From an uncultured virus (IMG/VR IMGVR_UViG_3300006145_000002) (Duplodnaviria > Heunggongvirae > Uroviricota > Caudoviricetes), in IMG/VR virus record IMGVR_UViG_3300006145_000002: 64,000 nucleotides of DNA; one strand, written 5' to 3'. Positions within the stretch are counted from its first letter, which is position 1. Each line of letters opens with the position of its first letter. Below are positions 1-64,000 of the stretch, piece by piece. Both the position numbers and the translations under genes were made by a program. The notes beneath the pieces were generated by a model. That model was not told where the DNA came from. It ran no database searches and saw nothing but the letters and a program-made list of their open reading frames with translations.

Positions 1-339
1 GATGAAAAATATATCGCAGAGCGTCATGCGAAAGATTTGCTTGATTGTTTAAAGTGTATGGGTTGTCCAGCAGCTACAATGTATTGATATGAAAGGAGCA
101 AGTAAAATGAATTATGTATATAAGATCGCTTATTTAGCTAAAGATGGAGGCACGTTCCACGGATTGCCTTATCTTCATGATGAAGCATTTTCAGATATTG
201 ATAATGCAAGAAAAACGCAAAAGGAATTAAAAGAAGCTGGTTTCAAAGGTGTAGAAATTTTTAAAGTTCCAGATGTTCCAGATGAAATCACATGGGGTTA
301 TGTTGAGGCCAATAAAGTTGAATAAGCGGAGGTAATATA

Positions 340-1362
340 ATGGACATTATTGAAGTTTTGATTCGCCCGGAGTATCGGTTCATTCAAACAAACCCTCATC
401 TTGGGGGGTCGATGCTGTTTGCAACATTTGGCGGTAGTCATTCATACGGTACAAACGTAGAAGGATCAGACATAGACATTCGTGGATGTGCTTTTAATTC
501 CAAGACTGATTTGCTTGGTAGAACAAATTTTGAACAAGTGATTGATAATGCTACAGATACTACAATCTATTCGTTCAATAAGCTGATTGGTCTACTGGAA
601 AACTGCAATCCAAACACAATCGAAATGCTTGGCTGTAGGCCAGAGTCTTATATGTTCTATCATCCTATTGGAAAAATGATGGTAGATCAGCGAAAGATGT
701 TTCTGTCGCAAAAGGCAGTTGGTTCTTTTGGCGGTTATGCTACACAGCAGTTGCGGCGGCTGCAAGCTGCTCTGGCACGTGATCGGTATGACCAGAGTGA
801 AAAGGAAAAGCAAATTCTGTCTTCGTGCAAATCTTCTATGACTACGTTTAATGACCGCTATAAAGAGTTTGAGGAAGGTGCAATCAATCTTTACATAGGC
901 GATTCTGAACGTGATGATTTGGACACGGAAATCTTTGTGGATGTTTCGCTTCAGCATTATCCGTTGCGTGACTATAAGAACATCTGGAGCGATTTGAATA
1001 CAGTTGTAAAAGAGTATGGAAAGATTACACAGCGGAACAAGAAAAAAGATGATGCGCACCTGAACAAACACGCTATGCACCTGATCCGTTTGTATCTTAT
1101 GTGTATCGACATTCTTGAAACTGGTGACATTGTAACCTATCGGAAAAATGATCTACCTTTGCTGATGGCTATTCGGAATGGTGAGTATCAGAAAGAAGAT
1201 GGAACATTCCGACAGGAGTTTTATGATATGTTGGACGTATATGAGCAGCGGATGCAGTATGCAAAGAAGAACACCGATCTGCCTCCGAAGCCTGACTATA
1301 AGAAGATCGAAGAATTTGTGATAATGGCAAATTTGGAGGCCATTCAGATTACAGGAGGATAA
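340..1362 (+). CDS. Pol-beta superfamily nucleotidyltransferase (RlaP/YcgL-like)
   Basis: GGSHSYGTNVEGSDIDIRG (GS...DxD) motif, NPNTIEML, C-terminal KHAMHLIRL helical domain. GGAGG RBS. Confidence 0.85.
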   Translation: MDIIEVLIRPEYRFIQTNPHLGGSMLFATFGGSHSYGTNVEGSDIDIRGCAFNSKTDLLGRTNFEQVIDNATDTTIYSFNKLIGLLENCNPNTIEMLGCRPESYMFYHPIGKMMVDQRKMFLSQKAVGSFGGYATQQLRRLQAALARDRYDQSEKEKQILSSCKSSMTTFNDRYKEFEEGAINLYIGDSERDDLDTEIFVDVSLQHYPLRDYKNIWSDLNTVVKEYGKITQRNKKKDDAHLNKHAMHLIRLYLMCIDILETGDIVTYRKNDLPLLMAIRNGEYQKEDGTFRQEFYDMLDVYEQRMQYAKKNTDLPPKPDYKKIEEFVIMANLEAIQITGG

Positions 1363-1512
1363 TTATATGCGATGGCTTGGCAACTTTGTTGGTGAAGAAC
1401 AAGTCGTAAGAAAATTTGCGTTTTTGCCGATAGCTGGAGTTTGTCGCTATTCATCAAACTTGGCTTGGTGGATCGTGGCATAATGATTGGTTTGAGGACT
1501 AAGGAGAAATAT

Positions 1513-1782
1513 ATGTTTTTGAATGTGGTAATTGGAACACCTTTAGTTGCTCCAGAGGAATTATTGGCGTTCAATCTTGATGATTGGAACAATAACGAAA
1601 AGCAGCATACTTTATTTACAGAAACAAGATATTTGCCAGCGGTACTTAAAGAAGCTGGTATAGTTTCTTCAACTAATGAAGTGCGGAAAAACAAACCAAA
1701 GTTAAATATTACGCTGGATAGGCCAGATTGTATGATGATTAAGTGGGGAAAGAAGTTTTTGTTTATTGTAGTAGGAGAATAA
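1513..1782 (+). CDS. small protein with S4-like RNA-binding motif resembling the TyrRS C-terminal domain
   Basis: LPAVLKEAGIVSSTNEVRK...MIKWGKKFL. AAGGAG RBS before ATG 1513. Confidence 0.5.
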   Translation: MFLNVVIGTPLVAPEELLAFNLDDWNNNEKQHTLFTETRYLPAVLKEAGIVSSTNEVRKNKPKLNITLDRPDCMMIKWGKKFLFIVVGE

Positions 1783-1783
1783 A

Positions 1784-2149
1784 ATGAAAAATAAGGTTCG
1801 TGTAAGATATTTTAATCAAAGAGGTTCACGTTTTAATCACAGTAGTTTTAAAGAAGTTTTTCGTTATCAAATTTATAGAAATCTTACTGTTTCAAAATCA
1901 ATAAATGGCGTATGTTGGTGGTTTCATTCAGAAAATAAATGGTTTAATTGGAATGATGCTATTAAATTAGGATTGTTAGATAAAAATGGTCGAAGTTGTT
2001 CAACTCATAGTAAAGAAATACGTAGTGTTAAAGCGGCTATTCGTCATGCAAAAAAACATATTGAACTTCCTGTAGGGACTGTTCTTTCACTTTGTTCTAA
2101 TTTTGCTGGCATAGGAGTTGAAATAAAGATTATTGGAAAAATAGATTGA
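1784..2149 (+). CDS. hypothetical protein
   Basis: ORF with AGGAG RBS, in operon. Confidence 0.55.
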   Translation: MKNKVRVRYFNQRGSRFNHSSFKEVFRYQIYRNLTVSKSINGVCWWFHSENKWFNWNDAIKLGLLDKNGRSCSTHSKEIRSVKAAIRHAKKHIELPVGTVLSLCSNFAGIGVEIKIIGKID

Positions 2150-2615
2150 ATACTGGAGGAAACATGGATATTAAATTTGAATTGTCTTTTACAGAAGCTA
2201 TGCAAGCTGTATTGGATGGAAAATTTGTTCAAGGCGAACATTTTGTTTGGAACGCTTATCTTGCTGCAAAAGATGGAATTGTGATGATTAATTCTTTCCA
2301 TAGTGATGAAGCGATTAAATATCATGTGGATGGAAAATTTTTTATTACAAATGGCGTACTCTCGCAAAAATATAGAGAAGTTTCGGTGTTAAATGAAAGT
2401 GGACTATTCCATATGTAATTAGGAGGTATAAGATGATTTTAATTGACATGGAGATGCCTACTGGTTGTGATGAGTGTCCTTGTTGTCAGCCAGACGCACA
2501 TTTTAATAGATATACTTGTGGTGTTGATGACGATGATGATGTGATGGATGATGAGACTGGTGAGATTTTTCAAGTTCGTCCGCCTTGGTGTCCATTAAAA
2601 GAAATGTAGGTTCTT

Positions 2616-3959
2616 ATGGGAAAAATAATTAATATTCCAGATGCTCCAAAGCAGCTTATGAAGATTCTGTTGGATGCAGGATATGAAGCCTATGTAGTGG
2701 GTGGCTGCGTTCGTGATTTTCTGTTGGGACGTGTGCCGCATGATTGGGATATTTGTACGAATGCACTTCCAGAACAAATGAAGGAGTGTTTTGCTGATTA
2801 TCATGTAATTAAAACTGGCCTCCAGCATGGCACTCTTACAGTTATGGTGGATCATGTTGGGTATGAAATTACAACATATCGCACTGATGGAGAGTACACA
2901 GATCATCGGCATCCAGATTCAGTGCAGTTTGTCGGCACACTTCAAGAAGATTTGATGCGCCGTGATTTTACAATCAATGCAATGGCTGCTGATATTAGTG
3001 GAAAAATCCGAGACTTTTATGATGGACAATTTGATTTGGAACATAAGTGGATTCGTTGTGTAGGCGATCCGAATAAACGGTTCACGGAAGATCCATTGCG
3101 TATCCTTCGTGCTATGCGGTTTGAATCAAATCTGGGGTTTGCCATTGAACCTTATACAGAAATGGCTATGAGGGATCATCGGTATCTGCTCCAGCATATA
3201 TCCGCTGAAAGAATCAATTCGGAACTATGTGGTATTTTGATGGGCGATTGCTATTCAACGCTGGCCTGTTACCCTGATGTGCTGGCAGTGTGTATTCCAG
3301 ATGTTGAACGGTGTATTGGGTTTAAGCAAAACAATCCTCATCACAATAGAAATGTTTGGAATCATATTGTGTACGCTGTTTCGGTTGCACCTAAAGACCT
3401 TTATGTTCGGCTGGCATTATTGTATCATGATATTGGAAAGCCGTTGTGTTATACAATAGATAGTGGCGTAGGACATTTTTATGGTCATGCTGCTATCAGT
3501 AGAGACATAGCAGAAAAGTCTTTGCGAGAACTACGATTTGATAATCAGACTGTTAAGCTGGTGACACAGCTTGTAGAAGCCCATGACAGGACGATTGAGC
3601 CACGTAAGCCAGTGATTCGCCGCTGTATGAATAAGCTGGGGCTGGAGCAATTTCTTCGTTTATTGAATGTAAAAGAAGCCGACTATGCCGCACAAGCACA
3701 GTTGTATGGTGATAGATTGCAAAAGGTAGAGATTCTTCAGATGGCAAATGAAATTCTGGCAGCACAAATACAGCAGGAAGAATGTTTCACCTTGAAAGAT
3801 TTAGCTATCAATGGTAATGACTTGATTCAGCTTGGATATAAACCCGGAAAGAAAATTGGAACTGTGTTAAATCAGTTGCTTGAGATGGTGATTGATGATA
3901 AAATAGCAAATGACAAAGTTCAGTTGACCTTGTGGGCAATCAATCGGATGGAGGAATAG
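2616..3959 (+). CDS. cca: CCA-adding tRNA nucleotidyltransferase (class II) with HD domain
   Basis: VGGCVRD..DWD, EITTYR, DLMRRDFTINAMA, EDPLRILR, LYHDIGK motifs. Confidence 0.9.
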   Translation: MGKIINIPDAPKQLMKILLDAGYEAYVVGGCVRDFLLGRVPHDWDICTNALPEQMKECFADYHVIKTGLQHGTLTVMVDHVGYEITTYRTDGEYTDHRHPDSVQFVGTLQEDLMRRDFTINAMAADISGKIRDFYDGQFDLEHKWIRCVGDPNKRFTEDPLRILRAMRFESNLGFAIEPYTEMAMRDHRYLLQHISAERINSELCGILMGDCYSTLACYPDVLAVCIPDVERCIGFKQNNPHHNRNVWNHIVYAVSVAPKDLYVRLALLYHDIGKPLCYTIDSGVGHFYGHAAISRDIAEKSLRELRFDNQTVKLVTQLVEAHDRTIEPRKPVIRRCMNKLGLEQFLRLLNVKEADYAAQAQLYGDRLQKVEILQMANEILAAQIQQEECFTLKDLAINGNDLIQLGYKPGKKIGTVLNQLLEMVIDDKIANDKVQLTLWAINRMEE

Positions 3960-4277
3960 TTTATGTTGCTTTTAAAAGGAGAAAGAAGAAAAAGTGTTGT
4001 ATGTGATGCAATTCTTAAAGGGAACAAAAATGCGGTTTGTTACCAATATACAAGAGATGTTGTTCCTACATTGAATTCATATATTGTTTCTTCAGATAAT
4101 CCACAAGAACTTTTGGGAGAGAAACTTTTAAATGAAGTTCAATTAAGCAATCCAAATATGCTTGTAATATATACAAATGAAAAACAAGCGGATTTAGCTG
4201 TTCTTCAAGAATGGATAGATAAAATTGAAAATTCTTCTGGTTGCTTAGTAATTTTAGCGTGTAGGTAAGGTGATATT

Positions 4278-4623
4278 ATGGCTGAATGGCGATACAAGTT
4301 AGAATTTCATGGCAAGGATTTACGTGAGAAAATCAATAATGGCGGAGAGGATTTAGAGTCATGTAAAGCCACGCTTCAGGCTTTAAAGGATTGTTACGAT
4401 TAAATAAAAAGACTGGTCAAGGATGATTGGTGGAACTTTGAAAGTGACTATGAGTCTGGAGTATTACATTGGTGTGTTGAACAATCCAGATGAGGGCGCA
4501 CGTGAAGATGCTTTGCTGGATGGTGGTTATAATGGTTTTAATCCCGCACTTGAATGTGTAAATGATAGCCTTCGAGCCTTTTATGATCTTTGTGATTATT
4601 ATAGGATTTGGGTAGGTGTGTAA
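4278..4623 (+). pseudogene. disrupted hypothetical gene
   Basis: RBS and ATG 4278, in-frame TAA at 4401, then protein-like sequence continues and shifts into the 4423-4623 frame. Confidence 0.45.
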
Positions 4624-4888
4624 AATGACAGAGCAAGAAAAATATATTCTTTTGCAAAAATGTATTGAAACTGCGAAAGAATTACAAGATAAGGCAACTG
4701 AAGCAGAAAATTTGATTTTCGAGGCATTAAGCGATCTTGGTATTGATCCTGCAAAATATACTACGGCAGCAGAAAATGCCAGCGACTTAGCAGAAGCGAT
4801 TTCTTGTTATATAAGTTATGGAGAATATTCTGTAGATGGGCTGATGCAAGAAATTCGGAAAGCATATGAGGAAGAGAATAATGGGTAA
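4616..4888 (+). CDS. hypothetical protein
   Basis: ORF in tightly packed operon. Confidence 0.55.
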   Translation: MCKMTEQEKYILLQKCIETAKELQDKATEAENLIFEALSDLGIDPAKYTTAAENASDLAEAISCYISYGEYSVDGLMQEIRKAYEEENNG

Positions 4889-5083
4889 GGTTGGACGATA
4901 TGTAAAATGCCCTTGCGGACATTCTGATGGCGGTGATGATATAATTGATAGCTATTCTGTACTTGACCGCAGCTACAATGGCTCTGAACTTGTTATTCGG
5001 GAATCAAGAAAGTGTGATATTTGTCATAAATATTACTCTGTGATTATGCACTACAAATTACAGTATGAAGAGGTTGAAAATAG

Positions 5084-5614
5084 ATGAGGTTTAGAGATAT
5101 TCCACAATTTATCAGCGATGGATCATATCAAGTCAATATGTCGTGGGAATATTTAATTGAGTGGTTGGATCAGAGGGTAAAAGAAGAAGGGTTACAACTT
5201 AATCCAGATTTTCAGCGAGGTCATGTCTGGACTGAAGAACAGCAAATTAAATTCTTGGAGTTTATTCTTCAGGGTGGTAAGACTGGACGTACTCTTTATT
5301 TCAACGATCCGTACTGGCATAGTGTTAGACCAAAGACTGGATATGCTGATTTCGTGTGTGTTGATGGCCTCCAGCGAATTACAGCTATTCAGCGGTTTAT
5401 GAATGATGAAATTCGTGTATTTGGTTTGCTTCATTCTGAATTTGAGGGTGAAACAGATTTGGTTCGGCACAGTATGTTGCTGAATGTAAATGATCTCAAG
5501 ACGAAGAAAGAAGTTTTACAGTGGTATGTTCAGATGAATGCTGGCGGTACACCACATTCCGCAGAAGAAATTGAGCGTGTAAAAAAGTTAATGGAGGAAT
5601 GCGAAAATGTGTGA
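5084..5614 (+). CDS. DUF262 (ParB-like, GmrS-type) domain protein
   Basis: NPDFQRGHVW and VDGLQR motifs. Confidence 0.85.
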   Translation: MRFRDIPQFISDGSYQVNMSWEYLIEWLDQRVKEEGLQLNPDFQRGHVWTEEQQIKFLEFILQGGKTGRTLYFNDPYWHSVRPKTGYADFVCVDGLQRITAIQRFMNDEIRVFGLLHSEFEGETDLVRHSMLLNVNDLKTKKEVLQWYVQMNAGGTPHSAEEIERVKKLMEECENV

Positions 5615-5831
5615 ACTTTGTGAGCGGTTTGATTTCGGCTCTGCTGCTTATGAAATAGACCGACATGGAACAAGAATTGTTATGGCTGGAGGTAACTATC
5701 GTTTTCCAGAAGAAAGACAGTTTAATTTTTGTCCTCGATGTGGTGCATCCCGTGTTGAAGTGCTGACAAAACGATCTAATAATAGCCAGAGTTTATCTAT
5801 TTAACGACATAATAACGTAATATTCAATAGG

Positions 5832-6638
5832 GTGAATGAAATGATACGAGTAAATGAAAGCGAATTAAACCTCAAGACGATCATGGATAGTGGTCAGTGT
5901 TTTCGCATTTTCAGTGTTGAAGATAGTTATTTTGCTGCTGTCTATGATGTTCTGGCAATGAATAAGTATGTTCGTGTCTATCATGTCAAATCTGAAGGTG
6001 CATATTTCTTTAATTGTGACAAAGAAGAATGGGATTTTTGGCGAATGTATTTCGACCTCGATACAAATTACCAAGATTTCTTTGATGCTATTTCAAGATC
6101 AGATGATGGTTTTCTAAAAACAGCAGCAGAATATGGGAGTGGTATGCGGATACTAAAACAATCTTTTTGGGAGGCATTGATTTCTTTTGTTATCTCACAA
6201 AACAACAATATTCCACGAATTAAGAAGTCTATCGAATTGCTCTGCGAAAAGTTTGGCAAACCTATTGAGAAATATGGAATGGTTCGGTATTCATTTCCTA
6301 CCGCAAAGGATTTAGAGAATATTTCTTTGGATGATTTATCGGATTTGGGATTAGGGTATCGTGCATCTTATATTTATGGTATATGCAAACGAAACTCAGC
6401 TTTAATTATGCCTAACTATGATATGTTGTTGGCTATTCCGGGGATCGGTAAAAAAGTGGCCTCCTGTATCATGTTATTTGGCGCATATGATTTGACGCAA
6501 TTTCCGATTGATACTTGGATGAGGAAGTTGTTAGATGAAGTTTATGACGGCAAATTTGACACTACACCATATAAGGGCTTTGAAGGATTTGTACAGCAGC
6601 TTCAGTTTTATTATTATCGTCATTTGAAAGGAAAATGA
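5832..6638 (+). CDS. 8-oxoguanine DNA glycosylase (Ogg, HhH-GPD family)
   Basis: DSGQCFR, SQNNNIPRI, GLGYRA, HhH IPGIGKKVA, FPIDTW. Confidence 0.9.
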   Translation: MNEMIRVNESELNLKTIMDSGQCFRIFSVEDSYFAAVYDVLAMNKYVRVYHVKSEGAYFFNCDKEEWDFWRMYFDLDTNYQDFFDAISRSDDGFLKTAAEYGSGMRILKQSFWEALISFVISQNNNIPRIKKSIELLCEKFGKPIEKYGMVRYSFPTAKDLENISLDDLSDLGLGYRASYIYGICKRNSALIMPNYDMLLAIPGIGKKVASCIMLFGAYDLTQFPIDTWMRKLLDEVYDGKFDTTPYKGFEGFVQQLQFYYYRHLKGK

Positions 6639-7038
6639 AAATGCGACAACCCACAGTAGAAAATAAATATGATCTTACTATGGCGAAAATCCGAAAGCTG
6701 AAAATCACAGATAGAAGTCAGATTGGCAAGCCGTTGTTTTGGCGTAATGATGTAATTGGAGCATGGTGCATTGTTGGGGGCTACTGGTAGCGATATGGAT
6801 ATTCAATTCGGAACAGATAATGAGTTTTGGATTGGTATATACGATGACAATGCCAAAGCATATGCTGGTAAATTTCGAGTTCATTTTACATCTTATGGTG
6901 GAATGTGCGGCTATAAATTCAATCAATTCTTTAGAGAAAAAGACATTGAGAATGATAATGACTTACTTATTCAAGAGAAGTTTCTTAGCAAAATAAATGA
7001 GTTAATTGATTTGGGGATTCTAAGTCAGGAGTGATATT

Positions 7039-7515
7039 ATGTGGGGTTATGTTCTGTTAGTAATTATAGCTATAGTTCTAATTTGTGTTTTCATTTGTTT
7101 TTATATTGATTGGCAAACAGATAAAGAAATTGAAAAGGAACACAAAGAACGTGATGCGGTTGAAAATCGACTCACAGAATCTTTGAAAACGTTATGCACC
7201 CAACTTGGTATTGGCCTATCGTATCACAAAGAACTTGGTATTGCTGCTGGACGTATTCTATATCATTCAATGAATGGGCGGCTTTTTGTTGATAATGCAA
7301 GGATTGAGATTTTAGAGAAATATGAACATAAACCGTATGTTCTTGCACATGAACTTGGACATTATATGGCAATTAAGCAGCGACAAGATAATTCGGAGAG
7401 TGGAGCAGACCACGAAGCCGAAAAATTATGTCGGTTGATACTTAATAAGAAAGAACAAGAATTTCTTTCAATTAGTTTAAGATGTTACTTTCATGAAACG
7501 GAGGAAAATAAATGA
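7039..7515 (+). CDS. membrane-anchored HExxH zinc metallopeptidase-like protein
   Basis: N-terminal hydrophobic helix, LAHELGH motif. Confidence 0.6.
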   Translation: MWGYVLLVIIAIVLICVFICFYIDWQTDKEIEKEHKERDAVENRLTESLKTLCTQLGIGLSYHKELGIAAGRILYHSMNGRLFVDNARIEILEKYEHKPYVLAHELGHYMAIKQRQDNSESGADHEAEKLCRLILNKKEQEFLSISLRCYFHETEENK

Positions 7516-7961
7516 GTGTAGTTGTTATGTCCCGTGATGCTGCAATGCGGTATTGTAATGAGTATCATAATAATCCAGCTATTATGATTTCAATTTCTGA
7601 TCCATGCATAACTTATCCATGCGATCCATTTTGTTCAAAGAGAAATAATCTTATTGCGATTCTGCCCCTGTTTTTTACTGATGCAGATAAACCGGGGAAG
7701 GATGTGTATGATCGAGAGGTAACAGAAAATGATTTGATTACCGATGCGGATGCACAACTTATTAAGCAACTGCTAAATAAATATCCTGATACAGATGTGA
7801 TTGTTCATTGTGATGCTGGTATTTCTCGTTCCTCTGGTGTAGCTGCGGCGATTCTGAAGGCAAGTACAGGTGACGATTCACAAATCTTTAATAGTCCTAA
7901 GTATAGGCCGAATATGCGCTGCTATAGGATGGTGCTGGATGAGTTAATGTCGGAGGACTGA
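7512..7961 (+). CDS. PTP/dual-specificity phosphatase family protein
   Basis: VHCDAGISRS (CX5R) motif, PN near the C-terminus. Confidence 0.85.
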   Translation: MSVVVMSRDAAMRYCNEYHNNPAIMISISDPCITYPCDPFCSKRNNLIAILPLFFTDADKPGKDVYDREVTENDLITDADAQLIKQLLNKYPDTDVIVHCDAGISRSSGVAAAILKASTGDDSQIFNSPKYRPNMRCYRMVLDELMSED

Positions 7962-8131
7962 TATGTATTGTGATGGTCAGTGCAAGAATTTAGACGAAAA
8001 GAAGCATAAGTGCAATTTAACTGGTGAGAAATTGTCCTATATGCGCTATGGAGGGCGTAAAACAGGGTTTATTGTGCATGAACATAATGGTGTTTGCGTA
8101 CAAGATGAAAATAAAAAGGAGGATTCTAACA

Positions 8132-9001
8132 ATGGGTAACAAAAAAGATAGTCTTGGGGATCGCATGAAGCGATATGAGAATGTATCTAAAGTGAGTTTG
8201 GTACGGCGTATGCCCGTTATTATTCGGTTGGATGGCAAGGCATTTCACACGTTTACAAGAGGGTTTATGAAGCCTTTTGATAGTCTGTTGATGCAGACCA
8301 TGAATGATACTATGAAATACCTTTGCGAGAACATTCAAGGCTGCGTGATGGCCTATACACAGTTCGATGAAATTACGCTTGTCTTGATTGATTATCAGAC
8401 ACTTACAAGTGATGCTTGGTTTGATAATAATGTTGAAAAGATGTGTAGTATTTCAGCTTCTATGGCTACATTGGCTTTTAATGCTGCTTGGCGCAGGAAT
8501 GTTGACGCATGGGCTGCAAGTAGGATTCCCGGATGGTATGATGGTGGTACGAATGATCCTGATAGTGTAGATCAGGCTGTTTTGAAACAAGCAGAACTGT
8601 ATGTATCACGTTTTGATCGTGCGCTGTTTGATGCTCGTGCTTTTAATGTGCCGAAAGAGGAAGTTATGAACTGCTTGATTTGGCGGCAGCAGGACGCTAC
8701 TCGTAATAGTATCCAGTCTGCGGGTCAGGCCCAGTTCTCACACAAGCAGCTTATGGGAAAGTCTTGCAATGAAATTCAGGATATGCTTTTTACTCAAAAG
8801 GGTATTAACTGGAATGATTATCCTACATCTTGTAAACGGGGTACGTGTTGCATTAAAAAGCCCGTAACTTTTGATGCCAGAGACAAGTCAGGGAAAGTTA
8901 CAGGTATTTGTTCTCGTAATAAGTGGGTAATTGATACTGAAATTCCTATTTTCAATCGGGAGCCTAATTATATCAATTCCCGTGTATTTGTTGGTGGTTA
9001 A
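8132..9001 (+). CDS. Thg1-like 3'-5' polymerase (tRNA-His guanylyltransferase family)
   Basis: RLDGKAFHTFT, YTQ(F)DEI, FDARAF, WRQQDATRNSI. AGGAGG RBS before ATG 8132. Confidence 0.9.
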   Translation: MGNKKDSLGDRMKRYENVSKVSLVRRMPVIIRLDGKAFHTFTRGFMKPFDSLLMQTMNDTMKYLCENIQGCVMAYTQFDEITLVLIDYQTLTSDAWFDNNVEKMCSISASMATLAFNAAWRRNVDAWAASRIPGWYDGGTNDPDSVDQAVLKQAELYVSRFDRALFDARAFNVPKEEVMNCLIWRQQDATRNSIQSAGQAQFSHKQLMGKSCNEIQDMLFTQKGINWNDYPTSCKRGTCCIKKPVTFDARDKSGKVTGICSRNKWVIDTEIPIFNREPNYINSRVFVGG

Positions 9002-9003
9002 GT

Positions 9004-9714
9004 ATGATTTATTGTACTGGTGACATTCATGGTGATGTACGAACACTATTGAATTGGCTTGACAAATGCCGCATTCCTCATCAAAAAGACCAGATAATTG
9101 TTTTGCTTGGTGATGTAGGAGTGAACTACTTCGGTAACTTACATGACCAAGAAGCAAAGGTTCTTTTGCAAGACAGTAATCGGACATATTTTTGTATTCA
9201 TGGTAATCATGAGCGTAGGCCAGCAAGTATTGCTACATATCATTCTGATATTTGGCATGGTGGAGCAGTTTATATTGAGGATGAATATTCTAATCTTGTC
9301 TTTGCACAGGATGGTGAAGTGTTTGATCTTGAGGGGTTACAGACACTTGTACTTGGTGGAGCCTATAGTATTGATAAATGGTTTCGTTTGCAAAGTGGAT
9401 ACCACTGGTTTGATGATGAGCAGATACCAGAGCAGCGGCGCATAGTTATTCTGGATAAGGTAAAGCAGCTTGACAAAGTTGATCTGGTTCTGTCTCATAC
9501 TTGTCCGTTTCAATGGCGACCAACTGATTTGTTCTTGTCTGACGTAGATCAAAATACTGTTGACAATTCTATGGAACGTTGGCTTACAGAAGTTGAAAAG
9601 AACTTAAATTATCGTTATTGGCTGTTTGGACATTTTCATGATGATCGGTCAATTAATGATAAAGCGCAGATGCTTTTCAAGAATGTAATTGATTTAGAAT
9701 TTTTGAAGGAGTGA
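9004..9714 (+). CDS. calcineurin-like metallophosphoesterase
   Basis: GDIHG, LGD, HGNHE, SHTCP, FGHFH motifs. Confidence 0.9.
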   Translation: MIYCTGDIHGDVRTLLNWLDKCRIPHQKDQIIVLLGDVGVNYFGNLHDQEAKVLLQDSNRTYFCIHGNHERRPASIATYHSDIWHGGAVYIEDEYSNLVFAQDGEVFDLEGLQTLVLGGAYSIDKWFRLQSGYHWFDDEQIPEQRRIVILDKVKQLDKVDLVLSHTCPFQWRPTDLFLSDVDQNTVDNSMERWLTEVEKNLNYRYWLFGHFHDDRSINDKAQMLFKNVIDLEFLKE

Positions 9715-9922
9715 TTCAATGAAATTTATATTAGGATTCTTTGTTCTTGCGTATGTATTTATGTTTTTCTATCCTAAATTCACTGTTTCAATCAATGGTG
9801 TTCCTACCGATAGCTTTACAATGAGAATTTTAGGTGCATTGGCTGTAGCGGTTTTATTGACAGTGTTTATAGGTTTGCCACTTTTGGGTGTAATTTCCAT
9901 ATTTACTTAATGGGGTGATTTT

Positions 9923-10315
9923 ATGGGATTTGTTTTTACTGAGGATGGTAAGGAAATCATTATTGGTGATCCTGAAAAGAATATCCAGCAAAGTTTAAAT
10001 TCTATCAAACAATCTGTGGATTACCTTGTTCGAGATAATAAGGCTCTGCGCTCACAGATTAAGGAATTTAACAAGGATGCTGAAATTCAGGCCAAGGATA
10101 AGGAACTGAAATCTGTGCGAGATCATGCACTCTGCGTTATGTCTGATAAGGAAAGCAAAGCCAGACGTGCATTTATGGAACGGCATTATAAGTCTTGTGG
10201 TAATGCAGGAACATATATTTATGAACTGTCTGGCACTGGTATTGGCACAGTTATTAAGATAAAATGTCCTATTTGTGGAGTAGAGGAAGATGTTACAGAT
10301 ATAGATAGCTGGTAA
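9923..10315 (+). CDS. hypothetical protein (coiled coil plus CxxC)
   Basis: ORF with RBS, C-terminal KCPICG. Confidence 0.6.
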   Translation: MGFVFTEDGKEIIIGDPEKNIQQSLNSIKQSVDYLVRDNKALRSQIKEFNKDAEIQAKDKELKSVRDHALCVMSDKESKARRAFMERHYKSCGNAGTYIYELSGTGIGTVIKIKCPICGVEEDVTDIDSW

Positions 10316-10327
10316 AGGAGTGATTAG

Positions 10328-10948
10328 ATGAATAAACCGTATGATTCTGGTTTAATTGTTGGACGCTTTCAAACATTTCACAAAGGTCATCAACGGCTTG
10401 TAGAAACCGGGCTTACCTTGTGTGATAGGTTGCTTATTCTGGTTGGCTCCGCACAGGAATGTGGTACTGTTAGAAATCCTCTTAATATTCAAACACGTAT
10501 TGATATGATTCGTACTGTGTACGACACAGATAGGATAATGATTTATGGTTTGAGTGATATGACAGATGAAAATGATATTCGCCCCGAATGGGGTAGGTAT
10601 CTACTTGGTAATGTAGATCGTTATTTGTATAAGGCTCCAGAACTCATGATTTATGGTAATGATGAATCAAGAAGTCGTTGGTTTGATGTAGAGGATATAA
10701 AAGATACGTCTGAATTTATTGTGAATCGTGGCAGTTTACCTATTAGTGCTACCATGCTGCGTACTATGATGGTTCAAGATAATCGTAAAGACTGGATGCA
10801 ATGGGTTGATCCCCGGCTACATAAAATGTATGATCGTATTCGTACAGAACTGATGACCGTTTCGTATTATCAGGACATGGCTAAAATTTTTGAAACAAAA
10901 TTTAAAATACCCCTTGACAATAACGGTATATTCAACTATAATAAATAA
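10328..10948 (+). CDS. NMN adenylyltransferase-like (NadM/cytidylyltransferase family)
   Basis: GRFQTFHKGH (HxGH), GSAQ, RNP, ISATMLR motifs. Confidence 0.8.
   Translation: MNKPYDSGLIVGRFQTFHKGHQRLVETGLTLCDRLLILVGSAQECGTVRNPLNIQTRIDMIRTVYDTDRIMIYGLSDMTDENDIRPEWGRYLLGNVDRYLYKAPELMIYGNDESRSRWFDVEDIKDTSEFIVNRGSLPISATMLRTMMVQDNRKDWMQWVDPRLHKMYDRIRTELMTVSYYQDMAKIFETKFKIPLDNNGIFNYNK
10914..10942 (+). promoter_or_regulatory. sigma-A promoter whose spacer is the repeated 18-bp motif
   Basis: TTGACA 10914-10919, 17 bp, TATAAT 10937-10942. Confidence 0.85.
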
Positions 10949-11012
10949 TGTCAGGAGCAAGGAACTGACAATGATCTAAAAGTGAATAACGACATAATCA
11001 ATAACTGAAAGG

Positions 11013-11684
11013 GTGCAAAATATGAACATCGAAACCAAAGCAAATGTTGGCGACACTATTTATTTTTTGAAACGGATCAATCGTGTAACTTGTCCCTTAT
11101 GTAATGGAGATGGCAAAATTATTCTTGCGCCAAAGGTAAGCGCAAGTTCGATTGGTGAGCAAATTGTTGAGCAATTTATGAATGCTTCTATGGGTAATGT
11201 TAAAGAGTATGATTGTCCTGAGTGCGGTGGTAAGGGTACTGTAAAGGCTACTGGTCAGTCTCAATATGAAGTTGGTAAGGGTACTGTGATTTCTATTGAG
11301 GCCACTATGAATCAGGGGCATGAAAAGGTTATTTATCGTGTTGCAGATTCTACCAGTGCTACTAACAGAACGCTTACGGATGAAAAGCTGTATCTGGATC
11401 AGGAGGCCGCTGAAAAGCAATGTAGATTTATGAATCTGGAGCGGCGTGTAATTCCTCTGGAATGTGTGCAGATTCCTCCCTGCTTCGCCAAGACAATTCC
11501 TTGCAACGAAAAGTTGATGAAGCGTCTGAATGAGTGGCGTAGTCATCGAAAGTTTGAAACTGAGATTTATGTGGATGAGAACCTGAATTTGTTTGATGGC
11601 TATACGTCTTATCTGGTGTATCGTATGCTTGGCATTTTTGATATTCCTGTTGTGATCTGGCCTGAAGATGAAAGGAGCAAGTAA
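11013..11684 (+). CDS. DnaJ-type zinc-finger protein
   Basis: CPLCNGDG and CPECGGKG repeats. Confidence 0.6.
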   Translation: MQNMNIETKANVGDTIYFLKRINRVTCPLCNGDGKIILAPKVSASSIGEQIVEQFMNASMGNVKEYDCPECGGKGTVKATGQSQYEVGKGTVISIEATMNQGHEKVIYRVADSTSATNRTLTDEKLYLDQEAAEKQCRFMNLERRVIPLECVQIPPCFAKTIPCNEKLMKRLNEWRSHRKFETEIYVDENLNLFDGYTSYLVYRMLGIFDIPVVIWPEDERSK

Positions 11685-12059
11685 ATGATTGCTGTTATTT
11701 TGCTTATGATTTGTGGTGCATTTTGGATTGTATCGAGTTTTATTAATAAAACAAAAAATGTGGCATCTACAATGTTTTATAACGTAGTCCCGTTTGTTAC
11801 TGGCGTAATTGTATTTGGTGTTGCGCTGGGTATGCTGGGAGTGATTAATATTCCAGTATGACAGATATTACAATAGGCAGTACATATTATGATAGACAGA
11901 TGAATCGAATTCATGTTGTTGATATTGCAGAAAATTTTAACAACAAATCTGGTGAAAACTCGAAAGTAGTTTTATACAGAAAGAATAAAGACAAAAAGAT
12001 TCTACAGTCTTTTCATGATGTACTTATATCAACATTAAAAGAAAGGAAATGATGTAACA

Positions 12060-12455
12060 ATGAAAAAGAAAATGATTGCTATTTTAATGTGTGTTGGGGT
12101 ATTGGTCTGTTTGTTGTGTGGGTGTCAGCGTCAGTCAGATCGAGTTGCTTACAATATTTCAAAAGAGGCAGACAACTTTAATGTGACACGGCGATTGGAA
12201 GTTATTAATGCCCGTACTGATAAGCCTGTATTTGAGTTGATTGGCAATTTTGCTATTTCTAACAATTCAACTAATGAACTTGAGATTACAGTTGAGGTTG
12301 GTCAGGGTGTATATAAGAAGCATATGGTTTATCTTAACCAGTGGACTATTTATGTGGTTGAAGATGTAAGTGGAGCCTATGTTGATAAATACCATTATGA
12401 AGTGAACTTCCTGCCTGAGATGATTATTCCTGTTACTATTACAATGAATGATTGA
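12060..12455 (+). CDS. phage lipoprotein
   Basis: MKKK, hydrophobic stretch, LCGC lipobox. Confidence 0.65.
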   Translation: MKKKMIAILMCVGVLVCLLCGCQRQSDRVAYNISKEADNFNVTRRLEVINARTDKPVFELIGNFAISNNSTNELEITVEVGQGVYKKHMVYLNQWTIYVVEDVSGAYVDKYHYEVNFLPEMIIPVTITMND

Positions 12456-12667
12456 GGTAATTTAGATGGATGATTTTCTGCATGAAATTCTGGAAAGCAC
12501 TAAAAAGATGTTTCCGGGAGCAACCAGTGTGAATATTATAATCACAAACGGAGAAGTAAAAGCTACTGCATCGTATCATGGGGAACTGTCTGATTATTCT
12601 ATGCAAAAGATTGATGGTACGTGGTGTAGCAAGCGTAAATAACGGAGTATTCAACAGGTGATGCGAT

Positions 12668-12949
12668 ATGGATGTAATTGAAAAGTATCTTCGTGAACAT
12701 TCTGATGGTAAAGATTATCCAGTCTGTAGTAGTGAATTAGCGAAAGCATTTGGTGTTCCTCGAACTACGATCAGGCGCATGATTAATACTGCACGTAGTA
12801 ATGGTAGTCCGATTTGTTCTGGTCAAAAAGGCTATTACATTACAAATGACAAAGAGGAAATTAAAAGTACCATTGATTCTTTGCGTGGCAGAATTAGCAA
12901 GATGGAATGTACAATTACTGGCCTTGAAAAATATTTACATACTATTTGA
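12668..12949 (+). CDS. winged-HTH protein
   Basis: SSELAKAFGVPRTTIRRMI...GYY. Confidence 0.7.
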   Translation: MDVIEKYLREHSDGKDYPVCSSELAKAFGVPRTTIRRMINTARSNGSPICSGQKGYYITNDKEEIKSTIDSLRGRISKMECTITGLEKYLHTI

Positions 12950-12963
12950 AAGGAGTATTCTGT

Positions 12964-13719
12964 ATGAAAATTTCTGATGAGATTTTGGGTATTCTTTCTC
13001 GATGTACAGTAGATGGGAATACACTATATCTTCCAGATGAGCAGCTTGATCGTAAGACCTATACAGCCGTAAATAAGTGCCTCGTCAACATTGGAGGTAA
13101 GTGGAACCGAAAAGCTAAAGGTCATGTATTTGACCATGATCCGTCCGATGATTTGGATTCGATGTTGTTGACTGGCGAAACTGTGGATATGAAAAAGGTC
13201 TATCAGTTCTTTCCTACGCCCAAGGAGATTGCGCAGCAGATGTGTCAAATGGCTGACCTTGATAAGACGTGCATTGTTTTGGAGCCTTCGTGTGGGCGTG
13301 GTGATCTGGCAGACGAGATTTATGCAGTTGGTGTAGCAAATCTGCATGGAGTTGAAATCAATTCTGATATGCGTAGGTATTTGGACGATAAGCCATATAC
13401 TACTGAAACTGGAGTTGATTTTCTGACATTTGCAGATATAGATGAAAACAAGAATGTGTATACACGCATTATTATGAATCCTCCATTTTCAAAGCATCAA
13501 GACGTGGATCATATTCTTGCAGCGTATAATCTGCTTGCTCCGGGCGGTGTGCTGGTGTCTGTTGTTAGTCCGTCCCCGTTCTTTAGAACGGATAAGAAAT
13601 CTGTATTATTCCAGAACTGGATGAAGGAAGTTAATGCAGAAGTTGTTGATGTGCCAGAGGGCGCATTTAAAGAGAGTGGTACAATGATTCGTACTAAGAT
13701 CATCAAAGCGTACAAGTAA
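12964..13719 (+). CDS. SAM-dependent N6-adenine DNA methyltransferase
   Basis: QFFPTP, VLEPSCGRG (motif I), IMNPPF (motif IV). Confidence 0.85.
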   Translation: MKISDEILGILSRCTVDGNTLYLPDEQLDRKTYTAVNKCLVNIGGKWNRKAKGHVFDHDPSDDLDSMLLTGETVDMKKVYQFFPTPKEIAQQMCQMADLDKTCIVLEPSCGRGDLADEIYAVGVANLHGVEINSDMRRYLDDKPYTTETGVDFLTFADIDENKNVYTRIIMNPPFSKHQDVDHILAAYNLLAPGGVLVSVVSPSPFFRTDKKSVLFQNWMKEVNAEVVDVPEGAFKESGTMIRTKIIKAYK

Positions 13720-13725
13720 AATAAA

Positions 13726-13759
13726 ACTCCCCTGCCACATTTATATGTGGCGGGGGAGA
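13726..13759 (+). terminator. GC-rich hairpin (terminator or processing site) before the tRNAs
   Basis: CTCCCCTGCCACAT / ATGTGGCGGGGGAG inverted repeat. Confidence 0.55.
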
Positions 13760-13764
13760 GATAT

Positions 13765-13855
13765 GGCAGCGTGGCAGAGTGGCTTAATGCGGCGGTCTTG
13801 AAAACCGTTGGCGACTAATAATCGTCCGTGGGTTCGATTCCCACCGCTGCCGCCA
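13765..13855 (+). tRNA. tRNA-Ser(UGA)
   Basis: Acceptor GGCAGCG/CGCTGCC, G73, encoded CCA, anticodon loop CT-TGA-AA, long variable arm, GTTCGATTC T-loop. Confidence 0.93.
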
Positions 13856-13858
13856 TAT

Positions 13859-13950
13859 TGGAGAATGGTGGAATTGGTAGACACACCGTACTATGGAGCG
13901 GCGAAGGTAGCGCAGCCTTCTTGTAGGTTCAAGTCCTACTTCTCCAGCCA
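13859..13950 (+). tRNA. atypical class II tRNA, apparent anticodon AUG, irregular anticodon stem
   Basis: Acceptor TGGAGAA/TTCTCCA plus GCCA, Leu-like D-arm GGTGGAATTGGTAGACAC, variable arm GAAGGT/GCCTTC, T-arm GTAGG-TTCAAGT-CCTAC. Confidence 0.75.
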
Positions 13951-13952
13951 AA

Positions 13953-14336
13953 TTATTTTTTAAGAATCAGAGTGATATTATTTGATATTTCCAACAGAAT
14001 TTTATTACCGTCAAGCGTCAAATACTCAGAATGGCTATCATCGTATATCTCAATTATATCGTCTGTGACAGTATAATCCAAAGTATCATCTAAACCACTC
14101 ATAGGAAACTCTGCTTTGACATGGCCTGAAGATTGAAATACCAGTTTAGTATCATTATTTGCGGCGAATGATTCTCCAATCCATTCAACCGCTGTTTCTG
14201 GTGATACTACTTCGCCGTCAATCTCATAGCTGTCAACTGTCCATGTACCAACAATAGAACTTGAGTCTGATCCGCAACCTGTTAAGGTGATAAGTATAGC
14301 CATAATTGTAAAAAGTATAATAAAAGTTCTTTTCAT
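13953..14336 (-). CDS. lipoprotein (lipocalin-like), candidate superinfection exclusion protein
   Basis: LTGC lipobox, IVGTW motif, last gene of the repressor operon. Confidence 0.65.
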   Translation of the reverse strand: MKRTFIILFTIMAILITLTGCGSDSSSIVGTWTVDSYEIDGEVVSPETAVEWIGESFAANNDTKLVFQSSGHVKAEFPMSGLDDTLDYTVTDDIIEIYDDSHSEYLTLDGNKILLEISNNITLILKK

Positions 14337-14338
14337 AC

Positions 14339-14971
14339 TTACCTCATTTCAAGACGTTGATTGACCAATCGTTTCATGTCATTTTCCCAAGCTGTTTTTC
14401 TATGGTTACGTTTCCACTTAATATACTCATTCCAGCGCACGTTAGAAGCCTCATATGACAATCCAAAAACATCCTGAATATCAGATGCCGATTGAATATG
14501 AAGCTGCTCATATAATGGCATAGGACAAAGCAAGAGGGCCGCAAAGTAATCTGCTTCAGCCTCCAGTTCAGGATTAGAAAGTTTGTTAAAATTGTTCTCT
14601 GCGATCCGTGGTTCGGCTAAGTATGATAAGTGCTTTAGAATTACGTGACCAAGTTCATGCGCCAGAGTCCATCTAATACGACCAACAACATTATTGTTCG
14701 CCGTAGAGCCATTGAAAAGTACAAGGTATCTGTTGTTAGTTATATCATAGTGAGTACAACCACTTTCGCTTTCACATAATTCCAGTACGTCATTGATAGA
14801 ACATGAATTGATTTCAGCAAAAGTAGTATATGCCATTGTTTTACAGTTCTTGATTTGATCAAAGAATAGTTGCGGGTTCATTGGGAAACTGATTGTAGGT
14901 AAGCTGCGGTAAAGCTGTAGGACTTGGTTACAAATATAAGCATATCTAATCAAGCGTCTATCACCTCGCAA
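14339..14971 (-). CDS. ImmA/IrrE family metallopeptidase (anti-repressor)
   Basis: RIRWTLAHELGH and EAEADYFAALLLCP. Directly downstream of an XRE repressor. Confidence 0.9.
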   Translation of the reverse strand: MRGDRRLIRYAYICNQVLQLYRSLPTISFPMNPQLFFDQIKNCKTMAYTTFAEINSCSINDVLELCESESGCTHYDITNNRYLVLFNGSTANNNVVGRIRWTLAHELGHVILKHLSYLAEPRIAENNFNKLSNPELEAEADYFAALLLCPMPLYEQLHIQSASDIQDVFGLSYEASNVRWNEYIKWKRNHRKTAWENDMKRLVNQRLEMR

Positions 14972-15005
14972 TTATCATAGCATAGATAAAGTCCAATAAT
15001 ACGGA

Positions 15006-15359
15006 CTATTCTTCATTGTCATCTTTAAACGCATAGTCAAATCCAATACGAAGCATTTGCATCATCCGCTGCGGATCGCCTTTGACCATTTTTGACTTTG
15101 CTCGTTGGATAGAAATAATATCTGGATCACCACAAATTTCATCCGCTGATGTAGGAATTTCAGTCAGGCCAAGCAGATAATCGACAGTGACTCCAAAATA
15201 TTGTGCTATTGCTTTAATCTTATCTACTCCGGGCGTACTGGTAGCTTTCCATTTTTTGATTGTAGAATTTGAAAATCCACAATCACTTTCCAGACGTGCT
15301 ATACTGATTTTTCTATCTTCGCACAGTTTTTGAATGCGGTCATATAAACCCATTTCCAT
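15006..15359 (-). CDS. XRE-family HTH repressor (ImmR/CI-like)
   Basis: ISIARLE..GFSNSTIKKW, IAQYFGVTVDYLLG. Confidence 0.9.
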   Translation of the reverse strand: MEMGLYDRIQKLCEDRKISIARLESDCGFSNSTIKKWKATSTPGVDKIKAIAQYFGVTVDYLLGLTEIPTSADEICGDPDIISIQRAKSKMVKGDPQRMMQMLRIGFDYAFKDDNEE

Positions 15360-15377
15360 AAAATTTCCCCTCCACTT

Positions 15378-15454
15378 AGAATATTATCTCATTTTATGCT
15401 TGACATTGAGAAAGCTATCTGATATAGTATGACCGTGGGCTGAGAAAATTATCT
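15378..15454. promoter_or_regulatory. divergent promoter region with three AGA-N6-TCT operator-like sites
   Basis: AGAATATTATCT 15378, AGAAAGCTATCT 15409, AGAAAATTATCT 15443. TTGACA 15400 and TATAGT 15423. Confidence 0.7.
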
Positions 15455-15508
15455 CTGCACCGCCCATTATACGGTAAATAATCTAATTTGTCAATATAGA
15501 ATAGGAGT

Positions 15509-16234
15509 GTGATCGAGTTGCATATCAAAGCTGATCCTGTAAGCAATGTAAAGATGCTTTCTTTGCTTTCTCTGTTGAGTAAGTACGACCTTTTCCATAT
15601 TTCAGCCGATAATGGTCGTGAATTTAATGCGACAGAAATTGTTGGTGATAATGCAGGGTATATGGAATTTAAACGGCTTTTTGCTAATTCGGTTCATTCC
15701 AATGGTTATGTAGTAGATATTCAGGCCATAAGTGAAATTGAGTTTATTTGCAAAACATCTTCTGTTGTATATCACATTTCCGCCTTACATACGAAGCAGC
15801 AAGATTCTATTATCAGAGAACGAAAAATATGGAAAGAAATTTCTGATCTAATGTGTGTAGATTACTTTGGTGATCGTTTAATCAGCTATGTGAAAGAATT
15901 AGATATGCTGATATTGGTAGTTGATCCATCGCTGCTGGGTGAGTTACATCCTATGGAACAGCGGCAAATTCAACACATCATCAATGTTTATTTAAATGGC
16001 TATTCTGATTCCATGCAAATGAGCCGTACTGTGTGTTTCCAGATTAAATTACATGACGGACGCAATAGAATTTATGCGGGAGTATATGATTTGGAAGGCC
16101 AGAATTCAATAACCAGTATTCCTATTTATGATGACCGGGACAAAGAAATAATTGCTGATGATCTCTACAATAAAGCACAGGAGGTATTGAAATATGCAAA
16201 AGAGATGGCAGCAAAATTTTCCTTTCAAAACTAA
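15509..16234 (+). CDS. hypothetical protein divergent from the repressor
   Basis: 241-aa ORF with AGGAG RBS. Confidence 0.65.
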   Translation: MIELHIKADPVSNVKMLSLLSLLSKYDLFHISADNGREFNATEIVGDNAGYMEFKRLFANSVHSNGYVVDIQAISEIEFICKTSSVVYHISALHTKQQDSIIRERKIWKEISDLMCVDYFGDRLISYVKELDMLILVVDPSLLGELHPMEQRQIQHIINVYLNGYSDSMQMSRTVCFQIKLHDGRNRIYAGVYDLEGQNSITSIPIYDDRDKEIIADDLYNKAQEVLKYAKEMAAKFSFQN

Positions 16235-16318
16235 AGATTGTGCTTGACATTTGTGGTCAAGCATGATAGTATAATAACAGGTTATTCAATAATAGATATA
16301 GATAGGGGGGGTGCTGAT

Positions 16319-16672
16319 ATGAGGACTATAAAAAGAGGCGATATTTTCTATGCTGATTTAAGTCCAGCCATAGGAAGTGAGCAGGGTGGCACAAGGCCAG
16401 TTTTGATAGTTCAAAATGATGTAGGAAATTATCATAGTCCAACAGTAATTGTTGCTATTTTAACATCCAAATCAAAGAAAAAACTTCCTACTCATATCAG
16501 CATTCATTCAGGTGAAGGTAATATTACAATGGATTCTACGGTTTTACTGGAGCAAATACGAACGATTGATAAGTTTCGGCTACAAAAATATGTTGGTAGC
16601 GTTTCCGATGATACAATGGATCGTGTTGACCGGGCCATGCTGATAAGTCTTGGCCTCAGTAATTCGGCATAA
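16319..16672 (+). CDS. mazF: MazF/PemK family endoribonuclease
   Basis: IKRGDIFYADLSPAIGSEQGGTRPVLIVQND, LEQIRTIDK. Confidence 0.93.
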   Translation: MRTIKRGDIFYADLSPAIGSEQGGTRPVLIVQNDVGNYHSPTVIVAILTSKSKKKLPTHISIHSGEGNITMDSTVLLEQIRTIDKFRLQKYVGSVSDDTMDRVDRAMLISLGLSNSA

Positions 16673-16743
16673 TAACAGTTTATTCAAAAAACATCTTGAC
16701 AAGGACGCTTAAATCTGTTATTATATTAATTGAGGTGATGAAC

Positions 16744-17706
16744 ATGATTGAGCAATCCGTTATGGATAGGTATATCGCAGAATCATCCTTAAAAATGACA
16801 GAAATGAGCAGGATCAATTTTGAAAATCTCTTGACCAGATTTTTCAATCTGAAACCTTCGGTAGAATTTGCCGATCTAAGAAAAGCAGATTTGATTGAAA
16901 TGTATTCTCAGTTGAATCAACATTCTATTGGCGGGTTCATTACACATAAAAGTAAAGTTAATGATTTTGCCAAATGGATGTATGAACAAGGTTATGGATC
17001 GGCTGAATTGCTGCGTGATATTTCTGATCTAAAGTATTCGGACATAAATCACGATTATCTGTATGATATTTACTATTTCAGAGATGTTGAAGAATTATGG
17101 AATTCTATGTCGCTGATATTTGAAGATCGAGGAACGGAGTTTGATACATTTAAGGCGGCTGCTATAATGGTATGGCTGGGGATTGATTTGAATGATCTGC
17201 CAGACATATTAAAAATTGATATAGATGAATCAAGTCAAAGTATTATTCATCCAGTTACAAGACAGAAAGTTGAATTACCACCAGTTGATTTGCGTGATAA
17301 AATATTTTCCTTTTTGGTTAGCTATCGTGATGCGGATTCATGCGATACAAGAAAATTTGGCGGCAGAGTTCTTCCTTATATGCAAAGTAAATATTTATTA
17401 CGAAGCTATAAGAATGCTCATCTTACAGTGATTCAACTAAGGAAAACATCTGATCCAGTAAATCAATTAGCAAAAGATCAAGAATCACAAAGAGTTTTTC
17501 AATGGAATAAAATTTACTTGTCTGGCCTGTATTATCGTATCAATCAATATGAAAAGCAGCATGGTTCAATAGAAAATGATATGAGTATGCTAAATGAGTT
17601 TTTTACGTGCAATCAGAAAAAAGAAGTTCAAAAAGAAATATCATTTGCCAGAAAGTATAAAGAATATCAAGCGTTTATGAATGCGAAAGAAAAAATAAAT
17701 GTTTGA
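16744..17706 (+). CDS. tyrosine-recombinase-fold protein, probably non-catalytic (candidate repressor)
   Basis: Size, SAM-like N-domain ending DFAKWMYEQG, WLGI..NDLPDILKIDID segment without the catalytic Arg, IYLSG. No HxxR motif. Confidence 0.5.
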   Translation: MIEQSVMDRYIAESSLKMTEMSRINFENLLTRFFNLKPSVEFADLRKADLIEMYSQLNQHSIGGFITHKSKVNDFAKWMYEQGYGSAELLRDISDLKYSDINHDYLYDIYYFRDVEELWNSMSLIFEDRGTEFDTFKAAAIMVWLGIDLNDLPDILKIDIDESSQSIIHPVTRQKVELPPVDLRDKIFSFLVSYRDADSCDTRKFGGRVLPYMQSKYLLRSYKNAHLTVIQLRKTSDPVNQLAKDQESQRVFQWNKIYLSGLYYRINQYEKQHGSIENDMSMLNEFFTCNQKKEVQKEISFARKYKEYQAFMNAKEKINV

Positions 17707-17712
17707 ATTCGG

Positions 17713-17739
17713 GTTTTAAGGGGGCCAACCTCTTAAAAC
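17713..17739 (+). terminator. hairpin after the recombinase-like gene
   Basis: GTTTTAAGGGG / CCTCTTAAAAC inverted repeat. Confidence 0.55.
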
Positions 17740-17774
17740 TTACATAAATAACGGTATAATCAATAATAATTATA

Positions 17775-17852
17775 TCGCAAAGTAGTTCAATTGGAAGAAC
17801 GCTCTGGTGATGTGCTGGGGCTATGTTGGTTCGAGTCCAACCTTTGCGAACA
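17775..17852 (+). ncRNA. tRNA-like element with non-canonical anticodon arm
   Basis: Acceptor (T)CGCAAAG/CTTTGCG(A), D-arm GTTC/GAAC, T-arm GTTGG-TTCGAGT-CCAAC. Ends in ACA, not CCA. Confidence 0.7.
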
Positions 17853-17887
17853 TCAAAATTCAAAAATCAAAAAAGGAGTAATGTAAT

Positions 17888-18535
17888 ATGACTGCTGAAA
17901 CTATGACCGTACATAAGGCCCTTGCTGAACTGAAGATTCTTGGTGGTCGCATTGAGGGCGCAATTCTGAGTGGTGATTTTGTTATCACGAAGAAGAACAA
18001 CCAAGATACTGTAAAAGGCAAAACGGTAGAGCAGTATAAGGCCAAGGCTACAGAGGCTTTCCAGAAGGCATCTGATCTGATTCGCCGCCGCAACGCAATT
18101 AAGAATGCTGTGGTTGTTTCTAATGCTAAGACTATGGTGAAAATTGGCGACAAGGAGTATACGGTGGTTGAGGCCATTGAAAAGAAGAATCACGGTATGG
18201 ACTATTACATTCAGCTTCGTGATATTCTTCGCCAGCAGCTTTCAAAGCAGAAAACCGAACTGGAGAAGCATAACGCCTCTCTTCAGCAGAAGGCAGAACA
18301 ATTTGCTGTGGCAATGATGGGCGGCAAAGATGTAAAGGATGTAAAGACCGATAGTGATGAGTATGTTGCTTCGATGAATACTTACATCAAGGCAAATACT
18401 ATGACGCTGCTTGATCCGCTTGGTATCGAAGCAAAGATTGAGGAACTGGATGACATGATTAACACATTCCTGCCCGAAGTGGATGCGGCTCTGTCGGTAA
18501 GTAATGCGGTAACTACCATTACTGTCGAATACTAA
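17888..18535 (+). CDS. alpha-helical coiled-coil protein (resembles DIP1984/DUF6847-like family)
   Basis: MTVHKALAELK..., DLIRRRNAIKNAVVVSNAKT, EVDAALSVSNAVTTI. Strong AAGGAG RBS. Confidence 0.65.
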   Translation: MTAETMTVHKALAELKILGGRIEGAILSGDFVITKKNNQDTVKGKTVEQYKAKATEAFQKASDLIRRRNAIKNAVVVSNAKTMVKIGDKEYTVVEAIEKKNHGMDYYIQLRDILRQQLSKQKTELEKHNASLQQKAEQFAVAMMGGKDVKDVKTDSDEYVASMNTYIKANTMTLLDPLGIEAKIEELDDMINTFLPEVDAALSVSNAVTTITVEY

Positions 18536-18539
18536 AAGC

Positions 18540-18914
18540 TATCTACTCGCTGCGTAACGAAAACTGCAAACCATAACACGCCTGAGTTTAGGTAATGTTC
18601 TGAGGTGTAAATTAATAAAAACATTACCGCCTATAAAAAATTACAGTCTCATAAACTGAGAATATACATATCAAAAAAGAATTAATATTATTCAAGTTTC
18701 TAATAGTAAATTGGAAATTGTAAATGATGACTGTAAAGTTCAAGGCTGAAAGCTGAAGGTTCAAACTTCGCAAAGTTCAAAGTTTATGAATCCTTCAAAG
18801 CTGAAAGATTAGGCAACAAAGACAAAAGTTTTACAAAATCCTTGGTATATGGTTTTTGGAATTGTTATGCTTGTCCAGCAGCTAACCACAAGGCTGTTAC
18901 GTAGCGAGTCGATA
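18540..18914 (+). ncRNA. predicted ~370-nt structured RNA
   Basis: Closing stem ACTCGCTGCGTAAC 18545-18558 / GTTACGTAGCGAGT 18896-18909, several internal helices, no ORF. Confidence 0.7.
18735..18832 (+). repeat. imperfect heptamer repeats, consensus AAAG(T/C)T(C/G)
   Basis: AAAGTTC AAGGCTG AAAGCTG AAGGTTC AAACTTC gc AAAGTTC AAAGTTT ... AAAGCTG AAAGATT ... AAAGTTT. Confidence 0.75.
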
Positions 18915-19005
18915 TATAGAATGTCTGATAGATACTATCGGGCATTCTGTCCAGAACTTAATAAAATGAGTTTTGGGTAGAGTGTCCGATGTAAGGAGTG
19001 ATTAA

Positions 19006-19293
19006 TTGCACAAGAAAGTAATAGCGTTCATTGATAGGTTTACATCTGGCGGCAAATTAAACGACACAATTACCACGTTTACACAAGGATGCTGTTATTG
19101 GTTTGCGTACATTTTGCACAGCAGATTTTCAAATTCTATTATTATGTATGATCCTTTAGAGAATCACTTTGTTGTAGAAATTGAAAAGCGGCTTTACGAT
19201 ATAACAGGGGAAGTCACTGGGCAATACAATGTTGTTCGTTGGAATAAGTACCCTGATAAAAGAGGCATTATTCGAGACTGTATTAAATTTTAA
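19006..19293 (+). CDS. hypothetical protein (possible papain/transglutaminase-like C-H-D fold)
   Basis: QGCCYWFA...NHFVV...LYDITG. AAGGAG RBS. Confidence 0.55.
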   Translation: MHKKVIAFIDRFTSGGKLNDTITTFTQGCCYWFAYILHSRFSNSIIMYDPLENHFVVEIEKRLYDITGEVTGQYNVVRWNKYPDKRGIIRDCIKF

Positions 19294-19306
19294 AGGAGAA
19301 TGTAAA

Positions 19307-20089
19307 ATGGAACTTCGTATTGATCAGAGTGTTTTGGATCAGTTTCCCAACCTGAATGTTGCCAAGGAGGGTAATGATGTAATCACAGTTAAGTTCGGTG
19401 ATGGCGGCAATTCTGATTTTCTGTTTCCTTTGAATTTCCCGCTGCATAATCTTGATTCTCTTTCTTGGAGCAGGATTGATGAGATTGGTCGTGCTGGCAA
19501 GGCCAAAACCCTCTTTGCGCTGGGTGCTACTAAGAAGGATTACATGAAAAATGGGTTTATTGCCGAATATCAGATTATAGACTTTGACCATGATGATCTT
19601 GCTGATGGTAGCGGCAAGGCTCCTATCAGTTGGGATATGGTTGCGCTTTATAAGGATGAGATTTATATGAAGCGCAATAGCGAGTCCTCTTGCTGGGATG
19701 AGTGCGATGGACGTACATTCCTGAATGGCGAGTTCTATGAGAATATGTCCGATGAACTTCGTGCTATTGTCAAGCCTGTATGGAAGTTGACCGCTAATAA
19801 GAACGGCGAAATTGTTAAGTCCAAGGATTATGTCTGGCTGAAGTCTGAAAAGGAATTGTTTGGACGTACAATTTATTCCAATGATGGTGAAGGTCACTGG
19901 TATGCGCTGTTTATGCAGGAGGATTTTCCGTGGTTCAAGTTGAACGGCGACAATGAGCGAGACTGGCAATGGCTGCGCTCTGTGTATGCTGGCCACACGT
20001 ACTCTTTTTGCTGTGTCTACACTTCTGGAGCGGCGGGTGACTCCTGCTCTGGCTATTCCAGTGGGGTCGCCCCGGCCTTCTGTACCTAA
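19307..20089 (+). CDS. DUF6273-like C-type-lectin-fold protein, probable DGR target
   Basis: IIDFDHD, VWLKSEKE, C-terminal WQWLRS...FCCV...GVAPAFC. Confidence 0.75.
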   Translation: MELRIDQSVLDQFPNLNVAKEGNDVITVKFGDGGNSDFLFPLNFPLHNLDSLSWSRIDEIGRAGKAKTLFALGATKKDYMKNGFIAEYQIIDFDHDDLADGSGKAPISWDMVALYKDEIYMKRNSESSCWDECDGRTFLNGEFYENMSDELRAIVKPVWKLTANKNGEIVKSKDYVWLKSEKELFGRTIYSNDGEGHWYALFMQEDFPWFKLNGDNERDWQWLRSVYAGHTYSFCCVYTSGAAGDSCSGYSSGVAPAFCT

Positions 20090-20187
20090 GTTTATCGGTT
20101 TATCACCATTATCTTGTCTAAGGCGAAAGCCGGGACAGATAATGAGTGATAAACATTCAAACCAAGTAGAACGAAAGGAAGGTATAA

Positions 20188-22374
20188 ATGAGGGTTTTAC
20201 TTTTGCTCCGTGGCTCTGCTGGAGTGGGTAAGTCCACTTATATTAAGGAACATGATCTGGAGCAGTATGCGCTTTCTGCCGACAATATCCGTTTGATGTG
20301 CCAATCACCCGTTTTGCAAACAGATGGATCGGTAGCAATTAGTCAGACAAATGAAAAGCTGGTATGGAATCTTATGTTCCAGATGCTTGAGGCCAGAATG
20401 CAGCGTGGCGAATTTGTGGTGATTGATGCAACCAATTCTAAGACGCAGGACATTAATAGATATAAAGATATGGCAAAGACGTATCGGTATCGTATGTACT
20501 GCGTTGATATGACAGGAGTACCCATTGACGAATGTAAGCGGCGTAACAAACTCAGACCGCCTTACAAACAGGTTCCAGATGAAGTAATCGAAAAGATGTA
20601 TTCCAGATTTGAGACACAGCAAGTTCCAACTGGCGTGACTGTGATTCAGCCTGACGAACTGGATACTATCTGGTATAAACCTGCTAATTTTGATCGCTAC
20701 AAGCGGATTCATCATATCGGTGATATTCATGGTTGTAATACTGTCCTGCAAGAGTATCTGAAAGATGGTATGCACGATGATGAACTGTATATTTTCTGCG
20801 GCGATTATATTGATCGTGGTATCGAAAATGTTGAAGTTATTAAGTTCCTTTTCAATATCATGGATAAGCCGAATGTGATTCTGCTGGAGGGCAATCATGA
20901 ACGCTGGCTTTGGTATTGGGCGCATGGTGGCACATCTCAGTCTAAAGAATTTGAGAATGTAACACGGCGGCAGCTTGAAGCTGGGGGGTTGGATACTAAG
21001 GTTGCTCGAATGTTGTATCGTAAACTTAATCAGTGTGTGTATTATAGGTTTGGTGAAAAGACTGTGCTTGTTACTCATGCTGGTTTGAGTTTGATTCCTG
21101 ATAATCTGACTAAGGTTGCATCTGAACAGATGATCCGTGGTGTTGGTCGATATGGCGACTATCTTGATGTAGCAGCTACTTTCGATCAGACAATGCCTGA
21201 AAATACATATCAAATCTTTGGTCATCGTAATACCGAAGATTCTCCCATTGCAATGTCAGATCGGTGTTTTAATCTGGAGGGAGCGATTGAACAGGGCGGT
21301 TGCCTAAGAGCCGTTGTTTTGGATGCAGATGGGTTCCATCCTGTTATGATCCAGAATACCGTATTTCGCCAGCGAGAGGAAGTTGCTCCTGTTGGATATA
21401 CCGCAGAAGAAAAGAGCGTAATGGATGTTGTCGATAAGCTGCGGCAAAATCGCTACATCTATGAAAAACAGCTTGGTAACATTTCATCCTTTAACTTTAC
21501 TCGTGATGCTTTTTATGATAAGAAATGGAATGAACAGACTACTAAAGCACGTGGCCTGTTTATTGATACCGCTAATGGCATAGTGGTAGCACGTTCTTAT
21601 CCTAAGTTCTTCAATGTTAATGAGCGTCCTGAAACCAGATTCGGTATGCTCCAGTATAAGTTGAAGTTCCCTGTAACGGTTTACGTAAAGGAAAATGGAT
21701 TCCTTGGTATGGTATCTTATAATCCTGAAACGGACGATTTCTTCATTGCAAGCAAGTCAACAACAGAGGGTGATTTTGCGGGTTGGTTGCGGGATATGTT
21801 CTTTAAGAATGTAAAAAATCCTGATAAACTGAAAGATTATCTGAAGCGCAAGAATGTAACCCTTGTGTTTGAATGCGTGGATATGGCTAATGATCCGCAT
21901 ATCATTAAGTATGATACTTCTCATCTGTTTTTGTTGGATGTAGTCAAGAATCAGCTTGATTTTGAAAAGTTGCCATATACTCAAGTTGTTGAACTTGGCA
22001 ATGAATACGGGTTTGAAGTTAAGACAAGGGCAGTTCAGCTTCAAAATTGGCATGAGTTCCGTGATTGGTATAATGATGTACTTGCAGAGGATTATCAGTT
22101 CAACGGGCGTATCATTGAAGGCTTTGTAGTAGAAGATAGTGTTGGCTTTATGGTAAAGATTAAACTTGACTATTACAAGCTATGGAAACATATGCGTGGC
22201 GTTGCACAATCTGTTTTTAGAAGCGGTTACTATCGGCGTATGGGTTCGTTGCTCACACCGCTCCAAAATCAGTTTTATGGGTTCTGTCAGGAAATTGCAA
22301 AGCAAGAAGATCATCCTACTAATATTATTGAACTGCGAGATATTTTTATGTCTCAATATAACCCAAGCAAATAA
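20188..22374 (+). CDS. Pnkp-like RNA repair enzyme: P-loop kinase + metallophosphoesterase + RNA ligase
   Basis: GSAGVGKS/DATN, GDIHG/GDYIDRG/EGNHE, KFFN, KENG (ligase motif I), EGFVV, KIK. Confidence 0.9.
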   Translation: MRVLLLLRGSAGVGKSTYIKEHDLEQYALSADNIRLMCQSPVLQTDGSVAISQTNEKLVWNLMFQMLEARMQRGEFVVIDATNSKTQDINRYKDMAKTYRYRMYCVDMTGVPIDECKRRNKLRPPYKQVPDEVIEKMYSRFETQQVPTGVTVIQPDELDTIWYKPANFDRYKRIHHIGDIHGCNTVLQEYLKDGMHDDELYIFCGDYIDRGIENVEVIKFLFNIMDKPNVILLEGNHERWLWYWAHGGTSQSKEFENVTRRQLEAGGLDTKVARMLYRKLNQCVYYRFGEKTVLVTHAGLSLIPDNLTKVASEQMIRGVGRYGDYLDVAATFDQTMPENTYQIFGHRNTEDSPIAMSDRCFNLEGAIEQGGCLRAVVLDADGFHPVMIQNTVFRQREEVAPVGYTAEEKSVMDVVDKLRQNRYIYEKQLGNISSFNFTRDAFYDKKWNEQTTKARGLFIDTANGIVVARSYPKFFNVNERPETRFGMLQYKLKFPVTVYVKENGFLGMVSYNPETDDFFIASKSTTEGDFAGWLRDMFFKNVKNPDKLKDYLKRKNVTLVFECVDMANDPHIIKYDTSHLFLLDVVKNQLDFEKLPYTQVVELGNEYGFEVKTRAVQLQNWHEFRDWYNDVLAEDYQFNGRIIEGFVVEDSVGFMVKIKLDYYKLWKHMRGVAQSVFRSGYYRRMGSLLTPLQNQFYGFCQEIAKQEDHPTNIIELRDIFMSQYNPSK

Positions 22375-22411
22375 CGATATAATCAATAAGGAGTGATGAA
22401 TTATAAATCCA

Positions 22412-22905
22412 GTGTTGTTAAGTACAGGAAATAATAATTGGTCTACTCCCCAATGGTTCTTTAATCGTCTGAATTCAATCTTTGGTTTTACCCTTGATCC
22501 ATGTGCAGATGATACTAACCACAAATGCGAACAGTATTACACTGTAGAAGATAATGGCCTTACGAAAAATTGGGGGGGCAAACAGTTTTTTGTAATCCTC
22601 CGTATGGTCGTAGAACAAAGGATAATCCGGGTCAAGAAGATTGGATTGAAAAATGCTGGAAGGAATGTAAAGAGCATCATATTACAAGTGTGATGCTCAT
22701 TCCTGCCAGAACAGATACAAAGTCTCAGCATACGTATATTTTCCCAAATGCTAAGTATGTTTGCTTTGTAAAAGGACGATTGAAGTTTGGGGACAAGGAT
22801 GCAGCACCATTTCCAAGTGAAGTTGTTGTTTTTACAGAGCAAGATTATGATGATGAGATCAAAACTTTATCAGACTTAGGATTTTGGATTAAATTGAAAG
22901 AGTAG
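22412..22905 (+). pseudogene. phage Dam-like N6-adenine methyltransferase, frameshifted at G7
   Basis: WSTPQ..FTLDPCA in one frame, FCNPPY..LIPARTDT in another. G8 at 22572 would fuse them. Confidence 0.85.
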
Positions 22906-23676
22906 GTGATAAGTATAAAATATGTTGGCAGCAAATCACGAATTGCCAAGCATATTGTTCCAATTATTCAATCATATATAGATCAAACAAATGCCAGTTT
23001 CTATTTAGAACCTTTTGTTGGGGGGGCAAACGTAATTGATAAAATCTCTTGTGACAAAAAGATTGGATATGACATAAATCATTATTTAATTGAACTGTTT
23101 AAACATAGAGATTTGATTTGTAAATTGCCCGATGAAATTACAAAAGAGGAATATGATGCAGTACGAAAATCTTTTCAAACTGGAGATGGTAAATATCCAG
23201 ATTGGTATATTGGTGCAGTAGGATTTCTTGCATCTTATAACGGAAAGTTCTTTGGCGGTAGGGCTGGCATTGTTAAAACAAAAATTGGGACAATACGTAA
23301 TTATTATGATGAAGCAAAGCGTAACCTTTTATCGCAACTTCCGCAGTTGAATGATGTGATATTTGGTGAGTCCGATTATAGGCAGCTTGATATGTCACAG
23401 TTTAAACATGGTGTTATTTATTGTGATATTCCTTACAAAAATACGACAGGGTATCAAGATAGCTTTAATCACGTTGAGTTTTGGCAATGGGCTGAAGAAT
23501 GTTCCAAAGAAAACATAGTTTTGGTATCAGAACAAGTTGCTCCTGATGAGTGGAGGTCTGTATGGGCAAAACCAGTAAAAAGAACGCTGGACAATGCTTC
23601 ACGGATCGACATTACAGAACAACTATACATATTTTCAAATAACGGTATAATCAACACAGAAAGGACGATGTTATGA
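22906..23676 (+). CDS. D12-class DNA adenine methyltransferase
   Basis: KYVGSK, EPFVGGANV, IYCDIPY. In-frame G7 at 23020-23026. Confidence 0.88.
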   Translation: MISIKYVGSKSRIAKHIVPIIQSYIDQTNASFYLEPFVGGANVIDKISCDKKIGYDINHYLIELFKHRDLICKLPDEITKEEYDAVRKSFQTGDGKYPDWYIGAVGFLASYNGKFFGGRAGIVKTKIGTIRNYYDEAKRNLLSQLPQLNDVIFGESDYRQLDMSQFKHGVIYCDIPYKNTTGYQDSFNHVEFWQWAEECSKENIVLVSEQVAPDEWRSVWAKPVKRTLDNASRIDITEQLYIFSNNGIINTERTML

Positions 23677-23786
23677 CTTCTACACTTCGCATTAAGAATT
23701 TGGCAATTCTTGTTATTTGTGCTGCTATTGTAGCCTGTGTGCTGGCCTGTTGCTCACCTCATCCTGAACTTGTTCCAGTATTTTAG
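23673..23786 (+). CDS. 37-aa signal-peptide/lipoprotein-like small ORF
   Basis: MTSTLRIKNLAILVICAAIVACVLACCSPHPELVPVF with AAAGGA RBS. Too short for the ORF track. Confidence 0.5.
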   Translation: MTSTLRIKNLAILVICAAIVACVLACCSPHPELVPVF

Positions 23787-23799
23787 TATGGAGGCTGGC

Positions 23800-24532
23800 A
23801 TGAACAAAATTTCCCAAACTTGGGGGGCAAGCAGAACCATTTGAAAACGGTAAGCTGAGAGACAATGTTATTTTCAATGCTGATTGTATTGATGGTATGT
23901 CGCATATGCCAGCTAAATCAGTAGATTTGATTGTAACTGATCCTCCGTACCTCATTAACTATAAAAGTAATCGGCGTGTAGTCAAAGAAAAATTTGATAG
24001 AATTCAGAATGATAAAAATGCAGAGCGGATCATTCAGGATGCGTTAAGTGAATATTATCGTATTCTCAAAGATGATTCTGCGATCTATATGTTTTGTAGT
24101 TGGCATCATATTGAATTCTTTAAGACGGAATTTGAGAAGTATTTCAATCTAAAAAATATTTTGATATGGAACAAAAACAATCATGGTAGCGGCGATTTGC
24201 GTGGATCGTATGCGCCAAAGTATGAAATGGTTTTATTCGGTCATAAGGGCAGAGCATTGTTCCAAGAGAAGCGAGTAGCCGATGTTATTGATTGTGCAAA
24301 GGTTTCTTCCTCAAAGCTGGTGCATCCAACTGAAAAGCCAACAGATTTGTTGGAGTTGTTTATCAAAAACAATAGTAAACCGAATGATATTGTTTTTGAT
24401 GGATTCATTGGCGGCGGTTCAACTGCATTAGCAGCATTACATACAGGGCGAAAATTTATCGGCTATGAATTGGATGAGAAATATTATCAGATTGCTTGTC
24501 AGCGAGTAGATCAAGAAATGAAAGGGTGTTGA
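23800..24532 (+). pseudogene. beta-class N4/N6 DNA methyltransferase with N-terminus out of frame at G6
   Basis: VTDPPY, HPTEKP, DGFIGGGST motifs. GGAGG and ATG 23800 join NVIFNADCIDGM only if the G6 at 23822 is G5 or G8. Confidence 0.75.
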
Positions 24533-24533
24533 A

Positions 24534-25827
24534 ATGCAACCTGTTTATCCTGAGTTTATTAAGTTCTTAGATAGTCATGGTTGCGATACAAGTTGGTATC
24601 AGGAAGGTATATTCTGGTTAGACAACAATATTATCAAAGCCTTTATAGTGGGGGGGGGGGCAAATCGTTTGTCTATTTAGAATTACTGTTGATGATAATT
24701 TGAATTTATCCTTGAAGAAACATAGAACAAATAAAGGATATGCAGAGTTTGAGTCGTGGAATGAAACCATTTGTCGCAATCAAGAGCATTTGAAAGAAAT
24801 CGAGCATGAGAGTCTTTCATTATTACAAGAGCATTGTATAAGTGCAGATAGAAAGATTGTCAATACAAATTCCACTGGCAAGGACAGTATGGTAGTACAC
24901 CATTTGGTAAAGAAGGCTGGTGTAAGTTGCGAGACTTATTTCAATGTTACAACACTTGATGTAGCAGAAAGCAATCAAATGGCAAAAAGAAATGGTTTCA
25001 AGCATATTTATCCTGATCCGCAGCATGGAGGTTTTTACAAGTATGTTCATGATAGTGGGATTATTCCAACAAGATTTGCACGATTTTGTTGTACATACTT
25101 TAAAGAAAAACCAACCGTAGATTATTTCCCCGCAGATGATAAATTGTTATTCCTATTCGGTATCCGTAATGAGGAAAGCAGCCAGCGGTCAAATTATGAT
25201 GACGTTACTAAAAATCCTATGTGGGGTGATCGAGATTGGATTGGTGTTCTTCCTATTCGTAAGTGGACTGAGTTAGACATTTGGCTTTATATACTTTCCG
25301 AAGGCATTGAGGTCAATCCAAAATATAAATATGGCTACACAAGAGTTGGTTGCGGTATTGCCTGTCCTTACTACACGAAATACACTTGGGTTCTTGATAA
25401 GTTTTGGTATCCATATCTTTATAATCGCTGGAGAGATATTCTAAAGCAAGACTTTATAGAGAAAAACAAGTGGCTCATTATGAACTGCACTATTGATGAG
25501 TATATCATTAAAGCATGGACTGGTGGAGTATATCGTAAAGAGCCAACAGATGAAGTTGTTCAAGAATACGCAAAGTATACTGGGTTAGATGAAGATGTGG
25601 CAAAGAAGTATTTTAACAGATATTGTGAAAATGGATGTTTGAATACCAGAGGCCAACCGCTCAAACTTAAAGATAAGAATACTCTTGCAATGAATATGAA
25701 AATATTTGGTAGAGATATTCAGAAGTTCAAATGCAAAAAATGCTTAATAAAAGAATTTGGTTGGAGCAAAGAACAATGGGATCAGCAAGTACAAAGTTTT
25801 AAAGAACAAGGTTGTAAATTATTTTGA
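24534..25827 (+). pseudogene. PAPS reductase-family protein frameshifted at G11
   Basis: NSTGKDS, RFCCTYFKEKP, GIRNEESSQR, RVGCGIACP. ATG 24534 is in frame only with G10 at 24650. Confidence 0.85.
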
Positions 25828-26055
25828 CGGAGGTTGTATGTTCGGCAAGAAACAGCGGCAGATTTTTGAATTACAAAATCGTGTTAGAGAGTTAGAAAAT
25901 ATTCTTTGTCCGTTTAATCAGCATGATTTTGTTGAAATAAATAGAGTATATGATGGCGGTGATCCGATTTATTCAGGAGAAGAATGGATTGTATCATGTG
26001 AATGCAAAAGGTGTCATAAAAAGATTGTTAAAACAGAAATTTAAGGAGTGATGTA

Positions 26056-26457
26056 ATGAAAATTTATTATGCTCATCACGTTTGGAAGTATGGTACGCCG
26101 ATTGAGGATTATGAACTTGAATGTATCGAAAAGAAATTCGATTCTGCCGAGATTATCAATCCTCGTACATCATTGCCACAAGATAGGCCGGAGTCGGTAA
26201 TTTTGCAATCAGCATACGATACAATTAAGGGCTGTGATGCGCTGGTATTTTCAACGGTGTCTGGCATGATTGGGCATGGAGTTTTTAATGAGATTACTGT
26301 AGCTGTTAATCATGGTATTCCGATTTATCAGCTTGAAGGTAATGATTGCTATAAAATTGCTAATGCAGATTTAAAGGATATTATCTTTCGTGGTGATAAT
26401 CGAGTTTACGCACTTGTTCATACCCCGCACGAATATCAGGAGAATACGGATTGGTGA
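26056..26457 (+). CDS. nucleoside 2-deoxyribosyltransferase-like protein
   Basis: KIYYAH, IINP, CDALVF, GHGVFNEI pattern. Confidence 0.5.
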   Translation: MKIYYAHHVWKYGTPIEDYELECIEKKFDSAEIINPRTSLPQDRPESVILQSAYDTIKGCDALVFSTVSGMIGHGVFNEITVAVNHGIPIYQLEGNDCYKIANADLKDIIFRGDNRVYALVHTPHEYQENTDW

Positions 26458-26460
26458 ACA

Positions 26461-27333
26461 ATGGGACTAAAAGTATTATCAATCTGTGGCGGGTTAGAAA
26501 CTGGTTTACTCGCTTTAAAGGAGTTAGGGATACCAGTTGATGAATACCATACATATGAAATTTATGCTCCAGCAATCGAGTTAAGCAAGCGGCATTTCCC
26601 GGAAGTACAGCATCATGGAGATGTAATAGGTGCAGACTTCTCGCAGTTCAAAGGTTTTGATCTGGTAATTGCGGGAACGTGTTGCCAGAGCCTATCAAAA
26701 CTTCGGCAAGAGAATAAAGATGTTTGTTCTGGCCTTAAAGGTAAGTCTGGTATCTTCTTTGAGTATGCCAGAGCAGTTCAGGAAATAAAGCCCAAATGGT
26801 ATATGCTTGAAAATGTTGTGCCTAAGAACAAGGCCGATCAAGATACCATTACGGCAACCTTGGGGGGGGCAGACCCTATACTTATCGACAGTGCTTTATT
26901 TTCAGCACAAGAGAGAAAACGTCTGTATTGGAGCAATATTCCTATTGCTGCCTTACCTGAATCTAATTCGCTTGTTCTTCATGATATTATGATAGATGAT
27001 GCACCAGAAAAGGATTATTACAATAAACCATATATCTTTAATGGTAAAGACAAACGTGTGATTGCAACTATTCAAGATAATTGGTTAGACATAATGAAGC
27101 GTGTGTATAATCCAGATTTCAAATGTGCTACTTTAACTTGTGTTAGTGGCGGTCATCAAGAAAAGAAAGTTTGGGATCGAGGCCGTATCCGAAAACTTTC
27201 TCCTGTTGAATATGAGCGATTACAAACGCTGCCAGATGGATTTACTGAAGGATATTCTGACAATGTTCGTAGAACGCTTTGTGGTAACGGCTGGACGAAA
27301 GAGGTTATAAAGCATATTTTTAAAGGCTTATAA
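26461..27333 (+). CDS. C5 cytosine DNA methyltransferase
   Basis: VLSICGG, GTCCQ, LENV, AQERKRLYW, ERLQTLP, GNGW. In-frame G8 at 26862-26869. Confidence 0.9.
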   Translation: MGLKVLSICGGLETGLLALKELGIPVDEYHTYEIYAPAIELSKRHFPEVQHHGDVIGADFSQFKGFDLVIAGTCCQSLSKLRQENKDVCSGLKGKSGIFFEYARAVQEIKPKWYMLENVVPKNKADQDTITATLGGADPILIDSALFSAQERKRLYWSNIPIAALPESNSLVLHDIMIDDAPEKDYYNKPYIFNGKDKRVIATIQDNWLDIMKRVYNPDFKCATLTCVSGGHQEKKVWDRGRIRKLSPVEYERLQTLPDGFTEGYSDNVRRTLCGNGWTKEVIKHIFKGL

Positions 27334-27367
27334 CGATATATTCAATAACAAAGAAAGAAGGTAATGT

Positions 27368-27673
27368 ATGGCAAAGGTTTTAGAGTTAGAAAGTGGTGTC
27401 GATCCTATTCCTACCGAAGCAGAGCAAGACAAGATGACAGATACAGAAAAGGTAATCCAAAGTTTGATGCGTAAGTCCTATACGCTGGGTGTCCAGTCTG
27501 GTATTCGTACTATGTGTGTTACTGTGCTATCACAGTTGAACCAGACAAAGAAAATGAATCCTCAGAAACAGTTGAATCTTTTGAAGCAGATGTGTATGAG
27601 GAATATTGAAAACCAGAATAAGGCTGCGCAAAACACAGAGAATCCTACAACTGAAACTACTACAAATAACTAA
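27368..27673 (+). CDS. hypothetical protein
   Basis: ORF with RBS, preceded by the 18-bp motif. Confidence 0.6.
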   Translation: MAKVLELESGVDPIPTEAEQDKMTDTEKVIQSLMRKSYTLGVQSGIRTMCVTVLSQLNQTKKMNPQKQLNLLKQMCMRNIENQNKAAQNTENPTTETTTNN

Positions 27674-27681
27674 AAAGGAGA

Positions 27682-27941
27682 ATGAAAATAATGTTTAGTC
27701 GTGATATTTTGACCGTCAAAGAGGCTCAGTTGAACGCCCTTGTCGCGGAATCGGGGGGGCAGTATCTTTAATTACAAGTACGATTGATCGTTTGGAGGCT
27801 ATCAATAGCAAGATTACTGATACACGTCAGGAGATTGCTACTTATCAGTCTGAGTTGAATCGAATTGATGGTTCAATGGAGCAGCAGTTTGGTCATAACG
27901 CAAAGATCATTGGCAAATTTAAGAGTTTTCTGGAGGACTAA
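27682..27941 (+). pseudogene. small coiled-coil gene frameshifted at G7
   Basis: AAGGAG RBS. G8 at 27753 would give one ORF ending at a TAA that overlaps the next ATG. Confidence 0.65.
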
Positions 27942-28510
27942 TGAAAGAATGTTTTGAAAATGAAATTAGCTGGATTCATTCAAAAAGTATTCAGCAGTTT
28001 GCAAGGTACTGTGTAGATAATCTTCCCGATTATTTCTTTACGGTTCCTGCTTCATCCAGCGGCAAGTATCATCCGTCCTATGCTCTTGGTGATGGTGGCC
28101 TTGTACGCCATACTAAAGCAGCGGTGGCAGTTGCGCATGAATTGTTTAACCTTGAAATGTTCCAGAAGCAGTTTTCAGAGACAGAGCAGGATTTAATTCT
28201 GTTGAGTCTGATCCTGCATGATGGAAAGAAACAGGGTGGCGGCAATGACAAGCATACTGTATTTGAACATCCTTTGTATGCTGCTGACTTTGTAAAGGAA
28301 TGTAATTTTGAATGTTCTAAGCTAACTGATGAGCAAGAGCAGATTGTACGTAATGCTATTTCTTCACATATGGGTCAATGGAATACAGCACGAAATTCCA
28401 GAACTGTATTACCTAAACCCGCAGATAAGATTCAAAAGTTTGTACATATGTGTGATTATCTTGCGTCACGTAAATTCTTAGAAGTCAATTTTGATGCAAT
28501 AAGTTATTAA
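27941..28510 (+). CDS. HD-domain phosphohydrolase
   Basis: PASSSGKYH, GGLVRHT, LHDGKK, HMG, HMCD. Confidence 0.85.
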   Translation: MKECFENEISWIHSKSIQQFARYCVDNLPDYFFTVPASSSGKYHPSYALGDGGLVRHTKAAVAVAHELFNLEMFQKQFSETEQDLILLSLILHDGKKQGGGNDKHTVFEHPLYAADFVKECNFECSKLTDEQEQIVRNAISSHMGQWNTARNSRTVLPKPADKIQKFVHMCDYLASRKFLEVNFDAISY

Positions 28511-28525
28511 AAAGGAGAGATGTAG

Positions 28526-29674
28526 ATGAGTTATCAGGCAAGATTTAATTTTGTTGGCACACCTGTTATTCCCAAGCAGAAGGCAGATACTAAGCGTCCT
28601 TTCTGCAAGGAGATGACTAAGAAGGATGATAAGGGCAAGAAGCGTGAAATGCTGTCTATGACGTTCGGTGTCAAGGAAAGCGATTCTAACATGGCTTTCG
28701 TGGAGGCTTTTGACAGTAAGCAGGACGTTATTAAGACAATGAATACCGATAACGAGAAGCTGGATGTTAATTGGGATGATCGCTTTGATGAAGATATTGT
28801 TTCTCAGGTTGCCAGTTATCGAAAGTATATTGTTGATCTTGGTGAGGATCATGGTGGGCGACAGGAATTTATTACCGTCTATGACATGATTAAGCACTTG
28901 CAGGAGCATCTTCCCAATTATGAGGGGCGTGTGGTTGTTACAGGCCAGTTTACCCGTGATTGGTATGCAAAGAAGAAGATGTATTTCAGTAAGTTCCGTA
29001 TCCAGAATGTCTTTGCTGCCCCGGAAGAGCGCAAGAGTCGGTTGATGATTACTGCCGATCTGTTCTATAACAAGGATAGCTTTGACGATTCTGATTTTGA
29101 TGAGAATAAGAAGATTACGCTGGATTGTTATATTGAGCAGTATATCAACAAGGATGAGGGACGCAAGTATGTTCCCATTCAGGTTGTGTTCTCTGGTGCA
29201 AAGTATGACATGGAGAATGAGCGTCATAAGAAGCTGCTTAACTATAAGCTGAAGTATATCAAGGTTAAGGGCAAGGCTATGGTTCATATTCCGTGGGAAA
29301 TGGTTCTGCTGCGTGGTGCTGAAGAGGCAGACTTTGATGAGTCTATGTTGACCGATGCACAGAAGGAACAGATTGAACTTGGCATTAAGACACTGGATGA
29401 TTTCAAGCCCAAGGGCAATATCTATGGAGATCGTATTGACGAGTTCCGTTTGTTTGATCCGAAGCTGGAGGGTGATTTCGCTGACGGCTTGCTTGAGGCC
29501 GAGGACAAGAGCGATGAGTTTGAGGAAAGAATTTATCAGCCGCCGCAGGATGAAACACTGGACGAGGCCAAAAACAGTTCAAAGAATGGAAAGAAGTCTA
29601 ATAAGGACGATGAGCCGCCGTTCGATGAGGACGAAAAGAAGGATGACGGCGTTGATGAAGATGACTTGTTTTAA
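28526..29674 (+). CDS. probable single-stranded DNA-binding protein
   Basis: Acidic tail ending DEDDLF, first gene of the replication module. Confidence 0.55.
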   Translation: MSYQARFNFVGTPVIPKQKADTKRPFCKEMTKKDDKGKKREMLSMTFGVKESDSNMAFVEAFDSKQDVIKTMNTDNEKLDVNWDDRFDEDIVSQVASYRKYIVDLGEDHGGRQEFITVYDMIKHLQEHLPNYEGRVVVTGQFTRDWYAKKKMYFSKFRIQNVFAAPEERKSRLMITADLFYNKDSFDDSDFDENKKITLDCYIEQYINKDEGRKYVPIQVVFSGAKYDMENERHKKLLNYKLKYIKVKGKAMVHIPWEMVLLRGAEEADFDESMLTDAQKEQIELGIKTLDDFKPKGNIYGDRIDEFRLFDPKLEGDFADGLLEAEDKSDEFEERIYQPPQDETLDEAKNSSKNGKKSNKDDEPPFDEDEKKDDGVDEDDLF

Positions 29675-29693
29675 TTGAAAGGAGTGATGTGTA

Positions 29694-30833
29694 ATGGCAA
29701 GAAAGTTTGGTAAGAAGCGTGAGATTTGCATTGATCCTCTGGCATATAACATTGGTCTGATTGGCGAAAGCGGTATCGGCAAGTCCACTGTTATCAAGGA
29801 AGTTTGTGAGAAGCTGGCTGGCGATGAGGGCTATATTGCTCTCGACATTGGCAAGGAAGATGGTCATGATGCTATCAATGGTATTGTGTCTGAAAAGATT
29901 CCTGATTGGTCTGCGTTTAAGGAGTTCTGTGATGATGTAATCGAAAACAAGCTGACTGATTATAAGGAACTGCGTGTTATTGTTCTTGATACATTTGATC
30001 AGTTGCTTGAGATTGCAGAGCCAGAGGTTATTCGGATGCACAATCGGGCAAATCCTGATAAGCCTAAGATTAGTTCTATTAAGGCTGCATTTGGCGGGTT
30101 CATGGCTGGTGAAGATAAGGCCATTCAGATTGTTCTTGATAAGCTGTGGGAACTGAAAAGTGTCGGCGTTTCCTTTATTGCTATTGGACATACAAAGAAG
30201 AAGGATGTAGATGATCCTATTACTGGCGAGTCTTATTCCATTCTGACTACCAATATGAGTCAGCGGTATTTCAATGCGCTCAAGACTAAGCTACATTTCC
30301 TTGGAGTTGCGTACATTGATCGTGAGATTGTTAAGCAGAAAACAGGCAAGAAGAATGTGGTTACTAAGCAGGAGGAAGTTAAGGGCAAAGTCATGAGCGA
30401 GTCCCGCCGTATTTCCTTCCGTGATGATAACTATAGTGTCGATTCTAAGTCTCGTTTTGCTGACATTGTGGATCAGATTCCTCTTGATTCTGATGCTCTT
30501 ATTAAGGCTTTGACGGATGCTATTCTTGCCGAGCATAGCAAGGGTGACAAGACCGTTGAACAGTCTAAGAAGGAACTGGAGGCCGCTCGTAAGGCAAAGG
30601 AGGCCGAGGTTGCTGAAAAGCTGGAGCAGGATGCAAAGAACAAGATTGACGAGGAACGCAATGCAGAACTTATGAGTGTGATCCAGAATAAGTTCTCTGA
30701 TGCTGCCGCTGCCACTAAGAAAAAGGTAAAGGCAATTATGGCTGAGAATAACATTCCGAATTTCAAGAATTCTGATGATATTCCTACTGCCATTCTGGAG
30801 AGCATTGTTGAGGTTCTGAATCAGGCAGAGTAA
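29694..30833 (+). CDS. AAA ATPase (Sak4-like)
   Basis: GESGIGKS, VLDT, IGH motifs. Confidence 0.75.
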   Translation: MARKFGKKREICIDPLAYNIGLIGESGIGKSTVIKEVCEKLAGDEGYIALDIGKEDGHDAINGIVSEKIPDWSAFKEFCDDVIENKLTDYKELRVIVLDTFDQLLEIAEPEVIRMHNRANPDKPKISSIKAAFGGFMAGEDKAIQIVLDKLWELKSVGVSFIAIGHTKKKDVDDPITGESYSILTTNMSQRYFNALKTKLHFLGVAYIDREIVKQKTGKKNVVTKQEEVKGKVMSESRRISFRDDNYSVDSKSRFADIVDQIPLDSDALIKALTDAILAEHSKGDKTVEQSKKELEAARKAKEAEVAEKLEQDAKNKIDEERNAELMSVIQNKFSDAAAATKKKVKAIMAENNIPNFKNSDDIPTAILESIVEVLNQAE

Positions 30834-30845
30834 TAGGAGGTACTT

Positions 30846-31352
30846 ATGGCGAGGCCATGCAAATGTGCTATCACAGGTGAAAAAGGAACTACTGATACAT
30901 TTGTAAAGATCAATGGAAAGTATTATAAAAGCCAAGAAATTTATGATGCTGACCAAAAGAGCAAGGCCAAGCGCAAAGAACTGATTGACTATGTTTGTCG
31001 GGAGTTTTTAAGGTATGGAAATAGGCAACCATTTCCTACCTCCCTCCCCAAAAAGTTAAATGAACTATCATTTTATGATGATGATGTGATTTTAGAAACT
31101 TTCAAACGATGTGCCTCTGATATTCATTATCAGATAGAACATAAGCAGTTCTCCGCTGAATACAACAAAATAGCATATATGTTTGCGATTATCAAAAGTT
31201 CTATTGCAGATGTAAATGCAGAGTTCCAACGCAAAAAGAAACAAGAGAATATAACAAAATCAACTGAAATTGAATGTGGCGATTTATCCAGCATTGGGAC
31301 AAAAACCCGTGGAAAGGATATTAGTAGCTTTCTCAACGATGATGAGTTTTAA
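30846..31352 (+). CDS. hypothetical replication protein
   Basis: Between ATPase and helicase, AGGAGG RBS. Confidence 0.6.
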   Translation: MARPCKCAITGEKGTTDTFVKINGKYYKSQEIYDADQKSKAKRKELIDYVCREFLRYGNRQPFPTSLPKKLNELSFYDDDVILETFKRCASDIHYQIEHKQFSAEYNKIAYMFAIIKSSIADVNAEFQRKKKQENITKSTEIECGDLSSIGTKTRGKDISSFLNDDEF

Positions 31353-31357
31353 GGAGG

Positions 31358-32833
31358 GTGATTGGCATAGATTTAAAAAAGTATCCTGAAGAACTGATTA
31401 AAGGTCGAGATAGCGCAGAAGCTACATTCGTTTTCTGTTTATGGAAACAACCTGATTTGTATGACGATTTTCAGCGTGTTAATGCAAATGAAGATCAGAC
31501 ATTGAAAACAGATGATGGTGTTTTCTACTTTTCGCTTGGTCGCCAGATGTTTAATCAAGGCTTTAAGTCTTTTGATAATGTTACTATTTATACTTTTCTG
31601 GAGGGCAAACCGACAGTCAAAAAGCATTTTGATGAACTTGGTGGCTATGCAACAGTAAGTGAACTTTGTTCCTTGGTAAATCCAGAAAATGTTGATGCTT
31701 ATTATGACAAGGTTGCAAAGATGAATACTTTGATGACTTTGTATGATAAGGGGTTTCCTGTATTAGACAATATTGATCGGTTCTCCAAAATGACAAATCA
31801 AGAGGTGTATGATTATTTTGATTACATTTTAAATAGTGTAAGCATTAAAAACACACACGATATTGAAATTGAAACATTGGAGATTGATGAGAAATTTCTT
31901 ACTGAATGTAATGACGGATCAGCGCAGGGCATTAGTTATGGTGCGCATTGTCCTATCTTAAATTACTTAACGCTTGGTACTCCGCTTGGCGATATGTATA
32001 TGTTTGCTGGTCATAGTGGTGTTGGTAAGACTTCATTTGTATTTGAAAATATGATTCTTCCAATGACTGAGGATGGTACAAAATGCGCTGTAATCAGTAA
32101 TGAACAACGTTCAAAGGATTTTAAGCAACTCCTACTTGTACATATACTTACTGCTGAATTAGATTATTGGGGGCTGACCCGAAAGAAGCTGAAGATGGGA
32201 AAGTTCACTAAGGAACGATGGGAAATGCTTCGCAAAGCTAAAGCAATTTCTAAAGAAAAGTATTCTAATATTCAGTTTGTTAAATTGTTTGATAATGATA
32301 TGAACAAGGTTAAGCGCATTATTAAGAAGCTGGCGAAACTTGGTTATCAAGTGGTTATGTTTGATACTATGAAATCTGAAGATGAAATTGATGAATCCAT
32401 GTGGCAGCAGCTTTTGATTCATAGTCGTAAACTGTTTCAGATTACCAGCCGTGAAAATATTTCATTGATCTGTACATATCAGCTTGCCTTACATACTTTA
32501 AATAAACGATATTTGGATGCCAGTTGTCTTTCTAACGCCAAGCAAATTAAGGAAGTCTTTTCTGAAATGGTTTATGCAAGGCCATTGTGGGATGATGAAT
32601 TTCCGGGAGCAAAATTTGATGTAAAACCATATCAACTGAAAAAGGATGAGAGCGGTAAATATACCAACGTGCGCAAGCTAATTCCATTAGACCCGGAAAA
32701 GAAATATATTGTGGCATTTCTTGATAAGACCAGAAACGATGATGATAAAATTCAAGTTCTTTATGAATTTAATGGTCGTTTCAATCGTTGGAAGGAAATT
32801 GGATATTGTTCGGTGTTTAATGAACATAAATAA
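31358..32833 (+). CDS. DnaB-like replicative helicase
   Basis: AGHSGVGKTS, ISNEQ, MFDT, YQL, DKTRN. Confidence 0.85.
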   Translation: MIGIDLKKYPEELIKGRDSAEATFVFCLWKQPDLYDDFQRVNANEDQTLKTDDGVFYFSLGRQMFNQGFKSFDNVTIYTFLEGKPTVKKHFDELGGYATVSELCSLVNPENVDAYYDKVAKMNTLMTLYDKGFPVLDNIDRFSKMTNQEVYDYFDYILNSVSIKNTHDIEIETLEIDEKFLTECNDGSAQGISYGAHCPILNYLTLGTPLGDMYMFAGHSGVGKTSFVFENMILPMTEDGTKCAVISNEQRSKDFKQLLLVHILTAELDYWGLTRKKLKMGKFTKERWEMLRKAKAISKEKYSNIQFVKLFDNDMNKVKRIIKKLAKLGYQVVMFDTMKSEDEIDESMWQQLLIHSRKLFQITSRENISLICTYQLALHTLNKRYLDASCLSNAKQIKEVFSEMVYARPLWDDEFPGAKFDVKPYQLKKDESGKYTNVRKLIPLDPEKKYIVAFLDKTRNDDDKIQVLYEFNGRFNRWKEIGYCSVFNEHK

Positions 32834-33001
32834 GGAGGATTAATGACATATCGTGAGTCTTTAGAAAAAGAGAAAATTACACTAAATGGAAATGACTATG
32901 TACCTCTGGAGAAGGTAAAAGAAATTCTGGATGAAATAGAGAATGAGTTGGGCGTTATTCCAAATTTGTTAAAATTATTGTATTAGAAAGAAGGATGTAA
33001 A

Positions 33002-33547
33002 ATGAAGAATTTTAAGCCTATTTTGATTGGTATTGCCGTTGTTGTGGCTGCAATTTTGCTGTTTGTTTTTGCGTTTCAAGGGGTTCAGAATAAAGCTATT
33101 TCGCTTGAGGAACAGATTAATACGGCACAGTCAGAGATTAAGGTGCAAGAGAAGCGCAGGGCTGATTTGATTCCCAATCTGGTTGATTGTGTTAAGGCAT
33201 ACGATGAGCATGAGTATCAGACACTTATGGATGTGATTGGACAGCGTGGTAGTTCTTCAGATGAGAGTGTGCAAGAAATTCGGACTATGATTCAGGCCGT
33301 GGCGGAGGCATATCCTGATCTAAAGAGTAGTGACAATTATAAGGAACTGATGAACGAACTTGCCACTACGGAGAATTTGATTGCAAATTATCGTAGCAAT
33401 TTTAATACATGGGTAAAGAACTATAATCAGTATGTTCGGAAGTTCCCTAATAAGCAGATTTTGAGTATGCTTGGGTATCAGCTTATGGATTATACATATC
33501 TTGATTACAATGTTTCTTCTGATGCTCCAACTAATCTTTTTGACTAA
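33002..33547 (+). CDS. lemA: LemA family protein
   Basis: N-terminal TM, KRRADLIPNLV, EAYPDLKS, YNQYVRKFP. Confidence 0.9.
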   Translation: MKNFKPILIGIAVVVAAILLFVFAFQGVQNKAISLEEQINTAQSEIKVQEKRRADLIPNLVDCVKAYDEHEYQTLMDVIGQRGSSSDESVQEIRTMIQAVAEAYPDLKSSDNYKELMNELATTENLIANYRSNFNTWVKNYNQYVRKFPNKQILSMLGYQLMDYTYLDYNVSSDAPTNLFD

Positions 33548-33558
33548 AGGTAAGCAAT

Positions 33559-34287
33559 ATGAAAATCACAAAGCGGGAAGTTATTTTTAGTATTGCGTTA
33601 ATTTGCATTATGCTTGTTATTGGTATTGTTATCTCGGACAAAATCAATGATAGTTTAATGGAGCAATACCAGAAATATAATACTGCGCTTCAGATTAACG
33701 ATGATCCAGAATTGTTCAAATATGGTATGCGTACAAATGTTGGTAATGCGTTTGTACATGGCGATCTGGTTGCGGTTGATCCTGTTTCCTATCCTGAAGT
33801 AGATGGGTTATATGGTTCTATGACTAAGGTTACTGAACGTTATACAATGCACACACGGACAGTAACAAAGACAAGAACTGTTAATGGTAAAACACAAACT
33901 TATACTGAAGTAGAAACATATTGGACATGGGATACTATTGATAGGGATTATCGTAATGCAACTACAATTTCATATCTTGGTGTAGAATTTCCATATGGAA
34001 CTATTGAGTATTTCCCAGAGAACTATATTACGACAATTAAACTTTCATCACATTTGAGAGATAAGTATTATGGTTCAGATATTTCATATACAGGCACATT
34101 GTTTGCGAATTTAAGTGACAACACAATTTCTCAAACTTCATTTTATAATGATATGCCAATAGATAAAACAATCGAATATCTGGAATCAAAAGTTCAACTG
34201 GTTATCTTTTGGGTGTTCTGGATTATTTTGATTGGCGTTGCTACATATGGATTCTACTATTTGGACAATAAGTGGCTTGAGGGATAA
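33559..34287 (+). CDS. two-TM membrane protein (LemA partner)
   Basis: N- and C-terminal hydrophobic helices. Confidence 0.65.
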   Translation: MKITKREVIFSIALICIMLVIGIVISDKINDSLMEQYQKYNTALQINDDPELFKYGMRTNVGNAFVHGDLVAVDPVSYPEVDGLYGSMTKVTERYTMHTRTVTKTRTVNGKTQTYTEVETYWTWDTIDRDYRNATTISYLGVEFPYGTIEYFPENYITTIKLSSHLRDKYYGSDISYTGTLFANLSDNTISQTSFYNDMPIDKTIEYLESKVQLVIFWVFWIILIGVATYGFYYLDNKWLEG

Positions 34288-34317
34288 TTGGTTGTAGATT
34301 GAAAGGAGGGCGGTATT

Positions 34318-35343
34318 ATAGTAAATGCACTATCGCTGTCCAATTACTTATCTAACAATTTAGATGCCTGTATCGTCCTCCTTGAATCTATGGACTATAC
34401 GCAGATTACATATAGAAGTAAACAAAATGAATTGCGTTTTAGCCGTGAGGATGGGCATAATCCAACAGCAATGCGATTGAAACTTGATACCTTAAAGTTT
34501 GATGGGTTTTCTATAAATGAACATGGCAATCTGTATTCACTTGTAATGAAAACAAAAAAATTGTCATTTCCAAAAGCATTAAGATATGTCGCTGAAACAC
34601 TTGGGCTTGAAAAAAGTCAATTCAGTAAAAAGATCAGGTATCCATTTGGCGGGTTTTACAAAGGCTTGATGAAAGAAATTCAAGAACCAGAGTATTCAAT
34701 GGCTACATATGATGAATCTATTCTTGATGAATATACTGGCAAATATAATTTGATGTTTTTCAAGGATGGAATCAGTTTTCAAACACAAGAACACTTCAAT
34801 GTCGGATTTGATTTAGAGTCGCTGCGGATTACTGTTCCTGAGTATACTTTAGATGGTAAGCTATGTGGGATCATGGGGCGATTGAATGATAGCAAATGCT
34901 CCAAAGACGAACGTTGGTTGCCGATCATTCCATGCTCCCGCAGCCTTACCCTTTATGGATACCATCACAACTATGAATCTATTCAGCAAAAGAATATTGT
35001 AGTGGTTGGTGAATCAGAAAAATTTGTTCAGCAGCTTCATTCTATGGGCAGCTATATAGGGTTGGCTACTTGCGGTTGTGATGTAAGTGATATTCAGGCA
35101 AAGCATTTAAAAGCATTGATGACTTCAAAGATTATTCTGGCCTATGATGAGGGGCTGGAAGAAGAACAGATAAGGTTACAGGCTCAAAAATTGATTCTAA
35201 ATAATGCAGTATTTCAAAATCATGTTGGTTATGTATTTGATCGAGAAAATTTGATACTGCCAAAAGGAAGTAAGGCCAGCCCATCCGATTTAGGCAAGGC
35301 GGCATTTACAGAACTTATAAAAAGTCATGTTATATGGTTATAA
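34318..35343 (+). CDS. DNA primase (TOPRIM), probable non-AUG start
   Basis: GIMGR, LYGY, VVGESEK, LAYDEG. Frame is open from the AAGGAGG RBS at 34303, first ATG at 34390. Confidence 0.8.
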   Translation: MVNALSLSNYLSNNLDACIVLLESMDYTQITYRSKQNELRFSREDGHNPTAMRLKLDTLKFDGFSINEHGNLYSLVMKTKKLSFPKALRYVAETLGLEKSQFSKKIRYPFGGFYKGLMKEIQEPEYSMATYDESILDEYTGKYNLMFFKDGISFQTQEHFNVGFDLESLRITVPEYTLDGKLCGIMGRLNDSKCSKDERWLPIIPCSRSLTLYGYHHNYESIQQKNIVVVGESEKFVQQLHSMGSYIGLATCGCDVSDIQAKHLKALMTSKIILAYDEGLEEEQIRLQAQKLILNNAVFQNHVGYVFDRENLILPKGSKASPSDLGKAAFTELIKSHVIWL

Positions 35344-35377
35344 CGATTTAATCAATAATAATGAAAGGTTGTAATAT

Positions 35378-36499
35378 ATGGCAAAGCGAGAAAAAGATCC
35401 ACGGCTTCAGGCATTGTTTGATGCTGGTAAAAATGTATATAGTATTTCAAAGTGCAATACAATCGAGGAATGTTTGTTTGAAGCATTTAATACATATATC
35501 CTTCACAAAAAGGGTACGAATGGTATTTATGGAATTTTGGGAACTAAGATTCACGACAAGCTGGAGGAAATTATTAATGGCAAAGCAACCGCCGCAGAGT
35601 TGCCAACCACACTTAATGAAGAACTCTTGGATTTGGATATGCTTGGCGTTGAATTTCCCAAGGACTTTAAGGGCAATGATACTATCCGTAACAACTGGAT
35701 TGCTGATATGAAACATTTCTGTAGCACGTTCCAGCCTCCCAACGGCACATTTAAGACAGAGGAATTGGTTATCTATTCTCTTTCTGATGATCGTTATGTA
35801 CAGGGCTACATTGACCTGATCCGTGAAAATTCTGATGGGACAATTTCAATCTACGATTGGAAAACGTCTACCGACTTTAAGGCGGCTGAATTGGTGCATC
35901 ATGGACGACAGCTTGTGTTCTATGCGCTGGCAAAGGAGGCAGAAGGATTTAAAGTACGTGATGTATCTTGGATTATGCTGAAATACTGTGAAGTCAAATT
36001 TATGGGTAAGAAGCGTTCTAATTCTAAGAACAAAACCGAAATCGTTAAAGTTCTGAATCGTGGCAAATTGATTTATGAACTTCGGGATCATATTCAGCGT
36101 GATCTTGAGGAACTTGGTTATGATGAACTTGATATTGAGATTATGTATAAGAATGCTTTGCAAGCAAATTCTTTGGACGTGCTGCCACCAGAGATTCAGG
36201 AGCGATATACAGTTAAACCCTATGTACGTCAATATGTTATTACCGATGAACTGCGGCAAGAAACGATTGATTATTTAAATCGTATGGCTGACCTCTTTGA
36301 GTCATTGGATCAGAATGATGAAAGCCAGTGGCCTCCCCGTCAGTTTACACGGATCAATGGGAATGGCAATGAGGTTGAGGATACATTCTTCTGTAATAAC
36401 TTGTGCAATTTCCGTAATACGTGTGTCCATGTTAAGCGGTTCAATGATCAATGGGCTTTGCGAAAGCTGGATAAGGATGAGGATGCTAATTTGTTTTAA
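35378..36499 (+). CDS. PD-(D/E)XK nuclease (RecB/Cas4-like)
   Basis: GYIDL, IYDWKTS, QLVFYA, C-terminal Cys cluster. Confidence 0.85.
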   Translation: MAKREKDPRLQALFDAGKNVYSISKCNTIEECLFEAFNTYILHKKGTNGIYGILGTKIHDKLEEIINGKATAAELPTTLNEELLDLDMLGVEFPKDFKGNDTIRNNWIADMKHFCSTFQPPNGTFKTEELVIYSLSDDRYVQGYIDLIRENSDGTISIYDWKTSTDFKAAELVHHGRQLVFYALAKEAEGFKVRDVSWIMLKYCEVKFMGKKRSNSKNKTEIVKVLNRGKLIYELRDHIQRDLEELGYDELDIEIMYKNALQANSLDVLPPEIQERYTVKPYVRQYVITDELRQETIDYLNRMADLFESLDQNDESQWPPRQFTRINGNGNEVEDTFFCNNLCNFRNTCVHVKRFNDQWALRKLDKDEDANLF

Positions 36500-37190
36500 C
36501 ATAGGGTAATTTTGATTGAAGGTGAATATTATAAAAGACTTTTTAGGACAAGAATTAAATATTGGAGATAAAGTAGTTGCTTTATCTTACAAATCCACAA
36601 GTTCAACTCTTTATTTGGGCGAAATTGAAAAGATTACAAGCAAAATGGTTGTCGTTAAAGCATTTAATAGCAATCATGATTGGCGATATGATGAAGTAAT
36701 GCGTGTATCTCCTTACAAAATAGTTAAGATGAATAATAAAAACGCAGTTGTGCATGGGCAATGGAAAGATGGCGTTTCAATTTGTCCTATATGCGGTATG
36801 GACAAATATACTGGTCTTGATGCTGATATTTATGCTGATTGGCAACCAAAATTTTGTCCTAACTGCGGTGCAAAGATGGACACAAGAGAATAACTTGGAG
36901 GTAATTTATGATGCAAGAACCAATTCTTATTGTTGTTAGAGATGGAAGTACAAAGGTATTTAGTCTTAATACAAATCAGGAAGTCTATATTATTGACCAA
37001 CGTGGAAGTAATATAGAAAACCCACCCACTTTATATCAAGCAACTATCATAAAAGAAGATGTAAAGCCATTTCGTCATACTGTTTCAGAAATTGAGTATA
37101 CAGTTGATCAAGTTAGTAGAATGGTTAATGGTGATAAATTATGAAACTTGTAAATGCAAAGCTATATGAAGAACAGATTAGGCAAAAAAT

Positions 37191-37544
37191 GTGGGAGATA
37201 TTGAGAATCACAAGAATATTAAAATGCACCGATTAATTCTCAAATGTGATGATGACCAAGTTGTAGATCATATTTATCATCATTTGAATGATAACCGAAA
37301 GTCTCAAATCAGAATTGCAACACATCAAGAAAATCAGAGAAATCAGAAAATAAACAAAGCAAATAACAGCGGCAAAACTGGTGTTTGCTTAAACAAAAAG
37401 AACGGGAAATGGAGAGCATATATCACCATAATGAATCGGCAGAAATCATTAGGTCACTATGATAAGTTTGAAGATGCGGTACAAGCAAGAATCAATGCAG
37501 AAAAAGAATATTTCAAAGAGTTTAGATATGAAGGAGTGATTTAA
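37191..37544 (+). pseudogene. N-terminally truncated HNH-AP2 homing endonuclease
   Basis: MHRLIL, VDHI...DNRKSQIR, GVCLNK..KWRAYI. No RBS, joined to an unrelated ORF start at 37141. Confidence 0.65.
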
Positions 37545-37545
37545 T

Positions 37546-40500
37546 TTGCAAAATTATCATAAGCACGATTCATATAGCAACATTTATGTTCCTGATTCTG
37601 CTGCTGTTCAAGAAGATTATGCGAAAAGAGCAGTAGAAGTTGGACATAAGGTTTTGTCCAGTGTACAACATGGATGGGCTGGATATTACTTTGAGACATT
37701 TGAACTGGCAAAAAAGTATGACTTGAAATTTATTTTTGGGGCCGAAGCATATTGGGTAAAGGATCGGCATGAAAAGGATAGAACTAACAGCCATGTTATT
37801 TTACTTGCTAAAAACGAAAATGGACGCAGAGCAATAAATCGAATTATGTCAGATGCAAACGAAGATGGCTACTATTTTCGTCCACGTGTTGATATGGAAC
37901 TGTTACTTAGTCTGCCAGCAGATGATGTAATGATTACAACAGCTTGCATTGCATTTTGGCATTATGAGGACATTGAAGATTTACTTGTTCAATTACATAA
38001 TCATTTTAAGAGCAATCTATTTCTTGAGATTCAGTATCACAATACAGACCCGCAGATTAATTTAAATAAGCGAATTCTGGCCTTGTCTGAAAAGTACAGC
38101 ATTGAAATGATTGTTGGAATGGATAGCCACTACATCTATCCAGAGCAATCAAAAGAACGTGACTATATTCTTGCCGCCAAGAATGTTCATTATGATGATG
38201 AGCAAGGGTGGTATATGGATTATCCTGATGATGATACTACCATGCAGAGGTTCTTAACGCAGGGTGTATTTACCAAAGAGCAGATTCAAAAGGCAATGGA
38301 CAATACTGATCTGTTGCTGGAGTTTGATGATTACTCTGTTTTGTCAAATGGTGAGCCTAATCCGATTTTTTCAAAGGATATTAAGTTACCTACCTTATAT
38401 GATGGCAAACACGAGATTGATGGTAAGTTGTTACCCAAGTTGTCACAGGAGGAACGCAATAAAGAATATAGCAAGCTGATCACAAGGCTTTTCAAAGAAT
38501 ATATGGAAGGTGTACCGCCAGAACAATATGACGAATACTTTGAAGGTATTAAGACAGAGGTTCAGGTTATTAAGGACACCAATATGTCAGATTACTTCCT
38601 GATTGACTATTATATGGTGAAACGAGCAATCAAAATGGGGGGAGTTCTGACAAATTCCGGGCGTGGCAGTTCAGTTGGCTACTTTACAAATACCCTCCTT
38701 GGATTTTCCAAAGTGGATCGCTTTCAAAGTCCCATTAAGCTGTATCCAGAGCGTTTTATCAGTAAGAGTCGTATTCTTGAAACCAAGAGCCTTCCCGATA
38801 TTGACTTAAATTGGGGAACACCAGATATTGCAGCCGAAGCGCAGGAACAGATTCTTGGTAAAGATCATGCTTATCCCATGATTGCTTTCGGTACGTGTAA
38901 GAAAAAGAGTGCATTCAAACTCTATGCACGTGCGCAGAACATGGACTTCGATCTTGCCAATACTATTTCGGCACAGATTGAAAAGTATGATGAAGCCTTG
39001 AAATATGCGGATGATGATGAAAAGGATGACATTAACATCTACGATTATGTTGATGAGCAGTATCATTCCTACATTGATGCCAGTAAAAAGTATCAGGGCA
39101 TTATCATGGATAAGAAGAAAGCACCTTGCGCCTATCTGTTATATAGTGGCAGTATTCGTGAAGAGATTGGCCTAATCAAATGTAAGAGTGAAACAACCAA
39201 GAAAGAATATATGACCGCCGTTATTGACGGTGCTATCGCAGAGAATTATAAGTTCTTGAAAAATGATATTCTGAAAGTAGATGTTGTTTTGCTTGTCGAT
39301 ATGATTTACAAGCGAATTGGCATTAAGCCGCATACTGTAAATGAACTGATGGAACTGGTTAAAAATGATCCGCTTGTATGGGGTATCTATGCTAATGGTT
39401 ATACGATGGGTGTAAATCAGGTCGAGAAAGCATCCACTACCAGAAAGTCGATGAAATATCAGCCTAAAAACGTATCCGAGTTGTCTGCGTTTATTGCAGC
39501 TATTCGCCCAGCGTTTAAATCAATGTATTCCAAACTTGAAAATCGTGAAGATTTCTCTTATGACATTCCTGCCTTTGATAAGATTCTTCAAACAGAGGAA
39601 CTTCCCCAAAGTTTCATTCTGTATCAAGAGCAGACAATGAATACTTTGAACTATGCGGGATTCCCGATTGATGAATGTTATGGAATTATCAAGGCCATTG
39701 CCAAAAAGCATCCTGAAAAGGTACGTCCGTTAAAAGAACGCTTTATTAATGGTTTCCGTGACAGGATCATGGAGGAAGGTACGCCAAAAGAAAAGGCAGA
39801 AGAGGATGCAGCAAGAGTTTGGCAGATCATTTCTGATTCCTGCGGATATGGTTTCAATTCAGCCCATGCTTACTGTATGGCTTTAGATAGTCTTTATAAC
39901 GCATATCTGAAAGCCCATTATCCTTATGAGTTTTATGAAGTCTTGCTTCAGACTTATTCCGACAAGGGTAAAAAAGATAAGGTTGCTGAACTTAAACAGG
40001 AAATGAGTCGTGCATTCGGTATTATGGAGGGAGAGTATAGATTTGGATTGGACAACAGAAAGTTTGTTGCTGATCCAGAGAACCATACAATCTATCCTTC
40101 GTTGCTGTCTATTAAAGGGCTTAGTCAGGGCTGTGCTAATGATTTATATTCGCTTGGTAAAAAGCAATATGATTCATTCTATGAATTATGGAAAGACCTG
40201 AAAAAGAAAAAGAATCTGAATAGCGGCAAGATCAATACTCTGATTGAGATTGGTTACTTTGATGACTTTGGTTCTATCGGCAAGATTAAGCGTTTTGTTG
40301 AAATTCTTGATAGGCTTTATGGTCGTTCTCAGTTTAGCAAGGCCGATCCTCCGATGGAATTTATCAAGTACATTAAAAAGCATTCAGAAGAAACAGAAAA
40401 GCAGTATCGCAAGTTTGATTACGATTCTACTCTACATGAAATCTGGTATGATTTAGATGACGTTGATATTCCGCTTGGCGAACGGTTGAAATATGAACTT

Positions 40501-40821
40501 GATAATATTGGGTATGTAAAGACTTGTATGCCTGATATGTCGCCTGATTATGCGTTTGTGCAGGAATATGAGTGCAAGTATAAGAATCCAAAGTTGACAC
40601 TTTATCGTCTGTGTGATGGTACTACAGAAATTGTTAAGGTACGGCGTAAGAAATATGATGAAGCACCGATCTATGTAGGCGATATTATTAAGACTATGGA
40701 ATGCTCCGAGGAAGGTCGCTGGTCAAAGGATTCAAATGGTGATTGGCAGCAGAGTCAGCACGATAAAGAAAGTATTCTGAAGAAGTGGTCGTTTGTTCGT
40801 GAATCGCCAAAGGAGGATTGA
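37546..40821 (+). CDS. dnaE: DNA polymerase III alpha subunit
   Basis: PHP domain NYHKHD, GRGS, PDIDL, LYQEQ, GYGFNSAHA. Confidence 0.95.
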   Translation: MQNYHKHDSYSNIYVPDSAAVQEDYAKRAVEVGHKVLSSVQHGWAGYYFETFELAKKYDLKFIFGAEAYWVKDRHEKDRTNSHVILLAKNENGRRAINRIMSDANEDGYYFRPRVDMELLLSLPADDVMITTACIAFWHYEDIEDLLVQLHNHFKSNLFLEIQYHNTDPQINLNKRILALSEKYSIEMIVGMDSHYIYPEQSKERDYILAAKNVHYDDEQGWYMDYPDDDTTMQRFLTQGVFTKEQIQKAMDNTDLLLEFDDYSVLSNGEPNPIFSKDIKLPTLYDGKHEIDGKLLPKLSQEERNKEYSKLITRLFKEYMEGVPPEQYDEYFEGIKTEVQVIKDTNMSDYFLIDYYMVKRAIKMGGVLTNSGRGSSVGYFTNTLLGFSKVDRFQSPIKLYPERFISKSRILETKSLPDIDLNWGTPDIAAEAQEQILGKDHAYPMIAFGTCKKKSAFKLYARAQNMDFDLANTISAQIEKYDEALKYADDDEKDDINIYDYVDEQYHSYIDASKKYQGIIMDKKKAPCAYLLYSGSIREEIGLIKCKSETTKKEYMTAVIDGAIAENYKFLKNDILKVDVVLLVDMIYKRIGIKPHTVNELMELVKNDPLVWGIYANGYTMGVNQVEKASTTRKSMKYQPKNVSELSAFIAAIRPAFKSMYSKLENREDFSYDIPAFDKILQTEELPQSFILYQEQTMNTLNYAGFPIDECYGIIKAIAKKHPEKVRPLKERFINGFRDRIMEEGTPKEKAEEDAARVWQIISDSCGYGFNSAHAYCMALDSLYNAYLKAHYPYEFYEVLLQTYSDKGKKDKVAELKQEMSRAFGIMEGEYRFGLDNRKFVADPENHTIYPSLLSIKGLSQGCANDLYSLGKKQYDSFYELWKDLKKKKNLNSGKINTLIEIGYFDDFGSIGKIKRFVEILDRLYGRSQFSKADPPMEFIKYIKKHSEETEKQYRKFDYDSTLHEIWYDLDDVDIPLGERLKYELDNIGYVKTCMPDMSPDYAFVQEYECKYKNPKLTLYRLCDGTTEIVKVRRKKYDEAPIYVGDIIKTMECSEEGRWSKDSNGDWQQSQHDKESILKKWSFVRESPKED

Positions 40822-41393
40822 TCCATGACAGTGCTTGAATTTCTTATGGATGTTAAACGGATTCCATATTGGGATCGCACTCCAGCAATTAGTGATGAAG
40901 AATTGGATAAACTTATTGACTTAGCAAAACCCCATGAAATTTCTTTTAGGCAATATCCAATTCTTCAAAGCAAGCCGCCACAGACAATTCCGTGGGCCAT
41001 GCTTATTCCGCATGAAACACAAGCATGGCTCAATCATCATCAAACTCTTGAAGAATTAGCAAATAGAGGTGGATTAGGTTGGGCAGAAGCACTCGCCATT
41101 TTGGAAGATAAGAAATGGCGAGATGCTATTCACAGTGAAAAAGAAGCAGAGCCTATTGTTAAAAGGCTTGTTGCTGAATTTATGAAATTTCAAGAGGGAT
41201 GAAAATGATTGGCAATTTATTGTTGAGATTTCATGCAAGAAAATCAACTCATCCAATGAAAGATTTCTATTCAAAATCCGATTTTGCTCTTATATTAGCA
41301 ACGGAAGATGGATATATGGAAAGACTTCCAAGATGGGTATGGTGGTTTTAATAATAAAAAATATAATATGAATATGAATTAAGGAGGACAAAT

Positions 41394-41687
41394 ATGAAGA
41401 AAATTATTGCACTTATGATTGGTTTAGTGTTGTGTATTAGTCTTTGTGCTTGTACACAGGAAGAAATTAATTATGGAACTAATGCGGGATTTATAGCCAT
41501 TACAGGAAGGGATTATCTATATTATGATAGCAACACAAAGATTGTTTATGTTATGTATAGTGAAAAGTGTGGTTATGGCGGTTATGGATATATGTCACCT
41601 TATTATGCACCGAATGGGTTCCCCTATCGTTATGATGCAAACAATCAAACTTTAATTGAAATTGATGGTGGTGGGATTAGTGGCTAA
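41394..41687 (+). CDS. lipoprotein
   Basis: MKK, hydrophobic stretch, LCAC lipobox. Confidence 0.65.
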   Translation: MKKIIALMIGLVLCISLCACTQEEINYGTNAGFIAITGRDYLYYDSNTKIVYVMYSEKCGYGGYGYMSPYYAPNGFPYRYDANNQTLIEIDGGGISG

Positions 41688-43347
41688 TCTTACAAAATAT
41701 GAACAAGAGACTATCATCAATTATAACAATGAAGAAAAGACAGCATCTATCTTTACTTATGATAAATCCCTTATAAGAAAGCTGGACAAAAGATTAGCAG
41801 ATCATCCAGATATTAAGGTGCTTCGGAGAGGTGATGATTGGGCTGAATATAGTTTGCCTAAGAAATGGATAAAGGTTGGATTCCCAAGACAATTATCTGA
41901 TGAACAAAGGGCAGAAATGGCAAATAGAATGAAAATGGCAAGGAATATATAGTAATGAAAGAAATTATGAAATGCTCAATTTGTAATGCAGAAAATACAA
42001 GACAATATTGGACAGAGGAATTTGGTATAGTTGAAGATTATTATTATTGTAATTTTTGTGGGTATTTTCACGAAATGGCATATAGTCCATGTAATGAGGG
42101 AATTGAATTAATGAGTAACTTCAAAAAATTCATCAAACAAATAATCATTTTGTTAAAACATTTTAATAATACTCGTAAATATCAGTTCAGTAGATCACAT
42201 TGTTTTTAGAGAGGTGCAAATGAGAACTAAAAATGAATTGTTTTTGCTTGGTGAAGTATCTATTTTACTTCAGTACCTTTTTATGAGCGAAAAGCATACT
42301 ATCACATTTAGCAATGGACTTACAAGCCTAAAAATTAGAATGGATGAGAATTTTAATATTAGGTGCAAAAATTTAAACTTTCCTGATGTTTCTGAATGTG
42401 ATTTTACCGAGCAGATGACACCTTTATATACGTTGGGAGTAATTCAAATCCTTCAAAAAATGCCGCCCGAAGAATTTAAAGACTCATTCAAAAATCGTTG
42501 GGATGAAATAAGGCAAATCACATTATCCAATCTTGCCCTAAACAGAAAGTAAGTTAAGCATAATGGCAAGATTCAAAGTAAAAGAAATTGATTGTTATTA
42601 TCCCTCTGATACAATTTTGAATTTTATTGATTATGCAGAATCTAATTTGCACAACATTGGGCGATATAATGGTTCCTTATCATTGTATCACAAATGCTTA
42701 TATATTAAGCGAAAGGATTCATTAATGTATAAATATGGGCCAGACCGATTTAGTGACATTCAAAGATTAAAACAATTCATGCGTAGGTGTTATCGAGAAA
42801 TCAGTTTATGGGGAGAGAAGAATGGAGGTGCTTAATGGGAGAGACTGAAAATACAGGTGTTCTTTATTTGGATGGTAAGCCATTACGTTTAACTGAAATG
42901 CCTGAAATTACATTTGACTCATCTATAGATGGAAAAGATATAATTGGTGCATTTTCATGTGATAGAAGTTGTTCATTTACAGCAACATTTAGATATTCTA
43001 AAATGAGTCGCAAAAGATTTGTTCGTAACTTAATGAAACAAGGATATTCAAAAAAGGTTGCAAAATGGTTATCGTGGTACTGCAATAAAAAGAGAATCCC
43101 ATATAGCAAAGCCAATACGCTAATTGCTCTTGGATTATCGGTGAGGTGATTTTATGGAAAGATGGCGAGAAGAAGTTGAATTTGATCCTGAAGCGATGGA
43201 ACGGATTGTGGATGTAGTAGACCATTATCCTATGTCTTTGCGTGATTGTGCAAGGATAATTGAAGCTGCTGCTTTATTATGCAGACATAAAACGCCTAAT
43301 GGAGTTATTGCAGAATTAAATAAGCTAACTGAACAATATGGATTGAG

Positions 43348-43887
43348 GTGATAAATATTTTAGAATTATATAAATACACTGATAAGGAAATTGATCAACT
43401 TGTTCGGTCTATTGTAATTCTTACCGATACCAGAGAACAAAAGAATCAGCATATTCTTGATTGGCTTGATAAAAAGAAAATTCCCCATAAAACAAAAGCG
43501 TTGTCAAATGGTGATTACAGTTTCTATGTTCCTGCTAATCCTGATCTAAATATTGACCGAGATTTGTTCTTTGATAAAGAAATTATGGTAGAGCGCAAAG
43601 GATCACTGGAGGAACTGAGCGGTAACTTTTCGCAGCAAAGAGCAAGGTTTGAAGAAGAAATGGCTACTTATCCCGGCGTAAAGTATTTGTTGATAGAGAA
43701 TGCAAACTATCAAGATATTGTTACTGGTAAATATGATACTAAGTTTTCATCCAAAGCCTATCTTGCCAGTTTACATACTTTCAATCATCGGTATGGCCTA
43801 CAAATGATGTTCATGCCCGATCCGCAATATTCAGGGTATTTTCTCTACGGAGTTTTTACCTACTTTTTGAAACAAATTCTGAGATAG
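43348..43887 (+). CDS. ERCC4/XPF-family nuclease
   Basis: DTREQ, GDYS, VERKGSLEEL. Confidence 0.88.
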   Translation: MINILELYKYTDKEIDQLVRSIVILTDTREQKNQHILDWLDKKKIPHKTKALSNGDYSFYVPANPDLNIDRDLFFDKEIMVERKGSLEELSGNFSQQRARFEEEMATYPGVKYLLIENANYQDIVTGKYDTKFSSKAYLASLHTFNHRYGLQMMFMPDPQYSGYFLYGVFTYFLKQILR

Positions 43888-43890
43888 GTC

Positions 43891-43919
43891 TTGACAATAA
43901 CGGTATATTCAACTACAAT
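43891..43919 (+). promoter_or_regulatory. sigma-A promoter nearly identical to 10914-10942
   Basis: TTGACA-ATAACGGTATATTCAAC-TACAAT. Confidence 0.8.
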
Positions 43920-43980
43920 AGACGATGAACGGACTTGTAATGTCTGTTCACTAAACAACAAATAACGAGAAAGGCAATAA

Positions 43981-45963
<1,983 letters not shown>

Positions 45964-45972
45964 AATTGAAAC

Positions 45973-45994
45973 GGGACGTGCATCAACACGTCCC
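45973..45994. terminator. hairpin between convergent genes
   Basis: GGGACGTG-catcaa-CACGTCCC. Confidence 0.6.
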
Positions 45995-46002
45995 ATCCCA
46001 AA

Positions 46003-46275
46003 TCATTCTTCAGTTTTCGCCGCTTTCTTGCTGATTGCCTTATCAAGCAGAGCATCAATTTCTTCATCCGTCAACCCTGCTTCTCTGGCTTTAGTAATAA
46101 GCATCTTTGTTTTAGCAGCCTTAGAAGTACGAGGCTTGGGATTCAGAATAGCCGCTTTCTTTGCCTCCAGCTTTTGAATTGCTTCTTTATGAGATTTGAT
46201 CTTTTCGTCAATTTCGGAAACTCGTTCTTCAGCAGAACGGCGAACAAGTTTTCTTTTCTCCGCAGTTTCAGCCAT
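46003..46275 (-). CDS. small basic coiled-coil protein with its own promoter
   Basis: AAGGAG RBS, TTTACA-17-TATAAT at 46339-46311. Confidence 0.75.
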   Translation of the reverse strand: MAETAEKRKLVRRSAEERVSEIDEKIKSHKEAIQKLEAKKAAILNPKPRTSKAAKTKMLITKAREAGLTDEEIDALLDKAISKKAAKTEE

Positions 46276-46357
46276 AGATATTCAACTCCTTTGCTTAATT
46301 TGGCAAAGTTATTATAACACATAGAATTCTCATTGTAAACATGAAAGGTGAAATTAA

Positions 46358-47473
46358 ATGGGAGATTATATTTATATGAACAAGGACTTGATTAAAATGC
46401 AGTCTCGTCCGTTCAATACAAAACTCCAAGTGACAACTGCAAAGTTCCTTGAGTTTTGCCAAAAGACTGAATATAATGTTTCCCTCTCATTTTCGGGGGG
46501 GGCAGATAGTTCAGTTTTGTTAGATATGTTTGCAAAGTTTTGGTCATTACATCGTGATCAGCATGATAATAAACCATTGACTGTTATTTATGCTAATACC
46601 AGTAATGAGTTTGCATCTATGCCAAAACACGTTAAATTCTTTTGTGAATATATTGAACAGAAATATAATATAACGATTGATTTACATATTGTACGAAGCA
46701 AAACTACTTTCTTTGATGTGGTTAAAACAGAGGGGTATCCTGTAGCCAGTAAAAAAATTGCTCGTATGATCCGTGATGTTAGGGACTATTTTGCAGAACA
46801 CGATATTAAATATTCTGATATTGAACCTCATTTAGATCAGGGCGTATCAACTGCCAACTATTTAAGAGAATTACAATTCCCTGCAACTATCATTTTGCGA
46901 TTGTCTGGATATACAAGAGAAAATCGCATATGTAAAACATGGTCTATTCCTAAAAAATGGAGATTTTTAATTGAGGCTCCATTTCCGATAAGCGAACATT
47001 GTTGTGATATTTTGAAAAAGCAGCCTATTAAGTTAGTGCAGAAAGAAGTTCAGGCCAATCCAATCTACGGTACTTTAGCAGAGGATAGTCAAATGCGTAA
47101 AGATGCTTATTTGAAAACTGGATGCAATGCCTTTAAGGATGGACATGGTAAATCAACACCTATGGGATTTTGGACACGGCAGGATGTTCTTCGATACCTC
47201 TATGATTTTAATATTCCTATCGCCTCGCCCTATGGAAGTATTGCGAAACTGGATAATGGGCAGTTTGAATTTACAGGCGAACATAACACGGGTTGCAAAT
47301 TATGTTTGTTTGGTTGTCATCTGGAACATGAGCCAAATAGGATTCAGCGATTGGCAACGATTGAACCAAACACATATAAGTTTGTAATGAAAAGTAGAGA
47401 AGAAGGAGGACTTGGTTATCGTGAAGTAATGGATTATTTAGGTATACCGTATGAAACGACAGACAACAAATAA
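46358..47473 (+). CDS. PAPS reductase-family protein
   Basis: SFSGGADS, EHCCDILKKQP, TGCKLCLFG. In-frame G8 at 46495-46502. Confidence 0.88.
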   Translation: MGDYIYMNKDLIKMQSRPFNTKLQVTTAKFLEFCQKTEYNVSLSFSGGADSSVLLDMFAKFWSLHRDQHDNKPLTVIYANTSNEFASMPKHVKFFCEYIEQKYNITIDLHIVRSKTTFFDVVKTEGYPVASKKIARMIRDVRDYFAEHDIKYSDIEPHLDQGVSTANYLRELQFPATIILRLSGYTRENRICKTWSIPKKWRFLIEAPFPISEHCCDILKKQPIKLVQKEVQANPIYGTLAEDSQMRKDAYLKTGCNAFKDGHGKSTPMGFWTRQDVLRYLYDFNIPIASPYGSIAKLDNGQFEFTGEHNTGCKLCLFGCHLEHEPNRIQRLATIEPNTYKFVMKSREEGGLGYREVMDYLGIPYETTDNK

Positions 47474-47705
47474 TAAGAAAGGAAATTAGAAATGAATCGT
47501 AAGCAAAAGCAAAATGAGCAGAAGCCAAAAGGAGAAAACAAAAAGTGCTGCATGGAATGCGGATCGTCCAGTGGTACACTACACAAGATTAAGAAACCTA
47601 ATGGTAAGAAGGGTTATCTTTGCGGATTCTGCTTCGATGCTTACAGAGAACATGGCAATTAACTTTGGCAAAATAACGATATAATCAATAACAAGGAGGA
47701 ATTAC

Positions 47706-48392
47706 ATGAAGATTATTTCACCCAGCTTTGAAATTATTACCCTCATTGATAGTACAGAAATTCTAAAGACGATTGAGAAAGTCGGACGCACTTGTTATAA
47801 GAGCGAAGATAAGATTACAGAAGATTCATGTCGTGGTTTTGTACAGCGAATTATCAAGAGCGGTCATGAGGCTGTAATTGAACATTACAATGTGACAGTT
47901 CGGCTTACCAATGATCGTGGTGTATCTCATGAAGAAGTTCGTCATCGTATTGCCAGCTTTGCACAGGAGTCTACCCGTTACTGCAACTATAGCAAGGATA
48001 AGTTCGGTAACGAGATTACATATATCGACATTAAGGGCGGTATGGAACTCGATCCCAAGGTTAGCCAGCTTGACGCAAAAACATTTACCGCAATTTATGA
48101 CGAGTGGATTCAGGCTTGTATTGATGCAGAAAAGCATTATAACCGAATGATTGAACTTGGTGCTACGCCGCAGATCGCACGTTCTGTCCTTAACAATTCT
48201 ACCAAGACTGAAATCTGTATCACAATGAATCTTCGTGAGTGGCGACATTTCTTCCGTCTGCGCACTTCTCCCGCAGCACATCCGCAAATGAGAGAAATTG
48301 CAATTCAGCTTTTGAAGGCATTTAAGATGATGATTCCTGTTGTTTTCGATGACATTTATCAGGAGTATTTGGAGAGTGCCAAGAAGGACTAA
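47706..48392 (+). CDS. thyX: FAD-dependent thymidylate synthase
   Basis: GHEAVIEH, RHRIASFAQESTRY, NLREWRHF. Confidence 0.95.
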   Translation: MKIISPSFEIITLIDSTEILKTIEKVGRTCYKSEDKITEDSCRGFVQRIIKSGHEAVIEHYNVTVRLTNDRGVSHEEVRHRIASFAQESTRYCNYSKDKFGNEITYIDIKGGMELDPKVSQLDAKTFTAIYDEWIQACIDAEKHYNRMIELGATPQIARSVLNNSTKTEICITMNLREWRHFFRLRTSPAAHPQMREIAIQLLKAFKMMIPVVFDDIYQEYLESAKKD

Positions 48393-48897
48393 TAGAATTA
48401 TTGATTGTGGTGATTACTGTAAAGTTGAACTGTATTATCCACATTCAAGTTCTGTTTGTGACTATGCACTAATTTCAAAATCTGATTTAACTCTTGTAAG
48501 ACAAATCTATTGGCGTAAGACGGAGTATGGATATGCCAGAGGCAAAAATCCATTGACACGAAAAGATATATTACTTCACAAGTACATAACACAAACATCA
48601 AAAGAAACAGTAATTGACCATATTAATCGAAACAAATTGGATTGCAGACGTGAAAATATGCGCATTGCTGATAGCCAGATCAATTCTTTAAATCGCAATG
48701 CGCCATGCAATTCCACCACTGGATATAAAGGTGTTTCGTTTGATTATAGAACAGGAAAGTTTAAAGCCTATGTAAAAGTCGATAGAAAACAGATTAATCT
48801 TGGCCTCTTTGATACTGCTGAATTAGCATATCAAGAAAGAACTATTTATGAACAACTTCTCATGAGTATCATGACAAGAAAATGTAAGGGGGTTTGA
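48376..48897 (+). mobile_element. free-standing HNH-AP2 homing endonuclease
   Basis: LHKYI, IDHINRNKLDCRRENMR, GYKGVS..KFKAYV. Overlaps the end of thyX. Confidence 0.8.
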
Positions 48898-48898
48898 T

Positions 48899-49429
48899 AT
48901 GAAAGTAATTTGTATTTCCGGGAAAGCACGTCATGGCAAAGATACTTTGGCTGGCGTTTTGAAAAAGCATCTGGAGGATCATGGGAACCGTGTATTAGTC
49001 ACTCACTTTGGCGATCTGGTTAAATATATCTGCGAAAAATTTTTTGATTGGGATGGACAGAAAGATGAAAAGGGCAGAACACTTCTTCAGTATGTTGGTA
49101 CAGATGTTGTACGAACACAGGAGCCTAACTTCTGGACAGATTTCATCAAGAAGGTTTTGACACTGTTTCCTGATGAATGGGATTATGTTCTGATTCCCGA
49201 TTGCCGTTTTCCCAATGAAATTGAATGTTTTAAGGATGGTAATTTTGATGCACACCTTGTAAGAATTACCCGCCCGAATTGTGATTCTGGTCTTACAGAG
49301 CAGCAGTTAAATCATCCTTCTGAAACAGCAATGGATAATTACCATGCAGATTACTATATCATTAATGATTCTACATTGGACAATCTTGAAGCACAGATTC
49401 CAGAGATTCTAAAAGCTATCGGAGGTTAA
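48899..49429 (+). CDS. deoxynucleoside monophosphate kinase-like protein
   Basis: SGKARHGKDT, RTLLQYVGT, DCRFPNE, HPSE. Confidence 0.8.
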   Translation: MKVICISGKARHGKDTLAGVLKKHLEDHGNRVLVTHFGDLVKYICEKFFDWDGQKDEKGRTLLQYVGTDVVRTQEPNFWTDFIKKVLTLFPDEWDYVLIPDCRFPNEIECFKDGNFDAHLVRITRPNCDSGLTEQQLNHPSETAMDNYHADYYIINDSTLDNLEAQIPEILKAIGG

Positions 49430-49430
49430 A

Positions 49431-49973
49431 ATGTCAGATAAAAAGATTGTTCTGTGTGATGCAGATGATACCATTGAAAATCTGTGTGAAACATGGGTGA
49501 ATTATCTGAATTGCCGATATGGAACAAAAGTAGCTGCTGATGATGTTGTCGATTGGGATGTAAGTAAATTTTTCCCTGAATTGACTAAGGATCAAGTCTA
49601 TGCTCCTATATATGATAAGGAATTTTGGAAACTCATTCTTCCAATCAAGGGATGTTATAAAGTCCTTAGTGAAATCAATAAAAAGCATGATTTGTATATT
49701 GTAACAGCTACGAATTATCAAACTTGCGATACAAAAGTTGAACGTATTATTGTCGATCTGTTTCCGTTTCTTCAGTGGTCACAATTCATTATTGCTTCTA
49801 AAAAGCAACTTGTGTACGGTGACTATTTGATTGACGATGGAGTACATAATTTTGATGGCGGTCACTATAAGGGAATTCTATTTGATCGCCCACATAATCG
49901 CTTATTTGATGCAAAAGCTGCTGGCCTAACCCGTGTTCATACATGGGATGAAATTGGCAATATCTTATTGTAA
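49431..49973 (+). CDS. 5'(3')-deoxyribonucleotidase (HAD family)
   Basis: CDADDT, IVTA, LIDD, RPHN. Confidence 0.85.
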   Translation: MSDKKIVLCDADDTIENLCETWVNYLNCRYGTKVAADDVVDWDVSKFFPELTKDQVYAPIYDKEFWKLILPIKGCYKVLSEINKKHDLYIVTATNYQTCDTKVERIIVDLFPFLQWSQFIIASKKQLVYGDYLIDDGVHNFDGGHYKGILFDRPHNRLFDAKAAGLTRVHTWDEIGNILL

Positions 49974-49988
49974 TAAAGGAGTAATTCA

Positions 49989-52298
49989 ATGGTTGTAATT
50001 AAACGTGATGGCAGAGAAGTTGAGTTTGATAAAAGAAAAATCAGCAATGCAGTTTTGAAAGCAATTATTGAGGTAGATGGTGAAAGCACACTTGATACAG
50101 AAAGAATTGCTTACGATATTGCAGATCGTATTGAAGAAAAGAGTAAAGATGCTGCTTTGACTGTTGAGCAAATTCAGGATATGGTCGAGGTTCAGCTTAT
50201 GCTTAGTTATCGTAAAGATATTGCAAAAGCATATATCTTGTATCGTAATGAAAGAACCAAAATCCGTGATAGAAATAGTAATCTTGTTAAGAATATTATG
50301 GTAAGGGCTGATTCAAAAGTCAATTATCGGTCTAATGCAAATGTTGATGAATCGTCATTCTCTGGACGTGAAAAAGAGGCTTCTGCCGATATTGGTAAGA
50401 TGATTGCGCTGGATTTTGATGGTCTTTCTCATGATGTTGCCGAAGCACATAAGTCAATGCTGGTATATCAGCATGATCTTGAAAAGGCTATTTACGGTAT
50501 TCATAACTGTCTTAATCTCAATTTCCAAGAGATTTTTAACTATGGTTTCCGTACACGTAATGGTGATGTAAGACCGCCTTCCTCTTTTAGTACAGCTTGT
50601 CAGTTGGTTGCGGTTGCTTTTCAGTGTCAAAGTCAAGTGCAGTTTGGCGGTGTCGGTAGCATTCATCTGGACTATGATCTTGCTCCGTTTGTTACTAAGA
50701 GTTTCGTAAAGAAATATATCTTTGCACTGATTAAAGCCAGTGACGAGTTCTCTGATACAGATTTTGTAAATCTGAATGAGGAACAGTTGGATGCTTTTAT
50801 TGATGAAATGACACCTATTATGCTGGAGCGTAATAGTCTGTCCAGAGAAGATATTTTCCTTGATAATAAAGCCAATCTCGACAAGAGAATGTATAATCAA
50901 GCCTATTTTGACTTGATGTGTGAAGGTAAACAAGCGGCTCAAGGTCTGTATCATAATCTTAATACACTTGAATCTCGACAGGGTTCACAAGTTCCATTTA
51001 CAAGTATCAATCTCGGTAGAGATACCAGTACAGAAGGTAGACTTGTTACAAAGTGGATTATGGAGGCCAGCATTGACGGTATTGGGCAACATCATCTTAC
51101 AAGTATTTTCCCCATTAGCATTTTCCAGTATAAGGTAGGGGTTAATGCAAATCCGTCCGATCCCAACTATGATTTGAAGCAATATGCTCTTAGGTCGATG
51201 AGTAAGCGTATTTATCCTAATTGGTGCAATGGAAATTGGTCACAGGCACACGAAGATGAAAATAATCCAGATACGTTCTTTGCGACTATGGGATGCCGAA
51301 CCTTAATTGGATATGACCGTCATGGGCTTGGATATATTCGACAGGGACGTGGTAACAATGTTCCCAATACAATTATCCTTCCGAAGCTGGGTATCGAATT
51401 TGGTATTTGTCTTGGTAGGCGTGATAAACCTGATCTGGATGGATTCTGGAAGGCTTTTGAGGAAACTTTGCAGTTGACAGAGCGTGGGCTTCTGGAGCGA
51501 TTTGAAATCATGGTACGGCAATCTCCTAAGTCAGCACCATTCATGTATCAAAACAATACTATTCAGGATGCAAGAAACTGTGAAGAGAATGTGTTTAATG
51601 CGCTGAAACATAATACATTGGCGATTGGCTATCTTGGTATTGCCGAAATGTGTCAGGCCCTTTTTGGTAAGAATCATGTTCATGATGAAAATGTTCATGC
51701 CTTTGCTTTGTCTGTTGTCAAGCGCATTAATGAGTATGCTGCTGAAGCGTCCGAACGTAACAATTTGAATTTCTCTTGCTATGCCACTCCAGCAGAAGGA
51801 CTTTGCCGTACCGCATTGATGGGGCTTCGTGAGCAGTATGGTGTTATTGAAAACGTTACCTCCCATGAGTATTTGACAAATTCACATCATGTTCCTGTTT
51901 GGGAAAAGGTTTCTATTCAGGATAAGTTACGGTGTGAGGCTCCTTTCTGTAAATACCCTACTGGCGGTTGTATTACATACGTTGAACTTGATAGCACATT
52001 TGTAAAGAATACTAAGGCAGTAGAGGACATTATTGATTATGCCTTTAAGGATTTGGATATTCCATATCTGGCATTTAACTTCCCGATTGATAGCTGCTTA
52101 GATTGTGGGTATCAGGGTGAATTTAATGATGCCTGTCCTCAGTGTGGAAGTCAGAACATCCAGCAGCTTCGCCGTGTGACTGGCTATCTGACAACAGACT
52201 ATCGTAATTTTAACGATGGTAAGCAGCGGGAAGTGCTTGATCGTGAACAGCATAGTAAATATACTCCACAAATCAATCAAGGATCAGATGAGTCTTAA
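49989..52298 (+). CDS. nrdD: anaerobic ribonucleoside-triphosphate reductase
   Basis: ATP cone VIKRDG, MGCRT, TPAEG, TNSHH, RRVTGYL glycyl-radical motif. Confidence 0.95.
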   Translation: MVVIKRDGREVEFDKRKISNAVLKAIIEVDGESTLDTERIAYDIADRIEEKSKDAALTVEQIQDMVEVQLMLSYRKDIAKAYILYRNERTKIRDRNSNLVKNIMVRADSKVNYRSNANVDESSFSGREKEASADIGKMIALDFDGLSHDVAEAHKSMLVYQHDLEKAIYGIHNCLNLNFQEIFNYGFRTRNGDVRPPSSFSTACQLVAVAFQCQSQVQFGGVGSIHLDYDLAPFVTKSFVKKYIFALIKASDEFSDTDFVNLNEEQLDAFIDEMTPIMLERNSLSREDIFLDNKANLDKRMYNQAYFDLMCEGKQAAQGLYHNLNTLESRQGSQVPFTSINLGRDTSTEGRLVTKWIMEASIDGIGQHHLTSIFPISIFQYKVGVNANPSDPNYDLKQYALRSMSKRIYPNWCNGNWSQAHEDENNPDTFFATMGCRTLIGYDRHGLGYIRQGRGNNVPNTIILPKLGIEFGICLGRRDKPDLDGFWKAFEETLQLTERGLLERFEIMVRQSPKSAPFMYQNNTIQDARNCEENVFNALKHNTLAIGYLGIAEMCQALFGKNHVHDENVHAFALSVVKRINEYAAEASERNNLNFSCYATPAEGLCRTALMGLREQYGVIENVTSHEYLTNSHHVPVWEKVSIQDKLRCEAPFCKYPTGGCITYVELDSTFVKNTKAVEDIIDYAFKDLDIPYLAFNFPIDSCLDCGYQGEFNDACPQCGSQNIQQLRRVTGYLTTDYRNFNDGKQREVLDREQHSKYTPQINQGSDES

Positions 52299-52824
52299 TT
52301 GGCGATACGCTGGTATTGAATATGATGATATAGCAAATGGTATTGGCCTTGGGGCAGTTTTCTTCACACAGGGCTGTCCCCACCAATGCCCCGAATGCCA
52401 TAATCCTCAAACGTGGAGTAGGGATGGTGGAGAACAGTTTACGGATGCTGTATTAGATCAGCTTTTGCAATACTATTATGATATTCCATATGCCAGTAGA
52501 TTAACCCTTTCAGGCGGCGATCCTTTAGCAAGTCCTGAATTAACCTATAGTATCATTTTCAAATTTAAAACTATTTTCCCACACAAAAAGGTTTGGTTAT
52601 ATACAGGTTATCTTTTTGAGGATTTTGCCTTTAATACTTCAGCAACAGAAATAGATTCTTTAATTCAAAAGATTATTCGGTTGTGCGATGTAGTTGTTGA
52701 TGGCGAATTTGAAATTGATAAGCGTGACATAACTTTACAATTTATGGGTTCCAGTAATCAAAGGATTATTGATGTGCAGAAATCTTTAAAAGAAAAGCAA
52801 ACGGTTCTATGGAAGGAGAATTGA
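52288..52824 (+). CDS. nrdG: anaerobic RNR activating enzyme
   Basis: GCPHQCPECHN, SGGDP, YTGY, GSSNQR. Confidence 0.93.
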   Translation: MSLNWRYAGIEYDDIANGIGLGAVFFTQGCPHQCPECHNPQTWSRDGGEQFTDAVLDQLLQYYYDIPYASRLTLSGGDPLASPELTYSIIFKFKTIFPHKKVWLYTGYLFEDFAFNTSATEIDSLIQKIIRLCDVVVDGEFEIDKRDITLQFMGSSNQRIIDVQKSLKEKQTVLWKEN

Positions 52825-52989
52825 TATGATGTTGAAAGATTTGCATTCTAAACCATTGTCAGAAATTATTGAACAAATGGATATGGTTGATTTAAAAGTA
52901 CATTCCGACAACAACGGTGTAATCAATAGCATCGAAATTAAGTATGCAGCACAGCAAAAGGTAGATAAAGAAACTACTTGGAGGAAATA

Positions 52990-54076
52990 ATGAGAGTAGC
53001 TATTATTGATGCAGACTTAATAGGACGCAAAAAGCATAGATTTCCAAATCTTGCTTGTATGAAACTTTCTGCATACCATAAAATCGGGGGGGGCAGACGT
53101 TTTTCTAAAAACAGATTATGACAATCTTGAATCATTTGACAAAGTTTTCATTTCTAAAGTTTTTACTGATACACCTATTGATGATAAAATCTTACATCTT
53201 GAAAATGTTCAATATGGTGGAACAGGATTCTTTTATGACTTGGCTCCAAAACTTCTTGATGAGATTGAGCATATATTCCCTGATTATCATTTATATGATG
53301 ATTGGGTAAACAAGCAAATTGAAAACGGTATAAAGCCAATAAAGTTGAAGTATTATACAGACTATTCTATAGGTTTTATGACCAGAGGATGCTTTAGGCA
53401 ATGCCAGTTCTGTGTAAATCGAAATTATAAAAAAGTATCTGTACATAGTCCACTTATAGAATTTTATGATCCAACAAGACCAAAAATTTGTTTGCTTGAT
53501 GATAATTTCCTTGGGTTTTCATGTTGGAAAGAATTGCTTTTAGAATTACAGTCTACTAACAAACCATTTCAATTTGATCAAGGATTAGATGAAAGGCTTT
53601 TAACACAAGAGAAATGCGAAGTACTTTTCAAGAGCAAATACGATGGTGATTATAAATTTGCCTTTGATAATGTTGCAGATGCAGAAGTAATTGAAAGAAA
53701 GCTAAAATTAATTAGAGAATATACAAACAAAAGTATAAAATTCTATGTGTTTTGCGGCTTTGATCGTAATGATATTTGGGATGATTCTTTTTGGAGACAG
53801 GATATATTAGATATAATGACTCGTATTGAAATTTTGATGAAATATCATGCGTTGCCATATATCATGCGTTTTATAAAATACAAAGAAAGTCCATATGAAA
53901 AATTGTATACTGAAATCGCTCGTTGGTGCAATCAGCCAGCATTTATCAAAAAGAAAAGTTTTCATGAATTTGCTCAAATACGTGAAGGAAGTATTAATTG
54001 GCGAACAATGCTAAAAGCTGAATCTGAAATTGAAGGACTTACAAAATATTTTGAAATGAAATGGGAGGGTAACTAA
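52990..54076 (+). pseudogene. radical SAM protein frameshifted at G8
   Basis: IIDAD..FPNLACMKLSAYHK in one frame, ISKVFT..GGTG..TRGCFRQCQFC in the next. G7 at 53086 would fuse them. Confidence 0.85.
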
Positions 54077-54624
54077 TGCTTGTTGTAAATCTTTTTGGTG
54101 CGCCCGGAGCAGGGAAGTCTACTGGTGCAGCGTATATCTTTTCTCGCCTGAAACTTGCTGGCATTAATGCAGAACTGGTTACTGAATTTGCCAAGGATAA
54201 GGTATGGGAGGAAAGCAAGGCAGTATTCCAAAATCAAGCATATATTTTCGGAAAGCAGTATTTCCGTATCAGTAGGGTACAGGACAAGGTAGATGTGGTT
54301 ATTACCGATTCACCGATTTTGCTGTCGCCGTTCTATACCGATGACCCTGTGCTTGGCGATGAGTTTGATAAGCTGGTCACAAAGGTATTTAACTCTTATG
54401 ATTCCTTTAACGCATTTATCAACCGTGTAAAGCCTTATAATGTTGCTGGCAGATTCCAGACAGAGCAGGAGAGTGATGAACTGGCTAAGAAGCTGCTGGC
54501 TTTCGTTACGGCACATGGCGTTACTTGTAGGTATTATGATGGTGATGTAAGGAGTTATGATGTACTTGTTGCTGATATTCTTGAAAGACTTAGATGCCCC
54601 GGAAGGAGTTTCGGGACTGTTTAA
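54076..54624 (+). CDS. P-loop kinase/ATPase (NadR-like AAA)
   Basis: GAPGAGKST, EFAK, ITDSP. Confidence 0.7.
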   Translation: MLVVNLFGAPGAGKSTGAAYIFSRLKLAGINAELVTEFAKDKVWEESKAVFQNQAYIFGKQYFRISRVQDKVDVVITDSPILLSPFYTDDPVLGDEFDKLVTKVFNSYDSFNAFINRVKPYNVAGRFQTEQESDELAKKLLAFVTAHGVTCRYYDGDVRSYDVLVADILERLRCPGRSFGTV

Positions 54625-54860
54625 CATTCAAATAACGATTTAATCAATAAAAGGAGTTGCTATGAGAACAAATAAAAAGAACCCGTGTGAAGGTTGCCAC
54701 TACTGGAGATACTTGTATCCTTGTAATGCTTGTCACTATATGTATGTTACTGGACATAGCCGTGGTTGTGAAGCTGGGGCAAATTGTACTCGTAGAAAAC
54801 CAATGAATAAAGAAGAAATGAAAAAAGAAATTCCAGCACTTTTGAAGATGGGAGATTACG

Positions 54861-55682
54861 ATGGAATTTATTGATTGTAAAGCAATAGCAGACAAATGGA
54901 AAGGCGAAATAAGAGCCACTGGTGTAAATGCTTGTTTGTATGTAATTTCGGCTGGTGATGATCCTGCGTCAGCCGTATACATCAAAGGCAAATTAAAAGA
55001 TGCTGAAGATATTGGATTCAAATGCGTACATAAACATATCGAGGCAAATAATCGAGATCAGCTTCTTATGAAACTAATTCATTTACTTGATGAATTACGG
55101 TACAGTATGAGCGTTGATGGTGTCATTGTTCAACTGCCATTACCATTTAATATAACATTCAATGATATTAAATCTTATCTTGCTGAAGAAAAAGATGTAG
55201 ATGGTTTCTTGGCAGATTCTCCGTTTGATCCATGCACACCAGATGGGATAGTACAAATGCTGAAAGAAATCAATGTTGATATTGATGGCAAACTTTGTGT
55301 TATTGCTGGTAGGAGTAGTATTGTAGGCAAGCCATTGGCAGAGATGATGACACGTGAAAATGCAACAGTGGTTCTTTGTCATTCTCATACTCCAGCAGCC
55401 CTTTTGGATCAACTTGCACATGATGCAGATATTTTCGTAAGTGCTGTTGGTCAGAAAGACTTTATTGACAGCAGCAAATTTAAGGATGGGGCAGTTGTAA
55501 TTGATGTTGGTATCAATCGAACTGAGCAGGGGATTTGTGGCGACATAACTATCAATCCAAATTCCAATAACATTCTTATTACACCAGTCCCCGGAGGGGT
55601 TGGCCTACTGACACGTGCAATGCTTATGAAACATTTGTTGGTGGCCTATCAAAAATATCATATTTGGAGGCAGACACGATGA
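54861..55682 (+). CDS. folD: methylenetetrahydrofolate dehydrogenase/cyclohydrolase
   Basis: YIKGK, VQLPLP, KDVDG, PCTP, GRSSIVGKP, DVGIN, TPVPGGVG. Confidence 0.93.
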   Translation: MEFIDCKAIADKWKGEIRATGVNACLYVISAGDDPASAVYIKGKLKDAEDIGFKCVHKHIEANNRDQLLMKLIHLLDELRYSMSVDGVIVQLPLPFNITFNDIKSYLAEEKDVDGFLADSPFDPCTPDGIVQMLKEINVDIDGKLCVIAGRSSIVGKPLAEMMTRENATVVLCHSHTPAALLDQLAHDADIFVSAVGQKDFIDSSKFKDGAVVIDVGINRTEQGICGDITINPNSNNILITPVPGGVGLLTRAMLMKHLLVAYQKYHIWRQTR

Positions 55683-56188
55683 ATAAATTTGAACTTATTT
55701 CTAAGACAGAATATGACAAAGTAGTTGCTGAAGAATTTAATGCCAAAAACGGTGTGCTTGGATTTCAGTCCTATGACCAGCTTCAGGTTCCTAAGAGGGC
55801 TACAAAGGGGAGTGCTGGATATGATTTTATTTCCCCTATCTCATTCAAGCTGAAGCCGGGGCAGACAATTAAAGTTCCCACCTGTGTAAAGTGCTGCCTT
55901 AGTCTTGGTAATGTCCTTATGCTGTTTCCCCGTAGCAGCTATGGATTCAAGTACAGGATGCAGCTTGACAACACTGTTGGCATTGTGGATCAGGACTACT
56001 ACAACAATGAGAGTAATGAAGGGCATATCTTCATTAAAGTCACCAATGATAGTAAGTCTTGCAAGACATTGGAGGTTAAGGCAGGGGACGCTTTTGCTCA
56101 AGGAATTATCATGGCACACACAATTACAGATGATGATAATGTAGTTGCTACACGCACTGGCGGCATTGGAAGTACATCAAATAACTAA
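55679..56188 (+). CDS. dut: trimeric dUTPase
   Basis: SAGYD, PRSS, GIVDQDY, RTGGIGST. Confidence 0.93.
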   Translation: MNKFELISKTEYDKVVAEEFNAKNGVLGFQSYDQLQVPKRATKGSAGYDFISPISFKLKPGQTIKVPTCVKCCLSLGNVLMLFPRSSYGFKYRMQLDNTVGIVDQDYYNNESNEGHIFIKVTNDSKSCKTLEVKAGDAFAQGIIMAHTITDDDNVVATRTGGIGSTSNN

Positions 56189-57108
56189 TTGAGGTTTTTA
56201 TGAAATTTATCAAGAATTTACCGTGGGGCGCAATTACAGCTTTCATAATTGTTCCCGTCATTGGAATTTGCTTGATATGTTGGCATACGGCATGGGAACA
56301 TGACTATTTTGGTGATGGCTCATGCCATGCTTGCCAAACTGGGCATTATGAACTGTTTGATATTGAGCATACAAGAAACGGTTGCGATTTTTATTATTAT
56401 CGTTGTAATGAATGCCATGATATTGAAAGATATGAAAGCTATCAGGGAGGATGACAGATGACAAAAGGATCTTTTATCTACATAACCGAACTATATTCAT
56501 CCAACTGCTTATTTGAAGCGATTAAGGCCAAAATAAAAAATCCATCCAGTGTTACTATTTATTTTTGCAAACCAAGAATTACAGAAAACGGTAATTTCCA
56601 ATGGTTACATTTTATGTGGGCAGATCAAAACTACAGTTACGATTTTTCAGATAATGAAGAAACTGAATTGCCGTGGTATCGTACATTCTGGTACAAAGGA
56701 CGTATTAGGCAATTCAAAAAATGTTTTGCAAAACGATACTCTGATTATCGAAACAAAAGGAGATAACCATATGAAAATGAAACACAAATTTTATATATGG
56801 CTTTTCTGCATTGTAATCGTTATTAATGTTTGTTGGCAATTACTTGAACTGTTAATTTATGGCGAAATTCAGCCAAGAATTGTTGATAACATTGTTGGTT
56901 TACTTTGGACTGAAGCAATCTGTTTTGCATATAAGTTCAAAGAACTTGAATTAAAGCGAATGCTGAAGAAATACAACAAAGTTCAAATTAATGCGACATG
57001 GTGGTTAAGAAAACCGATTCCTCCAGAAATGTATACTGGTTATGCAAGTGATCGTATTTGGTTGCAATCTGAATATGAACTTGGGAATAAAGGAGGATTT
57101 ACCGAAAC

Positions 57109-57609
57109 ATGAGTGATAATAAGAATGGTTTGTGTGGTGTATATAAACCTACAGGTATTATTTCTGCATCATCAAATATAGTTGAAATTATTGGCGGTGC
57201 TGGCCTTGAATTTGCATTCAAAGACTTAAACATGGATGCTAAATGTACATATAAAAGTGAACAACTTCCATTTCATGTAGAAGTATGGGAAGTTTCAGCC
57301 AATGATTTTAAAACGCTTTGTGATTATCCCGATGAAGAATGGAAAGACGTATGGGGTTGGTGGCGGCAAGGTCATTGTGTATATCATGGCAATATTTATA
57401 ACGACTATATTGTAAATGGTAAAATGATGTATGGATATGAACCAGCAGAATGTGAAGATTATGAGCAGCAACCATATGACAGTTTTTATAATTATTTTCG
57501 TCATGTTCACAATTTAAGTACATTCTATAATTTCTGCTATTTTGCAATTAGCCTCGCCGATGATAACAGGATGAAAGTTTCTGAATTTCTCAAAGAATAT
57601 CAACCTTGA
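57109..57609 (+). CDS. hypothetical protein
   Basis: ORF with AGGAGG RBS. Confidence 0.6.
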   Translation: MSDNKNGLCGVYKPTGIISASSNIVEIIGGAGLEFAFKDLNMDAKCTYKSEQLPFHVEVWEVSANDFKTLCDYPDEEWKDVWGWWRQGHCVYHGNIYNDYIVNGKMMYGYEPAECEDYEQQPYDSFYNYFRHVHNLSTFYNFCYFAISLADDNRMKVSEFLKEYQP

Positions 57610-57621
57610 TTGGAGGTGTAA

Positions 57622-57837
57622 ATGGAAACGAATGAATTTGTTGCAAAAATTCCATTTTGGGAAAAATATACTTTGTCAATAGAAGAAGCCGCTCAATATT
57701 TCAGAATCGGAAGAGACAAATTGAAAAAGATTATTAGCGAGAATCCAGACGCAGACTTTATTTTATGGAATGGAACTCGTTCACAAATCAAACGTAAGAA
57801 ATTTGAAAACTACATTGATAAGCTAAATGTAATTTAA
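57622..57837 (+). CDS. xis: excisionase (Tn916 Xis-like)
   Basis: IPFWEKYTLSIEEAAQYFRIG...IKRKKFE, upstream of the integrase. Confidence 0.88.
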   Translation: METNEFVAKIPFWEKYTLSIEEAAQYFRIGRDKLKKIISENPDADFILWNGTRSQIKRKKFENYIDKLNVI

Positions 57838-57840
57838 GAG

Positions 57841-57887
57841 TTGCTTCAGGACTTCCGATGTGGTATAATTAAGCATCGGAAGTCTTT
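57841..57887 (+). promoter_or_regulatory. integrase promoter overlapped by an 11-bp inverted repeat
   Basis: TTGCTT-17-TATAAT (57864). GACTTCCGATG / CATCGGAAGTC. Confidence 0.7.
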
Positions 57888-57916
57888 CGCATTTTGGAAA
57901 TAGAAAGGAGTGTAAA

Positions 57917-59188
57917 ATGTCCGAAAAGCGAAAAGACAACAAAGGCCGAATTTTGCGAAACGGCGAAACACAACGCTCCGATGGAATGTATATGTATCGC
58001 TATAATGACGCTGGTGGTGTACGGCGAACAATTTATAGCTGGCGACTTGTTGAGACAGATAAAATTCCTCCACGCAAAAAATCATGTGAACCATTAAGAG
58101 AACTTGAAAAGCAATTAGAACGTGACACAGACGATGGTATACAATCTTTCGTTGCTGCAAAGAAAACTGTAAATGACTTTTATGAAAAGTATATGGGCAT
58201 GAAGAAAGAATTAAAACCGTCAACACGATCTACCTATGCCAGTACGTACAACAAATATGTGAAAGATAAATTAGGCATAAGAACTATTGGATCAGTCAAA
58301 TACAGTGATATTAAGAAATTCTATTTGTCAATGTACTATGATGATGACCTAAAGCCTAATACAATTCATGCCGTCAATACGATCCTGCATCCAATTTTTA
58401 CTCTTGCTGTACGTGATGGCTATATTAGATCAAACCCGGCCTACCAAGTATATGCTGAATTGAAAAAGCAAAATGCTTGGGGTCAAGAGAAACGTCATGC
58501 TCTTACAGAGCAACAACAATCAGCTTTTGTTGAATACATTCGCAATTCACCCAAGTATCGTAAATGGCTTAATATGTTTACTTTGTTCTTGGGTACTGGT
58601 TGCCGGGTAGGTGAAATCCTTGGTTTACGGTGGGAAGATTGTGACTTTACAGAAAACATCATTTCCATCAATCATAATCTGGTTTACTGCAAAGCTGATA
58701 ACGACAAAAAGTTTAGGTATTACATTTCCACACCTAAAACTAAAGCCGGGGAACGTGTCATTCCAATGTTAAAGGAAGTTCGCAGAGCATTGATGGAGGA
58801 ACGGATTACTCAAATGCAAACTGGGTTTAACCAAACTGTTATTGATGGTTATTCTGGATTCATTTTTCAAAACAGAAATGGTGGTATGCGTAAGCCGACT
58901 GAAATCAACAAAGTCATCAACAGGATCATCGCTGATTACAATGCTGAAGAAACCAATCAAGCCAAAAAAGAAAAGCGAGAACCTATTCTGCTCCCGCATT
59001 TTTCTGTCCATAATTTACGGCACACTTTCTGTACCAGATTTTGTGAGAATGAAACTAACCTCAAGATCATTCAAGAAATCATGGGACACGCTAATATATC
59101 TACTACAATGGACATTTATAATGAAGCTACACAGGAGCAAAAGAAAGCCAGTTTTGCTAATCTGGAGGGCAAGATTATGATTGGTTAA
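57917..59188 (+). CDS. int: tyrosine integrase (Tn916 family)
   Basis: N-terminal arm-binding domain, TGCRVGE, PKT, HNLRHTF, MGH, TMDIY. Confidence 0.95.
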   Translation: MSEKRKDNKGRILRNGETQRSDGMYMYRYNDAGGVRRTIYSWRLVETDKIPPRKKSCEPLRELEKQLERDTDDGIQSFVAAKKTVNDFYEKYMGMKKELKPSTRSTYASTYNKYVKDKLGIRTIGSVKYSDIKKFYLSMYYDDDLKPNTIHAVNTILHPIFTLAVRDGYIRSNPAYQVYAELKKQNAWGQEKRHALTEQQQSAFVEYIRNSPKYRKWLNMFTLFLGTGCRVGEILGLRWEDCDFTENIISINHNLVYCKADNDKKFRYYISTPKTKAGERVIPMLKEVRRALMEERITQMQTGFNQTVIDGYSGFIFQNRNGGMRKPTEINKVINRIIADYNAEETNQAKKEKREPILLPHFSVHNLRHTFCTRFCENETNLKIIQEIMGHANISTTMDIYNEATQEQKKASFANLEGKIMIG

Positions 59189-59201
59189 CACAGCAAAATC
59201 C

Positions 59202-59477
59202 TACACCAAATTATACACCAGTTCGTCAGATATATTTAGTTGCTTTTAGTAACTTTTAGGTAGAAGCAAAAAGAAAAGCTGCTGAATCAGCAACTTATAG
59301 CAACAAATAGTTAGATATAGGAAAAAGTTATTTAATCTGCTGGATAGAGGAACACTTTTTGGGAATGTGGTCAAAAAATGTATACAATGCAGCAGAACGA
59401 GCGAAAAGCGCAATAATATCGTCAAAAAGTTCAAATACTCTGCATCGTACTTTGAACTTTACACCAAGTTTACACCA
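59202..59477. other. probable attP with paired TACACCA arm-type sites
   Basis: TACACCA at 59202, 59214, 59460 and 59471 flanking ~240 bp of non-coding DNA just downstream of int. Confidence 0.6.
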
Positions 59478-59524
59478 AATGAAAAAGACTTCCGATGTGG
59501 TTTTCAAATTTCTTACGAACCGTA

Positions 59525-59562
59525 AAAAATAGGGGTATAGGTGTTAAACCTATACCCCCTAA
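59525..59562. terminator. terminator between convergent transcription units
   Basis: GGGGTATAGG / CCTATACCCC stem, with an A-tract on the left that is a U-tract for minus-strand transcripts. Confidence 0.75.
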
Positions 59563-59579
59563 ATTAATTTTATCTACAC

Positions 59580-60053
59580 TTATACCTCTTGAATTTCATT
59601 GTGGTTTTCCATCCACTCTTTATATGACCGTTTAATATTGGCGATTGCTAATACAGCACGATTGTTTTCATATTCAGGATGTTCCTTACAATGATTTTCA
59701 TAATAGTCGATTGCTGTAATTGCCTCAATATAATCTTCCATAGTATGTGGTAAATCACGAAGAAGCTCACGATTAAAGCGCAGAATTTGTGTGCGGCGAA
59801 GATCAGCAGTACGTTTATCATCGGTATAAATATGTTCATCAAGTCGTTTTCTTGTTTCTGCTTGAGCTGTTTCCATTTTATCTAATTTATCTATTACATC
59901 TTTATTGATGATTTTCCCTAATGCCCGTCCAAGCGATGACCAGGGATTAAGTTTAATTTTAGACACTTCTAAGAATGTTGAGAGAATAGCAACGACAATA
60001 ACACAATAGCTGACCAGTTGCCCAAGTTGAATATCTGCAACTTTTTCTAACAT
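59580..60053 (-). CDS. holin-associated membrane protein
   Basis: N-terminal TM plus KIKLNPWS, in the lysis cluster. Confidence 0.6.
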   Translation of the reverse strand: MLEKVADIQLGQLVSYCVIVVAILSTFLEVSKIKLNPWSSLGRALGKIINKDVIDKLDKMETAQAETRKRLDEHIYTDDKRTADLRRTQILRFNRELLRDLPHTMEDYIEAITAIDYYENHCKEHPEYENNRAVLAIANIKRSYKEWMENHNEIQEV

Positions 60054-60081
60054 TGGATCACCTGCCTTTCTCTAATCTTTC

Positions 60082-60420
60082 TCATTCAGAGTCCGTAGAA
60101 ATTTCAGTGCTAACTTCTGGAGCAGCTACTTGGTTTGCATCGTAAATAGTAGTGCTTTTTACGATAGTTACACCACTACCCTCAACGACCTCAATGGCAT
60201 CCTGAACATTTTCGATTGCATTTTTAATACTTTCAGCATCAATCTTGCCCTCAGTAACAATATAAGTAACAACAGACATAACAGACACAACAGCACCAGC
60301 GACAGTGCTAATGACGGTTTCATCTAATCCAAAAACCATTGCTAAACCAGCCACAACACCCGCTACAGCAGCCCATAATTTACGACTCGACAACTTACGT
60401 ACCATGTTATTCATAATCAA
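60082..60420 (-). CDS. holin
   Basis: RKLSSRKLW, two TM helices, YIVTEGKID. Confidence 0.8.
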   Translation of the reverse strand: MIMNNMVRKLSSRKLWAAVAGVVAGLAMVFGLDETVISTVAGAVVSVMSVVTYIVTEGKIDAESIKNAIENVQDAIEVVEGSGVTIVKSTTIYDANQVAAPEVSTEISTDSE

Positions 60421-60425
60421 CCTCC

Positions 60426-60779
60426 TTAAATTTGTGGACTTTCTTCAAAGTCATTCTCTACAAAACCAGCAGCTTCAGCAGCGGCAAATTTAATTCCTAC
60501 ACCGTTAGCACCTGTGTTTTCGTGTTCACTCTTACGTACAATACTGTTCAATACAATACTTGCCGCTGTACCCATTGGAGCAAATACAGCAGTATAACAC
60601 GCCAAAGCACCCATGTACTGATACTCAATACTTTTTAACGCAAGATAAAACCCACCCACAAGACCAGCACATAAAAATGCCATAATCAAAAGGGCGAGTA
60701 GGTTTGTAAATCCGATATGAAATCTTTTTTTGCGTCTACGTTTGGTTTTCTTTTTTCCCCGCTCTACCCTAATGATCAT
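60426..60779 (-). CDS. two-TM membrane protein
   Basis: Basic N-terminus and two hydrophobic helices. Confidence 0.6.
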   Translation of the reverse strand: MIIRVERGKKKTKRRRKKRFHIGFTNLLALLIMAFLCAGLVGGFYLALKSIEYQYMGALACYTAVFAPMGTAASIVLNSIVRKSEHENTGANGVGIKFAAAEAAGFVENDFEESPQI

Positions 60780-60782
60780 AAT

Positions 60783-62243
60783 TTACACCTTACCAATCAT
60801 TTTAGCAAAGCGATAGAACAATGCCGCTGCCTGTTCACGTGTCAACTGATCTGCCCACATATAGTTAGGTGTGCCGTCAGACAATGTACCACCGCCAGCA
60901 ATTAATCCACAGCTAATTGCCCAATCACGTGCTTCTTGACTCCACGTACCGCAATCATTATCTTGCAATTCCTTACGCTGTTCTGCCATAACATTTTTAC
61001 AAATTTCCTTAACCTGTGCTTCAGTCATATCATCATCCTCCATTTCATTTGTTGTTTGTTGATCAAGTAGAGCAGCTACATCATTACGAACGTCATTCAT
61101 TGTTTTACCGAACTTCGGGAACCAATGTAATACGTCACCATGATTAGAACCTAACCCAAGCTGATAACTGTCTTGATGACACAAAATTGTTGGTACATTG
61201 ATTTTCCCATACTTAACAGTTCCATGCGGATTAATGTTAAACATTTTACAAAGATAAGCTGTAATTTCACACGCTTCTTTATAAACCTTATTAAAATAGT
61301 CCCGGTCATTCAAAGCATCTTCACAAATTTCAAACTGAATCCAATTATCGTTACAAGAACCATACTGTCCACTGGCACAGCCCCAAGGCCGATAGTTCCA
61401 AGGCATTGTTTGAATCGTAGTCACTGATCCATCGGCAAGTTTACCAATCCAACAATTCAACCCGGCCTGTATAGATACATGATTCCAGTCATTTCCGTTA
61501 GTGTTCTTTCCAAGTAACTGCATTAACTGAGCATAGTTCGGATCATCAGCACTTGGTTGAACATATCGCCGCAGATTAGGATTATTGGCTCCTGTACTAT
61601 GCCACAGAACTCCCTTTACTTCCATAATTCTTGTCTGTTTATAACAAGTGCTATTTGTCATCATACATTGGAGTGGTTTATTCTTTTCCGAGTATTTCAT
61701 CAAACTCCCTCCTTGTCTTGTAGTTATAACATATTCGTCATAGTAATTCTGACTATATGCAGCACGTTTAGTCTGAACTTCTTCACTTTGATTTGCTGGT
61801 CTTTCATAATTCAACAACATTGCATTAGAAGCCTGTAACACAGAAGTTGCAGTTTTTAAAACATTTAATACAGCAGGATAACTTGTACATAATTCTTGAT
61901 AGAAGAATTCAAGTTGTGCTTCAGTATCACCAATAGATACCTTTCTTTCTTTTGCAAGATTTAAATAATTCTGTTTACGACTCCAATATGTCAACTGGAA
62001 CAATCCATATCCTGCTCCATCGTGAACAAAATTCGTATATGTGCCGTTATCAACTGCATCAGTATATTGCTGATCCGTCATGCCAAATTTCTTTTCAAAG
62101 GTGTTTTGTAAATTCTTTGGATTCAAACCAGATTCAGCGAATATATTACCCAACACTCCAGCGATACCAAAATCATTTAAACCTTTACTTCTAAGAAAAT
62201 TTATAATTTGCTCAATAATTGTTGCACCAATTAAAGCCATCAC
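60783..62243 (-). CDS. endolysin: phage-tail-lysozyme domain + amidase + SLH-like C-terminus
   Basis: GNIFAESG, GYGLFQLT, YERPA, LWHSTGA, FEICED, NHGD, TREQAAALFYR. Confidence 0.88.
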   Translation of the reverse strand: MMALIGATIIEQIINFLRSKGLNDFGIAGVLGNIFAESGLNPKNLQNTFEKKFGMTDQQYTDAVDNGTYTNFVHDGAGYGLFQLTYWSRKQNYLNLAKERKVSIGDTEAQLEFFYQELCTSYPAVLNVLKTATSVLQASNAMLLNYERPANQSEEVQTKRAAYSQNYYDEYVITTRQGGSLMKYSEKNKPLQCMMTNSTCYKQTRIMEVKGVLWHSTGANNPNLRRYVQPSADDPNYAQLMQLLGKNTNGNDWNHVSIQAGLNCWIGKLADGSVTTIQTMPWNYRPWGCASGQYGSCNDNWIQFEICEDALNDRDYFNKVYKEACEITAYLCKMFNINPHGTVKYGKINVPTILCHQDSYQLGLGSNHGDVLHWFPKFGKTMNDVRNDVAALLDQQTTNEMEDDDMTEAQVKEICKNVMAEQRKELQDNDCGTWSQEARDWAISCGLIAGGGTLSDGTPNYMWADQLTREQAAALFYRFAKMIGKV

Positions 62244-62255
62244 ATCACCTCCAAC

Positions 62256-62678
62256 TCAAATTAACTGATAATGTGGCCTTTCTTCACTAAAAAGCCAGTA
62301 TCGCAAATAATCATCAACGATAATTGCTATAGCAGATAAAATAATCCAAGCAAAGAAAAATGGCAAACAAATCTGTCCCCAAAGATTAAACGGCATATTA
62401 GAATAATCCCATATATTCAGACCAAGTTTGAGGTTTAATACACAACCAGAAGCCAATTCCATGAACGTTACAAAACAGGCTCCAATAATTGATTGCTGAA
62501 CAATTCCTAATGTCCAAGGAAAGTATTCGTTAATTGCTCCAATGCCAATAAAGCAGATACCACCGACAAAGAACATTGATATATGGCTATATCCACGCCA
62601 AAGTATTTCAATACAAAAATAGGTCATGCCACCGATTAACAGTAGCACGACCATCTTTAAAGCATTTTTATTTTTCAT
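62256..62678 (-). CDS. membrane protein (putative ABC transporter type IV family)
   Basis: EILWRGYSH..MF, WDYSNMPFNLWGQICL. Confidence 0.7.
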   Translation of the reverse strand: MKNKNALKMVVLLLIGGMTYFCIEILWRGYSHISMFFVGGICFIGIGAINEYFPWTLGIVQQSIIGACFVTFMELASGCVLNLKLGLNIWDYSNMPFNLWGQICLPFFFAWIILSAIAIIVDDYLRYWLFSEERPHYQLI

Positions 62679-63085
62679 TTTGCACCTACCAACTTTGAAA
62701 TGTATTGGAGATCGAATAAAGGCGCATTATAAAATTCATAGTTCCAAAGCCAATGATCGGCAAAATCAGAACGCTTATATTTTTGACATACAGGATCGGC
62801 CCAAACTTTGTCCCATCTTTCTTGATATGTAATATCATATTCTTTCCGCTCCAGACGCTTGATAATTGTTTGTGTTAAGCGGCCTCTCTCCAGCCCATTA
62901 CCATCATCATTTTGCGAAAAATAGTCAAAAGCATCCTGACTTGCAACAAAGCAAATAATTCCTTTATCACAAACAATATGACTGTTTACAGCAATACACT
63001 CTGTTCCATAAGGAATGTTTACATTGCCACACTGAGCCAATTTCTTATATCGTTTTGTCACAACATATTTATTATAAATTTGCAT
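62675..63085 (-). CDS. hypothetical phage protein
   Basis: ORF with AGGAG RBS in the late operon. Confidence 0.6.
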   Translation of the reverse strand: MQIYNKYVVTKRYKKLAQCGNVNIPYGTECIAVNSHIVCDKGIICFVASQDAFDYFSQNDDGNGLERGRLTQTIIKRLERKEYDITYQERWDKVWADPVCQKYKRSDFADHWLWNYEFYNAPLFDLQYISKLVGAK

Positions 63086-63106
63086 TCACACAATCTCCTT
63101 TTATTT

Positions 63107-63730
63107 TTAGTCTTTAATGTTTACTGAACCACCAGAAAGTGTAGTAAGAATTTTCCGAATCTGTGCCTGTGCTGTTACAATATTTTCCTGCATTATAGCA
63201 GCCAAATCCTGCGGTAATTCCATACCATAAGTAATACCAGCCAAAGTTTCAACATCATCTGTCCGATTTACCAAAACACGAAGCATATTATTATATGTAG
63301 TGTGATATGTAATCATAGACTGAGCAGCAACATAAATTGCTACAATATCATTCTTAGTGTATGTAGTACACTCTTTACCATCAGCATGATACGGATATTC
63401 CTCTACACCAGCCATTACCGAATAAAACATATTAGTAATATTATTCTGGTCATAGCTATCCAAAGAAAAGTGTTCGGTAGTATCTCCGCTATTAGATGTT
63501 ATTACATCAACACCAGCCTCGATTGCATTATTGCAGACATTACGAAGTTCATTTAATTTACCTGTTCGCAGCAAAGTCATAGTCTCATCTGTAACAGGAT
63601 TTTCCTCTGTAGTAGGAAAGATGGTCAAATAATCAGCAACAGTAATTTTACAATTTGCCAGCAATTCATCAACCTGTTCCTTACACCACAAAGCAGGATA
63701 ATATTTCTGAACCATTTCTAAAGCTGTCAT
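63107..63730 (-). CDS. DUF4376-like tail-associated protein
   Basis: CNNAIEAG, HFSL...DQNN, YHADG, TYHTTYNN. Confidence 0.65.
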   Translation of the reverse strand: MTALEMVQKYYPALWCKEQVDELLANCKITVADYLTIFPTTEENPVTDETMTLLRTGKLNELRNVCNNAIEAGVDVITSNSGDTTEHFSLDSYDQNNITNMFYSVMAGVEEYPYHADGKECTTYTKNDIVAIYVAAQSMITYHTTYNNMLRVLVNRTDDVETLAGITYGMELPQDLAAIMQENIVTAQAQIRKILTTLSGGSVNIKD

Positions 63731-63743
63731 ATTTCATCCTCCC

Positions 63744-63992
63744 TTAAACCATATTTGCCATTAAACGCATATAGTCAAGTTCCGCAGTTCGTTCAACCTC
63801 ACTATCCAGTTCAAAAACTGCAACTTGTTCGCAATCCTTATAGTTGTCCGAATTGATAATAGCATAAGTGATTCCACCAGCCACAATAGCTTCTGCTTCA
63901 CTTTTTGGGCATTCAATACTGGTATTGGTTTCTGTTACTTTACGCACAAAAACTACCTTTTGAAATACGCCCACCAACTTCTCGCCAGACAT
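63744..63992 (-). CDS. hypothetical phage protein
   Basis: ORF at the window edge in the late operon. Confidence 0.5.
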   Translation of the reverse strand: MSGEKLVGVFQKVVFVRKVTETNTSIECPKSEAEAIVAGGITYAIINSDNYKDCEQVAVFELDSEVERTAELDYMRLMANMV

Positions 63993-64000
63993 TAACTTAT

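Follow-up and report, generated by a model that had tools for sequence, protein, structure and literature searches.

A segment of the genome of an uncultured Caudoviricetes virus (IMG/VR IMGVR_UViG_3300006145_000002), analysed here as a single stretch of 64,000 nt (the window), is probably, if by no means certainly, a stable and compact non-coding RNA which works with the 215-aa protein encoded upstream of it, the two forming a module carried in tRNA transcription units. The segment spans positions 18545-18909, and its most likely form is a ribonucleoprotein (RNP) in which phased heptanucleotide units serve as periodic binding sites. The pairing of a helical protein with a structured RNA, proposed in a preliminary description of this DNA, turned out to be a conserved two-part module: the RNA lies directly 3' of the protein gene in 99 of 104 loci fetched with the protein (nhmmer profile of 4 sequences), and the partner protein is the only family common to all loci compared (45/45). 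The features of the locus are collected in Table 1.

The DNA following the 215-aa ORF is ORF-poor up to 19005, in agreement with the ORF-free block described earlier, and the proposed closing stem (18545-18558/18896-18909, with one G-U pair and a TATC/GATA extension) is present, one further pair bringing it to the 15-bp P1. Between the end of the RNA and the next ORF there are 96 nt. The 45 downstream regions, aligned at full length with MAFFT, left too many gaps for the alignment to be of use; at homologous anchors, 12-15 of the 15 P1 positions are paired in 41 of 45 non-redundant relatives. The covariation check suggested in the preliminary description gave a positive outcome: P1, the CCUUG/CAAGG helix and a small hairpin all covary across 41 relatives, as does a long-range pseudoknot. 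P1 itself has 96.6% of cells paired and both-side (compensatory) changes in 14 of its 15 pairs, while the whole structure reaches 79.6% of cells paired, against 60.3% in shuffled controls (0/500 shuffles as high) and 37-44% when the structure is slid along the alignment. Since G.U cells outnumber A.C cells by 137 to 14 over P1, K, P4 and P5, the RNA is read from the + strand of the gene; in P1, 38 of 41 sequences have a G-U pair at column 15/598, and 24 have one at column 8/605.

Table 1. Features of the tRNA, protein and RNA unit (window coordinates; all on the + strand)
Feature	Position	Strand	Remarks
Promoter-like site, TTAAAA-16-TATAAT	17733-17766	+	10/12 match, the best of the region
tRNA gene, His, anticodon atg	17775-17851	+	37 nt upstream of the ORF
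215-aa partner protein (phrog_1491; T5.085 family)	17888-18535	+	PHROGs E 1.7e-52
Structured RNA, P1 to P1	18545-18909	+	365 nt; extendable via TATC/GATA to 18540-18914
P1, 5' strand	18545-18559	+	partner 18895-18909; 15 bp
RAGATH-27 (RF03100) match	18546-18629	+	37.3 bits, E 0.0092; gathering score 76.1
Conserved GAAAAC after P1 5' strand	18559-18564	+	
K5, 5' half of long-range pseudoknot, CAUAACA	18572-18578	+	pairs with 18863-18869
5' H-type pseudoknot	18579-18628	+	S1 crosses S2
S1	18579-18586/18600-18607	+	
S2, GGTAATGTT/AACATTACC	18591-18599/18620-18628	+	the RAGATH-27 hairpin
A-rich loop of 5' pseudoknot	18608-18619	+	
P3, TTACAGTC/GACTGTAA	18641-18648/18729-18736	+	encloses variable region
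Heptad array I	18732-18782	+	7 units NNNAARG
U-rich spacer between arrays, UUUAUGAAUCCU	18783-18794	+	
Heptad array II	18795-18828	+	5 units
3' core	18840-18893	+	P4, P4b, P5
P4, CCTTG/CAAGG	18840-18844/18889-18893	+	99.5% of cells paired (41 sequences)
P4b	18850-18854/18884-18888	+	67.5% paired
P5 hairpin	18857-18860/18874-18877	+	82.0% paired; loop holds K3
K3, UGUUAUG, within P5 hairpin loop	18863-18869	+	pairs with 18572-18578
P1, 3' strand	18895-18909	+	partner 18545-18559
13-bp hairpin 3' of the RNA	18919-18947	+	two U.G pairs, no U tract

Within the closed fold, P1 stacks beside P4, a helix which appears in nine sequence variants, and both-side changes are found in each of P4, P4b and P5. 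The long-range pseudoknot K is paired in 92.1% of cells, with both-side changes in 7/7 pairs (41 sequences) and 24 distinct 7-mers at the K5 position among the 41 sequences. A pseudoknot had indeed been anticipated, but with the wrong partner: CCTTG/CAAGG was expected to cross a helix formed by AAACCATA and TATGGTTT, which are complementary in the window but pair at shuffle level in the family (61.3% against 61.1% with shuffled columns, 252/500 shuffles as high). That helix was rejected; GGUU pairs instead with AACC in P4b, and the actual pseudoknot partners are K5 and K3. Of the other helices named in the preliminary description, GGTAATGTT/AACATTACC and TTACAGTC/GACTGTAA are present and have counterparts in relatives, as does the near-invariably paired CCTTG/CAAGG, whereas TTTCTAAT/ATTGGAAA falls in the variable, indel-rich middle region inside P3 and is not conserved. 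For P3 itself the paired share is 64% of cells, in an alignment with many gaps. The crossing stems of the 5' pseudoknot, S1 and S2, are visible in the sequence itself and, by our count, recur at the homologous place and with differing sequences in 24/41 relatives; in the MAFFT alignment these stems are poorly paired (35-59%), apparently because of length variation, and a brute-force pseudoknot search gave a modest gain (15.2 bp against 12.8 bp in shuffled sequences). The P5 loop AAUUGUUAUG resembles the T4 RegA site, a likeness treated as coincidence, given the covariation between this loop and K5.

The heptads occupy a seemingly single-stranded stretch of ~95 nt between P3 and P4. The two arrays, of 7 + 5 units (NNNAAAG), hold strictly to a 7-nt register in the whole family: in 41 elements, successive AA[AG]G motifs are spaced by 7 nt 96 times, by 14 nt 32 times and by 21 nt 14 times, compared with 9 spacings of 6 nt and 7 of 8 nt, and alignment segment A5 has invariant A columns 7 nt apart. 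Array II of one relative (L071), for instance, reads TTTAAAG, ATTAAAG, AATAAAG, CATAAAG, AATAAAG. The spacer opens with UUUA in most of the 41 sequences and is variable in length (~10-13 nt in most rows). In the window, nine AARGNT sites lie on the + strand in 18735-18830 (spacings 7, 7, 7, 16, 7, 18, 7, 21), where the frequency over the window as a whole (430 sites in 64 kb, counting both strands) would lead one to expect ~0.3. The earlier count of about ten heptamers is sound only for the looser NNNAARG unit; the strict AAAG(T/C)T(C/G) form occurs only four times. The register kept throughout the family fits a periodic ligand, while the consensus of the units varies by lineage (YUNARUG in L044, NGUAAAN in L038), so that a single sequence-specific reader is not obvious. 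Complementarity of the heptads to the anticodon loops of UUN tRNAs was also considered and dropped, since the many units of the form NNUAAAG would call for a UUA anticodon and the heptads in L044 and L038 do not suit U33.

The linkage of RNA and protein holds down to 33% protein identity. As for the five loci missed by the profile, in two the contig stops no more than 95 nt from the gene, and the other three (L038, L039, L044) show P1 with 14-15 of 15 positions paired. Scans with sequence patterns also returned chance loci: L010, L015, L016 and L023 and, in a further scan, 92 of 119 loci, 49 of these 92 being evaluable and 43 having too little upstream DNA. The RNA signature was found in 0/49 evaluable matches without the protein, a figure of limited power, since the same strict test recovered only 12 of 27 protein-bearing loci. 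The protein is carried by 743 phage records and the T5-type RNA by 444, most of which, among the matches listed, are without annotation at that place. The element was seen 3' of a homolog in the T5-like phage LmqsSP1, Bacillus phage Hobo, Pseudomonas phage phiPsa347, Vibrio phage Morian, Lactococcus phage AM4 and Clostridium phage D-1873, and in phage T5 and its relatives it stands unannotated behind T5.085, between T5.085 and T5.084. In Aeromonas phage LAh_6, whose homolog has 26.5% identity, the element was not recognised in the 607-nt gap which follows the gene. A blastn search of the locus against phage records gave a single weak 107-nt match, and no description of the RNA was found in the available portions of the T5 stable-RNA and T5 transcriptome literature.

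The unit is preceded, as described earlier, by a phage-wide motif, which proved promoter-like: a 22-nt family (D1, of the AAATAACGGTATAATCAATAA type) occurs 9 times in the window, including the copy at 17745-17766, and the site 17733-17766 may act as a promoter, to judge from its sequence match. A 14-nt identity to window positions 42-76 (family D7) falls in apparent coding sequence. What had been called a tRNA-like element is a tRNA according to both ARAGORN and Rfam (45.6 bits, cut-off 29). One or more tRNAs occur in 30/44 representative loci, co-oriented in all but one locus; by our count, at least 11/44 representative loci have a co-oriented tRNA whose end is no more than ~60 nt from the start of the protein, and in at least 6 loci a tRNA starts 6-12 nt past P1, while the variable region of P3 holds a tRNA or a T-arm-like hairpin in 8/41 relatives. 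The position between MazF and an RNA ligase, to which the preliminary description drew attention, is lineage-specific and outside the module (MazF in 6/45 loci); the recurrent context is tRNA genes, not MazF or the ligase. At the other end, the 13-bp hairpin in 18919-18947 may be a 3' end or processing signal, and GAATGTCTGATA comes after P1 in close relatives. In three RNA-seq runs, belonging to two studies, there are contigs which extend over the tRNA, the ORF and the RNA (for instance 17738-19629 in run X9), although transcription is not shown thereby; in X9, positions 17653-17737 are without a contig and depth is lower beyond 19630, but contigs cannot show ends or levels.

The claim that no named RNA class is present stands for most of the element, but not for its 5' quarter, which is Rfam RAGATH-27. 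The Rfam check proposed earlier gave this match over only ~86 of 365 nt and, in the window, below threshold; the match covers model positions 1-86 of 86, with a single non-standard pair flagged among the 7 of the hairpin. Scores at the same place in relatives are 83.3 bits (L081) and 77.1-92.9 bits (L102, L100, L071, L088, L032, L070); the threshold was reached in 6/20 loci scanned and in none of the T5-like or Bacillus versions. The matches above threshold begin 1 nt into P1 of elements which align full-length with that of the window. RAGATH-27 and the first ~86 nt of the element thus share the 5' strand of P1, the conserved GAAAAC...AAAC strand, the S2 hairpin and the A-rich loop, whereas the model, with 86 positions and a single 7-bp hairpin, has no P1 pairing, neither of the pseudoknots, no P3, no heptad arrays and no 3' core. 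The remainder of the element is absent from Rfam. As RAGATH-27 is an orphan motif, sub-threshold in the window and limited to this part, novelty is reduced rather than removed. No account of RAGATH-27 was found in full-text literature, nor anything relevant by title or abstract for RAGATH with phage and tRNA, and the term does not occur in the main text of PMC5737381; more may be said where the motif was first described. The scan of 17000-19600 at E<=10 returned no RNase P RNA, group I/II intron, riboswitch or tmRNA, and ARAGORN likewise found no tmRNA.

The upstream ORF (17888-18535, 215 aa) is present as described, and 3591 clusters (50% identity) match its product at E<=0.001. No Pfam family was above cut-off, no match in a profile search of the PDB had an E below 0.07, and Foldseek found no PDB match at E<=0.001, the best PDB structural match being 3kdq, a functionally uncharacterised protein (Z 11.3, rmsd 6.1, 151 aligned). 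Matches in BFVD are all uncharacterised phage proteins and those in the Atlas are labelled only 'hypothetical protein'; neither an SSB family or fold nor any likeness to gp32 was detected by Pfam, profile and fold searches. The AF2 model is a helical bundle with a small sheet (pLDDT 86.2). In line with the oligomer suggested earlier, the protein is predicted to form a homodimer (score 0.65, best of 3 controls 0.00), with runs agreeing in at least 94% of contacts and a partner pLDDT of at least 88. In calibration, this mark was reached by 20/30 proteins whose solved structures pair two copies of one chain and by 1/23 proteins solved as single chains, counts which hold only roughly because our own alignment was used. 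A symmetric, closed dimer such as the one predicted does not on its own account for cooperative binding to twelve sites or for the 7 + 5 split. Furthermore, members of the family are slightly acidic, with a median pI of 5.6 and a net charge between -7 and +1, although ten basic positions are conserved; RNA-coating proteins are mostly not acidic, and this counts against a simple coating role. The widespread 'tail fiber' label traces to phrog_1491 and T5.085. It is treated here as a probable, propagated misnomer, on account of the helical-bundle model, the position of the gene among tRNAs and early genes, and the CRISPRi-ART data, where the part consulted (supplementary file 7, PMC11879866) re-annotates T5.085 as unknown/other and lists it as 'Not Fit'. 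No description of T5.085 was found in the literature.

Several known systems combine some of these traits. TRAP and HutP are ring proteins which read evenly spaced RNA triplets, one short motif per subunit, the UAG sites of HutP being 7 nt apart; their sites are 5' leader attenuators with GAG/UAG triplets and the proteins are beta-rich or alpha/beta rings, whereas the present element has AAR-centred units, is located 3' of the gene and is accompanied by a helical-bundle protein. In Ro60-Y RNA particles, pairing of the 5' and 3' ends closes the RNA, the RNA gene adjoins that of the protein, and bacterial YrlA has a tRNA-like domain. The present element is likewise an ends-closed RNA next to a protein gene, with a tRNA or tRNA-like module in 8/41 members and, in the window, an RNA repair ligase nearby, the latter neighbourhood being lineage-specific; no TROVE/Ro60 Pfam domain was found in 8 ORFs around the element and YrlA had no Rfam match in the window scan. 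T4 gp32 covers ~7 nt per monomer. The T4 gene 32 operator, as described in the accessible part of PMC535899, is a pseudoknot beside unstructured UUAAA/UAAA repeats to which gp32 binds cooperatively; the element similarly joins pseudoknots to twelve A-rich phased units. The operator is a 5' leader which overlaps the ribosome-binding site of the regulated gene and has ~40 nt of repeats, while the element is 3' of its gene, a closed fold of ~350 nt with twelve phased units.

In the RNP favoured here, the promoter-like motif at 17733-17766 would drive transcription of the tRNA, ORF and RNA as a unit, and the enzymes which process flanking tRNAs would trim the RNA, with P3 as a variable arm able to host a tRNA. 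The folded core would then present the heptad stretch as a single-stranded platform, to be coated cooperatively by a protein with a footprint of ~7 nt, one site per subunit, much as gp32 works on its own mRNA operator, a pseudoknot beside UUAAA repeats. The simplest candidate for the binder is the co-encoded protein, about six predicted symmetric dimers of which would occupy the twelve sites. The particle would be an accessory factor, dispensable for T5 in the laboratory host, and would probably act on RNA or tRNA metabolism, or against host defence.

The acidity of the protein raises the question of whether another molecule reads the heptads. The RNA might be a decoy or sponge for some other host or phage factor with a ~7-nt footprint (a single-strand-binding, cold-shock, S1, Hfq-like or nuclease protein), the neighbouring protein belonging to the same pathway and not binding the heptads. 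A register kept from Gram-positive to Gram-negative hosts would suit such a universal ligand, the reader in the gene 32 precedent is an SSB, and T5 can do without T5.085 in the laboratory, which is common among counter-defence factors. We nevertheless regard a decoy as rather unlikely: it leaves unexplained why the RNA is not seen without the partner protein, and the lineage shifts of the heptad consensus speak against one universal reader.

GOLLD and ROOL, of ~580-800 nt, invite a second comparison. They are large structured RNAs, often of phages or prophages, which lie beside tRNAs and are possibly co-transcribed with them (PMC5737381), and they are reported to form RNA-only multimers (bioRxiv 10.1101/2024.12.08.627333), as far as the parts of these sources consulted describe them. 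The element shares the phage context with tRNAs (30/44 loci, and 17775-17851 in the window), and its complex fold with two pseudoknots might likewise be an RNA-only machine or assembly, for which the protein is a chaperone or simply co-transcribed. It is smaller than either, and neither a heptad array nor a protein partner of their own is mentioned for them in the consulted parts of those sources. The 8 Rfam matches at E<=10 in 17000-19600 include neither family, and neither is matched in the loci of 8 relatives at E<=0.1. An RNA-only assembly is improbable, as it is difficult to see why ~95 nt of phased, apparently single-stranded heptads should be conserved if no ligand binds them, and the strict linkage of gene and RNA over a wide range also argues against it.

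The onset of P1 9 nt past the stop codon (8-25 nt in most relatives), together with the autoregulatory gp32 precedent, would accommodate a cis-acting 3' UTR, either a stabiliser or an autoregulatory operator for the protein's own mRNA. This is distinctly improbable: a 3' operator without a ribosome-binding site is unlike known translational operators, ~350 nt with two pseudoknots far exceed what a stabiliser needs, and processing of P3-nested tRNAs would sever the RNA from the mRNA. A DNA-level element (an iteron replication origin, a packaging site or a recombination site) is very improbable, for although the middle is A+T-rich with short direct repeats and both strands outfold shuffles (z -4.88 on +, -6.36 on -; 0/100 shuffles each), the G.U excess over A.C shows selection on one transcribed strand, two pseudoknots covary, the 7-nt repeat is off the DNA helical repeat and the element points in the same direction as the gene and, with one locus excepted, as the tRNAs.

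The RNP proposed here also has a bolder form, which we consider unlikely: a near-universal RNP of large tRNA-carrying phages, with a doubly knotted core, twelve phased heptads and six protein dimers, matured by tRNA enzymes and acting on tRNA or translation, or against defences which target tRNA or RNA. If true, this would be a new class of viral RNP without cellular counterpart, ranging from T5 to phages of Bacillus, Lactococcus, Pseudomonas and Vibrio.

The T5 element has escaped annotation even though T5 is a model phage, and an RNA of ~350 nt with two pseudoknots and a partner protein may belong to hundreds of large phages, the protein being present in 743 records. With the whole element in view, RAGATH-27 acquires a full architecture and a partner gene, and it can be studied genetically in T5 on E. 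coli K-12; the widespread 'tail fiber protein' label would be corrected as well. Beside GOLLD and ROOL, it would be the third of the large tRNA-associated phage RNAs and the first with a partner protein, and its phased heptads offer an unusually clear and testable prediction of periodic RNA-protein assembly.

The 215-aa gene of the partner protein is followed by a block (18536-19005) in which ORF and family scans found only short ORFs of 30-49 aa without a family match, and which holds a structured RNA at 18545-18909 on the + strand. The long-range closing stem proposed in the preliminary description around 18545 and 18896 is present and, with one added pair, forms the 15-bp helix P1. Both strands of the block fold far beyond shuffles (z -4.88 for + and -6.36 for -), so folding energy alone is uninformative on the strand. 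Just 3' of the RNA lies a 13-bp hairpin (18919-18947) that contains two U.G pairs, lacks a U tract and is kept in close relatives, to which the weak microRNA-family matches of Rfam at 18927-19001 correspond.

Covariation had been put forward as a check, and the regions downstream of the homologs do share a covarying structure. These regions were cut to 45 sequences below 92% identity and anchored on two invariant motifs, CGAAAAC after the 5' strand of P1 and AGGCUG before its 3' strand; at the anchors, 12-15 of the 15 P1 positions are paired in 41 of the 45. These 41 elements are very unlike in sequence and range from 255 to 476 nt. When pairs of the window-derived structure are counted on their MAFFT alignment, the share of paired cells is 79.6%, a level reached by none of 500 shuffles (60.3%), and the covariation score likewise exceeds that of the shuffles (0.473 versus 0.162). 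Sliding the structure by 1-3 columns gave 37-44% paired, a somewhat flattering control since the structure derives from one of the aligned sequences; the many compensatory pair types are independent of that bias. A further helix of the preliminary description, AAACCATA/TATGGTTT, gave no signal (61.3% paired versus 61.1% shuffled). Finally, G.U pairs exceed A.C oppositions by 137 to 14 over P1, the long-range pseudoknot K, P4 and P5, which identifies the selected strand as +, shared with the gene and the tRNAs.

The 5' domain folds into an H-type pseudoknot, in which S1 crosses S2, followed by an A-rich third loop. It scores poorly on the gappy MAFFT alignment (35-59% paired); an alignment-free search, read manually, placed S1 and S2 at the corresponding position in 24 of 41 relatives, where the stems are built from other sequences; their total length is modestly above shuffles (15.2 versus 12.8 bp). 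P3 surrounds a variable arm rich in indels.

Features of the RNA locus and its surroundings (window positions unless a relative's locus, L, is named; paired cells and both-side changes refer to the alignment of 41 elements)
Feature	Position	Strand	Remarks
MazF/PemK-like gene	16238-16672		119.9 bits
Upstream hairpin	about 17713-17739		sequence
Best promoter-like site of the region	17733-17760		match 10 of 12, within 22-nt motif
tRNA gene	17775-17851	+	ARAGORN and Rfam
Partner protein ORF	17888-18535	+	215 aa, ORF reading
P1, closing stem	18545-18559 with 18895-18909	+	15 bp; 96.6% paired; both-side changes 14/15
K, long-range pseudoknot	18572-18578 with loop 18863-18869		92.1% paired; both-side changes 7/7
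S1, 5' pseudoknot	18579-18586/18600-18607	+	
S2, 5' pseudoknot	18591-18599/18620-18628	+	
Heptad array I	18732-18782		7 units, between P3 and P4
Heptad array II	18795-18828		5 units, between P3 and P4
P4 (CCUUG/CAAGG), 3' core			99.5% paired; both-side changes 3/5
P4b, 3' core			67.5% paired; both-side changes 3/5
P5, 3' core			82.0% paired; both-side changes 4/4
Kinase-phosphatase-RNA ligase fusion	20188-22374		728 aa; phrog_8238, E 4.8e-224
YunG-like gene, DUF6273 gene			other neighbours, family matches
tRNAs nested in P3 arm	L107:2776-2943; L123:2827-2899; L099:2758-2829; L045:3776-3849		
T-arm-like hairpins in P3 arm	L032, L070, L106, L109		

A U-rich spacer separates the two heptad arrays. 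In the 41 elements, neighbouring AA[AG]G motifs lie apart by 7 nt 96 times, 14 nt 32 times, 21 nt 14 times, 28 nt 6 times, 6 nt 9 times and 8 nt 7 times; in the alignment the arrays are nearly gap-free, with invariant A columns at 7-nt intervals, and some lineages keep the register with an altered consensus (YUNARUG, NGUAAAN, CUUAANN). The alignment of 41 elements holds no conserved partner strand for the units, and one relative (L071) lacks the 6-bp pairing that the window would allow within the arrays; the arrays are thus taken as single-stranded, with a presumed reader whose period is 7 nt.

RNA and protein are linked over a wide range of phages. A word-indexed search retrieved 1636 relatives of the protein at E<=0.001 and a profile search 3591 clusters at 50% identity, with lengths of about 205-228 aa in all of the best 150 of the 3591. 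In DNA sampled around such relatives (viral contigs and one genome per species), an nhmmer profile built from just 4 close sequences found the element directly 3' of the protein gene in 99 of 104 protein-fetched loci; as for the five misses, two contigs stop at most 95 nt past the gene and three later gave a P1 with 14-15 of 15 positions paired. The protein was found by tblastn in 743 phage records, among them T5-like phages of Salmonella and Escherichia and phages of Pseudomonas, Vibrio, Bacillus, Klebsiella, Erwinia, Lactococcus and Aeromonas, and in all nine annotated records inspected (T5, a T5-like phage, Bacillus Hobo and six others) about 360-1230 nt without annotation lie behind the gene. 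By P1, the GAAAAC strand, P4, the K pairing and heptads, the element was recognised in T5-like LmqsSP1, Bacillus Hobo, Pseudomonas phiPsa347, Vibrio Morian, Lactococcus AM4 (P1 14/15) and Clostridium phage D-1873 (P1 15/15), and probably in Erwinia Deimos-Minion; it was not recognised in the 607-nt unannotated gap (L133:2137-2742) after the homolog of Aeromonas LAh_6. The latter homolog is 26.5% identical, and a 'putative RNA chaperone ProQ' gene (L133:1097-1393) lies directly 5' of its gene.

A search for the T5-type RNA matched 444 phage records, and beneath most of the listed matches no feature is annotated. In phage T5 it would occupy 43142-43504, minus strand, behind the homolog T5.085, a stretch that NC_005859 leaves unannotated save for a promoter feature at one end, with no RNA annotation. 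The same record has 'rnaX, stable RNA with unknown functions' at 40848-41566, about 1.5 kb from the element, and a Bacillus badius contig carries a c-di-GMP-I riboswitch (L040:103-188, 84.2 bits) about 2.8 kb 5' of its homolog.

Meaningful Rfam matches were to two families only, tRNA and the orphan motif RAGATH-27 (RF03100). The preliminary description had recognised no named RNA class; RAGATH-27 does match 18546-18629, at 37.3 bits, under its cut-off of 76.1. The homologous stretch passes that cut-off in relatives with an about 43-46% identical protein (83.3 bits in L081; 6 of 20 loci in another scan), the matches beginning 1 nt inside P1; RAGATH-27 therefore corresponds to the element's 5' quarter in one subclade, and this quarter is an already catalogued motif. 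Its model, which spans 86 positions and has a single hairpin, differs from the element in lacking the long-range pairings, the heptads and the 3' core, and Rfam leaves the other three quarters, as well as the T5-like and Bacillus versions, unmatched. No text on RAGATH-27 was found in the literature searched; supplementary material may describe it. Neither that literature, nor Rfam release 15, nor the annotations of the nine records describe the RNA at full length, the two long-range pairings, the phased arrays, the obligate partner protein or the presence in T5 and several other cultured phage groups, although supplements may add to this.

The partner protein has no Pfam family. PHROGs labels it 'tail fiber protein', as RefSeq does T5.085, a label that sits poorly with its context among tRNAs and early genes; CRISPRi-ART relabelled T5.085 'unknown/other' (PMC11879866). 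AF2 models a confident helical bundle (pLDDT 86.2), capped by a small sheet in which the two terminal strands join a central hairpin. Among PDB structures a single match stands out, the Corynebacterium protein 3kdq, itself without known function (Z 11.3, with 151 residues aligned at rmsd 6.1; next best Z 7.4); for helical bundles this may reflect just a common arrangement, and matches in the viral-structure library are exclusively uncharacterised phage proteins. Modelling supports a symmetric homodimer: the two-copy prediction, made with a custom alignment, so that the calibration counts apply only approximately, scored 0.65 against 0.00 for the best of three controls, a mark reached in calibration by 20 of 30 pairs-of-one-chain proteins and 1 of 23 single-chain proteins, and runs agreed in at least 94% of contacts with partner pLDDT of at least 88. 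Across the family the median pI is 5.6, mildly acidic, and ten basic positions are conserved.

Apart from the partner protein no gene family is widely common, the next real neighbour families reaching at most 9 of 45 loci. The setting between MazF and an RNA-repair ligase thus describes the window, where both genes lie near the element, and not the family, as MazF occurs in only 6 of 45 loci. The 728-aa fusion joins an AAA_33 kinase, a calcineurin-like phosphoesterase and a T4-type RNA ligase in a single chain that looks as if it could both heal and seal RNA. A 241-aa ORF (15509-16234), without family in Pfam or PHROGs, ends 4 nt before the MazF/PemK-like gene and may be its partner or antitoxin. 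The phage-wide motif noticed earlier is a 22-nt family, D1 (consensus about AAATAACGATATAATCAATAA, containing a TATAAT box), with 9 sites on the + strand between 10983 and 54650 (e.g. 17745-17766, 22368-22389, 47670-47691), and probably represents a promoter class of the phage itself. A Flintibacter muris DSM 110149 contig carries a 97%-identical protein and the same downstream element, which makes the host an Oscillospiraceae gut bacterium; runs holding the stretch and naming an organism are all mouse, gut or faecal metagenomes.

The recurrent companions are tRNAs. At least one tRNA gene is present in 30 of 44 representative loci, co-orientation being broken in one locus only; a tRNA often ends just 5' of the protein gene, the window included, and starts 6-12 nt past P1 in at least 6 loci. 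Moreover, 8 of the 41 elements hold a T-arm-like hairpin within the variable P3 arm, four of them with one or two complete tRNAs (ARAGORN). Such flanking and nested tRNAs naturally suggest maturation of the RNA by tRNA-processing enzymes, and processing of a nested tRNA would leave the RNA in two pieces joined by P1, P3 and K. RNA-seq library contigs run across tRNA, ORF and RNA, and are uninformative on ends, strand and level. In the window, ARAGORN calls the upstream tRNA His with the unusual anticodon ATG, and another tRNA (13859-13950), adjoining a tRNA-Ser, has an undetermined two-letter anticodon.

The best-supported reading is a two-part RNA-protein module: a compact, doubly knotted RNA core would display about 95 nt of phased heptads, to be bound periodically by a protein, the simplest candidate being the dimer encoded alongside. 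The closest well-studied parallel is the operator of T4 gene 32, a pseudoknot adjoining UUAAA/UAAA repeats with cooperative gp32 binding (PMC535899); the element differs in position, size and protein, so the likeness is one of analogy and not of membership. The analysis establishes the RNA as a structure under selection, with its strand, its architecture, its phage range and its linkage to the protein and to tRNAs; its transcription and processing, the unpaired state of the heptads, their binding by the partner protein and any biological role are inferences. As rivals, the arrays could be a decoy for another single-strand binder, the RNA could form an RNA-only assembly, or, lying directly behind the gene, it could be a cis-acting 3' UTR. 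A DNA element is nearly excluded by the G.U asymmetry. We rate the element as an extended, re-defined RAGATH-27 with a partner, with a real chance of a new class of viral ribonucleoprotein. In CRISPRi-ART, knocking down T5.085 did not lower fitness in the laboratory host (PMC11879866); the T5 tRNA-rich region is known to tolerate large deletions (PMC12483538). Periodic binding of the heptads by the partner would be a sharp prediction, and T5 offers direct testing.

Follow-up and report, generated by a model that had tools for sequence, protein, structure and literature searches.

Frame-setting poly-G tracts as probable contingency loci in the DNA-modification genes of a temperate gut phage

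The window, a stretch of 64,000 nucleotides from an uncultured member of the Caudoviricetes (IMG/VR record IMGVR_UViG_3300006145_000002), represents a temperate gut phage of ~130 kb. A tyrosine integrase gene (57917..59188, + strand; Pfam) together with repressor and ImmA-like genes (14339-15359) mark the phage as temperate, and a close relative is a prophage integrated in the chromosome of Flintibacter muris. INPHARED contained no close relative of the window and returned only 20 short methyltransferase matches. Six RNA runs contained 0.37–0.43 of the words.

Eight tracts, each consisting of a G run followed by CA, lie on the + (coding) strand of genes that are likewise on the + strand. Their coordinates, lengths and frame states are those listed in an earlier note made from the sequence alone, whose gene labels also agree with Pfam and PHROGs. 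The Dam-like (PF05869) adenine methyltransferase gene (22412..22905; Pfam) is split and out of frame at a G7-CAA tract (22572..22578) upstream of the NPPY motif, and its two halves match PF05869 at profile positions 9-60 and 61-126. Tract lengths in relatives range from G7 to G11, of which G8 and G11 are in frame, and 17 of 41 clade contigs have the gene in frame. The D12-class adenine methyltransferase gene (22906..23676; PF02086) is in frame in the window and in 22 of 36 scored contigs; its G7-CAA tract (23020..23026; G6-G9 in relatives) falls within motif I (EPFVGGAN). The tract of the N6/N4 (beta-class) methyltransferase gene (23800..24532; PF01555), G6-CAA at 23822..23827, lies in a short N-terminal leader and leaves the gene out of frame (G5 or G8 is in frame; G6-G10 in relatives). 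This gene starts with the ATG at 23800 behind GGAGG, its ribosome-binding site, ATG and leader are kept in all eight loci viewed, and it is in frame in only one of 17 contigs. PAPS-reductase-domain protein 1 (24534..25827; profile matches; best PADLOC match BrxP, E 2.7e-27) is out of frame at a G11-CAA tract (24650..24660; G7 or G10 is in frame for the window allele). This first tract is in frame in 8 of 30 contigs, and in one lineage the gene carries a second tract, G7/G8-CAA. The C5-cytosine methyltransferase gene (26461..27333; PF00145) is in frame with a G8-CAG tract (26862..26869; G6-G9 in relatives), as it is in 25/45 contigs, and the CA stands in codon phase 0, 1 or 2 according to the allele.

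The remaining three tracts lie downstream. A gene for an 86-aa helical phage protein of no known family (27682..27941), which matched only unnamed viral clusters in the Atlas, is out of frame at a G7-CAG tract (27753..27759; G8 is in frame); it is intact in L034 and L006 and in frame in 6 of 18 tract-bearing contigs. PAPS-reductase-domain protein 2 (46358..47473; PF01507) is in frame in the window and in 7/22 contigs, with a G8-CAG tract (46495..46502; G6-G9 in relatives) within the PP-loop motif (SGGADS); its homologs in L082 and L083 have the tract at another site. The radical SAM gene (52990..54076) is out of frame at a G8-CAG tract (53086..53093), and both pieces match phrog_9298 in order. 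G8 occurs in 4/4 contigs, all 100% identical to the window, and the tract-free homologs in L016 and L017 are contiguous in the G7 register. The gene is absent from the F. muris prophage, and its product is possibly cobalamin-binding, with B12 binding as a lead only. In PDB, PAPS protein 1 matched CysD/CysH only, and neither the radical SAM family nor PAPS protein 2 had a match. The claim that seven of the eight tracts lie in modification-type enzymes stands by homology only for the four methyltransferases; a modification role for either PAPS-reductase-domain protein, or for the radical SAM protein, is putative. Locus L165, which is visibly indel-prone, is included in these in-frame contig counts and excluded from the pair, dN/dS and ON/OFF-pattern analyses below.

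The set of tract-bearing genes is wider than DNA modification. Besides the small non-enzyme gene it includes a Pnkp/RNA-ligase gene (20188..22374, + strand; Pfam/PHROGs) with a G6-TT tract at 20983-20988, both missed in the earlier reading; the RNA-ligase tract is in frame in the window and in 34 of 38 contigs and is G7, out of frame, in L005 and L006. In-frame G6 runs also occur in dnaE at 38637 and in an RlaP-like gene at 403. A G7-TG run at 16305 precedes the probable mazF ATG by 7 nt and resembles a ribosome-binding site and not a frameshift site.

The window contains eight G/C runs of 7+ nucleotides versus 0.3–1.2 expected under Markov models of order 1–3 (simulated maximum 3–5; 100 simulations for each model). 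A/T runs were depleted under the same models, with none of 8+ (8–14 expected) and four of 7+ (25–38 expected). G(n)CA tracts occur in four of five methyltransferase genes and both PAPS genes, compared to one of roughly 70–110 other genes. A DNA methyltransferase gene without a tract (12946..13719, + strand; PHROGs), in which there is no G/C run of 5+, served as an internal control. The genes of the modification cluster are co-directional, with the RNA ligase on one side and the helicase/DnaE replication genes on the other, a region that is the usual place of lytic-phase genes.

Tract lengths varied among relatives from G6 to G11, and other homopolymers showed no such concentration of changes. 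The frame corrections required go in both directions, as previously noted. Across eight near-identical genome pairs (99%+ identity), 18 of 40 tracts differed in length, while the same pairs showed 87 SNPs in 130,999 bp, a single other indel (also in a G run) and no indel at any of 103 A/T runs of 6+. The gaps of run X3 and two of run X4, which occur in contigs without substitutions, are not counted as tract changes. The indel rate at the tracts is far above the genome background, as a comparative estimate and not a measured rate, obtained from assembled contigs that are not independent samples. In contigs of runs X4 and X7 the G11 tract at 24650 is shorter by four bases, and in run X7 the tract at 27753 has two extra bases. 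Lengths that put a gene out of frame were found again in separate assemblies and in the genome of an isolate, and the tracts persist at 74% DNA identity. Contigs of the probable source run had no break or variant at the tracts. Three further genome pairs showed no change in tract length, and in four sibling contigs identical to the window all six cluster lengths, G11 included, were unchanged; hence, switching is not fast in every setting.

Out-of-frame alleles were common (123 of 209 scored), and for seven of the eight tract genes there were in-frame and out-of-frame alleles whose DNA downstream of the tract is identical. Between out-of-frame alleles of seven families the median dN/dS was 0.045–0.17, and nearly all of these alleles had full-length downstream frames (one of 16 N6/N4 alleles was short). 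By these comparisons, the out-of-frame copies are under purifying selection and are not dead genes. For four genes, 17 genome states comprised nine distinct ON/OFF patterns, with no pairwise association. Three features of a phage contingency locus, namely a frame-setting coding repeat, an excess of indels and a gene preserved in both states, were found by comparison.

The sequence after the run is a nucleotide-level signature of the clade that had been missed in the earlier note. In 22 of 27 clade tract sites the run ends in CA (background about 10%); C follows the run in 26/27 (background 22–29%), and A follows that C in 22 of these 26 (background about 0.37). The count of 27 leaves out three G7 runs that are probably intergenic or RBS-like (window 16305 TG, L026:12461 TT, and L031:14902 CA), and six listed runs of G011, G015, and G016 lay outside the inspection. 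Since the CA flank occurs in all codon phases and in both orientations, its distribution points to slippage at the DNA level. The tracts arose at separate sites within the same gene families, and the clade also has coding-strand TG-C7/8 tracts in MT-A70, N6, and C5 methyltransferase genes. In locus L246 (30% GC, helicase 73%), 10 of 11 long runs lie in one 6.6-kb cluster. Beyond the clade, a poly-G Dam-like gene was found in at least 117 other viral contigs, 63 of them out of frame, and both states occur under TA, AA, AG, CG, and TG flanks. CA as a general requirement for slippage was rejected, as a context-free Dam scan found it in only 40 of the 117 contigs. A host-wide CA motif was also rejected, there being no strong bias: CA follows 36 of the 262 G7 runs of F. 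muris, eight of these 36 lying in its prophage, and 21 of the 162 G7 runs of a second host.

With length variation targeted to the tracts and out-of-frame alleles under selection, the phase-variation reading of the earlier note is supported; of the outcomes that would have refuted it, neither in-frame lengths alone nor invariance among relatives was seen in the contigs compared. We consider it highly probable that the tracts are evolved contingency loci at which slippage switches DNA-modification genes. Under this reading, long homopolymers have been purged from the genome elsewhere, and most DNA-modification genes retain a G/C run of 7–11 bases near their start or within a core motif. Slipped-strand mispairing during DNA replication would add or remove bases reversibly, so that each gene could flip between full-length and truncated states, apparently independently, and the lineage would sample a large number of combinations of adenine methyltransferases, cytosine methyltransferases and PAPS-reductase-domain enzymes. 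Enzymes that are ON may mark phage DNA during lytic growth and protect it against host restriction-modification, and the OFF state may escape methyl-directed nucleases or toxicity in the lysogen. Mrr-domain proteins are encoded in both host genomes, and neither had a match to McrC. The CA flank may raise slippage for the polymerase used by the clade. The phage DnaE polymerase (37546..40821, + strand; Pfam) is a candidate source of slippage; the His/Asp/Glu/Cys ligands of its PHP domain appear intact on visual inspection. Far more tentatively, Y-G(7+)-C-A-R might be a portable mutation-address motif that evolved in this clade and is recognised by the phage DnaE or by host DinB made under SOS. 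It would have been inserted, in one orientation or the other, on at least 20 separate occasions into methyltransferase, Mom-like, PAPS-reductase, and RNA-ligase genes, and prophage induction would then release a combinatorial epigenome library, possibly with switchable phosphorothioation.

Two other readings, each of which we regard as unlikely, concern when and for whom the genes switch. In one, host Pol IV made during the SOS response reshuffles the switches at prophage induction, which would refine the contingency-locus reading and does not exclude it. The strand opposite the tracts reads 5'-G-C(n), and a pyrimidine run followed by a 5' G is the deletion hotspot of DinB-class polymerases according to PMC3643592; 26 of 27 clade sites fit. 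Y-family polymerases are encoded by both hosts, their action on phage DNA being conjectural, and stable lengths in the siblings would fit quiet tracts in lysogens. However, this hotspot accounts for the C and not for the A that follows it in 22 of 26 sites, the tracts extend to G11 although DinB produces mostly −1 deletions, none of three phage records encodes a Y-family polymerase, and in other phages Dam tracts flanked by TA, AA, AG, and TG vary as well. In the other reading, switching serves the lysogen, and the prophage methyltransferases mark the host chromosome, as a phasevarion or in defence against superinfection, and not virion DNA. That the phage is temperate and found integrated agrees with this, and so many out-of-frame alleles (the 123 of 209) would be expected if the ON state were costly to the lysogen; the co-directional genes occupy a lytic-phase position, however, which argues against it.

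The remaining explanations would remove the switching altogether. Programmed ribosomal frameshifting or transcriptional slippage at G(n)CA, giving some full-length protein at any genomic length, is improbable. A common 3' flank with a frequently out-of-frame consensus could resemble a recoding signal, but the tracts lack the fixed genomic length, strand, and phase of a programmed frameshift site: lengths vary from G6 to G11 with shifts needed both ways, CA stands in all three codon phases, and G(n)CA on the non-coding strand breaks genes too. No frameshift-suppressor tRNA-Gly was present among 22 tRNA calls on nine loci, with one anticodon unassigned. Neutral decay, the loss of dispensable genes through chance homopolymers, is largely refuted and very improbable. 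Lineages do differ in which genes the cluster contains, and the F. muris prophage lacks the radical SAM gene, but nearly all out-of-frame alleles keep full-length downstream frames, dN/dS is far below 1, and the tracts outlast divergence to 74% DNA identity. An equally slight chance remains for sequencing or assembly error at G homopolymers, which is also largely refuted. The records have no stated platform, L165 is visibly indel-prone, and some contigs have a depth of 5–8; against this, the same lengths including G11 appear in four separate assemblies, the 103 A/T runs have zero indels, out-of-frame lengths occur in an isolate contig labelled with 165-fold coverage, and error cannot put runs at orthologous and convergent sites.

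If the tracts are contingency loci, phage phase variation would no longer be a matter of single genes but would involve an entire set of DNA-modification enzymes that can be switched. Offspring would probably meet host defences with different combinations of DNA marks, and with such a set a single lineage of gut phage could cover hosts that differ in their restriction systems. As over half of the at least 117 contigs with poly-G Dam-like genes are out of frame, annotation pipelines miscall such genes as fragments or errors, and the methylation capacity of phages is undercounted. For the influence of sequence context on slippage, the CA flank provides a natural test, and a cultured lysogen, F. 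muris DSM 110149, makes direct testing feasible.

In bacterial phasevarions (Campylobacter, Helicobacter, Neisseria, and Haemophilus), repeat tracts switch DNA methyltransferases ON and OFF, and the enzymes are chromosomal Type I, IIG, or III systems that regulate host genes. In contrast, the phage enzymes encoded in the window are Type II-like orphans, and no cognate endonuclease was seen beside them; the matches are Type II or orphan phage methyltransferases and not a Type III Mod with a Res partner on a host chromosome. The phosphorothioation enzymes DndC, SspD, and BrxP work with a cysteine desulfurase, as described in PMC12914056 and PMC10853773. Both window proteins share the PAPS-reductase domain (BrxP, E 2.7e-27 and 7.9e-9), and the phage has a DndA/SspA-like desulfurase that lies near tRNA genes and may serve tRNA thiolation; L030, a sibling contig located upstream of the window, carries this desulfurase too. 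They differ in that their NCBIfam scores are far below the cut-offs, and no DndD/SspC/BrxC partner adjoining the PAPS genes was found by Pfam or in a PADLOC scan of 10 proteins only. The literature searched describes single phage contingency loci (T2 agt, Fletchervirus) and no multi-gene poly-G methyltransferase switch set, although subscription journals and bioRxiv supplements, the repeat tables of PMC12633550 among them, which were outside the search, may list some. Among the contingency loci of T2/T4, T2 agt has an A run in one glucosyltransferase, and over 100 weak sites are distributed over all gene classes, with frequencies near 1e-4 to 1e-3 (PMC12633550). A coding homopolymer that switches a DNA-modification gene is common to T2 agt and the window phage, as is the proposed hedge between two kinds of restriction system, here a conjecture. 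The window phage differs by G/C runs confined to the modification cluster of a genome without A/T runs of 8+, and by 7–10 switches per genome that are often OFF in the consensus of a temperate phage and share the CA flank. The G7-G11 tracts in phage coding sequence resemble those of Fletchervirus, and there is one earlier mention of such a tract in a phage methylase; no tract of 7+ was seen in the tail genes of the complete relative G005, and the targets here are a battery of DNA-modification genes.

The window contains 12 G runs of six or more bases, every one on the plus strand; its C runs reach at most five and its A/T runs at most seven bases. The G(n)CA tracts described in the earlier note account for eight of the 12, and frame analysis bore out the frames proposed there, with five tracts out of frame (22572, Dam-like; 23822, N6/N4; 24650, PAPS1; 27753, a small 86-aa gene; 53086, radical SAM) and three in frame (23020, D12; 26862, C5; 46495, PAPS2). 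The carriers thus comprise four of the five methyltransferases, both PAPS-domain genes, the radical SAM gene and the 86-aa gene. Both pieces of the radical SAM gene match one PHROG, in order, and homologs lacking the tract are contiguous in the G7 register. Markov simulations of the window predicted 0.3–1.2 G/C runs of seven or more bases and 8–14 A/T runs of eight or more, as compared to eight and none observed, respectively. Hence, outside the tract sites, long runs are avoided in this genome.

Tract lengths were not invariant among relatives. Clade membership was assigned by marker scans (identity ≥78%), and in relatives below 70% identity such runs were mostly absent from the region. In eight near-identical pairs (one per near-identical group, taken from 24 pairs), length differed at 18 of 40 tract sites versus 87 SNPs in 130,999 aligned bases. 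Outside the tracts we found a single indel, which fell within a G4/G5 run; 103 A/T runs of six or more had none. Contigs L069 and L155 differed by five tract indels and two SNPs. The 24650 tract was four bases shorter in contigs of sequencing runs X4 and X7, and the 27753 tract was two bases longer in the X7 contig. No change was detected at the six cluster tracts in L001, L002, L003 and L007, all identical to the window, or in the pairs L090/L144, L082/L154 and L066/L067; some of these may represent one strain or one sample. Tallied per contig, counting siblings and L165 and with the phase of one C5 allele (L071) uncertain, in-frame copies made up 17/41 for Dam, 22/36 for D12, 1/17 for N6/N4, 8/30 for PAPS1, 25/45 for C5, 6/18 for the 86-aa gene, 7/22 for PAPS2, 34/38 for Pnkp/ligase and 0/4 for radical SAM.

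The out-of-frame copies are not dead genes. Their downstream frame was full length in almost all cases, median dN/dS among out-of-frame alleles was 0.045–0.17 (1–22 pairs for each family), and identical downstream DNA occurred in both frame states in all seven of seven families. Across 17 genome states, four genes displayed nine ON/OFF patterns; no two of these genes were associated, in a comparison of low power. Together, these features are, in a comparison of genomes, the mark of switches that are reversible and independent; slippage-type length change is limited to the tracts, and the genes are maintained. Separately, tract-end point substitutions had cut the run to six in D12 (L078:4176-4183 region) and MT-A70 (L076) genes, and the L078 D12 allele, being in frame, may be locked ON. 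In one cell-wall hydrolase gene (L049:11313), a C7 run was long yet unvarying, with equal length and in frame in 7/7 contigs. At 16305-16311 of the window, a G7-TG, one base shorter in X7, lies 7 nt upstream of the probable start codon (ATG) of a MazF/PemK-like gene, at the ribosome-binding-site position, and could tune toxin translation.

Among 27 non-homologous intragenic clade sites with runs of seven or more, tallied by hand, the base after the run was C at 26 (22–29% after shorter G runs) and CA followed at 22 (6–11%), nearly always as CAA or CAG. Other methyltransferases, a Mom-like gene and a second RNA-ligase family hold further sites, and the PAPS genes have one at a second position. 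In L246 (30% GC, helicase identity 73%), 6.6 kb contain 10 of 11 long runs, with the CA flank at 7/9 unselected ones. Protein constraint does not account for CA, which stands in codon phase 0, 1 or 2 across C5 alleles. The reversed motif, TG-C7/8 on the coding strand, also occurs in the clade and varies (C6–C9 in an MT-A70 gene; C7 and C8 in an N6 methyltransferase). Presence in both orientations and all codon phases points to DNA replication slippage rather than recoding. One candidate agent is a DinB-class polymerase, since the tract template reads 5'-G-C(n), a deletion hotspot of DinB (PMC3643592); the hosts encode Y-family polymerases, but the hotspot explains only the C of the flank, and no phage Y-family polymerase was found in three records. 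The phage's own DnaE, slipping in a context-dependent way, is no less plausible an agent. In the L246:1945-2893 region, L221:3116-3602 and L082:3240-4250, C5 methyltransferases carry two or three tracts, of which one is reversed, and short downstream modules in other frames.

A CA bias comparable to the clade's was not found in the two host chromosomes. A scan for Dam-like genes requiring T-G7+ and leaving the flank free recovered the poly-G gene in at least 117 viral contigs, 54 in frame and 63 out among the matches listed; flanks among these were CA (40), TA (23) and fewer of the rest, with both states under most flanks. The clade's helicase was absent from 3/3 records checked from an earlier Dam scan. 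A switchable Dam-like gene is therefore widespread among other phages; the CA bias is a trait of this clade. Around the Dam-like gene of an unrelated 101-kb phage (L255:4606-8437) there are four G9 runs, two of them within one gene of 287+ aa; the phage has nine long runs in total.

The window (37.5% GC) encodes, by Pfam, DnaE, a DnaB-like helicase, NAD ligase, NrdD/G, ThyX, tRNA-repair enzymes, a repressor with an ImmA-like protease, an integrase and an endolysin; a complete relative's genome measures 133 kb. The PAPS1 protein has matches in prophages of Flintibacter muris DSM 110149 (98%; collinear with the window) and a Clostridiaceae bacterium (85%). Sequencing runs containing the gene cluster are labeled mouse gut or feces, and human-gut records occur in a sister group. 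The RNA/tRNA repair set is large (340-9714, 20188-22374: RlaP-like nucleotidyltransferase, CCA-adding enzyme, Thg1, Pnkp/RNA ligase). Relative G005 has 14 tRNA calls, one counted twice across the terminal repeat, and at L025:2389-2481 an ARAGORN tRNA with unassigned anticodon adjoins tRNA-Ser. GmrSD N-terminal (DUF262) domain proteins are phage-encoded (window 5084-5614; two in the complete relative, L024:5771-6847 and 14293-14856). In that relative, a reverse transcriptase gene next to a tail-region gene of the DUF6273 type (L027:15020-19786, minus strand) suggests a diversity-generating retroelement; another DUF6273 gene lies at window 19229-20089, and contigs are polymorphic around 18700-20150. 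Between D12 and N6/N4, a short hydrophobic lipoprotein-like ORF (23673-23787) has similar ORFs in the sister lineage.

From known biology, ON methyltransferases would shield progeny from restriction-modification, and the OFF state would escape methyl-directed nucleases. Both host genomes encode Mrr-domain proteins; neither had a match to McrC. For the PAPS-domain proteins, the closest PADLOC model is BrxP. A DndA/SspA-like cysteine desulfurase is encoded near the tRNA cluster in both phage lineages (L023:11391-12548 and L030:18548-19690, both minus strand), with homologs of 34–37% in several more distant phages. Together with the likeness to BrxP, this makes phosphorothioation (PMC12914056) a lead, but one that loses weight because Pfam showed no ATPase partner next to the genes.

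The tract battery in phage modification genes is real. An ON/OFF trade-off of the kind proposed here has been shown for T2 agt with TgvAB and McrA/BC (PMC12633550). Published phage contingency loci, as far as the accessible texts go, concern single genes, with polyG mentioned in passing for Fletchervirus receptor-binding proteins and one BPP-1 methylase. In the literature covered, which excludes most subscription journals, no account was found of a multi-gene switch set that is clustered and shares one flank.
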